Shown: piece after piece, positions 1-59,653 of the stretch | Layout: each line of letters begins with the position of its first letter | How positions within the stretch are numbered: the first letter of the stretch is position 1 | Assembly (NCBI GenBank): GCA_963737265.1 | Contig: CAVTRY010000025.1 | Coordinates: 1-59,653, forward strand | Reading direction: 5' to 3' | Length of the DNA: 59,653 nt | Source of the DNA: an uncultured delta proteobacterium | Lineage (GTDB): Bacteria; Myxococcota_A; Polyangia; Fen-1088 | Made by a program: the position numbers and the translations under genes | Notes under the pieces: model-generated | Seen by the model: the letters and a program-made list of their open reading frames with translations, nothing else | The model's database searches: none | Told to the model about the DNA's origin: nothing

Positions 1-234
1 GAAGTGCGTGTCGGTGCTGACCGAATAGACCTCGACTCCCATGCCCTTGAGCTTGTCGTACTTATCGGCCATGTCGCCGAGCTCGGTGGGACACACGAAG
101 GTGAAGTCGGCCGGGTAGAAGAAGAACACCGACCACTTGCCCTTGAGGTCGGCGTTACTGATGGTCTCGAACTTGCCATCGTGGAAGGCCTGAACTTTGA
201 ATTCGGGAATCTGCGAGTTGATGATGCTGGCCAT
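1..234 (-). CDS. ahpC: Alkyl hydroperoxide reductase C (2-Cys peroxiredoxin), 5' part, runs off window
   Basis: Not in ORF track. Manual translation MASIINSQIPEFKVQAFHDGKF...FFFYPADFTFVCPTELGDMAD..VYSVSTDTHF contains the FTFVCPTE peroxidatic motif; AAGGAG RBS upstream. Confidence 0.97.
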   Translation of the reverse strand, partial: MASIINSQIPEFKVQAFHDGKFETISNADLKGKWSVFFFYPADFTFVCPTELGDMADKYDKLKGMGVEVYSVSTDTHF

Positions 235-302
235 GACAGTCTCCTTGGATGGGGTGCTTGGTTTGATGAAGTTACTGTAGGCGTGTTGCTGTGGGCAGAG
301 AA

Positions 303-339
303 GTCGTTTGTCTCTATCTCACTGATAGGCGGTGCCAAT
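303..339 (-). promoter_or_regulatory. OxyR binding site upstream of ahpC
   Basis: Minus strand reads ATTG-N7-CTAT-N7-ATAG-N7-CGAC vs consensus ATAG-N7-CTAT-N7-ATAG-N7-CTAT; ends 68 bp before the ahpC ATG. Confidence 0.85.
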
Positions 340-1261
340 CAGACCGGTGGACCATCGCTTGGTAAGCCGCGTGGATGGTCTGGCCCACGTGAGAAAGGGC
401 GATGTTCAGCGCCGAGCTGGGCCGCCAGCACAGGGCCAAGGTTCGGCTGGGCGCTTTGGGCGCGAACTTGCGCACGCGCAGGGTGTGCATGCGGTTTTCC
501 ACCGGCAGGGCTAGGCTGGGCAACAACGTGACGCCGATTCCTCCGGCGGTCATTTGGACCAAGGTGGCCAGACTGGTGGCGCGATAGTCGGCCTCGTCCG
601 CGCCCGAGCGCGCGCAAAACGACAGCACTTGCTTGCGAAAGCAATGTCCGTCGTCGAGCAGCAACACCGGTTCGCCGTCGAGCTGCTCGGCTTTGAGCGG
701 CCGTTGCGACGCCGCCAGCGGGTGTGATGGCGACGAAGCGAACACGAAAGGATCGCTGCCCAGCACCACCTGGCTGAGCTCGCCGATATCGGCCTCCAAC
801 GCCAGGATCGCGCCATCGAGCTCGCCGCGCGACAGACCCTCCACCAGCACCTGGGTCTTGTCTTCACGCCAAAGAAACGTCAGCTTGGGGTAGCGCTCGC
901 GCAAAATTGGCGCTATTTCCGGCAGCAAGTAGGGCGCCACCGTTGGGATGGCACCCAAGCGCAGGCGGCCGGCGAACGGATCGGACAGTCGCCGCGCGGC
1001 CTCGACGAGCTCGTCGGCGCTCAAGCACATCGCCCGCGCGCGTTCGACCAGGGATTGACCGGCGGAGGTGAGCGCCACGGATCGCTGATTTCGTTCGAAG
1101 ACGCGAACCCCAAGCGCTTCTTCAGCCTGGGCCACCTGCGCGGAAAGCGACGGCTGCGACACGTGGCAATCCTGAGCCGCCTTGCGAAAGCTTTTCCGAT
1201 CCGCGATCGCTACGATGTATTGCAATTGGCGCAGGGTTACGGAATGCGGGGCGAGGTTCAC
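314..1261 (-). CDS. oxyR: LysR-family H2O2 sensor OxyR (start GTG 1261 or 1279)
   Basis: TLRQLQY..SFRKAAQDCHVSQPSLSAQ HTH; GHCFRKQVLSFC carries both redox Cys; adjacent to ahpC. Confidence 0.93.
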   Translation of the reverse strand: MNLAPHSVTLRQLQYIVAIADRKSFRKAAQDCHVSQPSLSAQVAQAEEALGVRVFERNQRSVALTSAGQSLVERARAMCLSADELVEAARRLSDPFAGRLRLGAIPTVAPYLLPEIAPILRERYPKLTFLWREDKTQVLVEGLSRGELDGAILALEADIGELSQVVLGSDPFVFASSPSHPLAASQRPLKAEQLDGEPVLLLDDGHCFRKQVLSFCARSGADEADYRATSLATLVQMTAGGIGVTLLPSLALPVENRMHTLRVRKFAPKAPSRTLALCWRPSSALNIALSHVGQTIHAAYQAMVHRSDWHRLSVR

Positions 1262-1354
1262 GGTGACGAACGCTATCACCTTTTGATTCTCCGTGGCCGG
1301 CCGGAGCGGTCGAAGTGTGCTTCGTCGAGGTTTGCGCCACAATACTGTCACAGC

Positions 1355-2275
1355 ATGCCCCCGGATTCCTACGGCCGCTATCTCCTGTCCAAGCGAACGG
1401 TCGACGATCGATCGCTGAATCGCCACGTACTCAAGCGCTTTCGCGCCGAGCTTCGTCCACGCTCGTCGTTGCGCGTGGTCGAGATTGGCGCCGGACTCGG
1501 CACCATGGTGGCCCGCCTGGTGGACTGGCAATTCATCACCCGCGCCGAGTACGCTCTCGTCGATGTCGACGCCCAGCTGCTCGCCGACGCGCGCGCCTGG
1601 CTGCTGTCCTGGGCCGCCATGCGCGGCTTTTCCACAACCCGGCACGCCGACGAGCTTGTCATCCAAGACAAGGCCGCCATCGAGGTGAAGGTGCGTTTCA
1701 TCTGCGCGGAGATTGGCGCGTTTTTGGGTGCCGGGGCCGGGCCTTCCATGCCCGGCCTGCCGCCCGCCGACGTGCTCGTCGCCAATGCCTTCCTCGACCT
1801 GGTGGACGTGCCGACCATGCTACCGCACTTGTTCGATCTCGTCGTCGCGGGCGGCCTCTATTGGTTCTCCATCAACTTCGATGGCGAGACCATTTTTGAG
1901 CCCGAGCACCCCGACGATGGCCAGTTCTTGCGCGTCTACCATCGCAGCATGGACGAACGCGTGCGCTACGGGCGCCGCGCCGGCGAGAGCAAGTGTGGAC
2001 GGCGTCTCTTTGCGCATTTGCACGCGGCGGGCGCGACCATCCTCGCCGCCGGTGCATCGGACTGGGTCGTTCACGGACAGAATGGCGTCTACGGCGACGA
2101 CGAAGGGTACTTTCTGCATCGGATCGTCGACACCGTGGGCGCGGAGCTGCGCCAGCACCCCGAAATCGGCGCCGCTTCGTTGTCCGATTGGCTGACCCTG
2201 CGCCACGCCCAGATCGACCGGGGCGAGCTTGTCTACCTGGCTCACCAGATCGATTTCGTGGGCCGCCGACCGTGA
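1355..2275 (+). CDS. Class I SAM-dependent methyltransferase
   Basis: VVEIGAGLGTM motif I and LVDVD motif II; start moved to ATG 1355. Confidence 0.85.
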   Translation: MPPDSYGRYLLSKRTVDDRSLNRHVLKRFRAELRPRSSLRVVEIGAGLGTMVARLVDWQFITRAEYALVDVDAQLLADARAWLLSWAAMRGFSTTRHADELVIQDKAAIEVKVRFICAEIGAFLGAGAGPSMPGLPPADVLVANAFLDLVDVPTMLPHLFDLVVAGGLYWFSINFDGETIFEPEHPDDGQFLRVYHRSMDERVRYGRRAGESKCGRRLFAHLHAAGATILAAGASDWVVHGQNGVYGDDEGYFLHRIVDTVGAELRQHPEIGAASLSDWLTLRHAQIDRGELVYLAHQIDFVGRRP

Positions 2276-2760
2276 TGAAGATCGTTTTGGCCTGAGTCGA
2301 GCATGAGGATCTCGCCGTGGATCTCGCCGGCCTCGATGGTTAGCCTACCTACCGACACCGGCAGCCGAAACCGCCGCGGCCCCGCGCTTCCCGGATTGAA
2401 GTAGAGCACCTGGCCGCGTTTCTCGCACAGCGGCTTGTGCGAATGCCCGGCCACCACCACGCCGAACCCGCGCGCCGCTGGATCGAGATCGATCTCGGCC
2501 GCGATGTCGGCGATGTTGTGGAGGACGTAGATCGAGACGCCGCCGGCCTCGACAACTGCCGCGGTCGGGATGTCCTCGGCCCACGGACCGCGATCGTTGT
2601 TGCCGCGCACCACGGTGACGGGCGCTACCGCCGCCAACGCGGCCAAGATCTCCGGACCATCGACGTCTCCCGCGTGGATGATGCGCTCGGAGCCGCGCAG
2701 CGCCGCCAGCGCCTCCGGTCGGAGCAGGCCGTGCGTGTCCGAGATGACACCGATGATCAT
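2242..2760 (-). CDS. YfcE/MJ0936-like metallophosphoesterase
   Basis: SDTHG, HAGD, RGNND, GHSH, NPGS motifs. Confidence 0.93.
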   Translation of the reverse strand: MIIGVISDTHGLLRPEALAALRGSERIIHAGDVDGPEILAALAAVAPVTVVRGNNDRGPWAEDIPTAAVVEAGGVSIYVLHNIADIAAEIDLDPAARGFGVVVAGHSHKPLCEKRGQVLYFNPGSAGPRRFRLPVSVGRLTIEAGEIHGEILMLDSGQNDLHHGRRPTKSIW

Positions 2761-2783
2761 GAAGCTTGCCACTCGCCAATGCG

Positions 2784-3272
2784 CTAACCGACGTACGTGA
2801 TGGTCCACTCGCGTGCTTCGTCTTGCACTATCACCTCGACGGTATCGCCCACCCGTCGGCCGAGCACGGCCTTGCCGATGGGCGAGACCGGCGTCACGAC
2901 GGAGAGAAAGCCATCGCCGCCCGGGCCGGTCAATTCAATGCCGGCGCCGACCGGCGCCAGGAAGAACGTGCGTCCTTGCTCGCCGTCCTCGACCTCGACC
3001 ACGGCACCCACGGCAATCGCGCTCTGGGGCGCGAGCTTGGCGGGACGAAAGACTTCGAGAGCGCTGAGCTCGGTGGCCACGCGGGTAGCGCGTGCGGTTT
3101 GGCCCTTGGCCAGGCTGGAAAATTCCAGGGCCACGCGCGCGTCCTCGCGTTTCTCGGCCGGCGTGGCGCCGTCGCGTGCGATCTCCGCCGCCGCCTGACT
3201 GGCCCGCCTGGCCACCGACGCGGATTCACGCAGGCGCCGGGCGAGTTGTTCGACCAAGAATTGCTTGTCCAT
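2784..3272 (-). CDS. GreA/GreB-family elongation factor-like protein
   Basis: N-terminal coiled coil plus C-terminal VTPVSPIGKAVLGRRVGDTVEV motif. Confidence 0.85.
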   Translation of the reverse strand: MDKQFLVEQLARRLRESASVARRASQAAAEIARDGATPAEKREDARVALEFSSLAKGQTARATRVATELSALEVFRPAKLAPQSAIAVGAVVEVEDGEQGRTFFLAPVGAGIELTGPGGDGFLSVVTPVSPIGKAVLGRRVGDTVEVIVQDEAREWTITYVG

Positions 3273-3402
3273 TGGCCAAGGTTAATAGCCTGCGGCCCTG
3301 GGGGCAAAAATTGGCGCTGGTTTGGTCCGGCGCAGCGTCGCTGCAGGATCCGCGCATCGTCCCGCCGTGCAATCTTCGGGTCGAGTGGTAGCCTTGCAAT
3401 TC

Positions 3403-4140
3403 ATGATGTTCATGGCTGGCACGCGGCGCGCGAAGGTCAATTGGTCATCACTGGGTTTCGTGTGCATGGCGCTCGCAATTGGCGCCTGCGGTGGCGACTT
3501 GCCTCCCAGATACTATTACGGAGGACCTGGCGGTGCACAGCCAGGCGAACACGATGGTGGAATGTGTGTTGGACGCGGTCGCTATTCCTGTGGCTGCGCC
3601 GACGAGCCCTACGTGCTCGCGGTTTCCCTGGCGCTTGCTAACAGTGCCGGGCCTTCCGCTGGGCTTTCCGACCTCGACGTCGACTTCTTTCGTCAGGCCG
3701 GCACCGCAGCGACGCCGTCCGCGAACGCGCCCGCCAAGGGCACGCCCGGTGCCGATGGCTATTTCGTTGCCTCGGTCCTCGACGACGCAGGCGGCGTGCT
3801 GACGACCTTGGTGTTCAAAGATCCCCGACTCGCGCTCGGCGACGCTGGGTACCCGTCGTATGCGAGAGCCCGCTTGGTCGTGCCGTTGCCGTCCGGGGCA
3901 GACTCGCTGCGCATCGAGAACTGGGGCACCGGACAGGTCCTCATCGATTTGGACCTGCGCGGCCGGCTTCAGCTGTTGTGTATCGATCGGCCGTGCCTCT
4001 CTGTCTGTCAAAGTCCGGCTGTGGACGCCACCGTGGCCCCGGCCGTTGATGCGGGCGCCGCCGACATCCCTGGCGCGGCCGATAGTGAAGCCGTCGACGC
4101 TGTTAGCGGGACGTCGCTCGATGCCGGTGCGTCCGATTGA
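3403..4140 (+). CDS. Hypothetical lipoprotein
   Basis: Lipobox-like AIGAC, acidic D/A-rich tail; start uncertain. Confidence 0.6.
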   Translation: MMFMAGTRRAKVNWSSLGFVCMALAIGACGGDLPPRYYYGGPGGAQPGEHDGGMCVGRGRYSCGCADEPYVLAVSLALANSAGPSAGLSDLDVDFFRQAGTAATPSANAPAKGTPGADGYFVASVLDDAGGVLTTLVFKDPRLALGDAGYPSYARARLVVPLPSGADSLRIENWGTGQVLIDLDLRGRLQLLCIDRPCLSVCQSPAVDATVAPAVDAGAADIPGAADSEAVDAVSGTSLDAGASD

Positions 4141-4170
4141 ACGGCGACGCCGGAGAATTCGGCTTGCCTA

Positions 4171-4674
4171 GTGACACTGCATTCCAGCGCGAAAGCACAG
4201 TGGTGGGAAGGCGCCCGCGGTGGGTGGTACGTCGTGGTCCAGATTTTCCTGTTCGCCCTGGTCGCGTTCGGCCCGCGCACCGTGGCCTGGGTGCCGGCGT
4301 GGACTGGTCGGCTGGTTGGGGCGGCAATGGTGACGGGCATTGCGCTCATGATTGCGGGAGGCGGACTGCTTCTCGCTGCCTTGGCAAGGCTGGGCAAGAA
4401 CCTCACGCCATTGCCCTACCCGAAGGATGACGGACACCTGGTCCAGACGGGCGTCTATGGGTTCGTTCGCCACCCCATCTACTGCGGTGCCAGCGCGCTG
4501 GCCCTTGGCTGGGCCCTCTGCGTGCGTGGTCCGCTGACCCTTGGATACGCGGTTCTGTTATTCCTATTTTTCGACGTGAAGTCGCGCCGGGAAGAGCGAT
4601 GGCTTTTCGCTAAGTTCCCCGCCTACGCCGACTATCGCAAGAGGGTTCGCAAGCTGGTCCCGTTCCTGTACTAG
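4171..4674 (+). CDS. Isoprenylcysteine carboxyl methyltransferase / PEMT-family membrane protein
   Basis: LVQTGVYGFVRHPIY and EERWL..FPAYADY motifs, TM helices. Confidence 0.92.
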   Translation: MTLHSSAKAQWWEGARGGWYVVVQIFLFALVAFGPRTVAWVPAWTGRLVGAAMVTGIALMIAGGGLLLAALARLGKNLTPLPYPKDDGHLVQTGVYGFVRHPIYCGASALALGWALCVRGPLTLGYAVLLFLFFDVKSRREERWLFAKFPAYADYRKRVRKLVPFLY

Positions 4675-4711
4675 GCGGCTGTCAGTAGAGAGCAACGGAA
4701 GCGATGAGGAG

Positions 4712-5488
4712 TCAGCGATGTCCGCCGCCGCGATGGCCACCGCCAGAACCGCTGCCGTGAGCTGCCCCACCGCCGCCCCCGTGATAGCCACCGCTCACGC
4801 TGCCGCCGCCGACGCTACCGCCGCGGAAACCGCCGGCCGCACCGTAGTTGGCCGCGCCGCGATTGGCGCCACCAAAGCTATTTCCACCACGAACGCCGCC
4901 ACCGTAGCCGTACCCGCCGCGGTAGCCGCCGCCGCCGCGGTACCCGCCCCAACCATAACCGGCCCGGTAAAGGCCGCGATACCAGCCAAAGCCGACAGCG
5001 CCGCGAACGCCAAAATAGGGATAGGCGCCCCAGCCCCAAACCCACGGTGCCGCCAGCCACGTCCAGCCGTAGCTCGGGTAGTAGACGTAGGAATAGGGAG
5101 AGGCGTCGTTGGCTGTGCCTTCGTAGGTGTACTGGTCGCCGTAGGGCATCCAGACCCAGCCATATTCGCCCGTGTACACCCACTGGCCGCTGACGCCTGC
5201 CTGCGCTGCCTGCGCCTGCTGCGCCGGAGGCTGCGCCTGGGCTTGGGCTTGAGTTTGCACCGGCGGCGGTGGCGGCTGCTCAGGCGGTATGGGTGGTTGA
5301 ATATCCGGCGGCGCCGTGGGCGGCTGAACGGCCTCGGGTTGCGCCTGAGGCTGCGCTGGCGTTTGGTAGTCGGCCTGCGCTTCCTGCATCTGGCCGGTCG
5401 AGTCCGCCACGAGGCTCGGATCCTGGGCCCAAGCCACGCCCGTCCCCGAAAACAGCAATATGACAGACGCAATCAGCTTGGTCTTCAT
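4712..5488 (-). CDS. Secreted protein: Pro/Gln linker, W/Y-rich domain, Gly/RGG-rich tail
   Basis: Signal peptide MKTKLIASVILLFSGTGVAWA; GAGG RBS. Confidence 0.75.
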   Translation of the reverse strand: MKTKLIASVILLFSGTGVAWAQDPSLVADSTGQMQEAQADYQTPAQPQAQPEAVQPPTAPPDIQPPIPPEQPPPPPVQTQAQAQAQPPAQQAQAAQAGVSGQWVYTGEYGWVWMPYGDQYTYEGTANDASPYSYVYYPSYGWTWLAAPWVWGWGAYPYFGVRGAVGFGWYRGLYRAGYGWGGYRGGGGYRGGYGYGGGVRGGNSFGGANRGAANYGAAGGFRGGSVGGGSVSGGYHGGGGGAAHGSGSGGGHRGGGHR

Positions 5489-5554
5489 GGCACCACCTCA
5501 TTATTAGACGCCTGTTTCCTGCAAAGTATTCTACGATATTTCCGGCAACAAACG

Positions 5555-6736
5555 ATGGAAGCACCTTGGTTCATGCCTGGAGGATCGATTTCCGCACTGA
5601 TTCGCGGCCTGCGCTGGCAGGACGCCGCCGACGTGCTGTTGCTGACCGTCATCTTCTCGTGGGCTTACACCTGGATGCGGCGAACGATCGCGGTGCAGGT
5701 GGCTTTCGGGATGACGACGCTGGTCGTGGCTTCGTGGCTTTCGAACCATTTTGGCCTGATTCTGACCTCCTATCTGCTCTCGGCCGTCAGCGCCGTTGCG
5801 ACGGTCGTGATCGTGGTCATCTTTCAGCGCGAGATCCGGCGCGGACTAAGTCGCGTCAGCCCGCTGCGCTGGATGAGCGAGCGCCACCGTAGAAAATTGT
5901 CCGCCGGGCCGACAGCCATCGTCGCGGAGACCGTCTTCACGTTGGCCGACCACCGCAAAGGGGCTCTCATCGTGATTCCGCGCCGCGACTGGGTGGGCGA
6001 GTTCGCCAGCGGCGGCACTCCGGTCGACGCGCGCCTGTCGCCGGCCCTGCTCGAGGCGGTCTTCACCTCGACGTCGCCACTTCATGACGGCGCCGTGCTC
6101 ATCAGCAACGATAGCTTGCTGAGTGCCGGTGTGGTGTTGCCGCTTGCTGCCGAAACGGGCGACCCGCGCCACGGCACCCGGCATCGCGCGGCGCTGGGCC
6201 TGGCCACCGTTTGTGATGCGCTGGTGGTCTGTGCCAGCGAGGAAACCGGCGCGGTCACGCTGGCCCATGACGGCGCTTTGGTGATCGTGCAATCCGCGCG
6301 GGAGCTTGGCGTCGCCATCGAGCGCCTGTGCGCGGGCAAGCCCATGACGACGCGTCCGAACGAGCATCCGCGTCGTGTGCGCGACGCAGTCGCGTACCTC
6401 ACGATTTTCGTCGGTGTCGTCGCCGCTTGGTCGGCCATGTCGCTCGATCGTTCGCACGTCGTCGTCCGCATCGTGCCGCTGGAAATTCGCGGCGTCAGCG
6501 AAACGATTCGCTTCGATCCGCCTCGCAACACCAGCATCGCCGTCGAGCTGCGCAGCTCGCAGAACGCGCTCGACCTGCTGGCCCCCGACGCCGTCGACGC
6601 CTACGTCAACGTGTCAGGCAGTACGGCTGGATTGCATACCTTCCGGGTCCTCGGCAACGCGCCCGCCGGCGTGGAGGTGGTCAGTACCGTGCCGAGCACC
6701 ATTTCACTCCAGATCCGATCGGCGGACCGCAAATAG
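5555..6736 (+). CDS. cdaA: Diadenylate cyclase CdaA (DisA_N) fused to a TM helix and a YbbR-like domain
   Basis: 3 N-terminal TM helices, FQREIRRGL, catalytic LHDGAV and GTRHRAA motifs; C-terminal beta-rich YbbR-like segment. Start 5555 or 5573. Confidence 0.88.
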   Translation: MEAPWFMPGGSISALIRGLRWQDAADVLLLTVIFSWAYTWMRRTIAVQVAFGMTTLVVASWLSNHFGLILTSYLLSAVSAVATVVIVVIFQREIRRGLSRVSPLRWMSERHRRKLSAGPTAIVAETVFTLADHRKGALIVIPRRDWVGEFASGGTPVDARLSPALLEAVFTSTSPLHDGAVLISNDSLLSAGVVLPLAAETGDPRHGTRHRAALGLATVCDALVVCASEETGAVTLAHDGALVIVQSARELGVAIERLCAGKPMTTRPNEHPRRVRDAVAYLTIFVGVVAAWSAMSLDRSHVVVRIVPLEIRGVSETIRFDPPRNTSIAVELRSSQNALDLLAPDAVDAYVNVSGSTAGLHTFRVLGNAPAGVEVVSTVPSTISLQIRSADRK

Positions 6737-6969
6737 GATTTTCGTTCTAGAAGTGCGCGGTCAGCTGAACGTAGAACGACTGCGCGTGTTACCTTGGTGT
6801 TGCATAACTTCGCGCGCCGCCAGATTGGTCCGCGCGCCAGGTTCACCATCGTACGATCGTCGATGGAGGGAAAACGAAATGCCGCATCCCCGCTGGAGCA
6901 ACGACCGCGTGTCTCGGCGGTCAAGGAATGCGGCATTCTGCCGTGCAAACGATGGGTGTTTCGCTCCCC

Positions 6970-9285
6970 TCAAAGGGTTAGCATGTTCTCAATCGTGCCG
7001 GCGATGGTGTCGAATGAACCACCCGCCTGGATGCGCTGTCCGGCAAGCCAGTTGTCCTCGACGAACTTGAGGACCGAGCTCTGGTCGGTGAGCGTGTGGT
7101 CGATGTAGTTGTGCTTTGCGTACGGCGAGATCACCAACAGCGGCAGTCGGGCCCCGTAGCCGCAGCGTCCGAGCGCCGGCTTGCCGTCGGCACCGAGGAG
7201 CGGCGTCGCGGGCGCCGGTCCGGTCTGCTGCAGACCTTTGTTGCACAGGCCGGGTCCGTTCAGTGCATCGGCCACACCGTCCGACGGGTTCACGATGGGA
7301 GGAGCCTGGTGGTCGTACCAGCCGTCCGAGTCGTCGTAGGCCAGCACAAGGGCGGTCGAACTCCACTCCTGGCTCGCCTGAAGCGCGGACACCACTTGGA
7401 CAATGAAGTTCTGTTCGTCGATGGGGTTGGAGTATCCAGCGTGTCCGTCCTGGAAGGCCGGCGCCTTGAGGAATACCACCGCCGGCAAGTTGCCCGCGGC
7501 CAGCGCATCGAAGAAGTCGTGGCTGTCGTATTGGTGGTTGGCCGGCTCGGGCGTTTCGCTGTCAGTCTGGACGCTTTTGCCAATGGCGGAGATCGAGCTT
7601 GGCCGCGCGTGGGTCAGGTTGGCGGTCGAGGCGTAGTACTGGAACGGCTGGTGGTGCGGGATGTAGTCGGTGGAGATTCCCGCCGGGTTGGCCACGGTCT
7701 GCGGCGTGCTGCGGGCGCAGCCGGTGGTGCCGTTGGCATTGGTCAGCGTCAGGTCGAAGCCGCCCTCGAACCAGCCCCAGGTGATGCCCTGGGCGTTGAG
7801 GAAGTCTCCGATGTTCCTTCCGACAAAGCTGTTCTGATCGGCGGCCGTGGAGCACACGTCGCCCAGCGGATCGGTGTCGCCTATCAGCGTCCAGCCTCCG
7901 TTTCCGTCGGGTGTCACGTGGCTAGTCGACAGGGTGGCGGGATCCTTGTTGGTGGCGGCAAAGCCGTTGGTCTGGCCCGCGATCAAGTTGATGGCGCCGG
8001 GCGTGGACGGCCCAAACACCGTGGTCCACGAGTTGTCGTTGAGGACATAGTTCTGCGCCAGGCTCCATAGCTCGCTAACGGTGTTGCCGTCGTAGTAGGC
8101 CATCACCAGGCCCTTGGTCGATGCAACGGGCGGAACCGTGGGAGGGGTGTCGCCAACGCCGGTGAATTCCGGGAACAGATCCATGGCGCCGTTGTCCGAG
8201 GCCTGTTGTTCGGGCTTGTAATTGTGGCCTTGATCGGCTGTTGACGCCAGGGTCGGGCCGAGGCGGAATGGATTGACGGCGTTCGTGCCGTTGGCGGGAT
8301 TGGCGGCGGTGGGGTTGTTGTTGAGCAGGTCGAGCCCGGCCAGCGGGGTAAAGCTGGCGGTCACGTCGAGTGGCGTGGTCAAGCCGTTGGAGATCGGGGT
8401 TCCGGCGGCGCCGACGAACGGCGTTTCGCCAGGCTTATTCTGCGCGCTCGGGTAGGTACCGAAGTAGTGATCGAACGAGATGTTCTCGCCGAAAACCACG
8501 ACCAGGTGTTTGATCTTGGTGGCGGTGGCGAATTCCGCCGCGCTGTCGACGTGGCCGCTGCAGGTTACTTGCACGGTGCCGCTATCGGCGCATGACGCCT
8601 GCGGATCGCCATCGGACACCACGAGCGTAAGTGTGGCAAGCCCGCTCGTAGTGCAAGTGTAAGTCGGGTTGGGGCTGGTGGCATCGCTGAACGAGCCGCT
8701 GGTCGCGGTCCAATGATAGCTGAGCGGGGAGGGTCCATTGTCGGGGTCGACCGCCATGCTCGTAATCGATGTGCTCGAACCGCCCAACACCTCGCCCGGA
8801 TTGGCCGAAATGGCCTGGATGGTGGGGCAGATGTTGAACGCGCCGGTGACGCTGATGCTGCCGGTCTTGCTCGGCTGGTGGCAATCGAGCGTTAGGCTGA
8901 CCGCCGTGGTGCCGTGCTCGGCCACGCTGAAGGTCGCGCTGCCGCTGCACTCGGTGGATCCATCGATCGACGTACCGGTGAGGGTAATCTTGAATCCGGC
9001 TCCCGCGGGCAAGCCACCGATGACGCCCATGAGCTTCGAGCTCGATGAAACGTCGAGGCTGCCGTTCTTTGAAAAGCCATTCAGTCCTGTAATCGCGTAA
9101 GTGAATGTATTGAAGGTCGCGCCGCCCGCCTGAAGATCGATCTTGATCGACCCGAGGTTGCTATTGGTCGCTCCGCTGCCGGAGTCGCGTGGCGCGCAGC
9201 CGCTGATCCAGCCGCCCGACGCTGCGACGCCGATTGCGAGAGTTGTTGTAAGTGCCAAAGTCCCGAGAGCTATCCGTGATCTCAT
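6970..9285 (-). CDS. Phosphoesterase-family phospholipase C / acid phosphatase lipoprotein with N-terminal Ig/PKD-like modules
   Basis: IKHLVVVFGENISFDHYFG, YDDSDGWYDH, GARLPLLVISPYAK motifs; AAGGAG RBS before ATG 9285. Confidence 0.92.
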   Translation of the reverse strand: MRSRIALGTLALTTTLAIGVAASGGWISGCAPRDSGSGATNSNLGSIKIDLQAGGATFNTFTYAITGLNGFSKNGSLDVSSSSKLMGVIGGLPAGAGFKITLTGTSIDGSTECSGSATFSVAEHGTTAVSLTLDCHQPSKTGSISVTGAFNICPTIQAISANPGEVLGGSSTSITSMAVDPDNGPSPLSYHWTATSGSFSDATSPNPTYTCTTSGLATLTLVVSDGDPQASCADSGTVQVTCSGHVDSAAEFATATKIKHLVVVFGENISFDHYFGTYPSAQNKPGETPFVGAAGTPISNGLTTPLDVTASFTPLAGLDLLNNNPTAANPANGTNAVNPFRLGPTLASTADQGHNYKPEQQASDNGAMDLFPEFTGVGDTPPTVPPVASTKGLVMAYYDGNTVSELWSLAQNYVLNDNSWTTVFGPSTPGAINLIAGQTNGFAATNKDPATLSTSHVTPDGNGGWTLIGDTDPLGDVCSTAADQNSFVGRNIGDFLNAQGITWGWFEGGFDLTLTNANGTTGCARSTPQTVANPAGISTDYIPHHQPFQYYASTANLTHARPSSISAIGKSVQTDSETPEPANHQYDSHDFFDALAAGNLPAVVFLKAPAFQDGHAGYSNPIDEQNFIVQVVSALQASQEWSSTALVLAYDDSDGWYDHQAPPIVNPSDGVADALNGPGLCNKGLQQTGPAPATPLLGADGKPALGRCGYGARLPLLVISPYAKHNYIDHTLTDQSSVLKFVEDNWLAGQRIQAGGSFDTIAGTIENMLTL

Positions 9286-9518
9286 GAGCTTTCTCCTTGG
9301 CGAAATCGATGAGGTTTGGTGTTCGAGGTGTAGCCAAACCATGGGTCGGCCTCGGGCCTAGTCGAGTGTCGACCTAGCAACGATTTCGTTACGGAATGTC
9401 ACGCGGGCGAAATTGTCCGCGCGTGCCACGAGCCGCGCAACCGGCGCCGCGCCGACCCATTGCAACTGAGCGGCAGACGCTCCCCTCGTGGTGTAGACCT
9501 TTGCATCAGGAGGCACCC

Positions 9519-10484
9519 ATGCAAGCGATTCGGCCCAAGCAAATTGGCGGTCCCGAGCATCTTCAATTAGAGGCTTTTCCCACCCCGACGCCTGGTCCAT
9601 CCGAGGTGCTGGTGCGCGTGGCGGCTGCGGGCGTGAACTACGTCGACATCTACCACCGCACCGGGCTCTATCCGCTGCCGCTCCCGCTCGCCATCGGTCT
9701 CGAAGGCGCGGGAACGGTCGAGCAAGTAGGAAGCGCGGTGCGAGACCTCCGCGTGGGAGAGCGCGTGGCTTGGTGTGGTGTGCCCGGCTCGTATGCCAGC
9801 CACGTCGTCGCGCCGGCCGAGCGCCTGGTGCCCGTTCCCGATGCTATCGATATTCAGACAGCGGCGGCTCTGCTGCTGCAGGGCCTGACAGCGCACTATC
9901 TCAGCCGATCGACGTTTCCGCTGGCTGCGGGTCATTTCGCCCTGGTGCACGCGGCCGCCGGCGGTGTCGGTCTGCTGCTGGTCCAGCTTGCCAAGCGCGC
10001 GGGTGCGCAAGTGATCGGTACGGTTTCCACCCAAGCCAAGGCTGCCCTGGCCAAAGAAGCAGGCGCCGATCACGTGATCGACTACCAAGCCGACGACTTT
10101 GCGGCGGAAGCGAAACGATTGACAGGCGGGCGCGGCGTCGACGTCGTCTACGATTCCGTCGGGCAGGCGACCTTCGACAGGAGCTTGATCGCCCTGGCGC
10201 CGCGCGGTTACCTCGTGCTCTACGGGCAAGCAAGCGGAGTCGTGCCGCCGTTCGAGCTTGCCCGCTTGTCCAAGGGGTCGAACTTCATCACCCGGCCGAC
10301 GCTGCAACACTACACCGCCACGCGCGTCGAGCTGTTTTCTCGTTCGACCGAGATGTTCGACTTGGTCGCAACCGGTGCCTTGCGCGTGCGCATCGATCGC
10401 ACGCTTCCACTGGCGCAAGCCGCGGACGCCCATCGCGCGCTCGCCGGGCGCGCGACCACCGGCAAGGTGTTGCTGATTCCATAG
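9519..10484 (+). CDS. qor: NADPH:quinone oxidoreductase (zeta-crystallin/MDR family)
   Basis: GVNYVDIYHRTGLY, VHAAAGGVG, TTGKVLL; AGGAGG RBS. Confidence 0.95.
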   Translation: MQAIRPKQIGGPEHLQLEAFPTPTPGPSEVLVRVAAAGVNYVDIYHRTGLYPLPLPLAIGLEGAGTVEQVGSAVRDLRVGERVAWCGVPGSYASHVVAPAERLVPVPDAIDIQTAAALLLQGLTAHYLSRSTFPLAAGHFALVHAAAGGVGLLLVQLAKRAGAQVIGTVSTQAKAALAKEAGADHVIDYQADDFAAEAKRLTGGRGVDVVYDSVGQATFDRSLIALAPRGYLVLYGQASGVVPPFELARLSKGSNFITRPTLQHYTATRVELFSRSTEMFDLVATGALRVRIDRTLPLAQAADAHRALAGRATTGKVLLIP

Positions 10485-10528
10485 CCAACAATTGGACAGT
10501 CCAGGCTTGAACGGCAACACTGTCCGAA

Positions 10529-11920
10529 ATGCGCGTCGCCTGGTATCTGGCCGCGGGGCTATTTGTCCTGTTCCTCGCCCTGTATCTGCGCGGGCTCGAC
10601 CGCCCCATGGCCAACGGCGACGAGGCCATCTACGCCGAGCTCGGGCGTTCGATGGTGGAAAGCGGCGATTGGCTGACCCCGCGCTGGCAGGACAAGCCGG
10701 TGTGGAATCGTCCGCCAGGCAGCGTGTGGCCCATCGCCATTGCGATGAAGCTCGTGGGACCGCACGCCTGGGTGGTGCGCCTCGCGGGCGCGATCGAGGC
10801 CGCCGTCGTAGTGGTCCTTGTCTTCTTTCTCGGTCGCCGCCGCCGCGACCTGCGCTACGGGTTGCTGGCCGCCGTGCTGTTCGGGTCGTCGACGCTGGTG
10901 CTGCTCTACGCACGATCCATGGTGGCGGAATGGGTCTTGCTCATCGGGCTGCTCGGCGCGCTGCTGTGCTGGGAAAGGGGCCGCGACGATCCACGCTGGC
11001 TCCTCGGCTGGGGGACTCTTCTCGGATTCTGCTTGCTCGCCAAGCAGGTGGTGGGCGCGGTTCCTCTCGTTGCTTGCCTGGCCGATCTGGCCGCGCGACG
11101 GCGAATCGCATGGCGTTGGCTCGGCTCGGGTTGCCTGGTCGCGGCCGTGCTTTGGGGCGGCTGGCTCGCCGTCGAGACCCGGCGTTTCGGGCCGACGTTC
11201 CTGCACCAGCATCTTGTGGTGAACGTACTCGAGCGCGGCCAGGTCGCCATGCTGGAGCGGACCGGCCCAACGTACTATTTGCAAATGTTATGGGTTCTCG
11301 AAGGGCCGCTGGTGCTGCTGTCCCTGCTGGGCCTGCTGCTCGCCCTTTGGCGCCGCGATTTCTTGCCGGCGCTGTGGGGCCTCGGCACCCTGCTGCTGTT
11401 TTCGCTGTCCGCCACACGCTTCAATTACTACGCGCTGCTGGCGTATCCCGCACTGGCCTTGGCCGCGGCGTCTTTGCTCGCCGAGGCCAAGCGCGGGTGG
11501 CTTTCCGCCCCGGTCGTGCTGGCCTGGGCGGTCGTACACTTGGCAATGCCGGGCGGTTCTCGCCCGCTTCGGGTCGAGGACATCGAGCTGGGCGAATTGG
11601 CGGAAATCATGGGGCGGGTCAGTCTTCCCGACGATCCGTTAATTGCGCTCGGGCTGAATCCCTATTCCGCGCGCTTTTACTCGCATCGCAAGACCACCCA
11701 GTTGGTCAGCCGGGACAAAGGCCCACTCTCGGTCGGCGTGCTGGAATCGGACCGCGTGCAGGCATCCGACGTCGCCGGCTACCTTGCCCAGCTTCCGCGT
11801 TGGTTCGCCATCGTCAAAGTCGAGGACGCGCCCCGCCTGGCCGGGCTTTCGCAGGTGTTCGTGGTGGCCAGCTCGGGCCGCTATCTGTTGACCACCAACA
11901 CCTCGGCGCCGGTTCGATGA
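10529..11920 (+). CDS. ArnT/GT39-like (GT-C fold) membrane glycosyltransferase
   Basis: DEAIYAELGRSMVESGDWLTP..NRPP N-terminal motif, multiple TM helices. Confidence 0.88.
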   Translation: MRVAWYLAAGLFVLFLALYLRGLDRPMANGDEAIYAELGRSMVESGDWLTPRWQDKPVWNRPPGSVWPIAIAMKLVGPHAWVVRLAGAIEAAVVVVLVFFLGRRRRDLRYGLLAAVLFGSSTLVLLYARSMVAEWVLLIGLLGALLCWERGRDDPRWLLGWGTLLGFCLLAKQVVGAVPLVACLADLAARRRIAWRWLGSGCLVAAVLWGGWLAVETRRFGPTFLHQHLVVNVLERGQVAMLERTGPTYYLQMLWVLEGPLVLLSLLGLLLALWRRDFLPALWGLGTLLLFSLSATRFNYYALLAYPALALAAASLLAEAKRGWLSAPVVLAWAVVHLAMPGGSRPLRVEDIELGELAEIMGRVSLPDDPLIALGLNPYSARFYSHRKTTQLVSRDKGPLSVGVLESDRVQASDVAGYLAQLPRWFAIVKVEDAPRLAGLSQVFVVASSGRYLLTTNTSAPVR

Positions 11921-12365
11921 GACGTGGCGAGCGGGGCACGCCCGCATCCTCGACCGCGCACGCCTGGGCGCGCAGCAGCTACACATCCAAGCGCCCGACT
12001 GTCACCCCCGCCAGCTTGAGCTGATTCGGCTGCTGCGCCTGCGCGCCCTGTGGAATCGGGCGTCGTTGCGCGTACTGGGAAAGTCTGCGGGGAGCGCCAG
12101 ACATCGCGACGACTTCCGGCACCACGATAAAACTGCCGAAGGCCCAAGTCTTTTCACCCGAAGGGCTCAAGCGGCTGGCCGAGCGCCTATCGCGCAGGGC
12201 GTTTCCTCGGTATGGTGCCGCGTTTCCCGCTCTCGACTCGAAGTGCCTGCCGCTTTCCAACAACGCAGGTTTGCACGGTTACCTGGCGGCGATAGCTGAC
12301 GACCCTTTGTTACGAACTAGGATCGGTGGTTGCGGTCGCGCAGTTGGGGGACATCGACATGATCG

Positions 12366-13982
12366 CTACGGCCGGCGCTTCCGGCAGAGCATGCGACCGC
12401 GCCGGCGCACCGCGAGCACGGCGACAGACAGCACAAGACCAAACCAAGATCCCGCGCGCCGGGCGGGATCGGCCAAGCGGCAGCCACAATTGGAGTGTCT
12501 CGACTTGCCGGTGGCTTCCAAGCTGCCTCGGCTGGCATCGCCGCCATCTGGAGTAGGCGGATCGGTGAGAACGTCGCCGAAGACGAGGCTGGTGATACTG
12601 CGCGCGGGTAGGGTGATCGCCGCCGATGCCATGGGCCCGACAGCGGCGCAGTCTTCGGTCGCCGAGGTGCGATAGGCCTGAAACTGGCTGGGCAGGTTGG
12701 CGCCCGTGAGAGTAACCCTTTTGCTCGCCTGGCCGCCGTTAATGGCGATGATGGTGAGCGTGTTCGCGGCGCTGTGGTCGAAGGCGGCAACTAGCACCTC
12801 GCTGTCGTCGCTCGACGCCTGCACCATCTGTGCGCCGGGACGGATGGTGCGATAGTAGTTCTTCGAGACGTAGTATTTCTTCCCGCGCTTGGCGACGCCG
12901 CTCATGAGGGCGAACTCGCTCGGCGCCGCGGCGCCAAGCTCGCTGCCTTGCCACCACACCCAGGCCGAGGCGTGGCCGTGGTAAAGGGCGGCATAAATGC
13001 TCTCGGCCAGGTCGAGCGCGCCCGGAAGGTTTTCTCCCTTGGCATTGGGACCGGCCTCGATGGTGTCGACGTAGCCGGATGTTTCGCTCATCCAGATCGG
13101 CCGGCGCGTGCTTCGCGTGCCAGCGTAGAAGCTGGCCCAAAGCTTGGACATTTGCGACGTGGGCGTGGCGAGCACGCCGTCGGAATAGCCGTGGACGGCA
13201 AAGATTCCCAGCTGGTTAAGCGCAGCCGTTCGGCTGATGACGCTAGCCGTGTACCAGTAGGGGTCGAAACCATCCTTGCCACCGCATTCGATGCCGAGCA
13301 TGTTCTCCGAGCCGAAGAGCTTCACCTTGGGAAAGGCGGCGTGGATGACGGGTCCAATCGCCGCCAACGTGTCGGCGTATTCTTGCCGCGTATACACGCA
13401 CGAGTTGTAGGGCTCGACGAAGAGCGGTTCGTTCTGGAAGCTAAGCGCGTACACGTCGACGCCAATGTCCGCGTACTGCTTTAGTCCCGCCACCAACCAG
13501 GCGGCATAGGCGGCGCGCTTCGACGGGCAAAGTCCGCCGCCCTTCTTGGTTCCGCCGGGGTGAGGCGTGCCGTCCCGCACGCCGCCCTTTTCCACGACGC
13601 ATTTCATGCTCGCCGGAGGCGAATACACGCTCAGGATGACCTTCAACGGCACGCCGCTCGCGCGGGCCTTGTCCGACAGGGCTTGCACTACCGGGCGCAT
13701 CTTGTTCCAGTCCGTGTCTTGCGCCGCGATGGCGTCCGCGGGCGGAAACAGTTCGTTGCGCCAGATGGTGATTCCCAGATCGTCGACCACCGCATCGAAC
13801 CAGGCCGAATTGACCTGATCCTGGGGCTTGTGCCACCAAACATCGTGGGCGCCGAAGAAGCCGAAGCCGTCGATGGTTTGCCATCGCTGCGTCCGATCGA
13901 TGGTGACCTGCGCCGCCCGCGCATTGGTCGCGGCGAACAGCAGGGCGAACGTCGCCGGAGCGAGTGGAGTTGGCAAGCGCAC
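12366..13982 (-). CDS. GH30 glycoside hydrolase (glucuronoxylanase-like) with MYXO-CTERM-like tail
   Basis: QTIDGFG, acid/base QNEP, nucleophile WMSETS; C-terminal GCRLAD..TM..RRR; GGAGG before GTG 13982. Confidence 0.88.
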   Translation of the reverse strand: MRLPTPLAPATFALLFAATNARAAQVTIDRTQRWQTIDGFGFFGAHDVWWHKPQDQVNSAWFDAVVDDLGITIWRNELFPPADAIAAQDTDWNKMRPVVQALSDKARASGVPLKVILSVYSPPASMKCVVEKGGVRDGTPHPGGTKKGGGLCPSKRAAYAAWLVAGLKQYADIGVDVYALSFQNEPLFVEPYNSCVYTRQEYADTLAAIGPVIHAAFPKVKLFGSENMLGIECGGKDGFDPYWYTASVISRTAALNQLGIFAVHGYSDGVLATPTSQMSKLWASFYAGTRSTRRPIWMSETSGYVDTIEAGPNAKGENLPGALDLAESIYAALYHGHASAWVWWQGSELGAAAPSEFALMSGVAKRGKKYYVSKNYYRTIRPGAQMVQASSDDSEVLVAAFDHSAANTLTIIAINGGQASKRVTLTGANLPSQFQAYRTSATEDCAAVGPMASAAITLPARSITSLVFGDVLTDPPTPDGGDASRGSLEATGKSRHSNCGCRLADPARRAGSWFGLVLSVAVLAVRRRGRMLCRKRRP

Positions 13983-14022
13983 GGAGACCTCCTTCCTTGG
14001 CAATGGGCGATTTATGACGAAC

Positions 14023-14853
14023 CTACTTGTCCGTCAACAACCGCACGAGGGCCGAAAAGTCGTCGTCGCCCATGCCCTGCGCTTCGGCGCGCGCCAGACA
14101 TGCGCGCACCGTCTTGAGCAGCGGAAGCTCGCCGCGGCCAGCGCCGTCCGCCAGGCGCATATCCTTGTGCATGTGCTTGACGGAAAACTGCGGCGAAAAG
14201 TCTCGCGCCTTGAGCTTGGCTTCCTTCAAGCGCGAAAGCCCCGAGTAGGACACGTTCTTGGCCAGCACTTGAAAGTAGAAATCGTCGGCGATGCCGGCCT
14301 GGCGGGCGAGGGTGAGACTTTCCGCCAAGGCCTGCATCTGCCCGGCGATGTTGAGGTTCATGGCTAGCTTGAGCGCCGCCGCTTGGGCGACGGTCGGCAG
14401 GCGGAAGCGAGTCTCGGATACTTCGGCCAAGAGCGGCTCGACCGCGTCCAGCGCCGCCGCGTCGCCGCCCATGAAGAACACCACCGCGCCGGCTTCGGCC
14501 GCCGGCTTGCTGCCGGTGAAAGGCGACTCCACGTAGGTCGCCCCGGTCGCGCGAACCTGGGCGGCGAAGGCAGTCGCGCTTGCCGGATCGATAGTGCTCG
14601 ACTGAACCACGGCCTTGCCCTGGCCGAGCGCGGGCAGGATGGTATCGAGCAAACCCGCCACCGCGGGCGGATCGGCGACGACGATATGGGTGACGTCGGC
14701 GGCGGCCGCCACTTCGAGCGCGCTCTTTTTCCACTGCGGGCAGTACGGCTTGGGCGTGCGATTCCACGTCCCGGCCAACCGGCCCGCGGCTTGATAGCGG
14801 TTGGCCCAGATCTCGCCGATGATGCCGAGTCCGAGAACTCCGATGGATTGCAT
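14023..14853 (-). CDS. NAD(P)-dependent oxidoreductase, 3-hydroxyisobutyrate dehydrogenase family
   Basis: GLGIIG, WNRT, ESPFTGS, LKLAMN, KDMRLA. Confidence 0.92.
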   Translation of the reverse strand: MQSIGVLGLGIIGEIWANRYQAAGRLAGTWNRTPKPYCPQWKKSALEVAAAADVTHIVVADPPAVAGLLDTILPALGQGKAVVQSSTIDPASATAFAAQVRATGATYVESPFTGSKPAAEAGAVVFFMGGDAAALDAVEPLLAEVSETRFRLPTVAQAAALKLAMNLNIAGQMQALAESLTLARQAGIADDFYFQVLAKNVSYSGLSRLKEAKLKARDFSPQFSVKHMHKDMRLADGAGRGELPLLKTVRACLARAEAQGMGDDDFSALVRLLTDK

Positions 14854-14876
14854 GCGCGTATTCTACGCGACTCGCG

Positions 14877-16634
14877 CTAGTTGCTGGTAGTGGCGGTCCA
14901 CTTCTGCTTGCGCAGGTCGTTGCGGGCGTTGACCGGCGGGTCGAAGTTCGATTCGTAGAAGGTCGGCGGCTCGAAGGTCTTGCCCGAATCGATGCGTTTC
15001 TGCTCGCGGCGCAAGGCACGCAAGACGACGCGGCCGAGGATAGGCGTCACCAGGCGCGAGAAAATGCCGAACTCGGCGTGGATCTCGTGCAAGACCGCGT
15101 CGAGCTTGGCGACCAGGGGTTTGTTGGCGGCGAACCAACGCTTGGCCGCCCACAGTGCGCCGGCGTAGGCCGTGCCGAAGCCCTGTACTTCCCACTTGAA
15201 GCGCCGGCGCACGCGCTTGTCGGGGTGATTCTTGTGCTTCTTGTAGCCGCGCAGCGCGGTCCGCACCATGCGCAGAACGCTCGGGCCGTTGGCGCGGAAG
15301 TCCTCATTAAACGCGCGCAGCAGAAGGTCGGTTTCTTTTCCCGCCGGGATGCCGGGGTGGCGGTAATTGAACTTGTGCTGGCCGTGCATGTCGGCCTCGG
15401 GCATCTCGTCCGCGTCCAGCATCACGCCCTTGTCGGTCATCTCGCGCCACAGGGGCGTGCCCGCCATCGGCATGTACAGCATGAATTGGTGAAAATCGGT
15501 CTCGTGGCTGACCGCGTGGGCGATGGCGTCGTCGATGTTTTCGGGCGTGTGCGCCTCGAGGCCGATGATGGTCGACCCGAGCACGCGCGTGCCCTGTTCT
15601 TGCAGCTCGCGCACCAGTTTGTGCGTGTCCACGCCCGCGGTCTTGTTGTATTGGCTGTTCTTGCCCTCAAGGCCGATCCACAGCCACGACAGTCCCAGCT
15701 CGACCAACTCATCCGCCGTGTATTGACGAAGGGCATTGGCCGAGCTGAACACGTAAAGAGCCCAGGCCTTGTCGTGCTCGCGCATGAGCTCGAGCAGGCG
15801 CAGCGCGCGCGAACGATGGAGCAGAAAGTTTTCGTCCATGACGAAGAAGGCCTGCACGCCCATTTCCTTTTCCATCGTGTTCATGATGCTGAACAGCTCG
15901 TCGCCCGATTCCCAGAAGCTGACCGAGTTGCCCTTGCCGCCGAACAGCGCGGACGTGCAACAGAAGTTGCAGCCCATGGGACAGCCGACCGACGGAATCA
16001 AGGCGGCCGAGCCGAACTTCTTGCCGTTGGGGAAATCGAAGCCCATGACTCGCCCGCCGATTCCCGAGTGAACCAGCGGATGCTTCATCGGGCGGTTCTC
16101 GTCCTCGCCGAGGAAACGGCGGAACCAGCGCACGCCGTCGCCGCGCACGATGTGGTCCGCGTCGATGCGTTCGCCGAGGTCGGGAATGCCAGCCACGTGA
16201 CCGCCCACCACAAGCGTCGCCTGCGGCTGGTATTGGCGCACGAGCGCGCACATTTTCTGAATCTTGCCCGAATTGGCCACGATGCCGGACAGGCCGATGA
16301 TATCGTAGGAGTTCTCCTTCAGCTCGGCGATGAAGCGGTCCAGCGTGGGGAAGTCCAGGCAGGTGCAGGGCGCTTCCATGTTTGCCTGCATCAGCATCAG
16401 GCCCCAGCTGCGGTGAAACATGCGCACGGAAAACGGACCCTGCACGCGCGTGACCTGGTTGTGCCACAGCTCCATCGGGTTGATCTTACGGCTGCCGTAC
16501 TCGTCGTCTTGTGCGTAGGGGCCGAACACGCTGGACAGGAGGACGCGCGCGCGGCTGCCGAGCGGGTGGCGCACGATGGGCTCGCCGGACGGGCTCGGAT
16601 CCGCGGAAATAATCACATCGAGACGTGCAGTCAT
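14877..16634 (-). CDS. Cobalamin-binding radical SAM protein
   Basis: B12-binding region (VVGGH) followed by GCPMGCNFC CxxxCxxC and MDENF. Confidence 0.9.
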   Translation of the reverse strand: MTARLDVIISADPSPSGEPIVRHPLGSRARVLLSSVFGPYAQDDEYGSRKINPMELWHNQVTRVQGPFSVRMFHRSWGLMLMQANMEAPCTCLDFPTLDRFIAELKENSYDIIGLSGIVANSGKIQKMCALVRQYQPQATLVVGGHVAGIPDLGERIDADHIVRGDGVRWFRRFLGEDENRPMKHPLVHSGIGGRVMGFDFPNGKKFGSAALIPSVGCPMGCNFCCTSALFGGKGNSVSFWESGDELFSIMNTMEKEMGVQAFFVMDENFLLHRSRALRLLELMREHDKAWALYVFSSANALRQYTADELVELGLSWLWIGLEGKNSQYNKTAGVDTHKLVRELQEQGTRVLGSTIIGLEAHTPENIDDAIAHAVSHETDFHQFMLYMPMAGTPLWREMTDKGVMLDADEMPEADMHGQHKFNYRHPGIPAGKETDLLLRAFNEDFRANGPSVLRMVRTALRGYKKHKNHPDKRVRRRFKWEVQGFGTAYAGALWAAKRWFAANKPLVAKLDAVLHEIHAEFGIFSRLVTPILGRVVLRALRREQKRIDSGKTFEPPTFYESNFDPPVNARNDLRKQKWTATTSN

Positions 16635-16875
16635 GAACTTCTTGACCTTCCTTGTGGCGCTCGGGAATCGTGCTTCTTTGGCAATGCGTCGGGAAGAGAA
16701 GGCGAGAAAAACGACAGCGACTCGTGAGCGCGCAAGGGCAAGGCGAGGGGGCTGACCTAGTTCAAATCCGTCTCTGGACCGGGATTGTAGCGGTCGGGGG
16801 CCCGAACGACAAGAACGACCTGGCCGCTCGGACGACTTGCCGCGGCGGCGGCGCAGCACAGGCCGGGACGGGCTG

Positions 16876-17994
16876 CTAGGACATTTCCGGCTCCCTGCGA
16901 TTCTGCTCGGTTTTGAGCCGCAGCTGCCCGCAGGCGGCGTCGATGTCGTGTCCTTTCTCGCGGCGGAGGGTGAACGAGACGGCGCGCTTGGCGAGCACCG
17001 CCGCGAATTGTTCCTGGCGGGCGTCGCTGGGACGGCGCCAGGCCAGGCCTTCCACCCTATTATAGGGAATCAGGTTCACGTGCGCGTGCAACTCCTCGAC
17101 GATGGCCGTCAGCTTTTTCGCCTGGTCGAGCGAATCGTTGAGGTTCTCGATCAAGATGTATTCCAGGGTCAGCATGCGGCCGTGCGTGTCGGCGAAGAAC
17201 TTCGCGGCGGGCAGCAATTCGGCGAGCGGCCAGCGCTTGTTGACCGGCATAATCTGTCCGCGCACCTCGTCGGTGGCGCCGTGCAGACTGATGGCCAAGC
17301 GAAAGCCGAGCTTCTCCTCGGCCAGGCGGCGAATCTGCGGCACCAGCCCACTGGTCGAGATGGTCACGCGGCGGGCGCCGAAGCCGAGCCCCCAGTCCGC
17401 ATTGAGGATGGTGAGGGCGCGCAGGAGATTGTCGTAGTTGTGGAGCGGCTCGCCCATGCCCATGACCACGATGTTGTCGAACGAAGCCAATTCTTTGCGG
17501 GCGCGCGCATCGCCTGCGTCCTCGCGGTAGCAGACTTGTAATAGCTGGGCGACGATTTCCCCGGCGGTGAGATTTCGTTTGAAGCCATCCAGGCCCGAGG
17601 CGCAGAATGTGCACCCCATGGCACAACCCACTTGGGTCGAAATACAGATCGTCTTGCGCGAATGTTCGATGCCAACGCCATCTTGCGGAACACGGATGAT
17701 GACCGTCTCAATCAGAGACCGGTCCTCTAGCACGAGCAGCAGCTTGTCGGTCACATCCGCAGACGCGTGCGATGACAGGAAGGTCGCCGGCAAAAGCTCG
17801 AAGGTATCGGCCAGCCATTCTCGCAGCGGCTTGCCGATGTTGGTCATCTGATCCCAGGCCCGCACGCGCTTCTTGTACAGCCAGTCGAGAATCTGGCGCG
17901 CGCGAAACGCCGGCTCGCCCCGCTGGTGAAGCCGAGACACCAACGATTCGAGCGTTTCGCCGGTGAGCGGAGATTTGGTCGCGAGAGGCGGCAT
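16876..17994 (-). CDS. rlmN: Dual-specificity RNA methyltransferase RlmN
   Basis: CISTQVGCAMGCTFCASG, MGMGEP, DIDAACGQL. Confidence 0.96.
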   Translation of the reverse strand: MPPLATKSPLTGETLESLVSRLHQRGEPAFRARQILDWLYKKRVRAWDQMTNIGKPLREWLADTFELLPATFLSSHASADVTDKLLLVLEDRSLIETVIIRVPQDGVGIEHSRKTICISTQVGCAMGCTFCASGLDGFKRNLTAGEIVAQLLQVCYREDAGDARARKELASFDNIVVMGMGEPLHNYDNLLRALTILNADWGLGFGARRVTISTSGLVPQIRRLAEEKLGFRLAISLHGATDEVRGQIMPVNKRWPLAELLPAAKFFADTHGRMLTLEYILIENLNDSLDQAKKLTAIVEELHAHVNLIPYNRVEGLAWRRPSDARQEQFAAVLAKRAVSFTLRREKGHDIDAACGQLRLKTEQNRREPEMS

Positions 17995-18091
17995 GGGAGT
18001 GTTTTGCGCGCCCGCGCACCCGGGCGCAAGGCCAGATCCGATTCGGAAAGACAGTCGAAAGAAGTGTTCCGCAAATCAAAAGTCAGACCGG

Positions 18092-18415
18092 TCAATAGGC
18101 GTTCCGGTTTTTCTTGGCGCCGAAGACCGTGAGGAAGACGACTTCAAGTTCGAGCAGCAGATTCCAATTCCGGATGTACTCCATGTCATGCCGGACGCGC
18201 TCTTCCATCTTTTCCAATTCGGCAGTCTCTCCGCGCCATCCGTTGACTTGCGCCCAGCCGGTGATCCCAGGCTTCACCGTTTGGCGAAGCATGTAACCGT
18301 GGATGAGCGCCCGGTATTTCTCGGCGTGTGCGACGGCATGGGGCCGTGGGCCCACGAGAGAGAGCTCGCCGGTTATTACCTGGAGAAACTGTGGAAACTC
18401 GTCGAGCGACGTTCT
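18092..18415 (-). pseudogene. wcaJ: 3' fragment of WcaJ-type undecaprenyl-phosphate sugar phosphotransferase
   Basis: RTSLDEFPQF..LSLVGPRPHA..KPGITGWAQVNG..D..YI.NW; homology stops abruptly at 18415 and the N-terminal part is missing. Confidence 0.85.
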
Positions 18416-18573
18416 GCAGCTTTCGAGCCACGATGGGAAGCAAACAACTTCAGAGACTTGCAGCACCGGAACGAGCGCGGGGCTGGCTTCTTCGACCAAG
18501 ATGAGGTACCCCTGCCGTCAATTTGGAGGATAGACCGCCGTTCCGTGCATCCGCGTCGTCGTTCACGGCGCGG

Positions 18574-18720
18574 GCTCACGAACGCTGGTTGTTCGGCCTC
18601 GAAATGGCAGACGACCTGGCCCTGCGTGTCTATCGTCCAACCGCTCGTTTTTCGCCCGAGGAGCGCTTCGAGCTGGATGTACGCGCGCAGATTGCGACCG
18701 CAGCGGCCGGGTCGGATCGT
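18574..18720 (+). pseudogene. Degenerate four-helix-bundle (23S rRNA IVP/S23-like) gene remnant
   Basis: ADDLALRVYRPTARFSPEERFEL resembles the family N-terminus, then the similarity is lost. Confidence 0.55.
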
Positions 18721-18821
18721 ATTCGGTCAGATGGCGGTGGACGACGACGAAGAGATCATGGGTTCGCCGCCAGTCGGGCGGATTTGCATGTTACGCTGGC
18801 TGCCCGCAGGTTGAGATCTCC

Positions 18822-20147
18822 ATGTACACGTTCATCGACAAGGTAACCGCGCACTCCGCCGTCGTCGGTGTCATTGGCCAGGGCTACGTCGGCTTGCCCT
18901 TGGCCCTCGTTTTCGCCGAGGCCGGCTTTCGCACCATCGGTTTCGACATCGACGGGAAGAAGGTGGAGATTCTGCGGCTGGGGCAGTCGTACATCCAGCA
19001 CGTGGGCTCGGAGCGAGTCGCCAACGCGACGGCGACGGGCAAGTTTTCGGCGACGACCGACTTCGATCGGCTCGCCGACTGCGACGCCATCCTGATTTGC
19101 GTGCCGACGCCGCTTGGCAAGCATCGCGAACCGGACAATTCATACATTCATCGCACGGCCGAGGAGATCGCGCGCCGCCTTCGCGTCGGCCAGTTGATCG
19201 TTCTCGAATCCACGACGTACCCGGGAACCACCGACGAGGAAGTCCTGCCCATCCTTCGCACGAGCGGCCTCGAGACGCCGCGCGATTTTGGTCTGGCCTT
19301 TTCCCCCGAACGGGAAGATCCGGGAAATTCCCAATACTCGACCAAGTCCATCCCCAAGGTCGTGGGTGGCATCAACCCGGAATCCACGGACGCGGCAGCT
19401 GCCCTCTACCAGGCTGCGTTGGACAAGGTCGTGCGTGTGTCGAGTGCGCGCATCGCCGAGTCCTGCAAACTGCTGGAAAACATATTTCGCTCGGTCAATA
19501 TCGCCCTCGTCAACGAGCTCAAGATCACCTTCGCGCGCATGGGGATCGACATCTGGGAGGTGATCGCGGCAGCGAGCACGAAACCCTTTGGCTTCATGCC
19601 GTTCTATCCTGGCCCCGGACTTGGTGGCCACTGCATTCCCCTCGATCCATTTTATTTGTCGTGGAAAGCGGCGGAGTACGGCGTTTGGACCCGATTCATC
19701 GAGCTCGCCGGAGAGATCAACACCCAGATGCCGAGCTACGTGATCTCGCAGCTTGCCAAGGCACTCAACGAGGAAGGCAAGGCGCTGCGCGGCTCGCGTG
19801 TGCTGGTCCTGGGACTCTCGTACAAAGCCAATATCGACGACACGCGCGAGTCGCCATCGTTCGAGCTTATCGAGCAATTGCAGAAGGCCGGTGCCGAGGT
19901 CGAGTATTGCGATCCATTCTTTCCCGAGGCACCCAAGATGCGAAAGTACGACGTCGGGATGAAGTCCGTTCCCTGTACGGCCGAGTCCTTCGCCGATTTC
20001 GATGCGCTGTTGCTCGCGACAGCGCACGACGCTTTCAAGGATCCCGCGCTCTACGCGCGAGTCAAGCTGGTCGTGGACACGCGCAATCTTCTCTCTCGGG
20101 TTGCCGGGCCAGGAGCGGCTGGGCCCCACCGGCTGGTCAGGGCATAG
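18822..20147 (+). CDS. Nucleotide-sugar (UDP-GlcNAc-type, WbpA-like) dehydrogenase
   Basis: GQGYVG, CVPTP, ESTTYPGTT, FSPEREDPG, GGHCIPLDP. Confidence 0.93.
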   Translation: MYTFIDKVTAHSAVVGVIGQGYVGLPLALVFAEAGFRTIGFDIDGKKVEILRLGQSYIQHVGSERVANATATGKFSATTDFDRLADCDAILICVPTPLGKHREPDNSYIHRTAEEIARRLRVGQLIVLESTTYPGTTDEEVLPILRTSGLETPRDFGLAFSPEREDPGNSQYSTKSIPKVVGGINPESTDAAAALYQAALDKVVRVSSARIAESCKLLENIFRSVNIALVNELKITFARMGIDIWEVIAAASTKPFGFMPFYPGPGLGGHCIPLDPFYLSWKAAEYGVWTRFIELAGEINTQMPSYVISQLAKALNEEGKALRGSRVLVLGLSYKANIDDTRESPSFELIEQLQKAGAEVEYCDPFFPEAPKMRKYDVGMKSVPCTAESFADFDALLLATAHDAFKDPALYARVKLVVDTRNLLSRVAGPGAAGPHRLVRA

Positions 20148-20267
20148 TCCGCCCTCCGGCGCTCGCTTGCGCCAGATGTCGGACAGCGCCGAGAGAAACT
20201 CGCGGCCGAGGTGCGACCAGGAAGGATTGTAGTTTCCCCTCGCGAAACCAAGGAGTGTTACTCAAAC

Positions 20268-20468
20268 ATGCCACGTTCTTCTCGGATCTTTAGCAGCCAC
20301 GCCCAGTTTTGGGTCGCTATCACCGTTCTGGCAGTTGCGTCGTGTCGCGCGAGCTGCATGCCCACCTGCGCCTGGCAAGACAACGTCACGGGGCAGAATT
20401 TGTCGGTCGTCGGCCAGTACAATTCGTTTTACTCGTGCAACCAGAGTGGCAATCCGGTTACGCAGTAG
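20268..20468 (+). pseudogene. Short signal-peptide ORF (66 aa), possibly a truncated secreted protein
   Basis: AAGGAG upstream, hydrophobic N-terminus, abrupt end. Confidence 0.35.
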
Positions 20469-20631
20469 CGGGTGGCAGTTTGACCTGCATGCAGATCTGC
20501 TTACAGGCTCTTGTGCTTGGCGGGGTGCGTCCCGGAAATTTCTGTCGCGTGCCCTCAAATTTGTGAGGCGGGAAGCGAGCTACTCCGGCGTCAACGCGAT
20601 GAAATTCCGGCGGGCCCAGGCGTTTGGAGTG

Positions 20632-20647
20632 TGGCCCGGCTCTTGCT
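20632..20647 (+). promoter_or_regulatory. Sigma54 -24/-12 promoter of the beta-propeller lipoprotein
   Basis: TGGCCCG-GCTC-TTGCT (GG-N10-GC) ends 24 bp before ATG 20672; AT-rich palindromes at ~20533-20568 could be activator sites. Confidence 0.75.
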
Positions 20648-20671
20648 GGGTACACGCGGCGAGGCACAAGC

Positions 20672-23509
20672 ATGACCAAGAGAATGACAAGGTTCGTCCC
20701 GGCATCCCTGGTGGGGACTGCCATCCTTGTGGCGACCGCGGGCTGCGGCGTCGAGGGCGCTTCCAAGGGCGCCAGCGACGCGTCGGCCCCGCCTGCTACC
20801 ACCGCACTGGCCGCCTATACGCTGAGCTATCGGAGCGGGGTTCGGGTCCCGTCCGATGGAACGATCATGAGCTTCGACGACTTCGCGGCGCAGGTCAGTC
20901 GGCTGGATCCCCTCGCCGCCAAGCGCTGCCCCGTGACCCGTGATGCCGAGCTGCAGGCGGCGGTCGACGCCCTGGGAGGCATCACGTGGACTCACCCGGT
21001 CGAGATCCTCAAGGACCAGAGTTTGCCTCCTCTTTACCGTGGCCATATCCCGCCCCAGTCCTTCTTCCCGCCCGCGGCCACGGCCGGAGCCAGCGACTCG
21101 GCTCCCACCATCGAACGCCCCGATCTCGTGGGCTACCAAGGGAACATCGCGATCTTCCTCTCGCAGGTGTATGGCCTCTTGGCGGTCAAGACCGACGGGC
21201 CCGCGCCCGTGTTGAGCTGCGCCCTCAGCCTCCCCGGACAGCCGAAGTACTTCTTCTATCACGGCAACGAGTTGGTATTGCTGGTCAATGGATTGTCGGC
21301 TCGCGAAGCGGCGCTCTTGCGCTTTGCCGTCTCCTCCACCGGCTTCACCTTCGTGGACGCCGTGATGCTCGACAATCAACAGATCTTGGACGCGCGCCTC
21401 TTCGACAGCACCCTGGTGATCTACGCCAGCACGTCGACCCCGCCCGCGCCGTCCTCTTCCCTCCCGTCCCTCGACGGCGGCGTGGCCACCGGCGGCCCCA
21501 GCAGCGGCGGCACGGCCGGCCCCGCGTTGCCGGTTTCCGTGATCGGTCAGACCACCGCGACCACCGGGGTGAAAGTGACAGCGGTGAAATGGGACACGGC
21601 GCTCACGGTGGCGTGGTCGGAAGAATTCCCCAATGACCACCCGGTCTCCGATCCGCTGGCCGGGCAAAACCCGGTGGATGCCGCCAAGCTGCTCTCGGTC
21701 GGCGACGTGGTGGCGACCGCCCGCACCTACAAGTCGTTCATCAGCGCGAGCGACGGCTACTTCGTGGTCAGCCGCGACGTCGATCGGACCGTGTTCACCG
21801 GCACGCAATCCCAGACCTACACGTATTGCGCCGCCAGCCATCCGGGCCCCGAGCAGACCTTTACCTATTGCACGCCCACCTACGAGCAACGGCCGAACCC
21901 CGACTACAAGGATCCACAATCCACCAAGGGCGATTACCCCTGCAACGGCAAGACCCTTCTCGACTGCATTCAGGAAGCAGCCCCCACCGTCAGCCGCTAC
22001 ATCTACGTCCGCACCGGCCAGACCTGCAATACCTACAGCTACCACGACTACATCTGCGACCGAAACGAGACGCAAACCGTCTCGTACCCCACCTACCGGA
22101 CCGACAGCAGCACGCAGTTCGTGGTCTACCGCTATGCCAACGGCGATTTCGTCAAGTTGGACCAGCAGCTGTACGAAATGGCGTCCCCCGGCACCACCAC
22201 GGGCAGTGTCCCGACCCTCACCTTCTCGGGACAGCCGTTGGAGGTTAGCGGCTCGATCGACCAGAAGGGCGATCTGCAGTTCCAACACGGGCAGTTCTAC
22301 GTGCTCACCAACCAGGGGCAGGTGCTGCACACGCTGCTCATTGCCGGCAACTCCGTCGCCGAGCTCGGCACCCTGAACACGCCGCGCGCGGGCGGCAGCT
22401 ACTCCTACTCGGGTGACCATGCGACGCTGTTTTCGGACACGCGCATGATGGTGTCGCGCGCCTACTACGACTCGTCGGCGCCCAAGGGTATCTACCAGTG
22501 GTCGGATGTCCTCATGCTCGACCTCGGCGTCCCGTCGTTCCCCTCCGCGATCGAAGAGTTCGTGATGCCGGGATCGAGCGCCCAGCTCATCCTGGCCAGC
22601 TCCGGCATCCTCGGCCCCGGCACGGTCAGCTTCACCTCGGGCGGCGTGCAGCGGAATCTGGAGAAGATCACGCTGTTCAGCCAAAACGACGCGAGCGAGA
22701 TCGACAACGTGCTGCTGGGAACCGAGTACAACGCCAGTTTCGTCTCGACCTGGTTCGCGACCGACGACGATCAACGCATTCGCTTGGACGACGGCAGCCA
22801 ACGGCTGTTCTTGCCCTACGGCGGTTACCTCGATGCCCCGCAGAGCGCGTTCAATCCCGCCGCGCACCGCCTTAACATCACTGCCGTCGGGGCCGGAACC
22901 GGGCTCGCCTCTGAAATGACCTTCGACCTGGTCGAGGACATCGTTCGCACCGTCTCCATCGACTCGTCCCCGACGGCCGGCCACGCCCTGGCGTTCGGCA
23001 ATTCATCCATTTACGGCCTCGACCAGGGGGACCAGGGGTGGTCGCTCGACGTGCTCGAAGAGATCGCCACGCCCATGGCCGTCTACCGGCTGAGCGACAC
23101 AGGAGACCTTCATGCCCGCATCGACCGCGTGGGTGCGCGCTGCTTCGTCTCGACCTTCCAAGGCAGCGCCAACGCCTTCACCTCGACCCCGCTTGCCACC
23201 GGCCCGCGGATCGCCTGCCCCGAGACCGGGATGCCGGTGGCGGTGGGCCTCCAGGTAGTCTTCTCCGATTCCTCCACGGGCTGGGGCCTAAGCAGCGACG
23301 GCCTTACCATCACCTCGCTTGGCGCCGCCGACGTCAAGGATGCCCTCACCCACATTCGCAGCGACGTGTACTGTGCCCTCGACGGCAGCACGCAGAACGG
23401 CACGCCGGTTCCCTACCTCGATGCGGTTCCGAGCACGGTGCAATGCTTCGACTGGCAGTCCGGCAATCCCCTGGGCGGACCGACGGACACCATCTCGCCC
23501 GGGAAGTGA
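20672..23509 (+). CDS. Large lipoprotein, beta-propeller domain family (PF09826-like)
   Basis: Lipobox TAGC; IERPDLVGYQGNIAIFLSQVYGLL resembles the family IEEADIV..G motif; RLFLPY near C-terminus. Confidence 0.75.
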   Translation: MTKRMTRFVPASLVGTAILVATAGCGVEGASKGASDASAPPATTALAAYTLSYRSGVRVPSDGTIMSFDDFAAQVSRLDPLAAKRCPVTRDAELQAAVDALGGITWTHPVEILKDQSLPPLYRGHIPPQSFFPPAATAGASDSAPTIERPDLVGYQGNIAIFLSQVYGLLAVKTDGPAPVLSCALSLPGQPKYFFYHGNELVLLVNGLSAREAALLRFAVSSTGFTFVDAVMLDNQQILDARLFDSTLVIYASTSTPPAPSSSLPSLDGGVATGGPSSGGTAGPALPVSVIGQTTATTGVKVTAVKWDTALTVAWSEEFPNDHPVSDPLAGQNPVDAAKLLSVGDVVATARTYKSFISASDGYFVVSRDVDRTVFTGTQSQTYTYCAASHPGPEQTFTYCTPTYEQRPNPDYKDPQSTKGDYPCNGKTLLDCIQEAAPTVSRYIYVRTGQTCNTYSYHDYICDRNETQTVSYPTYRTDSSTQFVVYRYANGDFVKLDQQLYEMASPGTTTGSVPTLTFSGQPLEVSGSIDQKGDLQFQHGQFYVLTNQGQVLHTLLIAGNSVAELGTLNTPRAGGSYSYSGDHATLFSDTRMMVSRAYYDSSAPKGIYQWSDVLMLDLGVPSFPSAIEEFVMPGSSAQLILASSGILGPGTVSFTSGGVQRNLEKITLFSQNDASEIDNVLLGTEYNASFVSTWFATDDDQRIRLDDGSQRLFLPYGGYLDAPQSAFNPAAHRLNITAVGAGTGLASEMTFDLVEDIVRTVSIDSSPTAGHALAFGNSSIYGLDQGDQGWSLDVLEEIATPMAVYRLSDTGDLHARIDRVGARCFVSTFQGSANAFTSTPLATGPRIACPETGMPVAVGLQVVFSDSSTGWGLSSDGLTITSLGAADVKDALTHIRSDVYCALDGSTQNGTPVPYLDAVPSTVQCFDWQSGNPLGGPTDTISPGK

Positions 23510-23609
23510 ACGGTCGCGCGTGCGGCGAGGGAAGGAGCCGTTCTCAAGACGTGTCTGTCAATCGCGGTGTCACAGGCCGAGACAAGGTGCGCGATGTGCG
23601 CCATGTTTG

Positions 23610-25412
23610 CTAACTTCTGTTCCGTCGCCGCGTGACGAGCAAAGCGAGCGCGCCAACCACTAGAAAAGCGGCCGTCTCACCGTGCGGGGCGCGCGCACCG
23701 ACGGCGCATCCACGGCCGCTGGAGCCGGCCGAGCCGCCTGCCGTGGCTCCGCCGGTGTTGGCCGTTCCGGTGGCGCCACCGTTGCCAGCGCTACTGCCGC
23801 TTGGGGAGCCCCCGTTTGCGCTCGCGATGCTCCCGCCCGCGCCCGGTAGGCCGCCGGCACCCATGCTGTCTCCTCCGCCCGCTGCTCCACCATTGCCGGC
23901 CAAGGAACTTCCTCCGGTGCTAACCGCGCCGGCGTTGCTTCCGCTCGCTCCCGCACGGGCACCCGTGCCGGCGTCGCTTCGTGTGCTGCCGCCGCTGCCC
24001 GCGGCACCGCCGCTGCCCGCGGCACCGCCGCTGCCCGCGGCACCGCCGCTACCCGTGGTGCCACCGTTGCCTGCGATCGTTCCGCCCGTCCCAGTGGTCG
24101 TCGTGGCGCCGAATTCGTAGGCACCGAGGTCGGGAGCCTTGCCCACGAAGGGGAGACCGACGTTGGTGCCCTTGTCGATCATTCGGCTACTGGCACTCAG
24201 ATGCAGCATGGCGCATGCAGCGGGCATGCTGCCATCCGCCTCCCGCGGGCCGTCGCAGCCGGTGTCCGAGATGCTGGCAAAATCGCTGGCCGCTGGGGTA
24301 ATCCCCAAGTCCCAGGTATTGAACTGGCTGCCGACGCCTCCCATGTTGGAATTCTTGTCCGGAAAGCCGATGTTATTCCGCATGATGTGCACCTTGGTGC
24401 CGGTCAGGATAATGGTTCCCGTTACGGCACCGGAGGCATCAAAACTGCTAGCCAGCATGTTGTACTGAGTCCCGTTGTTGTACGATGTGTTATTGTACCA
24501 AGTGTTGCCACCCGTGGAGTGGTTGGCATAGAAGCCCGACGCCGAGTTACTCCACGCAACGTTGTTTTGCACGAGATGCCTGATGCCAGTCTTGCTGCTT
24601 CCTATCTTGAACCCGTTGCCGTTACCAGAAGTGCCGTAGCCCATCTTGAAAGCCCAGCTATTCTCGATCGTGACAGGAACCTCTTGCGAGATGAAGTCGT
24701 ATCCATCATCAGAGTTGTGCCATGAGCGGCACCCACGGATAATGGTGCCAGGGCCGGTGTTTTGATAGTGAACGCCAAACCCGTCGCCGTTTTGCCCGTC
24801 CCCCTGACTGCCGTCCTTGTCGTAGTTGTCGTGCGAATCGCAATTCAGAAGTAAGTTGCCGCCTGTGCCGGTATCGATGAACAGCCCTGGCCCGAAGCCG
24901 TTGTGGATGTTCAGCAGTTCGAAGGTGTTGTTGCTTGCGTTCTTTGTGCGCAGCAGAGAATAGGAGTGGGAGCCACTGGATCCAACCTTGCCGTTGGCGA
25001 TCTCGAGTCCCTTGAGGTGCATCCAGCTGCCGGTAACGATGATGGCTGGATGGTCCGACGACTCGCTGGCCAATGAGTAATTCGAGAAGTCGAGAACCGG
25101 CACCTCGCCCGTATATGCCCAAATCTTGGTGCGGTTGGTGTCGGAAGATCCGCTTCTTGAAAGCGTGATTTGACTCGTGCAGTTGTAAGCTCCCGCGCGC
25201 ATCCAGATGGTATCCCCCGCGGCGGCGGAGTCGTTTGCCTTCTGAAGCCTGGCGAAGGGCGCCGCCTGCGTCCCGGCATTCGAATCGCTGCCGGACGGAG
25301 ACACGTAGTATTCCGCGGCCGACGCCCGCCCGAGGCAAACACAAAAGAACGCAACGCCAGCCAAGAGCACGGCCGGTATCTTCGAATCTCGTGAGACGTA
25401 TCTATTTGTCAT
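23610..25412 (-). CDS. PL9 pectate/rhamnogalacturonan lyase with Gly-rich linker and MYXO-CTERM-like tail
   Basis: YYVSPSGSDSNAGT, NGDGFG, NSDDGYD, GNGFKIG (catalytic Lys), APDLGAYE; tail GCAVG..TM..RRR. Confidence 0.9.
   Translation of the reverse strand: MTNRYVSRDSKIPAVLLAGVAFFCVCLGRASAAEYYVSPSGSDSNAGTQAAPFARLQKANDSAAAGDTIWMRAGAYNCTSQITLSRSGSSDTNRTKIWAYTGEVPVLDFSNYSLASESSDHPAIIVTGSWMHLKGLEIANGKVGSSGSHSYSLLRTKNASNNTFELLNIHNGFGPGLFIDTGTGGNLLLNCDSHDNYDKDGSQGDGQNGDGFGVHYQNTGPGTIIRGCRSWHNSDDGYDFISQEVPVTIENSWAFKMGYGTSGNGNGFKIGSSKTGIRHLVQNNVAWSNSASGFYANHSTGGNTWYNNTSYNNGTQYNMLASSFDASGAVTGTIILTGTKVHIMRNNIGFPDKNSNMGGVGSQFNTWDLGITPAASDFASISDTGCDGPREADGSMPAACAMLHLSASSRMIDKGTNVGLPFVGKAPDLGAYEFGATTTTGTGGTIAGNGGTTGSGGAAGSGGAAGSGGAAGSGGSTRSDAGTGARAGASGSNAGAVSTGGSSLAGNGGAAGGGDSMGAGGLPGAGGSIASANGGSPSGSSAGNGGATGTANTGGATAGGSAGSSGRGCAVGARAPHGETAAFLVVGALALLVTRRRNRS
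23989..24055. repeat. 18-bp coding tandem repeat (GSGGAA, ~3.7 copies) in PL9 linker
   Basis: ccgccgctgcccgcggca x3 plus a partial copy. Confidence 0.9.
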
Positions 25413-25458
25413 AACTGTCCTTTCCACGACCTCGATGCGTTGGCTCTGACCCCATGCG

Positions 25459-26985
25459 CTATGGCGACCTAGTGCCGGCGCCGATGTCGAGCTTCCAACT
25501 CGCGTTGTAGGTTGGCAGCGAAATCTTGTTTCCGGTGAAGACAATCGGCTGGAAGACATAGGTCGTGAGGTAGTTGTACTTGCCGGGAGCCGTCGTGTTT
25601 TGGTCGCCATACCAGTGGTCTCCCCAGAACATGTAGACCGTCCCCAGACTTCCCACGACGGGTTGAACCCAGGTGGTTTGGGTCATCCAGGTTAGCTTGC
25701 CGACGGGTGCGAGATATCCTTGGTAGGTCCACGGGCCGGTCATGGCAGGCGCCGTGCAGTAGAAATTGTCGTTCGCGCGCCACCCTGTCTTGTCCGAGCC
25801 GATCCAATAGTAGGTACTGCCAGCCCTGAAAATCGTGGGTGCTTCCGAACCCCCGGTGGTTCCATTCACGGCTGAGTAATGATTGGCCGATTTCCAGCTG
25901 TGACAATCGCTCGCCAGTGGATAGACCCAGCCGCTCTCGGTGGCGACGTAGGCGCCGGTGTCGTCCGCGAACGCGGTCATATCGCTGTGGGCGGCGATGG
26001 TTCCGCTGGCGTTCGTGAGGGAACCTTTGAAGCTGTACACCCCATTGACCGTGGGAGATGTCGCGTAGACCACTTCCTTGTCCACCTGATAGGTCAGATC
26101 GGCCGAGTGGGCGTAGAGAACGAACTCGCCAGTGGCGGGACACTTGATGATATGCGGTCGCTCGCCCTTTCGGTTTGGCCCTAGCTGGCCGCTCGGCTGC
26201 ACGGGTAGGATCATTTTTTCGAATTTCCAGGTCGCCATGTCCGTCGATGAGTACATCGAGAAGCCGCTGAAGTCGTTGCTGTCGGGCGGGTTTGTGAAGT
26301 ATTCACCGTGCAGGTAGAAGGTGTTGCACACCCTGATGATGCCGCCGCCGTGGGCGTCGACCAGGTTACCGTCGGTGTCCTTGAAGGTGATGCCCGGCGG
26401 GTTTGGGGGCGAAACGTTGTTGGTTCCAATCGGGTCGGTCAGAGCTCCAACGGGACCCGATCCCGCAGCGCCACAGCTCGTGTTCCCGCCAGAGCCCGCC
26501 GCTCCACTCGAGCCACCGGCGACGGTTACCCCTCCGGCGCTGGTGCTTCCGGCGAGACCGCCGGTTCCGCCCCTGCCCGTGGTTCCGCCTAAGGTGACGG
26601 TTCCGCTTGCCCCGCCGAGCGCGGGCACGCCGCCACTGCCACCGCTTTCGCTCGTGCCGCCAAATCCAGTCGCGCCGCCGGCCGCCCCTCCCGGACCACC
26701 ACCCCCCTGACTCAGAGTGCCACCCGCGTTCGTCCCGCCGAGCATCGGGACGCCACCCGAGCCGGACATCCTGCCGGACATCCCGCCACTTCCCGAACGA
26801 CCTCCCGATTGCTGAGTCCCTGCCGACCCGCCGGCACTTGATGACAGAGCACTCACGCCTCCCGTCGAGGGGCTGTTTCCTCCCGTGCCAGTCGAGGTAC
26901 TGGCCGAACCACTGGTTCCCGACGAGCAAGCCTGAAAGAGCGCACCAACCGCAAGGAGCATTCCTAGAAATTCATTCCACTTCAT
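25459..26985 (-). CDS. GH43 lipoprotein (subfamily 24-like, exo-beta-1,3-galactanase-type)
   Basis: Lipobox FQAC, Gly-rich linker, DAHGGG, ERPH, EAP and TQTT (Gln base) pattern. Confidence 0.82.
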   Translation of the reverse strand: MKWNEFLGMLLAVGALFQACSSGTSGSASTSTGTGGNSPSTGGVSALSSSAGGSAGTQQSGGRSGSGGMSGRMSGSGGVPMLGGTNAGGTLSQGGGGPGGAAGGATGFGGTSESGGSGGVPALGGASGTVTLGGTTGRGGTGGLAGSTSAGGVTVAGGSSGAAGSGGNTSCGAAGSGPVGALTDPIGTNNVSPPNPPGITFKDTDGNLVDAHGGGIIRVCNTFYLHGEYFTNPPDSNDFSGFSMYSSTDMATWKFEKMILPVQPSGQLGPNRKGERPHIIKCPATGEFVLYAHSADLTYQVDKEVVYATSPTVNGVYSFKGSLTNASGTIAAHSDMTAFADDTGAYVATESGWVYPLASDCHSWKSANHYSAVNGTTGGSEAPTIFRAGSTYYWIGSDKTGWRANDNFYCTAPAMTGPWTYQGYLAPVGKLTWMTQTTWVQPVVGSLGTVYMFWGDHWYGDQNTTAPGKYNYLTTYVFQPIVFTGNKISLPTYNASWKLDIGAGTRSP

Positions 26986-27036
26986 CGGGTTCCTTCTTCG
27001 ATTCTGGGATCGTGCAGGTTTCAGATCACCGTCTGA

Positions 27037-27057
27037 GATCTAAATAGTGTTTAGATC
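27037..27057. promoter_or_regulatory. AT-rich perfect inverted repeat, candidate operator
   Basis: GATCTAAA-N5-TTTAGATC between the divergent GH43 and GH2 genes. Confidence 0.55.
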
Positions 27058-27352
27058 GTGTTAGTGGACGCCTGGCACCCAATAGCTCACGAATGCGCAT
27101 TCTGATCCATGACGCGCCCGATTGGTCGCAGGTGCGTATGTACTGTACTAGAGCATGGTTGGCATGCTATGCACAGCGCCTGCCTTTTGACGACAAGCGG
27201 GCGATCGCGCGGCAGGGAAGTAGGCTGGAGCGTTTTTGACCGAGGTTGTCAGAAATAACGCGGATGAAATCTGTCCGAAATATTGGAACCGGCGGATTCA
27301 AAGAGTGACCAGTTTCATCGTTGGCCTCCCCCCAACGCCAAAGGAGTCTTTC

Positions 27353-30319
27353 ATGCGAAGACAGGGTCCCCTTTTGACCATCCTCTTCTCGACTGCGGTT
27401 GTCGCTTCGGCGTGCTCATCGAGCTCGTCTCCGGACGGCGGCACTGGGAAGACCGGCGGCCAAACTGGCGCGGCCAGCGGCGGCCAAACCGGCGCGGCCA
27501 GCGGCGGCCAAACCGGTCAGCCGAGCGGCGGCCAAACCGGTCAGCCGAGCGGCGGCCAAACCGGTCAGCCGAGCGGCGGCCAAACCGGTCAGCCGAGCGG
27601 CGGCCAAACCACGATGACCTCGGGCGGCCAGCCAAGCGCCAGTGGCGGTGTGATTGCTGGTGGGAATACCGTTGCGTCAGGCGGCCGGACGACCGTCGGC
27701 GGCCAGACGACGGCCAGCGGCGGCGCGGCTGTTACCGGCGGCCAGACCACCGCTTCGGGTGGCACGACCGCGATCACGGGCGGCAGCCCGTATCCAGCGA
27801 CCGAAGGGGATTTCAGCCTCGACGTGGGTTGGCAGTTCAACAAATCGGACGTCACGGGCGCCGAGGCCACAGCTTTCGCCGACACCGGTTCCGGTTGGAG
27901 TCAGGTCAGCACGCCGCACACCTATAATGATATTGATTCTTACAGGGTTCTCATCAACCACAGCGGCGGCGACCATGGAATGTACGCCGGACCGGCATGG
28001 TACCGTAAACATTTCAAGGTTCCTGCCACATTCTCTGGCAACAAGTTAATCGTCGAGTTCGAACGGATCCGAGAATCTGCCACCTTCTATATCAACGGAA
28101 CACAGGTCGGAACCTTCACCGACGGTGTCTCGGCGTGCGGTATCGATATCAGCGGGAAGGTCACTGCGGACGGGACCACCGACAATGTTCTCGCGGTTCG
28201 CGTCGATAACAGCGGCGGCGGTGAGTACTGGAACGCGAATGCCACCAATCCCGACTTCGGGGGATTGGTGGGGCACGCCTGGTTGCACGTGCCGGGCAAG
28301 ATTTACCAGACCTATCCGCTCTACCAAAACCTGAAAACGCAGGGCATTTACATCTACGGCACCAACTACGCCAAGATCACCAACAACACCGCCCAGGGAG
28401 ATACGGGCAACCTGACGCTGAATGTGGAATCCGAGGTGAGCAACGAGTCGGGTGGTGCGGCGAGCGTGATTCTTGGCGTCAAAGTGGTCGATGCAGCAAC
28501 CGGGACGACGTTGACCTCATTGTCAGGAACGGCCACATCGGTCCCGACGACTGGTGCTACGGTGCTCAAGGCCAGCGGGCCGTTGACGGGCGCGAAGCTG
28601 TGGAGCGACTTGTATCCGAATCTCTACAATGTGGTGACGACGCTCACTGTGGGCGGAATCGTGGTCGATGCCAGAAGCACGACGACGGGTTTCCGCCAGG
28701 TTCAATTCAAGGGAGGAGCGGGCACGGGCGGAGTTTACCTCAATGGCCGGTTTATCTACCTTCTTGGCTTCGCCCAACGCGCGACCAATTCATGGGCAGG
28801 GCTCGGCCAGGCAGTGCCGGACTGGATGCACGATTACCAAGCCAATCTGGTCCGGGGCGCAAACGCCAACTACGTTCGCTGGATGCACGTCACGCCGCAG
28901 ATCGAAGACCTCAAATCCGGTGACAAGTTCGGCATCATCAGCATCGTGCCTGCCGCTGACAAGGAGGTGTCCAATCCGACGGACGCCCAGTGGGCGGCGA
29001 GGATGGGCGTCTTTCAATCCAGCATGATTTACGTGAGAAACAATCCAAGCGCCTTCATGTATGAGGCGGGCAACTCCCCAGTTTCCGGCGCCCAGATGCA
29101 AAGCCTGTCCCAGCTCAGGACGCAGTTGGATCCGAACGGTGGCCGCGGTATCGGCGACCGCGATATGGCAGACACCGCTGGCCAGCCCTACGCCGATTGG
29201 TTTGGCACCATGGTTGCCTACAATGGCCCCCCTTCCAGTGGGTACTTCCGCGGCTGCTCCGCCGCGTACCGGGACCAAGGTCCCTGCATCGAAGAGGAAG
29301 ATTTTCGCGATGAGGCCCTTCGTGGGATTTGGGACAACTACTCACCGCCGCACGTTGGCGGCTTCGTTCTAGGGCCGGCGGACACCTACAGTGAGACAGC
29401 GGAGAGTTTCGCGGTGGGAGATGGTTCCGCGGACGACTCAGGGCAAGTGGCCCGGCTTAACGACTGGTTGAAAGTCGAGACGATCCGCAACACCGATCCC
29501 GCCAATTCTTTCTACTCGGGTTACGCCTCGATTTACTTCTCCGATGAGAATGCCGATGGCCGTGAGGATAGCTCCGCCGTCTGTCGCATTGGGGGCAAGG
29601 TCGATGCGGTGCGTTTGCCCAAGGAGGCATACTACGCGTTCCGTGTCGTCGGCAACACGCAGCCTGATATCCACATCATCGGGCACTGGACCTACCCGGC
29701 GGGGACGACGAAGACCATGGTCGTCGTGGCCAACAACGTCTCGTCGGTGGATCTGCTGGTCAACGGCAAATCACTAGGGAAGGTGACCAAAGCCACCAAC
29801 GGCTATCAGTACAGTTGGGCGAACGTCGCTTTCGCCTCGGGCACCATCCAGGCTGTGGGGTACGACGCCAGCGGCAAACAGGTTTGCGAGCATACGTTGA
29901 AGACCGCGGGCGCGGCCGCCGCCATCAAGCTCACGGCCACGACTGCGCCCGGCGGTTTTCTGGCCAATGGCGCGGACGTAGCCATGTTCGACGTCGAGGT
30001 CGTGGATGCGAACGGACTGCGGGTTCCAACCTACGGCCCCACCGCCAAAGCAACGGACAACACTCCCACTGGCGAGCCCAAGATCACTTTTGCGGTGACC
30101 GGGCCCGGAACCTGGCGCGGCGGAGTTAACGAAGGCATGATCAATTCGACGAACAACCTCTATCTGTACACCGAGGGCGGAATCAATCGTGTCTTCATCC
30201 GTTCGCAAACGACCGCCGGAGATATCACGCTGACTGCGTCCAGCCCCGGGCTAACCTCAGCTACGGCTAAAGTCACATCCACGGCGGTCAACGTCGCGGA
30301 CGGTCTGCTCCCGAGGTAG
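27353..30319 (+). CDS. GH2 glycoside hydrolase lipoprotein (with DUF4982-like region)
   Basis: AAGGAG RBS, lipobox ASAC, WYRKHF, ANYVRWMH, RNNPSAFMYEAGN, HIIGHWTY. Confidence 0.9.
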   Translation: MRRQGPLLTILFSTAVVASACSSSSSPDGGTGKTGGQTGAASGGQTGAASGGQTGQPSGGQTGQPSGGQTGQPSGGQTGQPSGGQTTMTSGGQPSASGGVIAGGNTVASGGRTTVGGQTTASGGAAVTGGQTTASGGTTAITGGSPYPATEGDFSLDVGWQFNKSDVTGAEATAFADTGSGWSQVSTPHTYNDIDSYRVLINHSGGDHGMYAGPAWYRKHFKVPATFSGNKLIVEFERIRESATFYINGTQVGTFTDGVSACGIDISGKVTADGTTDNVLAVRVDNSGGGEYWNANATNPDFGGLVGHAWLHVPGKIYQTYPLYQNLKTQGIYIYGTNYAKITNNTAQGDTGNLTLNVESEVSNESGGAASVILGVKVVDAATGTTLTSLSGTATSVPTTGATVLKASGPLTGAKLWSDLYPNLYNVVTTLTVGGIVVDARSTTTGFRQVQFKGGAGTGGVYLNGRFIYLLGFAQRATNSWAGLGQAVPDWMHDYQANLVRGANANYVRWMHVTPQIEDLKSGDKFGIISIVPAADKEVSNPTDAQWAARMGVFQSSMIYVRNNPSAFMYEAGNSPVSGAQMQSLSQLRTQLDPNGGRGIGDRDMADTAGQPYADWFGTMVAYNGPPSSGYFRGCSAAYRDQGPCIEEEDFRDEALRGIWDNYSPPHVGGFVLGPADTYSETAESFAVGDGSADDSGQVARLNDWLKVETIRNTDPANSFYSGYASIYFSDENADGREDSSAVCRIGGKVDAVRLPKEAYYAFRVVGNTQPDIHIIGHWTYPAGTTKTMVVVANNVSSVDLLVNGKSLGKVTKATNGYQYSWANVAFASGTIQAVGYDASGKQVCEHTLKTAGAAAAIKLTATTAPGGFLANGADVAMFDVEVVDANGLRVPTYGPTAKATDNTPTGEPKITFAVTGPGTWRGGVNEGMINSTNNLYLYTEGGINRVFIRSQTTAGDITLTASSPGLTSATAKVTSTAVNVADGLLPR
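27455..27610. repeat. 24-bp coding tandem repeat (GGQTGAAS x2, GGQTGQPS x4, partial)
   Basis: ggcggccaaaccggtcagccgagc units, contiguous with no spacers. Confidence 0.95.
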
Positions 30320-30424
30320 CCTTCAAAATCGCACAGTCGTCAATCCGGAGCGCGTGCGAAAGTCGTCTCGGACGTGCCAGCTCCGGGGAAAGTTCAACTC
30401 GGGAACCATCGCAGGGAGATTTTC

Positions 30425-32077
30425 GTGAACAGCAAGAACCAATCATCGACTGCCTCTTTCTACCGCTTCGCGGGTCCGGCGCTGCTCGCCGCATGGTTCA
30501 CGGCCGGGTGTGGCTCGGGTGCAAGCTCCGCGGGGCAAGCCACGACCGGCGGGAATGGAACGGGTGGAATCGCGACCGGCGGCGGCGCTACGAGCGCAGG
30601 CGGAGCCACCGCCAGCGCCGGCGGTTCCTCGGCCAGCGCGGGCGGTTCCTCCGGAGCCGACGGCGGGACTTTGACCCCGATACTCGGATGGGGAACACCG
30701 GTGACCGGCGGTCCAGCGGGCACGGGCCCCGTCGCCACGGTGACCGTGGACCCCAGCACCGCGGTGGGGACGATCGGTGCTGACTTCATCGGGTTCAGTT
30801 ACGAAAAGACGCACATCATGAATGGCTCTTTCACCAGCAAGAATTCCAACATGATTGCGCTTTATGGGCTCCTTGGTTCTCCGATGGTGCGCCTTGGCGC
30901 CAACGATGTTGAACGTTGCACTTGGATTGGCACCGGGACGGCACCTTCGCAGCCGAACGGGCAGCCATTCAACACGAAGGTCACGACCGGCGGAGTCGAC
31001 CAATTCTGCGGCTTTCTGGCCGCGGCGGGAAGCAAGGCTATCTATGGCGTCAATTTCCAGCTGGGCAACGTGACGGCTTCCGCGGCCGAGGTGTCCTATG
31101 TGATGAGCACGTGTCCGTCGAGCATCGTTGGAATCGAGATCGGCAACGAGCCCGATAAATTTGGGTCCTGGACCTCCCAAACAGCCGATTACGAGAGCTT
31201 CGCCGATGCTATCCTCGCCACGCCCGGCGCTCTGCTGGCTGGCCCGGCCTGCACCAGCAAATCCGCAACATCGTACACTACTCCTTTTGCCGACACCATA
31301 ACGACGAAGTACGGGAGCAAGCTAGCCCTTCTCACCCAGCACTCCTACGTTGCTGCAGCCAACACGTCGGGATGCTCGGTGCCCAACCTCCAGACGACGA
31401 CAACCCTGCTCACGGATATCTTCAATGCGGTCCAGGCTGCGGCGACAAAGGACACTATCCCAGCTTGGCGCATGGACGAAACCAACACCTGCTCCGGGCA
31501 CGGTCAGCCCGGCGTCAGCGACACGCTTATCTCGGGTCTCTGGGCGATCGACTATATGTTCGAGGTTGCCAAGCGTGGCGGCAGCGGAATCAATTTTCAC
31601 AATGGCGAGAACGGGCAAGATGGAACGGTTCCCTTCTATTACGAGCCGATCAAGGAGAGCGGCGGCGTCGTGGTACAGGTTCAGCCAGAATACTACGGTA
31701 TACTCCTCTTCACCCAGGCCGGCGTGGGCTCGATGGTTTCCGTGTCCGTTACGACGAGCGCCCAAGATTTCACCGGGTGGGCCGTCAAGACGGACGGATT
31801 TACCAGCGTCGTGCTCAACAACAGGAGCTCCTCGATTGGCGTCAACGCCACTGTGAATCTAGGAACCGCGGTGACTAGCGCGAGCGCCATCTATTTGCAG
31901 GCGACGCCCGCAGGCAGCCTGACGGCAGGGGCAGGGAGCGTGACCCTTGCAGGTGCCCAGGTTTCGGCCGCAGGCGATTGGCCTCGCAGTGCGCCTTACA
32001 TTCAGGCGGTTTCGGGAAACACCGTTTCGGTCTACGTCCCAGCTGCCAGCGCAGCCCTTGTCCGCGTTCTTCAGTAG
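30425..32077 (+). CDS. GH79-like glycoside hydrolase (beta-glucuronidase-type) lipoprotein
   Basis: Lipobox TAGC, FIGFSYE, EIGNEPD acid/base, MDETN nucleophile, GVSDT..GLWAIDY, GINFH, PEYYG. Confidence 0.85.
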   Translation: MNSKNQSSTASFYRFAGPALLAAWFTAGCGSGASSAGQATTGGNGTGGIATGGGATSAGGATASAGGSSASAGGSSGADGGTLTPILGWGTPVTGGPAGTGPVATVTVDPSTAVGTIGADFIGFSYEKTHIMNGSFTSKNSNMIALYGLLGSPMVRLGANDVERCTWIGTGTAPSQPNGQPFNTKVTTGGVDQFCGFLAAAGSKAIYGVNFQLGNVTASAAEVSYVMSTCPSSIVGIEIGNEPDKFGSWTSQTADYESFADAILATPGALLAGPACTSKSATSYTTPFADTITTKYGSKLALLTQHSYVAAANTSGCSVPNLQTTTTLLTDIFNAVQAAATKDTIPAWRMDETNTCSGHGQPGVSDTLISGLWAIDYMFEVAKRGGSGINFHNGENGQDGTVPFYYEPIKESGGVVVQVQPEYYGILLFTQAGVGSMVSVSVTTSAQDFTGWAVKTDGFTSVVLNNRSSSIGVNATVNLGTAVTSASAIYLQATPAGSLTAGAGSVTLAGAQVSAAGDWPRSAPYIQAVSGNTVSVYVPAASAALVRVLQ

Positions 32078-32148
32078 GAAATGCCTCCGGGAAGAGCTTG
32101 CGGCGATCTCCACAATCCGATAACCTCATTTTGAGCGAAAGGGACAAT

Positions 32149-32940
32149 ATGTTGAGCAACAAGCTTGGACAACTGGTCTTGGTATTGGGCGTGGCCTCTT
32201 GTGTCTGCTCGTGCGGCAGCAACAACACGACAGGGGCAACCTCCACCGGCGGCACCATTGCTACTGGCGGTGCCTCGGCAACCGGCGGAAACGCCAGTGG
32301 CGGCGCGGTGGCGACTGGTGGCAGTGCCAAGGGTGGGGCTTCCGCCGTCGGCGGGTCGGCAATGACCGGCGGCGCGGTGGCGACTGGTGGCACCAGTGCC
32401 AAGGGTGGGGCTCCCGCTGTCGGCGGGTCAGCAACGACCGGCGGCGCAGTGGCGACTGGTGGCACCAGTGCCAAGGGTGGGGCTCCCGCTGCAGGCGGCT
32501 CGGCAATGACCGGGGGCGCAATTCCAACTGGTGGTTCGGGTGGTGGCGGGGCAACCGGAGCGGCCATAACGACGTTGGCTCAAGCTTGTGCACATAATTG
32601 CACACTTGCCAGTGGGTTGGCCAGTTGCTCGAGCACACAAGACGTGTGCGTGCAGAGCTGCCTGACGACGTTCAACAACACGTCCGCCATCAATCCGGAT
32701 TTGGGAACGCAATACACAACAATGATGGTTTGCGTTGCGAACAATCCGGCCTTCTCCTCGTCAGCCGCCTTCCTTTGCGCGAAACCAAACTCCCCGTTGA
32801 ACTTGTGGTCACCCGCAGGGCTCGACGTTGTGCCCAACTCAACGTGTGAGGACGATATTTGTCTTTGGAACTGCAACGACGCTACACACGGGGATATGGA
32901 TCCTTTCGTGGACATTCGGTGTACCTGCTCAAGCGTCTGA
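32149..32940 (+). CDS. Hypothetical lipoprotein: Gly-rich repeats plus Cys-rich C-terminal domain
   Basis: Signal/lipobox ..VCSCGS; about 12 Cys in the last ~120 aa. Confidence 0.75.
   Translation: MLSNKLGQLVLVLGVASCVCSCGSNNTTGATSTGGTIATGGASATGGNASGGAVATGGSAKGGASAVGGSAMTGGAVATGGTSAKGGAPAVGGSATTGGAVATGGTSAKGGAPAAGGSAMTGGAIPTGGSGGGGATGAAITTLAQACAHNCTLASGLASCSSTQDVCVQSCLTTFNNTSAINPDLGTQYTTMMVCVANNPAFSSSAAFLCAKPNSPLNLWSPAGLDVVPNSTCEDDICLWNCNDATHGDMDPFVDIRCTCSSV
32299..32535. repeat. 69-72-bp coding repeat (GGAVATGGTSAKGGAPAVGGSAxT x3)
   Basis: Three near-identical units plus a partial copy. Confidence 0.9.
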
Positions 32941-32970
32941 TGAGTGACGCCAACTGATCTACTACCCCCG

Positions 32971-32997
32971 AGACTCTTCGCGTGACGCGAGGCTTTT
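32971..32997 (+). terminator. Possible intrinsic terminator after the CAZyme operon
   Basis: TTCGCG-TGA-CGCGAG hairpin followed by CTTTT. Confidence 0.4.
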
Positions 32998-33408
32998 GCG
33001 GTGGTCGTGTCGTGAGGCTTCAGGCTTCAGGGGAAGGACTTGTTCGCGTCTCGGGCGGCTTCAACGTCAAATCGTCCTCGTCTGTGGCCTCGCCCGACCA
33101 CAGCCGCTCTGACGGTTAGGCTGGCGGCCACCGGATCGAAAATCGTGAGTGTCCCAGTCGCGTCGATGGTAGCAAGACCCGGTGGATCGAGTCCACATGC
33201 CGCCGTGACCGGGTCGGTGTAGCACCCTGCGGGCGCCAGTCGCTGCCTGAAACGCGACTGTCTGAGGAGTCGTGATAACCGGCGACAACGAGCTGACTGT
33301 CGCGGTCTGCGTCGGCTGGCGTTACCGCGAGCCGGTGCAGGGGCATCGGCGTTGCGCCGTTGCAGTAATACCGTCGCTAGCTCCATGCAGGAAACTTCGA
33401 CTCTGCAA

Positions 33409-34362
33409 TCACAGCGAACGCAGGACAGCGCGCAGATCCGCGGCGTAGCGACCTTTTGGGGCCAAGCGTAGATAGTGCGCGTAGGCCTCCTTCGCGGCCT
33501 TGGTGTGGCCAGCGTTTTGCTCCACCTCGCCGACGAACACATAGGCGTCGGCGGAAGTTGGATCCGCTGAGATGGCCTTCTTGCTCCAGTCGAATGCCTG
33601 CGCAGTTCTGCCGCGATCGAACTCGATTCTTGCCAACTGCATGGCGATATCCGCCGCGTTCGGATTGGCGGCGAAGGCATCCGGACAGATCGTCAGGATG
33701 GTCTTTCTTTGTTTGTTGGCCATTGCCTTGCGGCAGGTTTGTTGAGCGTTGTTGTCTGAAGCGGGCGGAACTGGGGCGACGACTGTTTGGGCGACATCAG
33801 GCGGCATCGTCTGGACGGAGTCGGTCTTTTCCACCGGAACAATCTTTGCGACCGGCGGGAGTGGCTCGACGGCACTGCCCGCATCGTAAGCATTGGCATC
33901 GGGCAGATGGGCCGCTGCGACAATATCGGTGTGGCTTGAGTCTAGCACGGAGGGTTCGCCGTTCTGCCCGGTTGCCTCGGCGGGTCGCATCGCGACGATT
34001 GACGTTGGCTGGGGCAGGAGGGTCGGACCGGAAGACGCGGATGCCGCCATTTGGCTGAGCGCCGGGGGTGCGGCTCTGGCCGCCCGAACTGACCCAGTCA
34101 TCCGCCCTAGGACCAGACCACCGAGGATGGCTACGCACGCGCCGCCCACTGCCACGCCCGTGAAGAATTGGCGCGACAGTGCGAACCACTTGCGCTCGCC
34201 TTCACCTGGGTCGAGGAAATCGCCGTCTTCGAAGGGAAAAGTGCCTTCTTGGCCTTCTTCGAAGAAGTGCGATTCGAGATGGTCGAAATGATCGCTGGAT
34301 TGGTTTGGGCGAGCGCCGGATGTGCCTGGTGTCGGCGGGGCAAGAGGGTCTTTGTGGCTCAT
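33409..34362 (-). CDS. Single-TM protein with C-terminal TPR repeats
   Basis: AAGGAG RBS; TM helix; TPR-like ADAYVFVGEVEQNAG..AKEAYAHYLRLAPKG. Confidence 0.82.
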   Translation of the reverse strand: MSHKDPLAPPTPGTSGARPNQSSDHFDHLESHFFEEGQEGTFPFEDGDFLDPGEGERKWFALSRQFFTGVAVGGACVAILGGLVLGRMTGSVRAARAAPPALSQMAASASSGPTLLPQPTSIVAMRPAEATGQNGEPSVLDSSHTDIVAAAHLPDANAYDAGSAVEPLPPVAKIVPVEKTDSVQTMPPDVAQTVVAPVPPASDNNAQQTCRKAMANKQRKTILTICPDAFAANPNAADIAMQLARIEFDRGRTAQAFDWSKKAISADPTSADAYVFVGEVEQNAGHTKAAKEAYAHYLRLAPKGRYAADLRAVLRSL

Positions 34363-34400
34363 CGTGTCTCCTTGCTTCCGGTGCAGATGGAGATCTCGAC

Positions 34401-34416
34401 AGCAATGCTCGGGCCA
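34401..34416 (-). promoter_or_regulatory. Sigma54 promoter of the TPR gene
   Basis: TGGCCCG-AGCA-TTGCT on the minus strand. Confidence 0.75.
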
Positions 34417-34719
34417 CGTCCCTCTATCGACGCGGAAGCGAGAATAGCCGCAGGTATTCGAGAAGGTGAAGGCCGGGCCGAGTGTCCCCCCTGTTGGGGC
34501 TGCGAATTACGCAGTGTCAATCCGGCCAATTTCGCACTGTCGACGAAGTGTATTCGTGTCCACCCAAGTCAGTCGGTCTGGAAGCGATACCGCTATACAA
34601 TGCTTTTCTTGCACCATTCGGCTGCACAACTCGCAGCCGCTATCGGCAGATAGTGGATGGCCAGCGATGAAAATCTCGATATTCTGGCCCGCCCGCCTCG
34701 CTGACCGATAGCCGACATG

Positions 34720-34735
34720 TGGCCCACGCATTGCT
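34720..34735 (+). promoter_or_regulatory. Sigma54 promoter of the lipoprotein/adhesin operon
   Basis: TGGCCCA-CGCA-TTGCT. Confidence 0.75.
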
Positions 34736-34828
34736 ACTCCAAGCGTCGTGGTTGGGACAGCGAAGAGCTCGATGGTGCTTCTCGTTGCCCACCCGCTGAC
34801 AACGGAACGTGCAATAAGAGGTGCAACG

Positions 34829-35461
34829 ATGTGTCGAATTTCCGGGCACCAATCGCGATTGATGCTAGGCGGATGCCTGATGCTCGCGGTGGTCTCATGC
34901 GGACTCAAAACACCGCTCGATTCCACGCCAGGGCTGAGCACCGGTGCCGTGGGCAGCGGCGGTCCGCTGGCAGCCGGAAACTCCGCCTCCGTGCCGGACG
35001 CCAGCGGTGGCCCGTTCAGGGACACGGGCGTAGACTCGGAGTCGGTGGTTCCGGTTTCGCCAGATGCAAAGGCGGGTCCGGATTTGGTAGTCGCGGTTCT
35101 GCGGGACTCGGCAACGGCTGAGATCTCGCCGAGCATTGTTCCACTTTCAGGTCCACCCGGGCCGGTTTTGCCGCCCGGACGAGATACGGCTGACGCGGGC
35201 CGATCTTTTCCAGGCACTGGCGTTGTACGTTTCGAGCCCGACGGTGGCATCGCATCCCGTGGGGAAGTCGGAACCGTCTTCCGTGGTGATGGGGGCTTCG
35301 CTCTTCCGGGGGGTGGCGGTTTCGCCCTGCCGGGCGATGGCGGTTTCTTCGTAGGCGGGGCTGGCGGCGCCGGTCGCGGCGGTGGCGCAGGTGTTGGCGC
35401 TGGCCGGGGCGGTGGCGCTGGCCCAGCCGGAGCCGTCGCTGGCGTGGGTGCGGGCGGGTGA
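34829..35461 (+). CDS. Low-complexity lipoprotein (DGG/Gly-rich)
   Basis: AAGAGGT RBS, lipobox VVSC. Confidence 0.6.
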   Translation: MCRISGHQSRLMLGGCLMLAVVSCGLKTPLDSTPGLSTGAVGSGGPLAAGNSASVPDASGGPFRDTGVDSESVVPVSPDAKAGPDLVVAVLRDSATAEISPSIVPLSGPPGPVLPPGRDTADAGRSFPGTGVVRFEPDGGIASRGEVGTVFRGDGGFALPGGGGFALPGDGGFFVGGAGGAGRGGGAGVGAGRGGGAGPAGAVAGVGAGG

Positions 35462-35536
35462 CAGGCGTGTCGAATGGCGGATCCAATGTTTCTTGAAGGT
35501 AGTGAACGTGTCCTTCGGCTACTTCGAGGCAAAACA

Positions 35537-38500
35537 ATGACAAAAGGCAGACTTCTTGGTTTGGTCCTTATGGTTGGACTTGGAACCCTCGGCGCTTGTG
35601 GAGGCCGAAGTGGGTTGGCGATCGTCTCCGACGGGGGAATCGGCGACGGCCCGTTCGGCAGCACATCAAAAGATGGCGGGCTGGCCGATGCCGCGGCTCT
35701 TGTTCGCGATGGCTCGCCGGACCAGCCGGCGTTGACCGGATACTCGCCCGATGTCGCAAGCATCGGCACGCTGTCAGCTGACGCTCCGGTTTTCTTGCCC
35801 GATGTCCCGCCCATCTTGGCGGACGCTCTTGTCGGCGTGACGCCGATTCTGATTAGCATCGGGATTACGCCGCCCGCTCTTACGCTGGTGGTAGGTGTTC
35901 CGAACAGCACCCTGGTCGTCACCGCGGTCTATTCGGATGGCACGACGACGGACGTGACCAGCGCGACGACATTCACTTCCAGCGACATCACTGTCTTGAC
36001 GGTTTCGGGCCACACGATGACCGGGGCGAAGGCGGGCACGGCCACGCTCACGGCGAGCTACTCAGGCCAATCCGCCGCCGCCAAGGTTACCGTGTCGACC
36101 GCGGCGCTGCAGAGCATTTCGATTGACTCGGTCACCCCAGTGTCGGTCGGGCAATCGATCTTGGTGGCGGCCACCGCGATCTTCGCCGATGGCACCAAGC
36201 AAGACGTCACTGCCCAGGCGACCTGGACAAGCTCCGACGCGACGGTCGCGACGGTCGCGTTCGATGGGACCTCTGGGGAAGAAAGAGTCTCCGGCGTCAA
36301 AGCCGGCGGCGCGACTCTCCAGGCGTCGTTGCAGGGTGTTTCCGGCCACGCACCCGTCACGGTCACCTCCGCGCTCGTGACCAGCATCAACATTACTCCG
36401 ACGCAGTCGATCCTTCAGCGTGGAGTCACGCAGTCCTTCCAGGCCACCGCGACCTATCAGGACAATACCACGGCCGACGTGACCCAGCAGGCGACGTGGG
36501 TGTCAGGAGACACAACGGTTGCCAAGATCGCGGTCAGCAGCACCGGCGTCTTCGTCACGGGGGTGGGAACCGGCACCAGCACCATCACGGCCACGGTTGG
36601 GGCGATTGTCGGGACCACGACGGTGACGGTGACCGCGCCCGCGCTCTCCTCGATCGTCGTGAGCCCGGCCACCTGGATCACGAATGTGGGCGGCGTGCAG
36701 TCCTTCACCGCGCAAGCAACCTATGCGGATAACTCGACCGCCGACGTCACGCTGTCGGCCAGCTGGGCATCCAGCGCCACGGGCATCGTTGGCGTCTCGA
36801 ATGCCTCCGGACAACAGGGACAGGCCACGGCTCTTGCGGCTGGCTCGGCCACGATTAGCGCGGCCCTTTCCGGCATTGCTGGCTCGGCGACTGTCACAGT
36901 TTCGTCGTCCCAGCTCGTCAGCATCGCGGTCGCACCCAACCCGGCCGACGTGGTTGTGGGGCTCAGTCTTCCGCTCAAGGCCACCGGCACGTACCAGAAC
37001 GGCACGACCCAGGATGTCACCGCTCAGGTTGCGTGGACCATCCTGTCTGCCGCAATGGCTAGCATTTCCAATGCGGCCGGCAGCTCGGGCCAAGTCACCG
37101 GCATCGCCGCTGGCACGACCACCGCGACGGCCACGCTCAACGGTATTGTGGGCACGACCACGGTCAACGTCAGTGTGCCCACGATTCAGTCCATCACGGT
37201 ATCACCGGCGGCACCTCCCAGCGTCGCGGCGGGTATTAGCCAGCCGTTCACCGCTTCTGCGAGCTTCGGCAATGGCACTTCATTGGATGTCACGACCCAA
37301 GTTACCTGGTCGTCGAGCAACATCGCGGTGGCCCAGGTGTCAAACGCCACTGGCAGTAATGGCGTCGCCTCCACTCTCACCGCGGGCACATCCAATATTA
37401 CCGCCGCGCTCAGTGGCGTTTCCAGCGCGCCGGTGACCCTGACCGTCACCTCCCCGGCGCTTTCCGCCATCACCATCTCGCCCGCGACCGCATCGATCAT
37501 CGCCGGTACAACCCAGGCGTACACCGCGACGGCGGTCTTCCAGAACGGCACGACCGCGGCGATAACCGCTACCTCGGGCACGTGGACATCGTCTAACACT
37601 GGGGCGGCAACCATGTCGACGGTCGGTGGCGGCGGATTTGCCGCATCGCGTGAAGTCGCAACCGGCGTCGCTGCTGGTACCTCCACTATCACGCTTTCCT
37701 ATCAAGGCATGACGGCCTCGGCCGACTTGACGGTCACGGCGGCCGTCACGCTCGTCCAAATTACCGTCTCGCCACAAAATCCGGCGTCGATCTTGGTGGG
37801 AGCCACCCTGCAATTCACCGCCACAGCCATCACGAGCGACGGCAACACACAAATTATCACCACCAACGCGCAAACGCAGTGGACGACTTCGGATGCCACC
37901 ATCGCCTCCATCACGAGCCCCGCGGCTCCCACGGACGGCGGGGCGGGCTTCGCTCGACCGGTGGGTGGATTGGTCGCGGGGATCGGTGCCGGTACGGTAA
38001 CCATCACCGTGACCTATGGCGGTCAAGTGGCGACGTCCACTCTGGCCGTGCGCGCGCCTCAGCCCACCGGGTTGGTCGTCACGCCCTCGGCGCCGCCGTC
38101 CATCAGAGTCGGTGCTACCCAACAATTCCAGGCGGTGATTACGCTTGATGACGGGACGACGCAGACGGTGACCACGCAGGCATCGTGGACCAGTTCGAGC
38201 GCGACTGTGGCCAGTGTCAGCACCAGCGGTTCCGCCACCGGTCGGGGCGGTGCAGGTGCCGGGGCTGGCGGTCTCGCCACTGCCATCGGCGCGGGCACGA
38301 CCATCATTACTGCGACGTACGCGACCTTCACCGCCTCCGCGACTCTGACCGTGGTTGCGGCCACGCCGGTCAGCCTCGTGGTGACCCCTCCATCTCCCAC
38401 GCTCTATGTCTCGCAGGCGCAAGCTCTGGTCGCCACGGTGGTCTATGCCGACAACACAACTGCGGTCGTGACTGGCACGTCCACCTGGAGCTCATCCGAT

Positions 38501-39451
38501 CCCGCGGTGGCCACTGTCACCACGCCCGCTGGCGGAGGCGGCTTCCCGGGTGGTGGGGGAGGCGGTGGCGTCGTTACCGCGGTCGGAATGGGAGCGGCGA
38601 CCGTTACGGCCAGCTACGGCTCGCTGGTTGGGACAGCGACCATCACGGTCACAGCGCCAGCTTTGACCTATGTCCAAGTAACGCCGACCAACCCCAGTAT
38701 CACCGCGCAGGCCACTGCTCAGTTCACGGCGACCGCCGTGTTCGCCGACGACTCGACCCGCAACGTGACCAGTTCGTCGAGTTGGACATCATCAAATTCG
38801 ACAGTCGCCGTAGTGTCGGATTCTGGGGCCACCATTGGCCGTGCGACGGGCCTTAGCGCCGGGACAAGCACGATCACCGCGACGTACCAGGGCATGTCGG
38901 GTTCATCGGTCCTTTCTGTGGCGCAAGGAGTTGGTGCTGTCGCAGTTTCGCCGGTCCTGTCAACCACCGTGCTGGGCAGCCCGGTCACGTTCACGGCCAC
39001 AGCCACGCTGACGAACGACGCGACTGTCACGCCCACGGGCGTCGCCTGGGTCTCGTCGGATCCGACCATCGCGACCGTCACTGCCGCCGGGGTCGCCACG
39101 CCGGTGAAGGCGGGAACCGTGACCATCACGGCGACCTACCTCGGCGTTTCGGGAACGGCTAGTCTCACGGTCAGCTCGGCGACACTCTCCTCGATCAGCA
39201 TCACGCCCAATCCGGTCGCGGTTGCTGTCGATGGGAGCGTGCAACTAACCGCAACCGGGGTGTACAGTGATTCGACGAAGGTCGATCTTACCAATGTCAC
39301 CACGTGGACTTCCTCGGCCGCTTCCGTTACATCAGTCTCCAACGCAGCCGGTTCGCGTGGGCTGCTCACCGGTCTCGCCAGTGGCACAGCCACGGTTTCG
39401 GTCTATTTCGGAGCCGCCTCCGCCACGGACTCGGTGACGGTTTCGCCGTAG
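35537..39451 (+). CDS. Surface lipoprotein with ~13 bacterial Ig-like (Big_2) domains
   Basis: Lipobox LGAC; 13 repeats of L.SI.V.P...Q.FTAT..Y.D.T..DVT..ATW.SS...A. Confidence 0.93.
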   Translation: MTKGRLLGLVLMVGLGTLGACGGRSGLAIVSDGGIGDGPFGSTSKDGGLADAAALVRDGSPDQPALTGYSPDVASIGTLSADAPVFLPDVPPILADALVGVTPILISIGITPPALTLVVGVPNSTLVVTAVYSDGTTTDVTSATTFTSSDITVLTVSGHTMTGAKAGTATLTASYSGQSAAAKVTVSTAALQSISIDSVTPVSVGQSILVAATAIFADGTKQDVTAQATWTSSDATVATVAFDGTSGEERVSGVKAGGATLQASLQGVSGHAPVTVTSALVTSINITPTQSILQRGVTQSFQATATYQDNTTADVTQQATWVSGDTTVAKIAVSSTGVFVTGVGTGTSTITATVGAIVGTTTVTVTAPALSSIVVSPATWITNVGGVQSFTAQATYADNSTADVTLSASWASSATGIVGVSNASGQQGQATALAAGSATISAALSGIAGSATVTVSSSQLVSIAVAPNPADVVVGLSLPLKATGTYQNGTTQDVTAQVAWTILSAAMASISNAAGSSGQVTGIAAGTTTATATLNGIVGTTTVNVSVPTIQSITVSPAAPPSVAAGISQPFTASASFGNGTSLDVTTQVTWSSSNIAVAQVSNATGSNGVASTLTAGTSNITAALSGVSSAPVTLTVTSPALSAITISPATASIIAGTTQAYTATAVFQNGTTAAITATSGTWTSSNTGAATMSTVGGGGFAASREVATGVAAGTSTITLSYQGMTASADLTVTAAVTLVQITVSPQNPASILVGATLQFTATAITSDGNTQIITTNAQTQWTTSDATIASITSPAAPTDGGAGFARPVGGLVAGIGAGTVTITVTYGGQVATSTLAVRAPQPTGLVVTPSAPPSIRVGATQQFQAVITLDDGTTQTVTTQASWTSSSATVASVSTSGSATGRGGAGAGAGGLATAIGAGTTIITATYATFTASATLTVVAATPVSLVVTPPSPTLYVSQAQALVATVVYADNTTAVVTGTSTWSSSDPAVATVTTPAGGGGFPGGGGGGGVVTAVGMGAATVTASYGSLVGTATITVTAPALTYVQVTPTNPSITAQATAQFTATAVFADDSTRNVTSSSSWTSSNSTVAVVSDSGATIGRATGLSAGTSTITATYQGMSGSSVLSVAQGVGAVAVSPVLSTTVLGSPVTFTATATLTNDATVTPTGVAWVSSDPTIATVTAAGVATPVKAGTVTITATYLGVSGTASLTVSSATLSSISITPNPVAVAVDGSVQLTATGVYSDSTKVDLTNVTTWTSSAASVTSVSNAAGSRGLLTGLASGTATVSVYFGAASATDSVTVSP

Positions 39452-39727
39452 ATTGAACGAGGCAAGACCCGTGCAAGCGCGCCTTCCATCGCCAGCAGGT
39501 GTTTTGCCTGTTGCCCCAACAACACCTGCGGCAACGGCGGTTGCTGCTGGACGGACGGCGGCGGCATTCTTGGCTTGGGCGGAACCTGCGTGGCGGTGGA
39601 CAAGGCGTGCGCTGCCACGGGCGCCGGCGCGGCCCTGACTTGCACTGCCGGTTCTTGTACCTCCGCGAGCGGAACTGCCTGCGGCGGCACTGCCCAGGCG
39701 TGCCGCACCGGTCATCGATGCGATTGA
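39452..39727 (+). pseudogene. Start-less Cys-rich ORF fragment in frame with the adhesin stop codon
   Basis: ACCPNNTCGNGGCCWTDGG..CVAVDKAC..CTAGSC..CGGTAQACRTGHRCD*. Confidence 0.6.
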
Positions 39728-40320
39728 TCCACTCGTAAAAAGTCCCAAGCAGCTTTTCGGGTGGTCTGAAACTACCCCGCATTTGAGATATCCACAGGGC
39801 CAAGCCGCTAGATTGCAAGCTCCAGAAAGGGGTGTTTTCGGAAGAAGGGGGGGTACGAACGGTTGAGCGGTACGTGCGAGAACCTGGTGGCGCCATCGCG
39901 GAACGAGCGGCTGCGGATGAAACTGTCGCGGAACCCGAAAGTGGTCCACTTGGCGGAGTTTGCAAGCAAGGTGTCTTTCGTAAGGCCAGCGCGCCGGAGC
40001 TGGAGGGGCTGGCAAGGGGCTGGCCGACCCTTCGTCGGTCATTTCCAGCACCGAGGCTTCACCGCCGCACCAATAGGCGGGCACATCGTTACCGAACCAG
40101 AAGACGCAATCGACTCGCTTTCTCGACTCACTGAGGTTCCTCGGCTGTCTCGGCGGCTGCAGCCTCGGCGGTACCCGCGACCGATCCGGCGGCTAAGAAT
40201 AAGACAGCCATCGGTGCGACTCGTTTGCCCTCTCGGCTCATGGAGCTACGTTGGCGCACGTCCAAGAGGTTCGCAAGGCAGGAGGTCAATGGCTCAAACG
40301 TCGTGGAAGGGACCGGCAGC

Positions 40321-40352
40321 GTGGCAGGATGTCACGCGAGGCAGACTGCCAC
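40321..40352. promoter_or_regulatory. Tandem palindrome UAS copy 1
   Basis: GTGGCAggaTGTCAC-GC-GAGGCAgacTGCCAC. Confidence 0.8.
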
Positions 40353-40414
40353 GTGGCGGGGCGCTCGACCTTTGGATTTGCGTGCAAGGCTGCTGGGGAG
40401 TCTCGCGCAGTGAT

Positions 40415-40430
40415 CGGCATGCGGTTTGCT
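40415..40430 (+). promoter_or_regulatory. Sigma54 promoter
   Basis: CGGCATG-CGGT-TTGCT, followed by GGAGG RBS and ATG 40464. Confidence 0.75.
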
Positions 40431-40463
40431 GCGCACTTGCACCGAGGAGAAAGGGAGGACGCC

Positions 40464-40720
40464 ATGGCCCGCAGTCTGAGGATGACATTGTGATGGGCGT
40501 ACGCAGCTCATTCTTCCTGATGGTCTTCCGCCGCAATGCTGCTCGCCAACGGCGGATGCAGGAAGCAGGTGAGCAGGGGCGTTCTCAGAATTTGCCGGCG
40601 CAGTCTCCAGGACCTTTAAGAGACCTCGACCGACCAAATTGCGACAGTGAGCGCATTGAAGGAGCAGCTAGCCCAGCCCCTGGCCAAGGTGAAAGCAAAC
40701 CGGGAGATTGAACAGCCTGC
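40464..40720 (+). pseudogene. Nonsense-disrupted paralog of the 53698-54030 coiled-coil lipoprotein
   Basis: MARSLRMTL*..*..AMLLANGGCRKQVSRGVLRICRRSLQDL*..SALKEQLAQPLAKVK aligns with MTRTLKTL..FLLVSAGCEDKESQEALKTCRNDL..DLKAQLAQAEAKIE. Confidence 0.72.
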
Positions 40721-40732
40721 CCCCGAAATTCC

Positions 40733-43693
40733 TCAGCTAGCTGAGATGCCAGGGCGATGTCGCATCCGATGTCCGCGGCTAGCGCGACGGTCGGCCGGCG
40801 CCTTGGCGCGATCGTCGACCGTCGGTGAGCCCTTGGCGCGATATTCTCGCCTGGCTGGCTCGATGAGGTCGCCTTCTTGATTTCGGTCCTCGACTGTAGC
40901 GAGCCTGTTCAGCGCCGGCTGGGTGCTCGCGCGATCTCCCACGACGACCACCAGCAGATTGTCTGGCCTGAAGTACTTTTGCGCCATCCGGCGCACTTGC
41001 TCCAGGCTGACCGCCGCGATCTGGCGGACGAAGGTGCCGAGCTCCGTGGGCGGTAGATTGTATACCGACAGGGTGGCCATTTGCGTTGCGAGCTGGCTGG
41101 CGGTGGCAAAGCGAGCGGGAAAGGCACCGATGATTTCAGCCTTGGTATCGGCGAGCTCTGCGCTAGTCACGTCGCCGGTGCGCATTCGGCCCATTTCCTC
41201 CAGGATTTCCTTCACCGCATCGGCCGTGTGCTCAGCCACGAACTCGCCGCTTACTGTCCATGACCCGGCCGCACGTCTGGCATCGAATCGCGAGGTCACG
41301 CCGTAGGTCCATCCCTTGTCTTCACGCAGATTCATGGCTAGGCGCTTGAACGCACCACCCAGTATTTGATTGGCCACCAGGGCGCCGTAGTAATCCAGAT
41401 TGTTGCGCTCGATGCCGGGTAGGCCGATGCGAATCGACGATTGTGGTGCGCCGGGTTTGTCGACTAGGACAAGGCGTAACTTGTGGGACGCGTCGACTTT
41501 GGGCAGATCGATTGAGGGAACCTTCTTCCGCCGCCAACTCGCCAGCAGGGGCTCGATCTTGGTGCGCACTTGCTCTTCGGTAATATCACCGGCAACGGCC
41601 AGTACGGCGTTGTTAGGTCTGTAGAAGGTCTCGTAGAAATGCTGTAGTTCGCCGCGCCGGAGCCTTCTGAGCGACTCCTCGGTGCCCGAATCAGGCCACG
41701 CAAAGGGATGCCCATCGCCCCACAGCGCGCGCGAGAACACCTGGCTTGCCACGACGGGCGGATAGTCCGTGCGCAACGCCAGCGAAGAAATCAGGTTGCC
41801 CACGACCCGTCTGAGATCTTCTTCGGCGAAGGCGGGACCTAGCAAGACGTCAGCCCAAATGAGGATGGCTTGGTCCAGGTTCTCGGTGAGCGTGCTCAGC
41901 GCGACTCCAGAGGAGTCCCAAGTAGCATAGGTCGTCAGGGTTGCTCCGAGCCGCGCAACCTCGCTTGCGATTTGAGTCGACGTGCGTCGGTGGGTTCCCT
42001 CGTCGAGCATATCCGTGACCAAGCTGGCCAGCCCCGCCTTGTCCGTTCCGTTTGCACTGCTTCCCGTCTTCACGATCATGTCCATATCGACGAGAGGCAG
42101 CTTGTGCGATTCGGCCAAGATGACTTGCAGGCCATTCTTCAAACCGAAACGCTTCACCGCCGGCACCTTGAACGGTTCTATCTTTCCCGGCGGTGGAATC
42201 GTTTCGCGGAAGGCGGCATCGGGAGTCGTGCGCAGTGGCGTCTCGCTTGGTTCGGCTCGCGGCGGGATTCGATTATCCACCGATACTGGTCTGCTCGCAC
42301 TCTGCGTGGTTGCCCGTATCAACCGTCCCATGATGGGAGCGCTCGGATTTGGTTCGACATCGATCACTACGCGTTGGTTCTTGGTGAGTATTTTCTTCGC
42401 CCAGATTCCAAGAGATTCCGGAGTTGCTCTTTCGTAGCGTTGCAGATCCTGGCTCAGGTAGGCCGGGTCATCCGCGAACACGTCATAGTAGAGCAGGCGA
42501 GATGCCAGACCAGACAGCGTTTCCATGCTCTGCAGAAGGCCGGTCTTGATTTGATTCTTGGCCCGCTCGACCTCCTCGCGCGAGGGTGGCCGGGCGAGCA
42601 GCCCGTCGAGCTCCTCGTCGATGACACGCTCAACTTCGGTCAGGCTGTGTCCCTTCATGGGGGTGTAGTCGATTTCGAAAGTACCGCAGTACATGCGACT
42701 CAAATGGGTCACCGACACGGATTCCGCGATTTTGAGGTCATGGACGAGCAGCCGGCAGAGGCGGGAGCTCTTACCCTCGCCAAGAATATTGGCCAGCATG
42801 TCCAATTCGGCGTCGCCAGGCATGAACACCGGCACCGTATTCCACGCCATCTGGCCATAGGGAAGATTGATCTTGGCTTCCATGGCCAGCCGACGCTCGG
42901 CCTGCTGTGGCGGAATGGCCGGAGTGGGCGAGCGCTGCATGGGCGGTCCCGCCGTGATGGGGCCGAAGTACTTTTCGATGAGGCCCTTGGTCGCGGCAGC
43001 GTCGATATCGCCAGCCACGAGCAGCACGGCGTTTCCAGGTGCATAGAAGCGATTGTAGAAGTCCTTCAAATCCGCTTCGGAGGCTGCATTGAGATCTGCC
43101 ATTGAGCCCACGACCTCATGGCGGTAGGGGTGACCCACGGGGAAGAGCGCCTCCAACTGGACACGAGCGACTCCGCCAAGGGGGACGTCTTCTACAGTTT
43201 GGCGACGTTCGTTTTCCACGACGTCGCGCTCGGTGGCGAAGTTCTTTCCGAAAGCAGGGTGGTCCAGCAGGAATCCCATGCGCGAGCTTTCAAGCCACAA
43301 TCCAAGCTCAAGTTGCGATGCCGGCAGGGTTTCGAAGTAGGCCGTCCGATCCGTATCGGTGGCACCATTTCGTGCAGAAGCCCCGGCTTTCGCCAGATAT
43401 TTGAAATACGCACCTTTGGGGATCTGCTTGGTGCCCTCGAACATCATGTGTTCGAACAAGTGAGCGAATCCGGTTCTGCCGGGGCTCTCGTCTTTCGAGC
43501 CGACCTTGTACCAAACCTCGACGTGAGCCATGGGGACGCTGTGATCGACATGCAGCAGAACTTCGAGCCCATTGGCCAAACGGTGCTGTTCAAACGAAGT
43601 GTCGAGCGCCGCATCGGCAGGTGGCGAATGGAAGAGCAGGTAGGCGACTCCCCAGGCGAATGGCAAGGCAGACTTGAACTGACGCAAGGTCAT
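40733..43693 (-). CDS. M16 (pitrilysin/PqqL-like) zinc protease, secreted, single-chain
   Basis: Signal peptide, GFAHLFEHMMF (HxxEH), second inactive M16 half. Confidence 0.95.
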   Translation of the reverse strand: MTLRQFKSALPFAWGVAYLLFHSPPADAALDTSFEQHRLANGLEVLLHVDHSVPMAHVEVWYKVGSKDESPGRTGFAHLFEHMMFEGTKQIPKGAYFKYLAKAGASARNGATDTDRTAYFETLPASQLELGLWLESSRMGFLLDHPAFGKNFATERDVVENERRQTVEDVPLGGVARVQLEALFPVGHPYRHEVVGSMADLNAASEADLKDFYNRFYAPGNAVLLVAGDIDAAATKGLIEKYFGPITAGPPMQRSPTPAIPPQQAERRLAMEAKINLPYGQMAWNTVPVFMPGDAELDMLANILGEGKSSRLCRLLVHDLKIAESVSVTHLSRMYCGTFEIDYTPMKGHSLTEVERVIDEELDGLLARPPSREEVERAKNQIKTGLLQSMETLSGLASRLLYYDVFADDPAYLSQDLQRYERATPESLGIWAKKILTKNQRVVIDVEPNPSAPIMGRLIRATTQSASRPVSVDNRIPPRAEPSETPLRTTPDAAFRETIPPPGKIEPFKVPAVKRFGLKNGLQVILAESHKLPLVDMDMIVKTGSSANGTDKAGLASLVTDMLDEGTHRRTSTQIASEVARLGATLTTYATWDSSGVALSTLTENLDQAILIWADVLLGPAFAEEDLRRVVGNLISSLALRTDYPPVVASQVFSRALWGDGHPFAWPDSGTEESLRRLRRGELQHFYETFYRPNNAVLAVAGDITEEQVRTKIEPLLASWRRKKVPSIDLPKVDASHKLRLVLVDKPGAPQSSIRIGLPGIERNNLDYYGALVANQILGGAFKRLAMNLREDKGWTYGVTSRFDARRAAGSWTVSGEFVAEHTADAVKEILEEMGRMRTGDVTSAELADTKAEIIGAFPARFATASQLATQMATLSVYNLPPTELGTFVRQIAAVSLEQVRRMAQKYFRPDNLLVVVVGDRASTQPALNRLATVEDRNQEGDLIEPARREYRAKGSPTVDDRAKAPADRRASRGHRMRHRPGISAS

Positions 43694-43707
43694 GACAGAT
43701 GGTGACT

Positions 43708-43723
43708 AGCACGAGTCATGCCG
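43708..43723 (-). promoter_or_regulatory. Sigma54 promoter of the M16 protease
   Basis: CGGCATG-ACTC-GTGCT on the minus strand. Confidence 0.6.
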
Positions 43724-43794
43724 AGACGTGGCTCTCGTAACCACGGTTGGCGTCATGGTCGGGTGTCGAGAGGGCTGGCCGAACGGTTGACAGC

Positions 43795-43826
43795 GTAGCG
43801 AATTGTCACGTGAGGCGGGGCGCCAC
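43795..43826. promoter_or_regulatory. Tandem palindrome UAS copy 2 (between divergent promoters)
   Basis: GTAGCGaatTGTCAC-GT-GAGGCGgggCGCCAC. Confidence 0.72.
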
Positions 43827-43878
43827 GCCAGATCTGCCCATCGCGCGGCCCGGAGGGGCCAAAGACTTCCATCCCGAG

Positions 43879-43894
43879 TGGCACGTCGAATGCA
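43879..43894 (+). promoter_or_regulatory. Sigma54 promoter of receiver protein 1
   Basis: TGGCACG-TCGA-ATGCA. Confidence 0.78.
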
Positions 43895-43920
43895 GTTTGA
43901 ATCACTGATGGGGGAGCACG

Positions 43921-44388
43921 ATGGAAACGAACAGCGACTTGGAAATGAGTTTGGGGACGAGGGCGCCGAGGGGGCCAGGCAAGACTCTCAAACGGCGATC
44001 GCGCGTGCTTATCGCGGAAGATGACTGGGGCTTCAGGGACATGCTGCTTTTCGCCTTCGAGGACGAAGGCTGCGAAGTCGTGGCAGTGGGCGACGGCGCT
44101 TCCCTGCTTCAAGTCCTCGCATCCTCAATGCTCCCGAAGTCTGGCGTAAAGCCGTTCGACCTGGTTGTGTCCGACGTGAGAATGCCGGGATGGAGCGGTC
44201 TTACAGCCCTGGAAAAGCTCAGCCAAGACCCAAAGGTACCTCCGGTTGTCGTGATCACGGCCTTCGGCAGCGAAGAAGTCCACGAGCGAGCCGCGCGAGC
44301 CGGGGCAGCGGCGGTGTTGGACAAGCCTTTCGATATTCCAGACTTGACGGCCATTGGTCGTCGCGTGATCGCCCAGCACGCGGCATAG
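43921..44388 (+). CDS. Single-domain response regulator (receiver) 1
   Basis: VLIAEDD, SDVRMPG, ITAFG, DKPF. Confidence 0.93.
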   Translation: METNSDLEMSLGTRAPRGPGKTLKRRSRVLIAEDDWGFRDMLLFAFEDEGCEVVAVGDGASLLQVLASSMLPKSGVKPFDLVVSDVRMPGWSGLTALEKLSQDPKVPPVVVITAFGSEEVHERAARAGAAAVLDKPFDIPDLTAIGRRVIAQHAA

Positions 44389-44441
44389 CGTGGGAAATGC
44401 ATACGGTGGCGACCCACTCGGTTTGCAATTGACGCTCGCTC

Positions 44442-44612
44442 ATGAGTATCGGCGCGATCACCTTCGACAGTCCGCCGAGCGGGCCTAACGAGGCGGTCCG
44501 AGTTGCCGATGCCCTCACGCATGAGGCGAAGCGATCAGGCAAGGATCGCGTTGTCCACGCCACGGCAGGCAGCGCCGATCAACGCCTCAAAGAAGAGCGA
44601 CATGTAGCGTGA
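44442..44612 (+). pseudogene. C-terminal remnant of a GGDEF diguanylate cyclase
   Basis: Manual translation MSIGAITFDSPPSGPNEAVRVADALTHEAKRSGKDRVVH matches the SIG..AD..Y.AK..G.NRV tail; no GGDEF motif upstream. Confidence 0.75.
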
Positions 44613-44651
44613 AGCTGCTTCTCCACCAATATCAGGGAAGGAATCTCGAAT

Positions 44652-45110
44652 ATGAAACTCGACGACTTGAAGTTGATCCTGGTTCCAACGGACTTTTCCG
44701 AAGCCTCGGAGGTAGCCTTGAACGCCGCGGTCAGCCTGGCCCAGACCTTCCACGCCGCGATCGAGATCCTGCACGTCGACTTGAATCCGGTGTTGGTCTT
44801 ACCCCCGCCCGGCGACGTCTTCGCGATGCCGATCGTGATGGAGGGTCTGATGTCTCGCGCCGCGGAAAAGGTGGAGCGGATCGTGACCGAGGTGCGCGAG
44901 AAGAAAGTCGTTTGTAATGGAGCCTCCGAGATGGGGCGGACCTACACGTCCATCGTCGAGCACGCCATTCGGATCGGCGCTGGCTTGATCGTGATGGGCA
45001 GCCATGGGCGGCATGGCCTCGGCCATCTGCTGCTTGGCGGCGTTGCCGAAAAGGTCGTGCAACACGCGCCCTGCGCCGTCTTGGTCGTGCCAGTCGATCC
45101 CAAGGCCTAG
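44652..45110 (+). CDS. Universal stress protein (Usp)
   Basis: ILVPTDFSEAS, LIVMGSHGR, LLGGVAEKVVQHAPCAVLVV. Confidence 0.95.
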   Translation: MKLDDLKLILVPTDFSEASEVALNAAVSLAQTFHAAIEILHVDLNPVLVLPPPGDVFAMPIVMEGLMSRAAEKVERIVTEVREKKVVCNGASEMGRTYTSIVEHAIRIGAGLIVMGSHGRHGLGHLLLGGVAEKVVQHAPCAVLVVPVDPKA

Positions 45111-45151
45111 GCGCTCGCTCTCAAGTGGGCGTTTGGATGGTTCGGACGTTA

Positions 45152-45344
45152 CTACAGGCGGTCTTTCGATGAGAATATGACGGCGCCTGCGTCCCTTTCG
45201 ACACCGGACGCCTGTTCGCGTGCGTGTGCCACGGCGTCTAGCTCTTCCTTGATCCTCGGGAAAGCGTAGCGCACTTGGCCGGCGCCGTCGGTGACCACAT
45301 CACCGCCCAGTACGACCAGCGAGCGGTCCAATACCTCGGCCGTG
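45152..45344 (-). pseudogene. 3' end of an unknown gene fused to the TPR fragment
   Basis: ..LGGDVVTDGAGQVRYAFPRIKEELDAVAHAREQASGVERDAGAVIFSSKDRL* reads as real protein in a different frame from the TPR fragment. Confidence 0.55.
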
Positions 45345-46542
45345 CGAATAGATGGCCAACTCGTCGTTCGCGTGGTGATCGATGATATCGGCGAAGAGCT
45401 TGATGGCGTCGTCGAAATGGTTGTAGTCATAGAAGACACGCGCCTTGCGGTACTTGATTTTGACCAGCTCGGGCGCATCGGGCACGTACTTGATATAGGT
45501 GTCGAAAGCCTCAATCATCTTGTGCTGGTACTCGGGGATAGGCCGCGGCTCGAGGTTGTTCTCTCTTCCCTTCTCCTTGTCCACGCCTTCACCCTCGTCG
45601 CTGATGTTGAGAGCGTTCTTCCATGCCAGCACGGCGGCGTAGGCTGCCTCTTTCACATACTTGCCCTTGGGATCCAGCCTGACGACCTTCGTGTAGACCT
45701 CGGCTGCTTCTTTCCAATCATTCATCTGCCATAGAATCTCGCCGTAGTAGAAGGTGATCTCCGGGGTGTCCTTTTCGTTGGCAAAGTGGCTCAAGAACTC
45801 CTTGTAGACCATTCCCGCCAGTTGGTACGTGTCGGCGTTCTTGGTCCGCTGCGCTTCCTTGTGCCAGATCAGCGCCAGCTCTTTCGCGGTGTCATGGTAC
45901 ACGTCTTTGCATTCGCTCATGAGGTCCTTCTTGACGTCCTGTCTTTTGGCCAGTGCCTCGTAGACGTTGCCCAGCCGCTTGAGCTCTTGTACCTGGTCCC
46001 TCTTGTTGCCGCTCAACAAGGTGTTGCGCAGGATCTTGTCCTGCCATTCGCAAAGACGCGTCGATCCTTCGTTGAGCGCGATAATCTTGCGATAGATCTT
46101 CGACGACTCGGGAAACATGCCTTGTTCCCAATAGAGCTCGGCCAGCGCATCTAGCATCTTGGGTGCGTCGTCGCCGCCCATGCGTTCGAAGAACTCCCAA
46201 GCCTTGTCGGGACTGGCCCCTGGCGTTCGTCCATAGGCCTTGACCAGAATCCTTTTTTGCCTCTCGTTCGAGAGGCACGGCCTGGTTCTTGGGGATCTTC
46301 CCATTTTGACAGAGCTGGATGACCTTGACGAAGATCTCAAGGGCGTTCTTGAAGTTGCCCAAGTTGATTTCGACCCAGCCCTTCTTGTACAGGGCGTAGC
46401 CGAACACGGAAGAGCCCGTGAACTCGGTGACCTTCTCGTAGAACTTGCCTGCGTTCTCCATCTCGCCCTTTTGGAAATAGAGCTCGGCGAAGGACAGGTA
46501 GGCGTTCGGGACGTACTTGGACTGAGGATAGTCCTTGAATAG
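45345..46542 (-). pseudogene. Internal, frameshifted fragment of a large TPR protein (GltD/AgmU-like gliding protein)
   Basis: LFKDYPQSKYVPNAYLSFAELYF..YALYKKGW..EAKKD/LVKAY..WHKEAQRTK..EAAYAAVLAW..; 1-bp insertion near 46248; no in-frame start and no natural end. Confidence 0.75.
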
Positions 46543-46583
46543 GCTTCATGGTTCCTCCTTCTGGAGAGGCCTTTTCCAAGCCG

Positions 46584-46599
46584 TGCATTCTCGATACCA
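46584..46599 (-). promoter_or_regulatory. Sigma54 promoter before AAGGAGG-ATG(46549)
   Basis: TGGTATC-GAGA-ATGCA on the minus strand. Confidence 0.68.
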
Positions 46600-46644
46600 A
46601 TTGGCGAGAAGGACTCGTCAAGGACGACGCCATTTCGAAGCAGC

Positions 46645-46676
46645 GTGGCAATCAGTCCCGCGTGGCAAATCGCCGC
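46645..46676. promoter_or_regulatory. Tandem palindrome UAS copy 3 (degenerate)
   Basis: GTGGCAatcAGTCCC-GC-GTGGCAaatCGCCGC. Confidence 0.65.
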
Positions 46677-47150
46677 GTGGCAGAGAATCGCGTGCGCATG
46701 CGATCCCAGACCGAGAAGGACTCGAGGCGCATCTCGGCGAGCTTTCCCTTGGGAATGCTGACCAGCGTGCGATCAAGGGTCCGGATCCGGGGTCGAGCAA
46801 AGTCGGCTCGCCTCGACAGTGCCAACGCAATCCTCAACACGCACGAAGTCGCCCGCGCGAAACGGCCGGTCAGGGCGAATCCTTGACAAGTTTGTCTTCA
46901 GGCGCGACCACACCTACGCTGGGCTGGCGCTCGAAGGCGAGCCGGTCCAGGCTCCTTTGCCTGCGGTTATCACACCCGCCACGATCGACGCGATAGCGCA
47001 CCAACTGGCCGGATGCGTGTCAGCCAACGGGATCTCCGTTTCTGTTGCGGACTGTGCCATGGCCGTCGCGAAGTGGGGTTCCTCGCCTTCATCACGTGCA
47101 GTGAAAAGCGCGCTTCCCAATGGGACGCGCCTGGCAGAGGCCGGAGATCT

Positions 47151-47182
47151 GTGGCAAGCCGCCTCGCGAGGCGTGCGGCCAC
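47151..47182. promoter_or_regulatory. Tandem palindrome UAS copy 4
   Basis: GTGGCAagcCGCCTC-GC-GAGGCGtgcGGCCAC. Confidence 0.72.
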
Positions 47183-47225
47183 AGTCGTTTGCGGAATTCG
47201 TGGCCGCTTTGGCGAGCAGATTGGC

Positions 47226-47241
47226 AGGCACTCTTCATGCA
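47226..47241 (+). promoter_or_regulatory. Sigma54 promoter of receiver protein 2
   Basis: AGGCACT-CTTC-ATGCA. Confidence 0.62.
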
Positions 47242-47254
47242 CAGACCTGGTGGC

Positions 47255-47722
47255 ATGCAAACTTCGACGCGAGACAGTTCAGACTCCGACGGTATCTCGA
47301 TGCGTAAGGCACGCGGGGGAAAGACTGTCCGTCGCTTGGGCCCCCAGCGACTGCTGCTCGCCGAAGATGACGGTCCGTTTCGTTTTCTGCTCACGTCGGC
47401 CCTGCGCAAAGACGGGTACCAGATTGTCGCCGTATCCAACGGTGTGGATCTGATGGATATCCTCGGCGATTCGCTTAGCCCGGACGGCACTTTCGCCGCC
47501 TTCGACCTCATGCTCTCTGACCTTCGCATGCCGGGATGGCCGGGGCTAGAAGCCTTGGCCAAGGTGGGACGCAATCCCGGCATGCCGCCGTTCATACTTT
47601 TCACTGCGTTTGGCGACGAAGATACCCACAAGCGCGCGCTTGAAATTGGCGCCCTGACCCTACTCGACAAACCATTCGATATCGACTACCTGCGCGAGCT
47701 TGCGGCGCTGGTGCTTGGCTAA
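47255..47722 (+). CDS. Single-domain response regulator (receiver) 2 (start 47255 or 47300)
   Basis: LLLAEDD, SDLRMPG, FTAFG, DKPF. Confidence 0.9.
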   Translation: MQTSTRDSSDSDGISMRKARGGKTVRRLGPQRLLLAEDDGPFRFLLTSALRKDGYQIVAVSNGVDLMDILGDSLSPDGTFAAFDLMLSDLRMPGWPGLEALAKVGRNPGMPPFILFTAFGDEDTHKRALEIGALTLLDKPFDIDYLRELAALVLG

Positions 47723-50017
47723 TCACAGATTCGTCCCAATATTTCCTATGGAAATGCTGGGGCCGAACAGTAACGACCAGTGGGTCGCGTCGCTATGGGC
47801 AACGCCGTCCGGGGAGGTGTATGCATAGGCGGCTCGGAATTCGTAGGCGCCCCACAGATGGACGCCTACCGCGGCGCCTTGGCCGACCTCGACGCGCAGT
47901 CCGATCCCGAGCAGCGTGACCAGGGTCGGGGGAAACGGCAGTGTGTTGATGTATTGCTGAGGAATAAGGCTCGCGCCAAGCACGCCAGTTTCGAGTCCCA
48001 GCAAGCCTTCCTTGCCCTGTCGGTTGAGCCAAGTCAGGCGGCCGAGCACGCCGAAGTTGAGGGTCATGGAGGCCGCCGGCTGGTTGATGCGGTAGAGACC
48101 GGCCGGAACATTGAGGCTGACGTAGAGGCGAACGTGGCCGCCCTCGACAGTCGCTGACCATTGTACCGAAGGTGGCTCCTGTTTTCCGCTGGTGTCCAGA
48201 ACGTAGCGAGTTTCGTCGACGACATGGGACAGCCTGACCTCGATCTGGTCGAATTGTTCGGTGATGCCCTTGAGAAAGAAAACCCGCGGCTCGCCCCCGG
48301 GCCTGAGCACCATGTGTTCGTTCACGCTGGCGTCCGAGCGCTTGCCCCCGCTCGCCTTGGTGACTTCGATCTCGAGAACGATCTGCTGCTGTCCGTCTTC
48401 AGGCGATACGCGCTCTTGGTGGATGACCACTCGGCACGTTGCCCGAGCAGAGTATGGAATGCGCGCGGGTTTGCCCGGAATGAGGGCGTGGGCATTACCG
48501 TGAGCGTCGGCACATAGGAATTCGGCGATGGGATCCTTGCGTGTTGCTGTGGCGTCGAACGCAACGGGAACGCTGGCCTCGCGCAGCGGACGCTCCACGG
48601 TTTCGCTCAGAATGGCCAGGTTCACATCGGAAAACTCCTTGGGCAAGTCATCGCGACGATAAGCGTAGCGCAAGCTCACGAACCCGCCGCTCTTTCGGTT
48701 TCCACGTAGAAGGTTGCGATCCTTCTCGGTACGCAGGGTGTAGGCACCAGGAAGCTCAAGAGGCAAGAACCTCGCGTGGGGCACACCACCCACGGACCAC
48801 AAGGCATCGCGATTGGTCGGTATGAAATCGATGGGACTGTGGCCAGGCAGTTCCAGCGTCGATTCCGGTCGCGGCGCTGGCGCGGTCGGGGTCGTCACCG
48901 AACCCAATACCCCGGCCACGGAATCCGCGCGCGTCGCCGAGATGGTGACGCTTCCACCCGCAAGCTGCTCCGTACGCAAGAGCACATAGTCACCGTCACT
49001 GGTGTGAACGGTGCGGACAATCTCCGCGGGTTCGGTGCCGACGGACCAGCGCAGTCGGGCGCTGCTTCGGCATCGCTCGGCTACCTTGACCAGAATCTGG
49101 GGTTCATCCGCGTCGCGCAGGGGTGGGCCAGAAACCACGGTGATCGGGCAGCGTAGAATCGTGAAGGTGCCAGCCGTGCTACTTTCCGTCCGGTCTCCGC
49201 GGCTGATGGCGAAACGTGGTGACAGACGTGCTGTGACGGCGATCTGGGTCGACTGCGCCGGGACGCCGCGAACCAGAATCCCGCCTTCGCCCAGTTCGCA
49301 ACGGGCCAAACCGCAGTCGACACTGGCGATCGCTTCCGGATGCACCAAAGGCAAGACGCCCATTCCCTGCGAGACGTCCAGGGATTCCGTCGCGGCGAAT
49401 ATCTGCCCAACGACGGTACGCGCGGGCCTGAGCTTGAACGAGGCGACGTCCACACGCTGTCCTTGGCTGTCGAAGGTGGTCACGTCTGGACCGTCCTTGG
49501 CGTATGCCGGCAGCCAGCGAAACGCGGTGTCGAAGGGGAGCTTGCGGGCGAGCGGGATAGCACACTGCTGGAACTTGCCGGTGGCCGTTGGCGCAAGACA
49601 GGCTTCCTGGCCGCTGTGACTGGGCGACTGCCACAGGATTTGACTTTGTTCGACATTCGTTCCCTTGAATTCGAGGCGGCCTTCGTCGGGATAGAAGGCA
49701 ACGCTTGAAGGGTCGATATCGGGCCAGCGGCCGACAGCGATCAAAGTCAGCGCGGATTTTGCGTGCGCGCAGCCATTCGGATCCGCGGCCACCTGGACTT
49801 CGACGGTCCGGTTGGAGACACTTGCGGCTTCGGGCGGGCGCACCGACTGGCGATCTCCAGAGGATGTCCACCCGTCGGGTGAAGGACTGCAAAGCACGCG
49901 ATTCTTGCCAAGAGGGACTGCGTTGGCGCCCTCAGGAACTTGGAGGGTTTCAGCAAGCGCGACAGCATCGGCTAATGAAACGACGAAAACGACGGCAAGG
50001 AGAATGCGTTTTTTCAT
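47723..50017 (-). CDS. Secreted/outer-membrane hypothetical protein (764 aa)
   Basis: Signal peptide MKKRILLAVVFVVSLADAVALA; paired Cys; amphipathic beta-strand-like C-terminus. Confidence 0.85.
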   Translation of the reverse strand: MKKRILLAVVFVVSLADAVALAETLQVPEGANAVPLGKNRVLCSPSPDGWTSSGDRQSVRPPEAASVSNRTVEVQVAADPNGCAHAKSALTLIAVGRWPDIDPSSVAFYPDEGRLEFKGTNVEQSQILWQSPSHSGQEACLAPTATGKFQQCAIPLARKLPFDTAFRWLPAYAKDGPDVTTFDSQGQRVDVASFKLRPARTVVGQIFAATESLDVSQGMGVLPLVHPEAIASVDCGLARCELGEGGILVRGVPAQSTQIAVTARLSPRFAISRGDRTESSTAGTFTILRCPITVVSGPPLRDADEPQILVKVAERCRSSARLRWSVGTEPAEIVRTVHTSDGDYVLLRTEQLAGGSVTISATRADSVAGVLGSVTTPTAPAPRPESTLELPGHSPIDFIPTNRDALWSVGGVPHARFLPLELPGAYTLRTEKDRNLLRGNRKSGGFVSLRYAYRRDDLPKEFSDVNLAILSETVERPLREASVPVAFDATATRKDPIAEFLCADAHGNAHALIPGKPARIPYSARATCRVVIHQERVSPEDGQQQIVLEIEVTKASGGKRSDASVNEHMVLRPGGEPRVFFLKGITEQFDQIEVRLSHVVDETRYVLDTSGKQEPPSVQWSATVEGGHVRLYVSLNVPAGLYRINQPAASMTLNFGVLGRLTWLNRQGKEGLLGLETGVLGASLIPQQYINTLPFPPTLVTLLGIGLRVEVGQGAAVGVHLWGAYEFRAAYAYTSPDGVAHSDATHWSLLFGPSISIGNIGTNL

Positions 50018-50047
50018 GGCGTAATTCAAAGAGGCGGCAAAGTGCGA

Positions 50048-50217
50048 CTACTTGCTTTTGTCGAAGCGCTCTAGCTTGCGATACATGGTGCGGCGATCGA
50101 AACCTAGAATCTGCGCGGCGGAAGTCTTGTTTCCAGCCACTGCATCGAGAACCCGCAGGATGTAGCCAGCCGGCACAGGGCCGCGTCGTCATCCACGATC
50201 AGAATCGACTTGTTCAT
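50048..50217 (-). pseudogene. Internally deleted sigma54-dependent (NtrC/AtoC-type) activator gene
   Basis: MNKSILIVDDDAALC joined out of frame to GYILRVLDAVAGNKTSAAQILGFDRRTMYRKLERF* (Fis-type HTH); AAA+ domain absent. Confidence 0.88.
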
Positions 50218-50730
50218 TAGGTGTTTCCGGTTTGTGAATCGAGGGCAGATACGTCGAGAAGCGGCTTCCCTTGTCTACCACGCTGGTCGCGGCGATCCAG
50301 CCGCCGTGATCGCGAACGATACCGTGGGCGACCGAAAGTCCGAGGCCAGTCCCGCTACCTACTTCTTTGGTAGTGAAGAAGGGCTCGAAGGCATGGCGGA
50401 GCTGCTCACTGGTCATGCCGCCGCCAGTGTCCTCGACATGTAGGCAAGCATACCCGCCTGCGGTGGCGGGCACGCCCAGGGGCGGCGAGACAACCTCTTC
50501 GCAGGAGTGAATGGTGAGGACGCCGCCTTTGGGCATGGCCTAAATGGCGTTGACGACCAGGTTGGTCAGGGCTTGCTCGATGAGACCAACGTCGATCTCT
50601 GCGAAGGGTTCTGGTTCGCTGTGATTGGTTTTGAAAGCAATAGATGACTTTTGCGCCATCGGGTGGAGCAGCGCCAGGGTGCGATCCACCACGCCCCGAA
50701 GGCTCTCTTTCCGACGTTGGGGTTGGCCGG
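50189..50730 (-). pseudogene. Truncated sensor histidine kinase (HATPase_c only, internal TAG)
   Basis: IEQALTNLVVNAI*AMPKGG..VEDTGGGM..FEPFFTTKEVGSGTGLGLS; stop at 50540-50542; HisKA and sensor domains missing. Confidence 0.9.
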
Positions 50731-50737
50731 TCGCCAC

Positions 50738-50769
50738 GTGACAACTTGCCACGCGTGGCGAATTGCCTC
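50738..50769. promoter_or_regulatory. Tandem palindrome UAS copy 5
   Basis: GTGACAactTGCCAC-GC-GTGGCGaatTGCCTC. Confidence 0.85.
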
Positions 50770-50813
50770 GGCGTGAAGGCTGGCGATCTCGACTCCGACC
50801 CATGTTCTGACCG

Positions 50814-50829
50814 TGGCACGTCGCTTGCT
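50814..50829 (+). promoter_or_regulatory. Sigma54 promoter of the OmpA/MotA/MotB-like operon
   Basis: TGGCACG-TCGC-TTGCT, full consensus match. Confidence 0.9.
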
Positions 50830-50843
50830 GCCGCGTTCCTGGC

Positions 50844-51728
50844 ATGCAATCAGAAAGTCATTCTTGCAGAACCTATTCCTGGCTAACCGTTTCCTCGACC
50901 CTTCTGCTTTTCGGGGTTGCGGCCAGCGCGTGCGTGACCAGCGGAACCTTCGACAAGAAGGTCGCCGAGCTGGACAAGCTTCGCGCCGACCACGACCGCG
51001 CGGCGGCTGAGCGAGAGAAGGATCTCAAGGCGCAGATCGATGCTCTCACAACCCTGCGGGACGATTTGCGCAAGAAGGCCGACGATATGACGGCGCTGGC
51101 TGGTGAGCTTCGCTCCCGGCTCGAGAAGCTGGGACAGAATGTGGACAAGCTCACCAGTGAGAAGGGGCAGCTGGCGCAAGTCCTCGCCGACGCCAAGGCT
51201 CGTCTCGACGACCTACGAAAGCAGAAGGCCGCGGCCGAAGCGCGCGCGGCGACGTTTCGCAATCTCGTCGCTCGCCTCAAGTCCATGATCGATGCCGGCC
51301 AGCTCAAAGTCGTCATTCGCGATGGCCGCATGCTTATCGCTCTGCCCAACGATGTCTTGTTCGATTCGGGGAAGACCAATATCAAACCGGACGGCCAGAC
51401 CGCGCTGGCCCAGGTCGCCAAGGTCCTGTCGACGATTCCAGACCGCAACTTCCTGGTCGCAGGCGACACCGACGACGTTCCCATTCACACAGCTCACTTT
51501 CCCTCGAACTGGGAGCTGTCCACGGCCCGCGCCGTCGAAGTGACGAAATTCCTCATCGCGAATGGTATGCGGCCGCAGGTTCTCGCCGCTGCGGGGTACG
51601 GGGAGTTCGACCCCGTGGTGGCGAACGATTCGCCCGAACATCGGGCCCAGAACCGGCGCATTGAGATTGTTCTTCAACCCAACCTCGCCGATCTGCCTTC
51701 TCTCGACGAAGGCAAGACGACTCCATGA
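50844..51728 (+). CDS. Coiled-coil lipoprotein with C-terminal OmpA/MotB peptidoglycan-binding domain
   Basis: Lipobox ASAC; LPNDVLFDSG, SNWELSTARA, NRRIEI. Confidence 0.92.
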   Translation: MQSESHSCRTYSWLTVSSTLLLFGVAASACVTSGTFDKKVAELDKLRADHDRAAAEREKDLKAQIDALTTLRDDLRKKADDMTALAGELRSRLEKLGQNVDKLTSEKGQLAQVLADAKARLDDLRKQKAAAEARAATFRNLVARLKSMIDAGQLKVVIRDGRMLIALPNDVLFDSGKTNIKPDGQTALAQVAKVLSTIPDRNFLVAGDTDDVPIHTAHFPSNWELSTARAVEVTKFLIANGMRPQVLAAAGYGEFDPVVANDSPEHRAQNRRIEIVLQPNLADLPSLDEGKTTP

Positions 51729-51762
51729 GGCCATCGACCGATAGTCAAGGGGACGACTTAGA

Positions 51763-52620
51763 ATGACAAGTACAATGCTCGGCGGGCTATCGCTTATTGA
51801 TGCCACTGGCCTTGCAATTCTTGCAACGACGATCACCGTGCTCATGCTTGGCATCGCCGCCAACCTCTGGCTACGCTCGCGCTACGCCGTATTGGAAAAT
51901 GAGCTTCGCAGCCGGCCCGATGGCGAAGCGACCTTGTCGCATCCCGTGCTCCGCAATATCGTTCGCGACGTGACCGAGGCGGCAGGGCGTTCGAGGGAAA
52001 TCAACACCCAGGCTATTATCGACGACCGCTTTCAGTCCGATCTTCGGCCGATGCTGCTTGCTGAGCGCTTTATCCGCGCCGCAACCGGGTTGGTCATCAT
52101 CCTCGGGCTCCTCGGCACGTTCTACGGGCTCACGCTGTCGATCGGAAAGATCGTTCACTTGGTCGGCACGGAGACAAGCGTCGGCACCGACGTGGCACAA
52201 GGGGTTAGCCAGGGTTTGACCAACGCTCTGTCCGGTATGGCGGTAGCTTTCTCGAATTCACTGGTTGGAATTTTCTCCGCGGTGATTCTTACCGTGCTCG
52301 GAATCCTGTCGAATGTCTCGGACCGGCGGACCGCGGTGATGATCCAGATCGAAACCTACCTTGCCGGGATTCCCGTGCAGGTGCCTGGTGCAAGTGGGCC
52401 GGCCGAAATCGCGGGCTTCGGCGGTTCAATCGCGCGGCTCGAAGGCGTGGTCGTGCGTTTCGAGTCGGCTTTGCAAACCTTTGCCGCCACGACCAGGGAC
52501 TTCCACGAGTTCAACGCTCACCTCAAGGACAATGTGCAACGGCTCAGCTTGACTTTTGCCGACATGAACGATTCGCTGAAAGCACAGCTTGGGACCATCG
52601 GGCCTGCGCGGAAGGGCTAG
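51763..52620 (+). CDS. MotA/TolQ/ExbB-family proton-channel subunit (ZorA-like, short helical tail)
   Basis: ILGLLGTFYGL..LSGMAVAFSNSLVGIFSA, 3 TM helices. Confidence 0.88.
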   Translation: MTSTMLGGLSLIDATGLAILATTITVLMLGIAANLWLRSRYAVLENELRSRPDGEATLSHPVLRNIVRDVTEAAGRSREINTQAIIDDRFQSDLRPMLLAERFIRAATGLVIILGLLGTFYGLTLSIGKIVHLVGTETSVGTDVAQGVSQGLTNALSGMAVAFSNSLVGIFSAVILTVLGILSNVSDRRTAVMIQIETYLAGIPVQVPGASGPAEIAGFGGSIARLEGVVVRFESALQTFAATTRDFHEFNAHLKDNVQRLSLTFADMNDSLKAQLGTIGPARKG

Positions 52621-52626
52621 CGGAAA

Positions 52627-53535
52627 ATGCCCATGCGATCCCGGAGGCCGCTTCTGTCCGATCACGATGGTACGCGCGAGATCTGGCCCGCTTTCACGGA
52701 CGTCATGTCGACCATGGCACTCATCATGTTCGTTCTGGTCTTGCTTGCCTACGTCCGGAACTTGATCGGCGAAAAGCGCCTGGAGGATTTTCGCCAACGG
52801 ATCGCGGCCTCCGAACGCCAGCTCAAATCCGTACAGACCGAAGTCCAAGCGGGCAGGGCTGAGCTTGCGGCATCCCAGCGCAGGTTGTTCGATCAGCAGG
52901 CCGTCGTGGCCGATAGCAATCGCCAACTGAGCAACCTGCGCGCCCAGCTGCAAAACATCGCGGTTCTGCGCGTCTCAGTGCTCGACAAATTGAAGAGCGC
53001 TATCGAGGCCCAACTCGGGCCCACCGGCGCGGGTGGTGGACAGCTCGCCACCATCGGCGACAACGGCGATATCGCGGTCAACGAGAGTCTGGTGTTCGAG
53101 TACAACTCGCATGCGATCAAGAAGCAGGCCAAGCCTTTCCTCGATTCGCTGGCCAAGGCGCTCGGCAATCTGCTGGCCGATCCCGAGGTGCGTGAGAACA
53201 TCGACACCATCGTCATCCAGGGCCACACCGACGAACGCGGCTCAGCCACCTTCAATTGGGATCTGTCGGCCAAGCGTGCGACCGCGGTGCTCGACTACCT
53301 GTTCCAGACCAACAAGACGCTCGCCGATAGCTATGGCAGCTACTTCGCCGCCAGTGCCTACTCGAAGTTTCGTCCTGTCAACCGCGAGCAATCCGAAACG
53401 GCCTACCAACAGAACCGCCGCATCGAGATCTCCGTCGTGCCCAAGGACGCCAACGTGCGCAAGGTGATTGAGGACTACATGCAGGGCAGCGCCGCTGTAT
53501 TGCAGCCGGCCGGCCAGCCTGCTCAAGGGCAGTAG
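52627..53535 (+). CDS. MotB/ZorB-like subunit: TM with conserved Asp, coiled coil, OmpA-like domain
   Basis: WPAFTDVMSTMAL TM; IQGHTD, NWDLSAKRA, NRRIEI. Confidence 0.9.
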   Translation: MPMRSRRPLLSDHDGTREIWPAFTDVMSTMALIMFVLVLLAYVRNLIGEKRLEDFRQRIAASERQLKSVQTEVQAGRAELAASQRRLFDQQAVVADSNRQLSNLRAQLQNIAVLRVSVLDKLKSAIEAQLGPTGAGGGQLATIGDNGDIAVNESLVFEYNSHAIKKQAKPFLDSLAKALGNLLADPEVRENIDTIVIQGHTDERGSATFNWDLSAKRATAVLDYLFQTNKTLADSYGSYFAASAYSKFRPVNREQSETAYQQNRRIEISVVPKDANVRKVIEDYMQGSAAVLQPAGQPAQGQ

Positions 53536-53543
53536 CTCGCCGC

Positions 53544-53575
53544 GTGACAATTTGCCACGCGAGGCAAGTTGTCTC
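53544..53575. promoter_or_regulatory. Tandem palindrome UAS copy 6
   Basis: GTGACAattTGCCAC-GC-GAGGCAagtTGTCTC. Confidence 0.85.
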
Positions 53576-53619
53576 GGTCTTGTGCACCCCAAACCGGCGT
53601 TATCGCGTTGCCGAAATCG

Positions 53620-53635
53620 TGGCATGTCGCTTGCT
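53620..53635 (+). promoter_or_regulatory. Sigma54 promoter of the small lipoprotein
   Basis: TGGCATG-TCGC-TTGCT. Confidence 0.88.
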
Positions 53636-53697
53636 GTAGGAGTCGCGGACAGGAAATGAAACTCCCAACTCAATCCGGACAACGAAAAGGAGAACGC

Positions 53698-54030
53698 ATG
53701 ACTCGCACACTCAAGACTCTCGCTACCGTCTGCCTCGGGGCCTTCTTGCTCGTCAGCGCGGGGTGCGAAGACAAGGAGAGCCAGGAAGCTCTCAAGACAT
53801 GCAGGAACGATCTCAGCAATGTCCAAAAGAACCTCGCGACCCAGACCACAAGCGCGAATGACCTGAAAGCGCAGCTCGCTCAGGCGGAAGCCAAAATCGA
53901 GGAGCTCACCAAAGCCAGCGAGGGCGGCAAGGAGGCGAAGGCCGGTAAAGCATCTGAGCCGAAGGCCAAGTCCGCAGAGGCAAAGAAGGCCGAACCTTCG
54001 AAGGCCGAAAAGAAATCCGCGAAGAAATAG
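53698..54030 (+). CDS. Small coiled-coil lipoprotein with Lys/Ala-rich tail
   Basis: AAGGAG RBS, lipobox SAGC. Confidence 0.85.
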   Translation: MTRTLKTLATVCLGAFLLVSAGCEDKESQEALKTCRNDLSNVQKNLATQTTSANDLKAQLAQAEAKIEELTKASEGGKEAKAGKASEPKAKSAEAKKAEPSKAEKKSAKK

Positions 54031-54276
54031 GTACTCCCAAACGCTGGTGTAGGCGAGGCGCGATGAACCTGCAAAAGTGGCGGCGTTTGGTCCATGACTT
54101 CTCGGTCGGGCAAAGTTCAAGCGTCACCGAGGGTGGTTTCCGCATTCCCTTGGGAATGTCGGTCCCCGTGCGCTGGGATCCCATCACGGCGCTTGCAGGC
54201 AGTGTCGACATGGCGCGGTAAGTATCCGCGAAGTCTTTGGGAGAGGATTCGATTTGCGCTATGAGAAGAAGCGAAT

Positions 54277-54318
54277 CGCGTGAGTGACGTCGGGCTTCGC
54301 CCGAGGTCACTCATCGCG
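54277..54318. other. Strong hairpin upstream of the ClC gene
   Basis: CGCG-TGAGTGAC-g-TCGGGC-TTC-GCCCGA-g-GTCACTCA-t-CGCG. Confidence 0.6.
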
Positions 54319-54365
54319 GAAGTTGGTAAGAACCCTTCGTGGGTTATTACAGCAAAGGATTCGTA

Positions 54366-56240
54366 GTGACTGAGCACCCCTTTCGTGATGTCTTCGCATT
54401 TCGCCGCCACTTTGTAGATTTCGGAACGCTGCTTCTTCTTTGCGCCGTCGTCGGCGTCATCGCCGGTCTTGGTGCGGCTGGATTTCACTACCTGCTCGGG
54501 CTTGCCAAGCACCTTTTGCTGGACGGGCTGGCGGGCTATCGGCGATCGGGACCAGCGGGGGAGGTGCCGCTGTTTGCGGAAACCGCGCGCCCTTTGTCCC
54601 GACTGATTCTCTTCGGACTGCCAGCACTCGGCGGCCTGGTGAGCGGGATTATTGTCTACCTACTTGCGCCCGAGGCAGAGGGGCACGGCACCGATGCCGC
54701 AATCGCCGCGTACCATTTCCACGACGGAAAGATTCGAGCCCGCGTTCCCTTCGTCAAAGCCATCGCGTCTGCCATCACCATGGGCACGGGTGGCTCGGCT
54801 GGCCGGGAAGGTCCCATCGCGCAAATCGGCGCAGGGCTCGGCTCGAACATCGCGGGCTGGCTCGGGCTTTCCGCACGTCAACGGCGCACCCTCATGATTG
54901 CGGGCATGGGGGCTGGCATTGGCGCCATCTTCCGCGCCCCACTGGCCGGGGCACTCTTCGCCGCCGAGGTGCTCTATCGGGATATGGACCTCGAACCCGA
55001 GGTCGTGGCGCCGGCCATCCTGTCGTCTATTGTTGCGTACAGCACCTTTGGTTCCATTTTCGGTTGGCATGCTCTGTTCGAGACACCGAACTTTCGCTTT
55101 CGCACGCCGATGGAGCTTGGTCCCTACCTGGTGCTGGGCTTGGTGATCGCGCTCGGGGGCCGAACGTATCCCCAGGTGTTCTACGGCATTCGCAACTGGT
55201 TCAAGAAGCTTGCCATGCCCAACTGGCTGAAGCCCGCCGTCGGGGGGCTGATGGTGGGCGGCGTGGGGCTCTTTGTTCCCGAGGCGCTCTCGACGGGATT
55301 CGGCGTGGTGCAGAAGGCATTCCAGGGTCAAGGAACCGTGCTCACCTTGTTGGCCATCGCGGGCGCCAAGATGCTGACGACTTCCCTTACTGTGGGCTCC
55401 GGCGGCAGCGGCGGCGTTTTCGGGCCGGCCGTTGTCATCGGGGGTGCCCTCGGTGGTGCGGTGGGGTTGGTCTTTCACGGGTGGCAGCCTGCGCTGGTTC
55501 CCGACCCAGGTGCCTTTGCCATGGTCGGCATGGCTGGATTCTTCTCCGCTGCGGCTCACGTGCCAATCTCGACGGTCATCATGGTCAGCGAAATGACCGG
55601 GAACTACCATCTGCTGGTCCCTACCATGTTCGTCTGCATGCTGGGATTCCTGCTCGTCAGGCATCACACCATCTACGAGAAGCAGCTTCCGGCGCGCTCG
55701 GCGTCTCCCGCGCAACAGCGCCAGATCATCCGCACGCTTCTTGAGCACACCAAGGTCGAGGACATCCTGGCCCTGCGGCCAAGAGAACCTCCGGTTTCAG
55801 TGAGTGAGCGAACGCCTTTGCCAGTCGTGCTCGAGCGATTCGCATCCGGAGGCCAGCCTTGCCTTCCCGTGACCGGGCATGGCGACGCGCTGGTGGGCGT
55901 GGTTTCATTCCAGGCGGTGCAACAGACGCTGAGTAGTCGAGCGGCCCTGGCCAACCTGATCGTGACACGCGATCTCGTCACCCCCGCGGTAACCGTCACC
56001 GCCGACCAAAGCCTGTATTCAGCGCTGGCCAAGATGTCGGCCTTCGACAGCAGGGAATTACTCGTCGTGGCGAATCAGGACTCGCATGAGAAGGTGATTG
56101 CCATCCTCACCAGCGGCGACATCAACGCCATCTACGACGAACAGATCCTCAATCCGCCACAAGCCGAGCCGGCCGCGAGCCTCGCGCTTGCGAAAGTGAT
56201 CAAACGATTGCTTCCCAAGGGTTGGTCACGCGGCGCCTGA
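54366..56240 (+). CDS. ClC-family chloride channel/antiporter with C-terminal CBS pair
   Basis: EAEGHGTD, GREGP, GGVFGP, TIYEKQ; CBS-like tail; AAAGGA before GTG 54366. Confidence 0.94.
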   Translation: MTEHPFRDVFAFRRHFVDFGTLLLLCAVVGVIAGLGAAGFHYLLGLAKHLLLDGLAGYRRSGPAGEVPLFAETARPLSRLILFGLPALGGLVSGIIVYLLAPEAEGHGTDAAIAAYHFHDGKIRARVPFVKAIASAITMGTGGSAGREGPIAQIGAGLGSNIAGWLGLSARQRRTLMIAGMGAGIGAIFRAPLAGALFAAEVLYRDMDLEPEVVAPAILSSIVAYSTFGSIFGWHALFETPNFRFRTPMELGPYLVLGLVIALGGRTYPQVFYGIRNWFKKLAMPNWLKPAVGGLMVGGVGLFVPEALSTGFGVVQKAFQGQGTVLTLLAIAGAKMLTTSLTVGSGGSGGVFGPAVVIGGALGGAVGLVFHGWQPALVPDPGAFAMVGMAGFFSAAAHVPISTVIMVSEMTGNYHLLVPTMFVCMLGFLLVRHHTIYEKQLPARSASPAQQRQIIRTLLEHTKVEDILALRPREPPVSVSERTPLPVVLERFASGGQPCLPVTGHGDALVGVVSFQAVQQTLSSRAALANLIVTRDLVTPAVTVTADQSLYSALAKMSAFDSRELLVVANQDSHEKVIAILTSGDINAIYDEQILNPPQAEPAASLALAKVIKRLLPKGWSRGA

Positions 56241-56248
56241 CCAGCTTG

Positions 56249-56671
56249 CTAGGCTCCCTTCCCGGCCAAGAAGTTATTGACGAAAACCCGCAGCTCGTCG
56301 ACATCGAGTGGCTTGTCGAGCACTGCCAACGCGCCGACGTGATGTGCCTGTTCATGCAGTTCCTCGTCGCCGAATGCGGTGATGAACACGACGGGCGGAA
56401 TATTGGGTCCATACCCCACTTGAGTGAAGACGCGCAACCCAGTCATGCCAGGCATTCGGACATCCGAGATCACCAGATCGAATCTTTCCGAACCAAGACT
56501 GGGATCGAGCGCGTCCAGAAGATCGAATCCACTGGCCACTGCGACGACGTCATGTCCGTCCGACCTAAGAAGCGCAACCATCATCTCGCGAAAAGCCCGA
56601 TCATCTTCCGCCACCAGCAGCCGATGTCTGCGGGAACGGTTGCCATCTGAGTACGTTTCTAAATCATGCAC
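56249..56671 (-). CDS. Single-domain response regulator (receiver) 3
   Basis: LLVAEDD, SDVRMPG, ITAFG, DKPL. Confidence 0.92.
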   Translation of the reverse strand: MHDLETYSDGNRSRRHRLLVAEDDRAFREMMVALLRSDGHDVVAVASGFDLLDALDPSLGSERFDLVISDVRMPGMTGLRVFTQVGYGPNIPPVVFITAFGDEELHEQAHHVGALAVLDKPLDVDELRVFVNNFLAGKGA

Positions 56672-56683
56672 ACAGGTTTGACC

Positions 56684-56699
56684 TGCACGAGCGGTGCCA
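56684..56699 (-). promoter_or_regulatory. Sigma54 promoter of receiver protein 3
   Basis: TGGCACC-GCTC-GTGCA on the minus strand. Confidence 0.72.
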
Positions 56700-56741
56700 G
56701 CTCCAACCTGTCAGATTTCTGGAGTTGCTGGCTCAGGCCAC

Positions 56742-56773
56742 GTGGCGGCCTGCCTCGCGTGGCATCTTGCCAC
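56742..56773. promoter_or_regulatory. Tandem palindrome UAS copy 7
   Basis: GTGGCGgccTGCCTC-GC-GTGGCAtctTGCCAC. Confidence 0.85.
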
Positions 56774-56784
56774 TCCATCGCGGC

Positions 56785-57714
56785 TCAGCGGATGGTGTAG
56801 TCCGATGCGACCTTCTGGCCATTGCGCTCCAACCCAAGGTCGAGATGGCTTGCTGACTTGAGCTTACCGTAGACCTCCAGAGCCTTTTCAGGGCTGGTCA
56901 TCTCCAATCCATTGATGGAAGCGATGACGTCGCCGTTTTGCAGTCCGATTTTCGCGAACGGGCCGTCGGGCCTAACCGCGAACAGGCGGAAACCGGCGGG
57001 TTTGCCGCCACGTATTTCGGGCACGATGCGTGCCGATCGCGAGAGTAGAGCTAGGTTGCCGAGCACCGAATCGAGGGTGCCCCTTTGGATTTCGTATCGA
57101 CGGTCGCCGAGCTTCTTGATGCCGCGGTCGAGTTCCTGGGAAAACGCATCGACTGGCTGGGCCGGTGGCGGTGCGGTGCGGGGAGGGCGAACCGGCGCGG
57201 CCTTTGGCGGGAGAAGGAGATCGAGAAATTCGGTCGTTCCGGCATTGTCGATGTACACGCGGGTGTCGGCAATGCTGAGCAAGGTGGCGCCGTGGATTTG
57301 CGCTCCCTCGCTGAAGGCCCCCACCGTCTTTTCGTCGTTGTTGCGAATGACTGCCATGTTCCACTTGTGCGCCTTGGGCGTAGGCGCGTACATGACAGCA
57401 AGAAGCTTAAGCGGCAGCTGAGTTGGCTGAGGTTGCAGAGGGGCCATGTCGGGCAAAGTCACCGGTTCTGGATCGCCGTCCAGTCGGATGGGCGGGCAAG
57501 TCGAGCAGAAGATGTTTCGCCGAAGAATCGCATTCGGCTGCTTGCTGCGAACCTGGGTAGGCGAAGGTAAGGGGGCTTGCGCGGCTGGTGGTTTCGGATC
57601 TTGCGCCTCGCCGAGTCGGTAGGCGACCAGACTGGAGGCAGAGCTGCCCAAAACTGCCGCACAGACCGCTACGACGGCCGCGTCCAACAGCCACATGTAC
57701 TGGGCGAGAAGCAT
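56785..57714 (-). CDS. gspC: Type II secretion protein C-like (TM, HR domain, PDZ)
   Basis: ILRRNIFCS, LKLLAVM, ARIVP..GFRLFAVRPDGPFAKIGLQNGDVIASING. Confidence 0.88.
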   Translation of the reverse strand: MLLAQYMWLLDAAVVAVCAAVLGSSASSLVAYRLGEAQDPKPPAAQAPLPSPTQVRSKQPNAILRRNIFCSTCPPIRLDGDPEPVTLPDMAPLQPQPTQLPLKLLAVMYAPTPKAHKWNMAVIRNNDEKTVGAFSEGAQIHGATLLSIADTRVYIDNAGTTEFLDLLLPPKAAPVRPPRTAPPPAQPVDAFSQELDRGIKKLGDRRYEIQRGTLDSVLGNLALLSRSARIVPEIRGGKPAGFRLFAVRPDGPFAKIGLQNGDVIASINGLEMTSPEKALEVYGKLKSASHLDLGLERNGQKVASDYTIR

Positions 57715-57737
57715 TTCCACTTCGAAGTGCGCAAAAG

Positions 57738-57753
57738 AGCAACTCCCGGACCA
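57738..57753 (-). promoter_or_regulatory. Sigma54 promoter of gspC
   Basis: TGGTCCG-GGAG-TTGCT on the minus strand. Confidence 0.68.
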
Positions 57754-57768
57754 ACCCGGGGAATGGGC

Positions 57769-57784
57769 TGGCATGGCATTTGCG
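57769..57784 (+). promoter_or_regulatory. Sigma54 promoter of the small lipoprotein
   Basis: TGGCATG-GCAT-TTGCG. Confidence 0.75.
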
Positions 57785-57828
57785 ACCGGAAGGGCTTTCG
57801 CCAACATTCAGAACTTGGAGGTCCGCGC

Positions 57829-58221
57829 ATGCTTCGAGACGCACTTGCAGTCCCATTCCTCGTCGCGTTGGCATGCTCCTGCGCCTCGGCCCCGGTTCAA
57901 GCGCCTGTCCCAAGTCCGGTTGCCCCCAATCCAGCGGTCGCAGTCGTGGCTCCCGCGCCTGAGGTTGCGCCAACCCTTACGGTTGCCTCGACAGGCGAAA
58001 AGCAGCGCGATCTGAAGGCTGGCGAGTGCCAAGAAAGCTTCGATTGCACGGATACCGTCGGGTTTCCTCCTGCGGGGCAACGCTGGACGTGCGAGAATGG
58101 GAAGTGCGGGCACGCTAAGCTTCCAAATCTCAACCCGGAAGCATCCGCCGCCACGGGTGCGAACGCTGACAACAGCAAGGACACGCCGAAAGTCAGGAAG
58201 GCCAAGAAGCGCCAGAACTAG
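57829..58221 (+). CDS. Small lipoprotein with 4-Cys mini-domain and basic tail
   Basis: GGAGG RBS; LACSC; ECQESFDC..WTCENGKC. Confidence 0.8.
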   Translation: MLRDALAVPFLVALACSCASAPVQAPVPSPVAPNPAVAVVAPAPEVAPTLTVASTGEKQRDLKAGECQESFDCTDTVGFPPAGQRWTCENGKCGHAKLPNLNPEASAATGANADNSKDTPKVRKAKKRQN

Positions 58222-58233
58222 GCGAGATGTGGC

Positions 58234-58265
58234 GTGGCACTCTGCCACGTGAGACGAAGTGCCAC
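58234..58265. promoter_or_regulatory. Tandem palindrome UAS copy 8
   Basis: GTGGCActcTGCCAC-GT-GAGACGaagTGCCAC. Confidence 0.82.
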
Positions 58266-58454
58266 GTTTCGGAAGCCCACCGTCAGTGGGCAAGGAATGT
58301 TTGCCGGCACTGAGCGTCCCAGGCGAAAATCAGTGGGATGGCAGCAACCATGGACCCGCAACCTCGGGGTGAACGATGAATCGGACCTTGCGCTTTCTGC
58401 TGGCGCTGCTGGCCGGACTTGCGATTCCGGCCCTTGGTCGGCGCCTCCATCCTT

Positions 58455-58535
58455 CAGAGAGGGGGCTTCGCGGCGGATGCGGGCGATGAGCTGAAAACCG
58501 TCGAGGAGAGGCATATCGAGGGCAATGAGCGACTG
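58455..58535 (-). pseudogene. Small receiver-domain remnant
   Basis: LIALDMPLLDGFQLIARIRRE. Confidence 0.45.
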
Positions 58536-58547
58536 GCGAATGGTTGT

Positions 58548-59525
58548 CTAGCGGTGCCCGCCGCCACCGTGGAAACCGCCGCCACCGTGGAAACCGCCAC
58601 CACCGCGGAAACCGCCACCGCCGTGGAAACCGCCGCCGCCGCGGAAACTGCTACCGCCTCCGCGGTAGAAGCTGCCCCCGCGGAGCCCGCCGCCTCCGCG
58701 GTAGAACCCGCCCCCGAGGCCGGCGCCGCGGTGGAACCCGTTGCCGTAGCCGCCGCGCCAACCGCGCCACCCGGCACCCCAGCCGCCGTGGAAACGGCCC
58801 CATTCGTGACGGAAGCCCGGACCCCAGCCCCAGCCGCCCCACCACCACGGTGCGCCCCACCACCAGTCCAGGCCCCAATACCAGTCGGGTCCCCACCACC
58901 AGCCCGGGCCCCATGCATACTCCAGCGCCGGGTCGTAGACCGGCTCGTAGTACACTTGGTCAGCGCTCTGCCCGGCCATCAAATCGAAGTGCGAACGGTT
59001 CGTCACTATCTCGGCGCCGCGATGGACTTGCCAGGTCAAGGTCACGTCGCGGGGGCGCGTGGTCGTGGGCAGGGCATAGTAGATATCCAAGTCGCCCCGG
59101 CCGCCCGTGGGGACCGTTTGGCGGCCTCCCCCCTGGTAACCCTTCGCGTAGGTCGGGTGGACGGGCGGACCGTTGTCGAAGCTCACGGTCGACTGGGTCG
59201 GGTCGACGATCCACGGCTCGGCGTCGTTGTTTTCGACCGCAACGCGCAGATGCAACATCGACTGCGGTTGTCCACCGGGTGCGCTGAGACTCTCCACGCC
59301 AAGGGACATGACATAGCCCTGTCCCTTGGGTGAGTCGGCCGGAATACCGTAGCGCAACACTGGCGGTCCGGCGTTCTGAGAGGATGAAGATGACGACTCA
59401 GCGTAGGCGCCCGGCCCCTCCTGATCCTGATCGTACTCGGCGTATCCGTAGGCACAACCGCTCGATAGCGCGGCCCATGCAAGCAGCGGAAACAGCAACG
59501 ATTGGCGATGATTGATCGATCTCAC
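58548..59525 (-). CDS. Lipoprotein with W/G-rich segment and (GGGGF[H/R]) repeat tail
   Basis: AAGGA before GTG 59525; lipobox SSGC. Confidence 0.8.
   Translation of the reverse strand: MRSINHRQSLLFPLLAWAALSSGCAYGYAEYDQDQEGPGAYAESSSSSSQNAGPPVLRYGIPADSPKGQGYVMSLGVESLSAPGGQPQSMLHLRVAVENNDAEPWIVDPTQSTVSFDNGPPVHPTYAKGYQGGGRQTVPTGGRGDLDIYYALPTTTRPRDVTLTWQVHRGAEIVTNRSHFDLMAGQSADQVYYEPVYDPALEYAWGPGWWWGPDWYWGLDWWWGAPWWWGGWGWGPGFRHEWGRFHGGWGAGWRGWRGGYGNGFHRGAGLGGGFYRGGGGLRGGSFYRGGGSSFRGGGGFHGGGGFRGGGGFHGGGGFHGGGGHR
58557..58647. repeat. 18-bp coding repeat GGGGF(H/R) x5
   Basis: ccgccrccgyggaaa-type units at 18-bp period. Confidence 0.85.
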
Positions 59526-59553
59526 GGCGACAACTTCCTTAACAACTTCTATG

Positions 59554-59569
59554 TGCATCTGCCATGCCC
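59554..59569 (-). promoter_or_regulatory. Sigma54 promoter candidate for the last lipoprotein
   Basis: GGGCATG-GCAG-ATGCA on the minus strand. Confidence 0.55.
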
Positions 59570-59653
59570 ACGAACGCGCTCAACATGCACGTCAAGCCCT
59601 CGTTTCGCAAACAGCTCGCGACGTAGGCTATCTAGCCTTCAATGCTCCGCTCA

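Follow-up and report, generated by a model that had tools for sequence, protein, structure and literature searches.

Paired palindromic elements at sigma-54 promoters point to a two-component envelope and stress regulon in Polyangia

The eight 32-bp elements carried by a 59,653-nucleotide stretch of DNA from an uncultured delta proteobacterium (the window) are in all likelihood upstream activator sequences of one Polyangia NtrC-family two-component system, which in uncultured soil myxobacteria would serve envelope and stress genes together with stand-alone receivers. A first-pass annotation had proposed that they are sigma-54 upstream sites for one activator, and this is supported by their link to promoters, by their phasing and by linkage to a kinase-bEBP gene pair, binding being a prediction from these. 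The regulon is undescribed so far and its type of mechanism is well known, being of a textbook class.

Paired palindromes and their sigma-54 promoters

The genome of the window (G000, 6.55 Mb) was scanned with a symmetric PWM, which returned 17 matches of 27.9–40.8 bits, the next best reaching 14.6 (a 13-bit gap to background), and reversed-pattern controls gave no matches in the same genome. Upon leave-one-out scoring the window elements reached 22.7–37.4 bits and were outscored by other elements only. All eight were found where the first-pass annotation had placed them, and its statement that the first 40 kb hold no convincing copy also stands (best PWM score there, 1.7 bits). Their description as 15-bp palindromes with a GC or GT spacer is correct as to the pairing and incorrect as to the spacer: the base on either side of the 32-mer is also conserved (C 83% and G 81% in 48 deduplicated promoters; C 33/48 and G 40/48 in the metagenome set), so that the element consists of two abutting 17-bp palindromes of consensus CGWGRCR-N3-YGYCWCG (34 bp, with a 32-bp core); position 3 of the inner 15-bp palindrome is G in 92–100%. 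A third half-site, also proposed, is not conserved across promoters. The nine copies outside the window lie on contigs C15 (one), C16 (six) and C23 (two), and the 17 copies therefore occupy four loci rather than the single 18-kb island first envisaged; in the relative G010, one 64-kb cluster with 15 elements contains an intact kinase-bEBP pair.

Seven of the eight window elements face a -24/-12 site, at the gaps originally reported (43, 44, 45, 45, 46, 53 and 63 bp, and 72 bp to a divergent site), those at 46 and 72 bp being weak, with 3 mismatches each. Among the 78 fully flanked elements of related genomes, 60 have an outward site, whereas such a site occurs at 5.9% of 5000 randomly chosen places and on the inward side of 7 of 80 elements; the remaining 18 of the 78 have no outward site within 150 bp, three of these being chance matches inside rplT. 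The metagenomes gave outward sites at 31 of 45 elements and inward ones at 3. The 48 deduplicated gaps cluster at 42–46, 52–56, 63–69, 74–75, 84–88 and 97–98 bp, with a phasing R of 0.70 that was reached by 0/5000 jittered sets, and 23 of 25 metagenome gaps fall inside phase windows that cover 53% of the range. The proposed phasing on one helical face is hence upheld, with a measured period of about 10–11 bp (10.5–11 bp for the related genomes) and not 9–10 bp. The window element centres, at about -85 to -114, correspond to paired dyad sites upstream of the predicted start, for which PMC4987338 gives a typical distance of about 80–150 bp. The genome has rpoN, on C12.

Genes beside the elements

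Element 1 (40321..40352, a 32-bp core extended to 34 bp by the flanking C and G) precedes by 63 bp a sigma-54 site (40415..40430, +) and a broken gene for a small coiled-coil lipoprotein (40464..40740, end approximate, +), whose three-frame translation gives lipoprotein-like stretches split by stops and whose orthologous stretch in G010 matches a C23 lipoprotein gene. Element 2 (43795..43826) lies between divergent genes. On one side, at gap 72, the weak site 43708–43723 stands before the gene for an M16 peptidase with a signal peptide (40733..43693, -), which is element-led also in L132 and L183; on the other, a site at gap 53 (43879..43894, +) precedes the stand-alone receiver REC1 (43921..44388, +), which has kept phospho-Asp, Thr and Lys, followed by a Usp gene (44652..45110, +) that has no element of its own and is possibly read through from REC1. 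The degenerate element 3 (46645..46676) faces, at gap 46, a weak site (46584..46599, -) and a frameshifted internal fragment (residues about 209–607) of a CpoB/YbgF-like TPR gene (45345..46542, -), which is element-led in L055 and L061, and element 4 (47151..47182) faces, at gap 44, the site (47226..47241, +) of a second stand-alone receiver, REC2 (47255..47722, +).

Beyond REC2 lies the gene for a 768-aa exported protein of no known family (47723..50029, -), which in G010, L035, L060 and L064 comes after the bEBP gene. Here it adjoins a bEBP remnant (50048..50217, -) in which the first 17 or so codons are fused to the HTH, receiver and AAA+ having been deleted (about 1.2 kb), and a histidine-kinase remnant (50189..50727, -) comprising the HATPase end, its 5' part and promoter being likewise deleted (about 1.2 kb). 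The HTH at 50048–50167, which had been suggested for binding assays, does belong to the activator's family, yet it is what remains of a deleted duplicate. Element 5 (50738..50769), a duplicate of the element at C15:68908, has lost the kinase-side promoter and retains, at gap 45, a consensus site (50814..50829, +) before the gene for a coiled-coil/OmpA-domain lipoprotein (50844..51728, +), after which comes an accessory pair (51763..53535, +) of MotA-like (51763–52620) and MotB-like (52627–53535) genes. Element 6 (53544..53575), with its site at gap 45 (53620..53635, +), leads a recurrent target, a 110-aa coiled-coil lipoprotein with a Lys/Ala-rich tail and no family match (53698..54030, +); a ClC-CBS channel/antiporter gene (54339..56240, +) is possibly read through from the same promoter. 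The third stand-alone receiver, REC3 (56249..56671, -), is led by a site (56684..56699, -) at gap 43 to element 7 (56742..56773).

Beside element 7 ends the gene of a GspC paralogue (56785..57807, -; 54% to the core copy on C16; true start probably near 57700), which is not element-led. An extra sigma-54 site without adjacent element (57769..57784, +), conserved in G010, L171 and L062, precedes the gene for a 137-aa Cys-rich lipoprotein-like protein of no known family (57808..58221, +), and element 8 (58234..58265), which faces no -24/-12 site outwards, may serve this promoter from a downstream position. It is followed by the 5' remnant of an otsA-like trehalose-phosphate synthase gene (58367..58460, +) that is whole in G010. 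Three window elements (40321, 46645 and 58234) thus precede broken genes, and we read the window as an eroded part of the regulon, in which a second copy of the regulator pair has suffered deletions.

Across loci the commonest targets are paralogous stand-alone receivers, next lipoproteins and Pal/OmpA proteins, with proteases, SCO and SodC present as well, the cargo outside the core differing between genomes. Receivers form the largest target cluster (21/89 ORF calls; 13/41 promoter sides in metagenomes), with phospho-Asp and Lys invariant. At distant loci a stand-alone receiver adjoins the kinase in 16 of 40 cases and none was found in 24, a count that is partly circular since the HMM used to recognise receivers had itself been derived from element-led ones; two of the 16 have kinase and receiver and no bEBP in the examined stretch. 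Contrary to the first proposal, the conserved cargo does not include an ion-motor module, as the MotAB-like pair had no tblastn match in any other locus compared, and no element faces gspC. Zorya, with its long-tailed ZorA, ZorB and linked effector genes, does not fit the pair: the MotA-like protein has 285 aa and a short ZorA match only (30/100 bits), and no ZorC/D/E-like gene was seen among the annotated neighbours.

This target set bears on whether the activator might instead run a low-oxygen or dormancy programme like that of NmpR, or a general stationary-phase programme, which we regard as unlikely but deserving of serious attention. The clusters do hold SCO, cytochrome c, Usp, CBS, BON, SodC and trehalose genes, NmpR too controls a Usp (PMC11841059), and the small-share holders among the four runs examined are peat and permafrost runs. 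However, most of the genes that an element leads directly encode lipoproteins, Pal/OmpA proteins, proteases or receivers, no oxidase operon stands behind an element in the loci examined, and the sensor has a periplasmic Cache fold, not a cytoplasmic protoglobin.

The linked kinase and bEBP

The full kinase-bEBP operon of G000 lies on C15, and an element faces the promoter of the pair there (C15:68908, gap 53), in G010 and in L048; C15:68908 and G010:494399 each face sigma-54 promoters on both sides. The G010 bEBP (P0003) has all of REC, AAA+ (Walker A/B and the sigma-54 loop GAFTDA) and HTH. The GAFTDA loop, a variant listed as activation-competent (PMC4641369), is found in 37 of 38 bEBPs. In a quick tree the bEBPs group together as a single clade (SH-aLRT 98), of which G000 has one member. 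The kinase is composed of TM, a small single Cache/PDC domain, TM, HAMP, HisKA and HATPase, the sensor fold being nearest to WalK, CitA and PhoR-like ectodomains; among 28 sequences the sensor domain shows no invariant residue, and the signal is consequently not readable from it. Of the 401 genomes sampled from the phylum, 50 encode the kinase, and a named homologue exists in cultured Sorangium.

As assembled, G000 contains no intact clade bEBP, the C15 gene being frameshifted before the HTH. All three insertion events of the C15 operon fall inside the 24% of it for which the window has a second copy, and every one of them looks like the union of the window allele and a G010-like allele; from these alleles the frameshift looks like an assembly (polishing) error, and the C15 copy is most likely the working regulator. 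The opposite reading, that the regulon of G000 is a decaying relic with a dead activator and silent sites, would accommodate the frameshift and the deletions in the window copy, the three broken genes and the splitting of the cluster over four loci. We judge it improbable, given that elements and -24/-12 sites are still near consensus, that most window targets are free of frameshifts against G010, and that the contig of a near-identical strain, which may derive from the window copy, lacks the extra base at the HTH.

With 48 PF00158 matches in G000, about 39 of them full bEBP domains, a different bEBP could read the elements, the kinase-bEBP pair being then only one target. That the elements are still strong although the C15 gene is frameshifted as assembled, and that C11:821059, sister to the clade, has a similar recognition helix (LDRKTLYRKL), are in keeping with this; we nevertheless hold it very unlikely. 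The number of elements goes with the presence of the close bEBP: all 11 family genomes whose bEBP is 70% or more identical hold at least 2 elements, versus 8 of 78 others, although these come from two or three genera of kin and are not an independent test. In the seven other same-genus genomes that have a close copy, it is full-length and without stops, and an element adjoins the pair across the phylum: about 14 of 38 distant kinase-bEBP loci adjoin a degenerate element of the same 15+2+15 layout, where spacer 2 alone beats controls (19.9 vs 11.3–12.4), 24 of the 38 showing no convincing element in the stretch searched. REP-like repeats, RNA hairpins or cassette-shuffling recombination sites are highly improbable: the elements are palindromic and able to fold, and G010 homology often breaks at their promoter-distal edge, but the genome-wide scan gives just 17 copies, oriented and phased to sigma-54 promoters, palindrome complementarity at variable positions is no better than in shuffles (0.50–0.60 vs 0.54–0.64), and there are neither reassortment cycles among the flanks of 126 elements nor an Rfam match.

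Known systems and the proposed mechanism

The first-pass annotation had recognised neither the motif nor the gene set; the regulon is indeed undescribed, whereas for the motif the nearest validated counterpart is the site of DVU3305, from a general-stress system of Desulfovibrio vulgaris: GTTGCR-N3-TGCAAC, a 15-bp 6-3-6 palindrome confirmed by EMSA (PMC3333781; PMC4641369). Compared with GTGGCA-N3-TGCCAC here, the geometry is the same and one base per half differs, position 3 being T in DVU3305 and mostly G here; T also occurs in distant clade members, with half-sites that match the DVU3305 ones. As here, the sigma-54 response regulator of DVU3303-DVU3304-DVU3305 controls its own operon, and its targets include an extra receiver protein and UspA genes. 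The bEBPs differ in their loop (GAFSGA vs GAFTDA), the listed DVU3305 sites are single and not abutting pairs, and the third DVU component is a receiver-Lon fusion instead of several stand-alone receivers; no Lon_C match was found within the four G000 loci, the nearest being about 28 kb from the C16 cluster.

ZraS/ZraR-ZraP (Salmonella, E. coli) and DVU3381 (PMC4987338; PMC4641369) share with the present system an autoregulated membrane kinase with an NtrC-type bEBP, a common upstream region that serves divergent sigma-54 promoters, and an envelope-stress output. The Zra regulon has two promoters against 15–17 sites here, no ZraP-like gene was seen, and the bEBP and the kinase score well short of ZraR (380 bits vs cut-off 760) and ZraS (153 vs 479). 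For NmpRSTU of Myxococcus xanthus, PMC11841059 reports, as here, an NtrC-like regulator with paired palindromes and a Usp target, and a receiver-only protein, NmpT, proposed as a phosphate sink, which our receivers resemble. Its sites (GCGCA-N5-TGCGC, mostly 14–15 bp between) differ from the element logo, it senses through a cytoplasmic protoglobin kinase that belongs to a phosphorelay, where our kinase has a Cache/PDC fold between two TM helices, and its output, oxygen use, is another. The flagellar bEBPs FlbD (Caulobacter) and DVU1063 share a GGCA...TGCC core (PMC3333781), with five central bases in their listed sites against three here; our bEBP scores far under the cut-off for FlbD (299 vs 750), and its targets include no flagellar genes. 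Nla28 and PexR of M. xanthus also use repeated upstream sites at sigma-54 promoters, but as direct repeats CT(C/G)CG(C/G)AG for the former and as CACCG-n6-CGGTG with a one-component GAF sensor for the latter (PMC7910581; PMC12754779).

For the envelope and stress system that we favour, the membrane kinase would autophosphorylate on a signal, with a slight preference on our part for envelope or osmotic damage, and phosphorylate the co-transcribed bEBP (REC, AAA+ with GAFTDA, HTH). Two bEBP dimers would then occupy the two abutting 17-bp palindromes, centred about 85–105 bp upstream of the start; the element geometry is observed, and binding and start sites are predicted from sequence. The activator would induce its own operon, i.e. 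positive feedback, together with envelope targets (Pal/OmpA and coiled-coil lipoproteins, TPR, Tsp and M16 proteases, glycosyltransferase, SCO, SodC, ClC) and several paralogous phosphorylatable stand-alone receivers. We give even chances to these receivers taking phosphate from the same kinase, and so damping or distributing the signal.

More speculatively, and with appreciable doubt, the system could be a sigma-54 envelope/general stress hub of the Polyangia lineage whose main output is three to five paralogous stand-alone receivers, transcribed by the hub and competing for its own kinase. Two dimers packed 17 bp apart would then, independently of IHF, load the ring by way of short loops of strict phase, and element 58234 would act from downstream. 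If so, the positive-feedback loop would be braked by several sinks whose transcription it induces or, alternatively, phosphate would fan out to non-transcriptional targets. The 48 natural element-promoter spacings show, for many promoters under a single activator, a dependence on the face of the helix, functions are indicated for several unknown lipoproteins and for a stand-alone receiver family, and motif, activator, sensor and targets are assigned to a kinase-bEBP family hitherto uncharacterised.

The paired element and its promoters

The eight elements that the first-pass annotation had proposed as enhancers of a sigma-54 regulon are all present in the window, starting at 40321, 43795, 46645, 47151, 50738, 53544, 56742 and 58234, and its statement that the first 40 kb holds no convincing copy agrees with a maximum score of 1.7 bits there. 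When the whole 6.55-Mb genome was scanned with a symmetric matrix, 17 elements scored between 27.9 and 40.8 bits, the next best hit reaching 14.6 bits. Leave-one-out scoring recovers the same set, which comprises the eight of the window, itself contig C25, one at C15:68908, six on C16 (409582–421418) and two on C23, these being other contigs of the same genome. We clustered similar promoters, reducing 66 element-promoter pairs to 48, and from there on left out three matches within rplT coding sequence (loci L025, L049 and L072). In these 48 promoters the 32-bp core is preceded by C in 83% and followed by G in 81% of cases, and nothing further out is conserved. Two directly abutting 17-bp palindromes, CGWGRCR-N3-YGYCWCG, thus make up the element, of which the third half-site described earlier is not a conserved part. 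Outside such pairs 28 lone 15-bp units occur in the genome, two of which are near a -24/-12 site, and therefore the unit is the pair.

The strict pattern is found in 58 stretches of the species collection, 51 of them titled Myxococcales, Polyangia or delta-proteobacterium, and in 10 of 12 genomes of the same genus, the controls giving no hits. Matches beside pheS (L025, L049, L054, L072, L134 and L188) are due to chance, as they lie within rplT; such coding matches, seen in some Polyangia, are a false-positive class for scans. Strict-pattern loci were pooled with those of the present genome and of a related one, G010, giving 84 elements, of which three from Streptomyces and one from Atopobiaceae were dropped before counting. 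An outward -24/-12 site lies within 150 bp of 60 of the 78 elements with full flanks, against 5.9% of 5000 random places, and an inward one at 7 of 80. The gene rpoN is present in the genome, and scans for sigma-70 promoters and terminators gave chance levels.

In the window, the gaps previously measured to GG-N10-GC sites were reproduced exactly (63, 53 and 72, 46, 44, 45, 45 and 43 bp, with none at 58234), the sites at gaps 46 and 72 being weak. The 48 deduplicated gaps cluster at 42–46, 52–56, 63–69, 74–75, 84–88 and 97–98 bp, and an IHF consensus occurs in none of them. The helical phasing put forward earlier holds as regards the phased gaps, but not its period of 9–10 bp: the best period is 10.5–11 bp (R 0.70, matched by none of 5000 jittered sets). 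A metagenome scan returned 71 stretches with 48 distinct elements; of those with full flanks 31/45 have an outward site and 3/45 an inward one, and after deduplication 23 of 25 gaps keep the phase, the best period being near 10. The lineages overlap those of the first set, so that independence is incomplete. At window 57769 a conserved -24/-12 site has no adjacent element, and the element at 58234 could serve it from downstream.

Two back-to-back elements at C23:215101–215215 stand 51 bp apart, their G010 orthologues being 1 kb apart. At window elements 40321, 47151 and 53544 and at C23:215184, homology to G010 stops a few bases from the promoter-distal edge, for which trimming by deletion is the simplest reading. 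Cassette shuffling mediated by the elements was rejected, a test of low power showing no four-gamete cycle and no sign of crossovers inside elements, as was a structured RNA, the elements having no Rfam match. There is no tRNA in the window or in the corresponding G010 cluster, and one tRNA-Ala lies at the edge of the C16 cluster.

A probable kinase-linked activator

Window positions 50038–50926 are 96–98% identical to pieces of C15, where genes for a 503-aa Cache-HAMP kinase and then an NtrC-type sigma-54 activator (bEBP) follow the same element as the window's duplicate, at a gap of 53 bp. Deletions of about 1.2 kb each have removed from the window copy part of the kinase gene, including its promoter, and part of the bEBP gene; on C15 it is the OmpA and MotA-like genes that are mostly gone. 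The two stretches are related by duplication with reciprocal deletions. In G010 the pair is intact (P0004 and P0003) and sits inside a single 64-kb cluster with 15 elements, parts of which correspond to the window, C15, C16 and C23. The proposal of one activator controlling an island of ~18 kb is thus borne out in that a putative activator can be identified, but the regulon is wider, extending over the window, C15, C16 and C23, and more eroded.

At least two elements are present in 11/11 family genomes having a bEBP at least 70% identical, against 8/78 others, these genomes being kin and the test not independent. Across the phylum, 50 of the 401 genomes sampled have the kinase; we fetched 40 distant kinase loci from 57 listed places, and a bEBP lies beside the kinase in 38. 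A seeded search round these 38 pairs, in which only the 2-bp spacing beat the controls, yielded about 14 convincing degenerate elements, many degenerate elements at distant loci lying directly upstream of the operon or directly after the bEBP gene. In a quick tree the bEBPs group as one clade (46 rows, SH-aLRT 98), in which C15 supplies the sole member from the present genome. The data show site structure, orientation, phasing, location before the regulator's own operon, domain content and co-occurrence; it is highly probable that this kinase-linked bEBP, a putative activator, binds the element. A degenerate pattern applied to the whole phylum was uninformative, matching 90/401 genomes while its reversed control matched many too.

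Some further loci deserve mention. In L051, a bin titled Phycisphaerae, an element with two outward promoters adjoins a clade bEBP, reflecting either transfer or mis-binning. A further copy of the kinase in G010, truncated, stands behind an element (L077:6949–7449, contig C1), close to genes for MarR, nitric oxide reductase and, by inspection, a ClC-like protein. Window 47723–50029 (minus strand) encodes an exported protein of 768 aa for which Pfam, NCBIfam and PADLOC gave no match; since its gene follows that of the bEBP in several loci, it probably belongs to the autoregulated operon.

The kinase N-terminus is predicted to fold as a single Cache/PDC domain between two transmembrane segments (pLDDT 91), the single-sequence fold of the sensor being poor (pLDDT 57). 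The nearest solved structure is the WalK ectodomain by Foldseek (E 9e-6 to 9e-5), and 4zr7, WalK and CitA by VIA-align (Z 11.2, 11.0 and 10.7), a shared fold being no proof of function. None of 28 N-termini matches a Pfam sensor family. As no column is invariant among the 28 sequences, some of which lack part of the sheet, the sensor would suit an envelope state or a partner protein better than a fixed small ligand.

Targets, receivers and the signal

Among 89 ORF calls beside elements, stand-alone receivers are the largest cluster (21). Smaller clusters consist of seven small coiled-coil lipoproteins, of Pal/OmpA proteins (two clusters, of five and three), of four membrane glycosyltransferases, and of three SCO, three kinase and three CpoB-like TPR proteins. 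The 41 metagenome promoter sides comprise 13 receivers, 7 Pal-like proteins, 5 lipoproteins, 3 SCO, 3 glycosyltransferases, 2 M16, one kinase, one TPR and 6 other or none. In G010 the elements additionally lead SodC, Tsp then ClC, and an HSP20-like protein (by inspection, with no family hit), and the cluster also holds OtsA, MlaC, LepB and a MoxR-vWA set. In our reading the signal is somewhat more likely than not an envelope or osmotic one; that the regulon is a low-oxygen or general programme is doubtful.

The element-led receivers retain the acidic pocket, phospho-Asp, Thr and Lys, and an element lies upstream of all six best hits of their profile in the present genome, although this test is partly circular. 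In 16 of the 40 distant loci a stand-alone receiver adjoins the kinase (17 were flagged, one being a hybrid). The fetched stretches of L081 and L107 contain the kinase with a receiver and without a bEBP, which suggests that receivers are true partners of this kinase family. Chances are about even that they act as sinks or branch points. L107 (C14:79544–81406, in the present genome) encodes a paralogue of the kinase, from the same family. A stand-alone receiver lies upstream of it and a gene that on inspection resembles a Ser/Thr kinase downstream; there is neither bEBP nor element.

The MotAB/ZorAB-like motor suggested earlier (window 51763–53535, plus strand) is a short MotA-like/MotB-like stator pair, the transmembrane Asp being kept in MotB, with no flagellar or Zorya neighbours; none of the other fetched loci contains a match to it. 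It is not Zorya, and elsewhere in the genome exists as a remnant on C15 only. As for gspC, its 3' end adjoins an element and no element leads it. Just outside the regulon, window 35474–39451 (plus strand) encodes an exported protein of 1325 aa in which the Big_2 Ig-like repeat occurs at least nine times. A 336-aa lipoprotein-like ORF at 58548–59558 (minus strand), whose tail is first Trp/Gly-rich and then Gly/Phe/Arg-rich, has no family match, and DNA homologous to it occurs twice in the G010 cluster.

Rival readings and known systems

The rival explanations are not mutually exclusive. That the regulon is a dead relic in this strain is unlikely. Broken genes stand behind window elements 40321 (lipoprotein), 46645 (TPR fragment) and 58234 (otsA remnant), and the C15 bEBP gene carries a single extra base ahead of its HTH. 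The C15 operon has three insertion events, all within the 24% of it that the window duplicates (chance ~0.015). Each reads as the window allele and a G010-like allele written together, a pattern that polishing across two copies would produce. Sequencing run X1 (contigs only), which may be the source sample, holds near-identical pieces: two of about double depth end at duplication junctions, and one spans a deletion junction of C15. The extra base is absent from one contig, which possibly derives from the window copy rather than from C15. The C15 bEBP gene is probably intact. RNA run X7 contains contigs of a relative's kinase-bEBP operon, presence not being proof of transcription.

Binding by another bEBP is very improbable. 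A non-regulatory repeat, such as a genome-wide REP-like motif unrelated to sigma-54, is hardly credible, with only 17 copies in the genome and 60/78 pooled elements facing a -24/-12 site.

The regulon works like the ZraSR or DVU3305 system but falls short on membership tests for either. In Table S7 of PMC3333781, the DVU3305 site GTTGCR-N3-TGCAAC is the validated site closest to the element, with the same 6-3-6 geometry, and two sites listed there for DVU0679 are 17 bp apart and thus a precedent for abutting sites. DVU3305 carries GAFSGA and is partnered by a receiver-Lon protein, whereas 37 of 38 clade bEBPs have GAFTDA. In the accessible parts of the comparison papers (PMC4641369, PMC7910581, PMC11841059, PMC4987338, PMC12754779, PMC7408454 and PMC3333781) the sites of NmpR, Nla28, PexR, FlbD and DVU1063 differ from the element. 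No NCBIfam equivalog reached cut-off among the best 25 matches listed for each of kinase and bEBP. Among the best 120 of 157 kinase homologues, most of them unnamed, a Sorangium protein appears by name and Myxococcus does not. The literature covered, mainly open-access text, yielded no description of motif or system. The regulon is real and well supported, with an identifiable, putative activator, and it is of a known mechanistic kind.

Follow-up and report, generated by a model that had tools for sequence, protein, structure and literature searches.

Background

Each known 5:2 motor serves one familiar task: rotation of the flagellum, import by Ton, constriction by Tol-Pal, gliding and type IX secretion, or defence by Zorya. 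The closest described relatives of the gene pair reported here are ZorA and ZorB of the Zorya systems. In PMC11946911, Asp26 of ZorB and Thr147 and Ser184 of ZorA are shown to matter, the Zorya tail is long (several hundred residues) and its length matters, and in ZorB the wall domain follows the TM helix directly, with no linker; the residues named have counterparts in D25 of g3 and T119 and S166 of g2, the two proteins described below. We found no published description of this pair in the literature searched: PMC12505986, in the sections consulted, treats non-flagellar homologues but not this branch, PMC11890865 mentions nothing orphan or stand-alone, the papers found on ZorA and ZorAB all deal with Zorya, and none speaks of a ZorAB-like or Zorya-like system.

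A four-gene locus beside a kinase remnant

The window (the whole 59.6-kb stretch of DNA analysed) belongs to a 6.55-Mb metagenome-assembled genome of a soil myxobacterium with an estimated contamination of 7.6%. The locus consists of four genes on the + strand, g1 (50844..51728), g2 (51763..52620), g3 (52627..53535) and g4 (53699..54030). All four ORFs noted in a first-pass annotation, and two sigma-54 type promoters ahead of g1 and g4, are present in the sequence. The step from g1 to g2 is bridged by contigs of two public runs and that from g2 to g3 by a contig of one run, in each case with no differences and from the same soil study. Among the public runs listed, only DNA contigs of that study carry part of the stretch, and no RNA run does. 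Upstream lies a remnant of a sensor histidine kinase gene (50189..50845, - strand), which retains only the 3' part with the HATPase_c domain (E 2.3e-16) and reads as two ORFs of one frame separated by an in-frame TAG at 50540-50542. Stretches of 115 and 62 aa in it are 97% and 85% identical, respectively, to residues 325-503 of an intact 503-aa kinase encoded on contig C15 of the genome (the C15 kinase). The junction between remnant and promoter, at 50727, is a repeat boundary and is bridged by none of the short contigs listed.

A Pfam scan of the 40 ORFs of the window found no flagellar, TonB/TolA or Zorya effector genes, in agreement with the first-pass annotation. For flagellar genes this statement holds for the window but does not extend to the genome: FlhA, FliG, two flagellins and a canonical MotA/MotB pair are encoded together on contig C11.

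g2 and g3, a predicted channel subunit and a predicted stalked, wall-anchored subunit

The A subunit, g2 (285 aa), is a channel protein of the ExbB/TolQ/ZorA type. Its AF2 model (pLDDT 78) has three TM helices (14-36, 95-125 and 144-183), TM1 and TM2 being separated by about 57 residues on the cytoplasmic side, and a C-terminal tail of about 100 residues (184 to 285; helices 185-202 and 217-278) with a conserved helix motif, RDFxEFNxHLKDNxQR, at its end; the early description of a 3-TM MotA/TolQ-like subunit with a short helical tail was accurate. T119, S166 and E197 are invariant in 51 sequences. ZorA alone among named families gave models that matched g2, weakly: PADLOC ZorA1 at E 5.5e-10, confined to the TM region, and NCBIfam ZorA_2 at E 3.7e-7 with 29.6 bits against a cut-off of 100, while Pfam MotA_ExbB stayed at 20.7 bits, below its cut-off of 22.9. 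For a profile built from 51 family members the best solved chain was a type I ZorA of Shewanella (8vvn, E 1.3e-5). In Foldseek, only ExbB, ZorA, TolQ and PomA appeared among the matches listed (probability 0.91-1.00, best E 1.6e-3), with ExbB ranked first; the best structural match was ExbB 5sv0 (TM 0.47/0.58), with TolQ next. The predicted fold of g2 is that of the ExbB/TolQ/MotA channel, all matches to known families being weak. At E<=10 the same family profile missed all 12 canonical MotA/ExbB/TolQ genes of the genome, the MotA of C11 included. The earlier view of g2-g3 as a ZorAB/ExbBD-like pair that stands alone and differs from the flagellar stator is supported.

The B subunit, g3 (302 aa), comprises a TM helix with the motif WPAFTD, a stalk and an OmpA-type peptidoglycan-binding domain (E 8.6e-14). 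PADLOC ZorB1 matches it at full length (E 1.6e-30), so that HMM placement, which had been proposed as a check, led to ZorA1 and ZorB1, weakly in the case of g2. AF2 gives a single helix from 20 to 130 followed by an alpha/beta domain, as expected from the first reading of g3 as a MotB-like subunit with a membrane Asp, a coiled coil and a wall-binding domain. This Asp, at position 25, is invariant in all 34 aligned relatives, and so are W20, P21 and S28 and, further on, the pattern GHxD...N..LS..R...NRRI. The stalk is a continuous helix of about 87 residues between the TM helix and the OmpA-type domain. The distance from Asp25 to Arg115 is 90 in 24 of the 34 sequences, and in nine of the remaining ten it equals 90+7n, that is, it changes by exact 7-residue steps; linker lengths in the g2 tail follow no 7-residue rule. 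The heptad rule predicts that the register or the length of the stalk matters.

The pair is conserved without its neighbours

To describe the distribution of the pair we used a set of 41 related genome loci carrying g2 relatives (three-digit L numbers). Directly after g2 comes g3 in 39 of them, the other two contigs ending at g2, and a Pfam scan of eight low-GC or other metagenome loci found an OmpA-domain B-type gene after the A gene in seven. The pair also occurs in low-GC metagenome contigs, in a housekeeping context; relatives sharing this B architecture carry the label Clostridia or Bacillota in their sources, and an ESM Atlas look-up returned only clusters from Myxococcota and Bacillota. 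Within the class the distribution of g2 is patchy (18/301 genomes), and in two genera the pair is nearly universal (6/7 and 6/6 genomes), which looks like vertical inheritance. In viral contigs, 223 pattern matches encoded no relative, and tblastn gave no match in plasmids.

Neighbouring genes vary greatly from locus to locus (216 genes fall into 158 clusters), and gene context consequently gives little functional direction. No Zorya effector, TonB/TolA or flagellar gene stands beside the pair in any locus examined. The first-pass annotation had named two patterns that would speak against its view, clustering of the pair with flagellar stators in a flagellated genome and orthologues that always flank Zorya effectors; flagellar genes adjoin the pair in 0/41 loci, and no effector flanks it in the loci examined. 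Nuclease, helicase and other defence-type Pfam domains are absent from 72 neighbour proteins of the 41 loci and from 43 proteins of the metagenome loci; the search with the PADLOC defence library covered only the four genes of the window locus and 20 representatives of the family. Signalling genes recur: kinase genes lie within 6 kb of the pair in 12/41 loci and activator genes in 9/41, and genes related to c-di-GMP stand directly upstream in some loci (PilZ in three, EAL in four) or, as GGDEF, are the nearest downstream gene in one. Orthologues of the histidine kinase and NtrC-type activator discussed below adjoin g2-g3 in other genomes. The conserved core is two genes, g2 and g3. That an A/B pair is conserved in the absence of every known partner implies another use of the 5:2 machine.

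Sigma-54 promoters and a shared palindrome

Under the strict pattern TGGCAY-N5-TTGCW the window holds two matches (50814 and 53620), where 0.08 are expected; two or more were found in 0/100 shuffles of the window, and the genome holds 18. The g1 promoter (50814..50829, +; -24 TGGCAC, -12 TTGCT) ends 14 nt before the ATG, which implies a leaderless or nearly leaderless mRNA. The g4 promoter (53620..53635, +; TGGCATGTCGCTTGCT) serves a gene of its own, and g4 is a separately promoted coiled-coil lipoprotein gene as initially described. Each promoter lies 66 nt downstream of a palindrome, GACAAnTTGCC-N6-GGCAAnTTGTC: copy 1 (50740..50767, GACAACTTGCCACGCGTGGCGAATTGCC) has two mismatches to the full 28-nt form and copy 2 (53546..53573, GACAATTTGCCACGCGAGGCAAGTTGTC) none on either strand, and only three sites with at most two mismatches exist in the 6.55-Mb genome. 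Genome-wide the palindrome stands 53-76 nt ahead of seven sigma-54-like promoters, among them those that diverge at the C15 kinase/activator operon, and the pairing of palindrome and promoter also precedes other envelope genes. Within the window a further instance belongs to a single-domain response regulator gene (56249-56671, - strand, within feature 56249..56771), which has a weaker sigma-54-like promoter (56684-56699, - strand, TGGCAC-N5-GTGCA) and a palindrome-like site (56744-56771).

With their -24/-12 spacing, the RpoN gene on contig C12 and the shared upstream palindrome, the g1 and g4 promoters qualify as predicted sigma-54 promoters, and the palindrome is the presumed binding site of a sigma-54 activator. 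The genome encodes 39 NtrC-type activators; the C15 kinase/NtrC-type activator pair probably drives the regulon, the site being assigned to it solely by adjacency. At locus L014 an orthologue of the kinase (78% identical) lies about 2 kb beyond g3, and upstream of it stand the same type of palindrome, a sigma-54 promoter and a g4-like gene.

In the relatives the picture is different. None of the 41 loci has a comparable sigma-54 promoter directly before g2. From -1500 to +3500 nt of g2 the strict pattern occurs twice, in L016 on the opposite strand and in L029 at -747, neither directly before g2; in the 400 nt upstream of g2 the best match reaches at most 8 of the 11 specified bases, and the aligned upstream regions of eight close loci share no element. 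L029 does show the order sigma-54-like promoter, Pal-like lipoprotein gene, g2, g3. As judged from these sequences, the link to sigma-54 is peculiar to this genome or its genus. The sigma-54 control proposed at the outset is visible in the sequence here, where the pair sits under the upstream promoter; that promoter belongs to g1.

The lipoproteins g1 and g4

The lipoprotein g1 (294 aa) has a signal peptide ending in AASAC, a coiled coil of about 115 residues and a MotB-type OmpA peptidoglycan-binding domain (E 2.4e-18), whose nearest solved structures are C-terminal domains of MotB (E 8.7e-25). The genome holds two paralogues (C7, 52%; C18, 36%), and in Polyangia the family numbers more than 5,800 matches at E<=1e-20, mostly without g2-g3. 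The coiled-coil lipoprotein g4 (110 aa; lipobox VSAGC, K/A-rich tail) likely starts at the ATG at 53699, behind AAGGAG, within a listed ORF of 53569-54030. Small lipoproteins related to it occur on C23 and C16 and in L014, each downstream of a site like that of g4; on C23, Pal-like and TonB-like genes come after the paralogue.

Both lipoproteins had been taken for accessory parts of a complex possibly bridging outer membrane, peptidoglycan and inner membrane. They are not conserved in such a role: a g1 homologue adjoins the pair in 1/41 loci and a g4-like gene in 1/41, and the g1 family occurs mostly apart from g2-g3. The Clostridia-labelled relatives speak against an outer-membrane-specific job. 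An OmpA-domain lipoprotein gene stands directly upstream of g2 here and in three loci (L023, L024, L029) and within three genes of it in four more (L026, L028, L031, L035). In a co-fold of the periplasmic part of g3 with mature g1 the partner scored 0.57, against 0.00 for the best control, with contact agreement between runs of at least 73% and a partner pLDDT of at least 73. The mark for this assay is reached by 116/157 solved complexes and 2/215 mismatched pairs, and scores of 0.60 or less comprise only 18/157 solved complexes together with both mismatched pairs that passed, which makes 0.57 a weak pass. MotB/OmpA-type domains tend to dimerise, and because both chains carry one, the pass may merely reflect this.

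Proposed function and alternative readings

We propose that g2-g3 is a distinct, stalked, ZorAB-like 5:2 motor that has been recruited in this organism into a sigma-54 envelope regulon, and give this reading a probability of about 0.6. A ring of five g2 subunits would enclose the paired TM helices of two g3 chains, as in the superfamily of 5:2 ion-driven rotary motors (MotAB, ExbBD, TolQR, ZorAB), and protons passing Asp25 of g3 and Thr119 and Ser166 of g2 would turn the g2 ring around g3. The OmpA domain of g3, carried on a rigid coiled-coil stalk of about 13 nm, would anchor it to peptidoglycan, and the conserved tip of the g2 tail most likely contacts a cytoplasmic or membrane partner. Here the pair would be expressed from the promoter of the wall-binding lipoprotein gene g1, which would make it part of a small sigma-54 regulon comprising g1-g2-g3, g4 and its paralogues, single-domain response regulators, a PMT_2 glycosyltransferase and the kinase/activator operon, and would suggest an envelope-related role. 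This wiring offers experimental handles in the palindrome, the sigma-54 promoters, the kinase/activator pair and the co-induced wall-binding lipoproteins. A bolder extension, which we regard as rather unlikely, would make g2-g3 the short-stalked member of a class of wall-anchored, ZorAB-like rotary motors found across bacteria and acting as envelope gauges, not in defence or motility. The heptad-quantised stalk would set the membrane-to-wall distance read by the motor, and the tail tip would signal whether the motor is turning or stalled, in these myxobacteria to a HAMP histidine kinase and a sigma-54 activator. If true, it would amount to a mechanosensory feedback loop for envelope architecture that induces wall-binding lipoproteins and the motor itself.

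Three other functions were weighed against this proposal. The lipoprotein genes near g2, the repetition in L029 of promoter, lipoprotein, g2 and g3, the company of the g4 paralogue on C23 and the weak g3-g1 co-fold would suit a Tol-Pal-like or Ton-like energiser of wall-bound or outer-membrane lipoproteins, with g1, g4 or Pal-like proteins as driven partners. We consider it unlikely, as g1 and g4-like genes each adjoin the pair in 1/41 loci, a wall-binding domain is already part of the B subunit, in contrast to TolR and ExbD, TolA/TonB adaptors are missing next to the pair, the co-fold may reflect dimerising OmpA-type domains, and the same B architecture occurs in relatives labelled Clostridia or Bacillota. 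Alternatively, g2-g3 could be a stripped-down or cryptic Zorya-type anti-phage sensor that detects envelope damage at phage entry and signals to distant effectors or to a neighbouring two-component system. ZorA and ZorB are the nearest recognisable families, and the patchy occurrence in the class and the variable local context would fit. A genome-wide effector search with the ZorC and ZorD models returned nothing for ZorC, a model that also matched 0/14 control genomes, and for ZorD only generic helicase parts (at most 295 bits against a cut-off of 1500). The tail of about 100 residues against the long one described in PMC11946911, the lack of defence-type domains among the neighbours, the near-universal presence in two genera and the lack of relatives in viral contigs and plasmids also make an anti-phage sensor quite improbable.

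An accessory or alternative stator of the C11 flagellum, or a brake or anchor for it, seems to us very improbable, although the genome has FlhA, flagellins, FliG and MotAB, c-di-GMP genes adjoin the pair in some loci, and FliG is found in 13/18 g2-bearing genomes of the class against 92/283 without g2, kin among these genomes not being independent. FliG is missing from 5/18 g2-bearing genomes, one of them 97% complete in 20 contigs; g2 has the 3-TM layout of ExbB and ZorA without the large TM2-TM3 cytoplasmic domain of MotA; and neither the family profile, in its miss of all 12 canonical genes, nor the 41 neighbourhoods connect the pair with flagellar components.

Comparison with known motors

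The stalked-motor proposal sets g2-g3 among, and apart from, the described 5:2 systems. MotA-MotB and PomA-PomB share the plan of the B subunit, a TM Asp plus an OmpA-type domain, but MotA has four TM helices and a large cytoplasmic torque domain, whereas g2 has three and only a short cytoplasmic stretch between TM1 and TM2; this layout and the failure of the profile to find the MotA of C11 speak against a flagellar stator proper. ExbB-ExbD and TolQ-TolR have the 3-TM topology in common with g2, but ExbD and TolR lack an OmpA domain and act through TonB or TolA. The OmpA domain of g3 and the lack of an adjacent TonB/TolA speak against ExbBD/TolQR proper.

The strongest likeness is to ZorA-ZorB (types I-III; PDB 8qyd, 8vvn), where the A subunit likewise has three TM helices and a C-terminal helical tail, the B subunit likewise combines a TM Asp with an OmpA-type wall-binding domain, and a Thr in TM2 and a Ser in TM3 likewise line the ion path. 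ZorA and ZorB are the sole named families whose models match both proteins, although far under the curated cut-offs. The ZorA tail runs to several hundred residues and that of g2 to about 100, ZorB as described in PMC11946911 has no linker where g3 has its helical stalk, and Zorya keeps ZorC, ZorD, ZorE, ZorF or ZorG adjacent whereas the pair stands in housekeeping or signalling contexts; tail, stalk and missing effector neighbours speak against a Zorya system proper. Accompanied by no effector genes, g2-g3 would form a family of its own, with ZorA and ZorB as nearest kin, distinguished by a short tail with a conserved tip and by a stalk between membrane and wall.

Genes of the locus

The source genome (6.55 Mb) is assembled in 25 contigs, of which the window is one complete contig, C25 (59,653 bp); the labels carried by relatives of its proteins point to Polyangia in the Myxococcota. 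The four plus-strand genes proposed by the first-pass annotation were all recovered from ORFs, motifs and domain matches, and they fill the flagged stretch. The first, g1 (50844-51728), encodes a 294-aa OmpA-domain lipoprotein (OmpA E 2.4e-18) with a signal peptide ending in AASAC and a coiled coil of about 115 residues; among solved structures, the C-terminal domains of MotB are nearest to it (E 8.7e-25). The channel or A subunit, g2 (51763-52620, plus strand, 285 aa), scores 20.7 bits against Pfam MotA_ExbB, just below the 22.9 cut-off, and is otherwise matched only by ZorA models, in the transmembrane region: PADLOC ZorA1 at E 5.5e-10, and NCBIfam ZorA_2 at E 3.7e-7 with 29.6 bits for a cut-off of 100. 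The B subunit, g3 (52627-53535, plus strand, 302 aa), contains Asp25 within WPAFTD, followed by an OmpA domain (E 8.6e-14), and the PADLOC ZorB1 model covers its full length (E 1.6e-30). Finally g4, also on the plus strand and most likely starting at 53699 behind AAGGAG, encodes a 110-aa lipoprotein with lipobox VSAGC, a coiled coil and a K/A-rich tail.

The g2-g3 pair is the conserved core

We compared neighbourhoods across 41 related loci, all taken from species-representative genomes. In 39 of them the gene after g2 is a g3 homologue, and the two remaining contigs stop at g2. A g1 homologue adjoins the pair in a single locus (L035), as does a g4-like gene (L014), and the proposal that the two lipoproteins are accessory subunits was not supported: g1 and g4 are here putatively co-regulated neighbours rather than conserved subunits. 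The g1 family is also much larger within Polyangia (5,808 proteins at E<=1e-20 among 8,000 candidates scored) than that of g2 (943 at E<=1e-3 among 7,303 candidates). The three nearest genes on each side, 216 in total, fall into 158 clusters, 129 of them singletons. Those that recur are NtrC-type activators or receivers (8 genes), Ser/Thr kinases (7), Pal-like OmpA lipoproteins (7), HAMP histidine kinases (6), ClC channels (4), EAL proteins (4), Na/H exchangers (3) and PilZ proteins (3), and a Pfam scan of 72 neighbour representatives found no flagellar, TonB/TolA, nuclease or helicase genes.

The locus is flanked by a gene for a 768-aa secreted protein without a Pfam family (47723-50029, minus strand) and by a ClC chloride channel gene with a CBS domain (54339-56240, plus strand). 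Both have homologues close to the pair in more distantly related loci (L024 and L035 for the secreted protein; L023, L024, L028 and L035 for the ClC channel), and Na/H exchangers take the place of the ClC channel in L004, L008 and L012. A second ClC channel gene lies on contig C16, adjacent to another kinase 3' remnant. Further upstream in the window, a TPR-repeat gene (45300-46461, minus strand) is split across the overlapping frames 45300-46340 and 45892-46461, which could reflect a frameshift or an assembly error.

Structure and key residues

Alignment of 51 A subunits shows invariant residues that include G115, L116, G118, T119 and G122 in TM2, M159, A162, F163, S166 and G169 in TM3, and E197; the tail closes with a conserved helix, RDFxEFNxHLKDNxQR. 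According to PMC11946911, Thr147 and Ser184 are the proposed selectivity filter of EcZorA; T119 and S166 of g2 occupy these two positions, and Asp25 of g3 is the counterpart of ZorB Asp26. The AlphaFold2 model of g2 (pLDDT 78) has helices at 14-50, 61-76, 82-93, 95-136, 144-183 and 185-202, then a loop and a helix at 217-278, a predicted topology that follows the 3-TM plan of ExbB, TolQ and ZorA, not the 4-TM plan of MotA. Foldseek matched this model to ExbB, ZorA, TolQ and PomA chains only (best E 1.6e-3, TM 0.47/0.58). The best solved sequence for the family profile is the Shewanella type I ZorA (8vvn, E 1.3e-5), and the profile found none of the 12 canonical MotA/ExbB/TolQ genes of the source genome at E<=10.

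The g3 model (pLDDT 76) shows a single unbroken helix spanning residues 20-130, with the OmpA domain after it; beyond the membrane the predicted stalk would span about 87 residues, or roughly 13 nm. We measured the stalk in 34 B subunits as the number of residues between the invariant Asp25 and Arg115, a count that is independent of gap placement. This number is 90 in 24 proteins, and in nine of the other ten it is 90+7n (97, 97, 104, 111, 111, 125, 132, 132 and 139), the exception being 122 (+32). As a control, the A-subunit tail linker (E197 to N251) ranges from 50 to 96 residues without a heptad rule. The stepped lengths argue for a stalk that is a continuous, register-sensitive coiled coil.

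Sigma-54 promoters and a shared palindrome

The sigma-54 control suggested by the first-pass annotation is supported by two predicted promoters, each with an upstream palindrome, and by the presence of RpoN in the genome. The pattern TGGCAY-N5-TTGCW occurs exactly twice in the window (50814 and 53620; 0.08 expected; two or more sites in 0 of 100 shuffles) and only 18 times genome-wide, and the palindrome GACAAnTTGCC-N6-GGCAAnTTGTC starts 66 nt upstream of each window site. The g1 ATG lies just 14 nt beyond the -12 element, so the predicted g1 transcript would be leaderless or nearly so. Since the gaps between g1 and g2 (34 nt) and between g2 and g3 (6 nt) are short, co-transcription of these three genes is likely, and g4 has the separate sigma-54-type promoter at 53620.

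With up to 2 mismatches allowed, just three copies of the 28-nt palindrome exist genome-wide. Two are the window sites; the third, on contig C15, is flanked by sigma-54 promoters that point away from each other. Downstream of one promoter lie genes for a HAMP/HisKA/HATPase kinase of 503 aa and a receiver/sigma-54 activator of 559 aa; the other, a copy of the g1 promoter, precedes a remnant (C15 68630-68833, minus strand) in which residues 1-29 of g1 are joined to residues 75-119 of g2. Relaxed patterns give 55 sigma-54-like sites genome-wide, and a palindrome-like core precedes seven of these at a distance of 53-76 nt. Three of the seven are on C25, where the targets are g1, g4 and a response regulator gene (56249-56671); C15 has two; the last two, on C16, lie ahead of genes for a PMT_2 glycosyltransferase and for a small g4-like lipoprotein. 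In L014, from the same genus, the orthologous kinase (78% identical) is encoded roughly 2 kb past g3, and immediately ahead of it stand a palindrome, a sigma-54 promoter and the gene of a g4-like lipoprotein. L029 has a TGGTAC-N5-TTGCT element 16 nt upstream of a Pal-like lipoprotein gene, and g2-g3 come after that gene, repeating the layout of the window. Judged by adjacency, the putative binder of the palindrome among the genome's 39 sigma-54 activators is the one encoded on C15.

On C23, a 101-aa g4 paralogue is preceded by two palindrome-like sites and a CGGCAC-N5-TTGCT element. It opens a small Tol-Pal-like set (C23 215389-217060; L047 4389-6060) that continues with a Pal-like OmpA lipoprotein and a proline-rich TonB/TolA-like protein and may belong to the same regulon. 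Three stand-alone receiver-domain genes lie inside 13 kb of the window (43921-44388 and 47120-47722, plus strand; 56249-56671, minus strand); the last has the sigma-54-like promoter with its palindrome-like site, and another palindrome-like site (46647-46674, 6 mismatches) lies upstream of the second. The window also contains a PMT_2 (ArnT-like) glycosyltransferase gene (10529-11920, plus strand), and members of this family come after g3 in L017 and L018, besides the palindrome-associated one on C16.

Ahead of the g1 promoter, the window holds a reciprocal fragment (50189-50845, minus strand) that corresponds to the 3'-terminal ~179 codons of the C15 kinase gene. It is 97% identical to that kinase over 115 aa and 85% over 62 aa, with an in-frame TAG at 50540-50542. 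Contigs from public runs show C15-type forms and a break at 50726/50727, the repeat boundary. Clean bridging by such contigs, from g1 to g2 in two runs and from g2 to g3 in one, supports the order g1-g2-g3. The partial duplicates reflect either real duplication and recombination or a strain chimaera in the MAG, whose estimated contamination of 7.6% bears on whether both come from one strain.

Range of the family

Of 301 genomes sampled from the class, 18 yielded a g2-type protein, concentrated in two genera (6/7 and 6/6). In a full-library search the number of g2 cluster representatives was 842 at E<=1e-3 and fell to 128 at E<=1e-10 and to 44 at E<=1e-30; the longest are about 770 aa. Among membrane-motor families, PADLOC matched 19 of 20 representatives to ZorA alone, all weakly, and one to none. 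Members of about 300-490 aa bear source labels such as Clostridia bacterium, and one ESM Atlas cluster is mostly Bacillota. For this Clostridia-labelled branch we mapped ORFs in ten metagenome loci and scanned eight with Pfam; in all of these eight but L049, the next gene after that for the A subunit encodes an OmpA-domain protein of 314-349 aa. The seven B proteins share an N-terminal FWPSF(T/A)D and have a longer coiled coil than g3, in a context of housekeeping genes, e.g. PRPP synthetase, AsnA and GDP-mannose dehydratases. In three low-GC metagenome loci (L048 10523-11482, L049 10293-11450, L051 7779-8699) the pair is followed by a gene for a conserved, cytoplasmic TPR-like protein (about 306-385 aa), a candidate third component specific to the lineage. 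Searches of viral contigs and plasmids found no relatives.

Possible roles of the pair

A Tol-Pal-like bridge, with OmpA lipoproteins as partners of the pair, seems unlikely to us. OmpA lipoprotein genes lie beside the pair in 8 of 41 loci (seven Pal-like, plus the g1 homologue of L035), and when the periplasmic part of g3 was co-folded with mature g1 the score was 0.57 against 0.00 for the best control (run agreement on at least 73% of contacts, partner pLDDT at least 73). Of 157 solved complexes 116 pass the mark used, as do 2 of 215 mismatched pairs, while scores of 0.60 or below comprise only 18 of those complexes plus both passing mismatches, so that the support is weak; moreover, g3 and g1 both have dimer-prone OmpA-type domains, whose likeness to solved dimers may explain the pass. 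We think it quite unlikely that the pair has a Zorya-type defence role: its gene context is not defence-like, the ZorD-model matches are generic helicase parts (no score above 295 bits, for a cut-off of 1500), and the ZorC model has no match in the source genome, although it was silent in all 14 control genomes too.

Service to the flagellum encoded on contig C11 is very improbable. This genome does carry a flagellar cluster with its own MotAB (~67-106 kb: FlhA, two flagellins, FliG, canonical MotA/MotB), and FliG is present in 13 of 18 g2-bearing genomes against 92 of 283 others in the class sample, counts that kinship among the genomes confounds, but five g2-bearing genomes have no FliG and the modelled g2 fold is not MotA-like. 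In none of the 41 loci does the pair lie inside a flagellar cluster. A second FlhA-family (FHIPEP) gene is on C22. FliG_C was detected in 105 of the 301 genomes sampled, which suggests that flagella are common among uncultured myxobacteria of these lineages.

Comparison with known motors

The initial observation of a stand-alone ZorAB-like pair is confirmed: g2-g3 is a real and conserved family within the 5:2 motor superfamily and, as far as our literature search reached, an undescribed one. MotB has a plug and a flexible linker, and the wall domain of ZorB is fused without a linker (PMC11946911), whereas the g3 model has a continuous helical stalk. ZorAB of Zorya is the nearest known relative, yet g2-g3 departs from three of its defining features: it has no long tail, its wall domain sits on a stalk, and no effector genes lie beside it in the loci examined.
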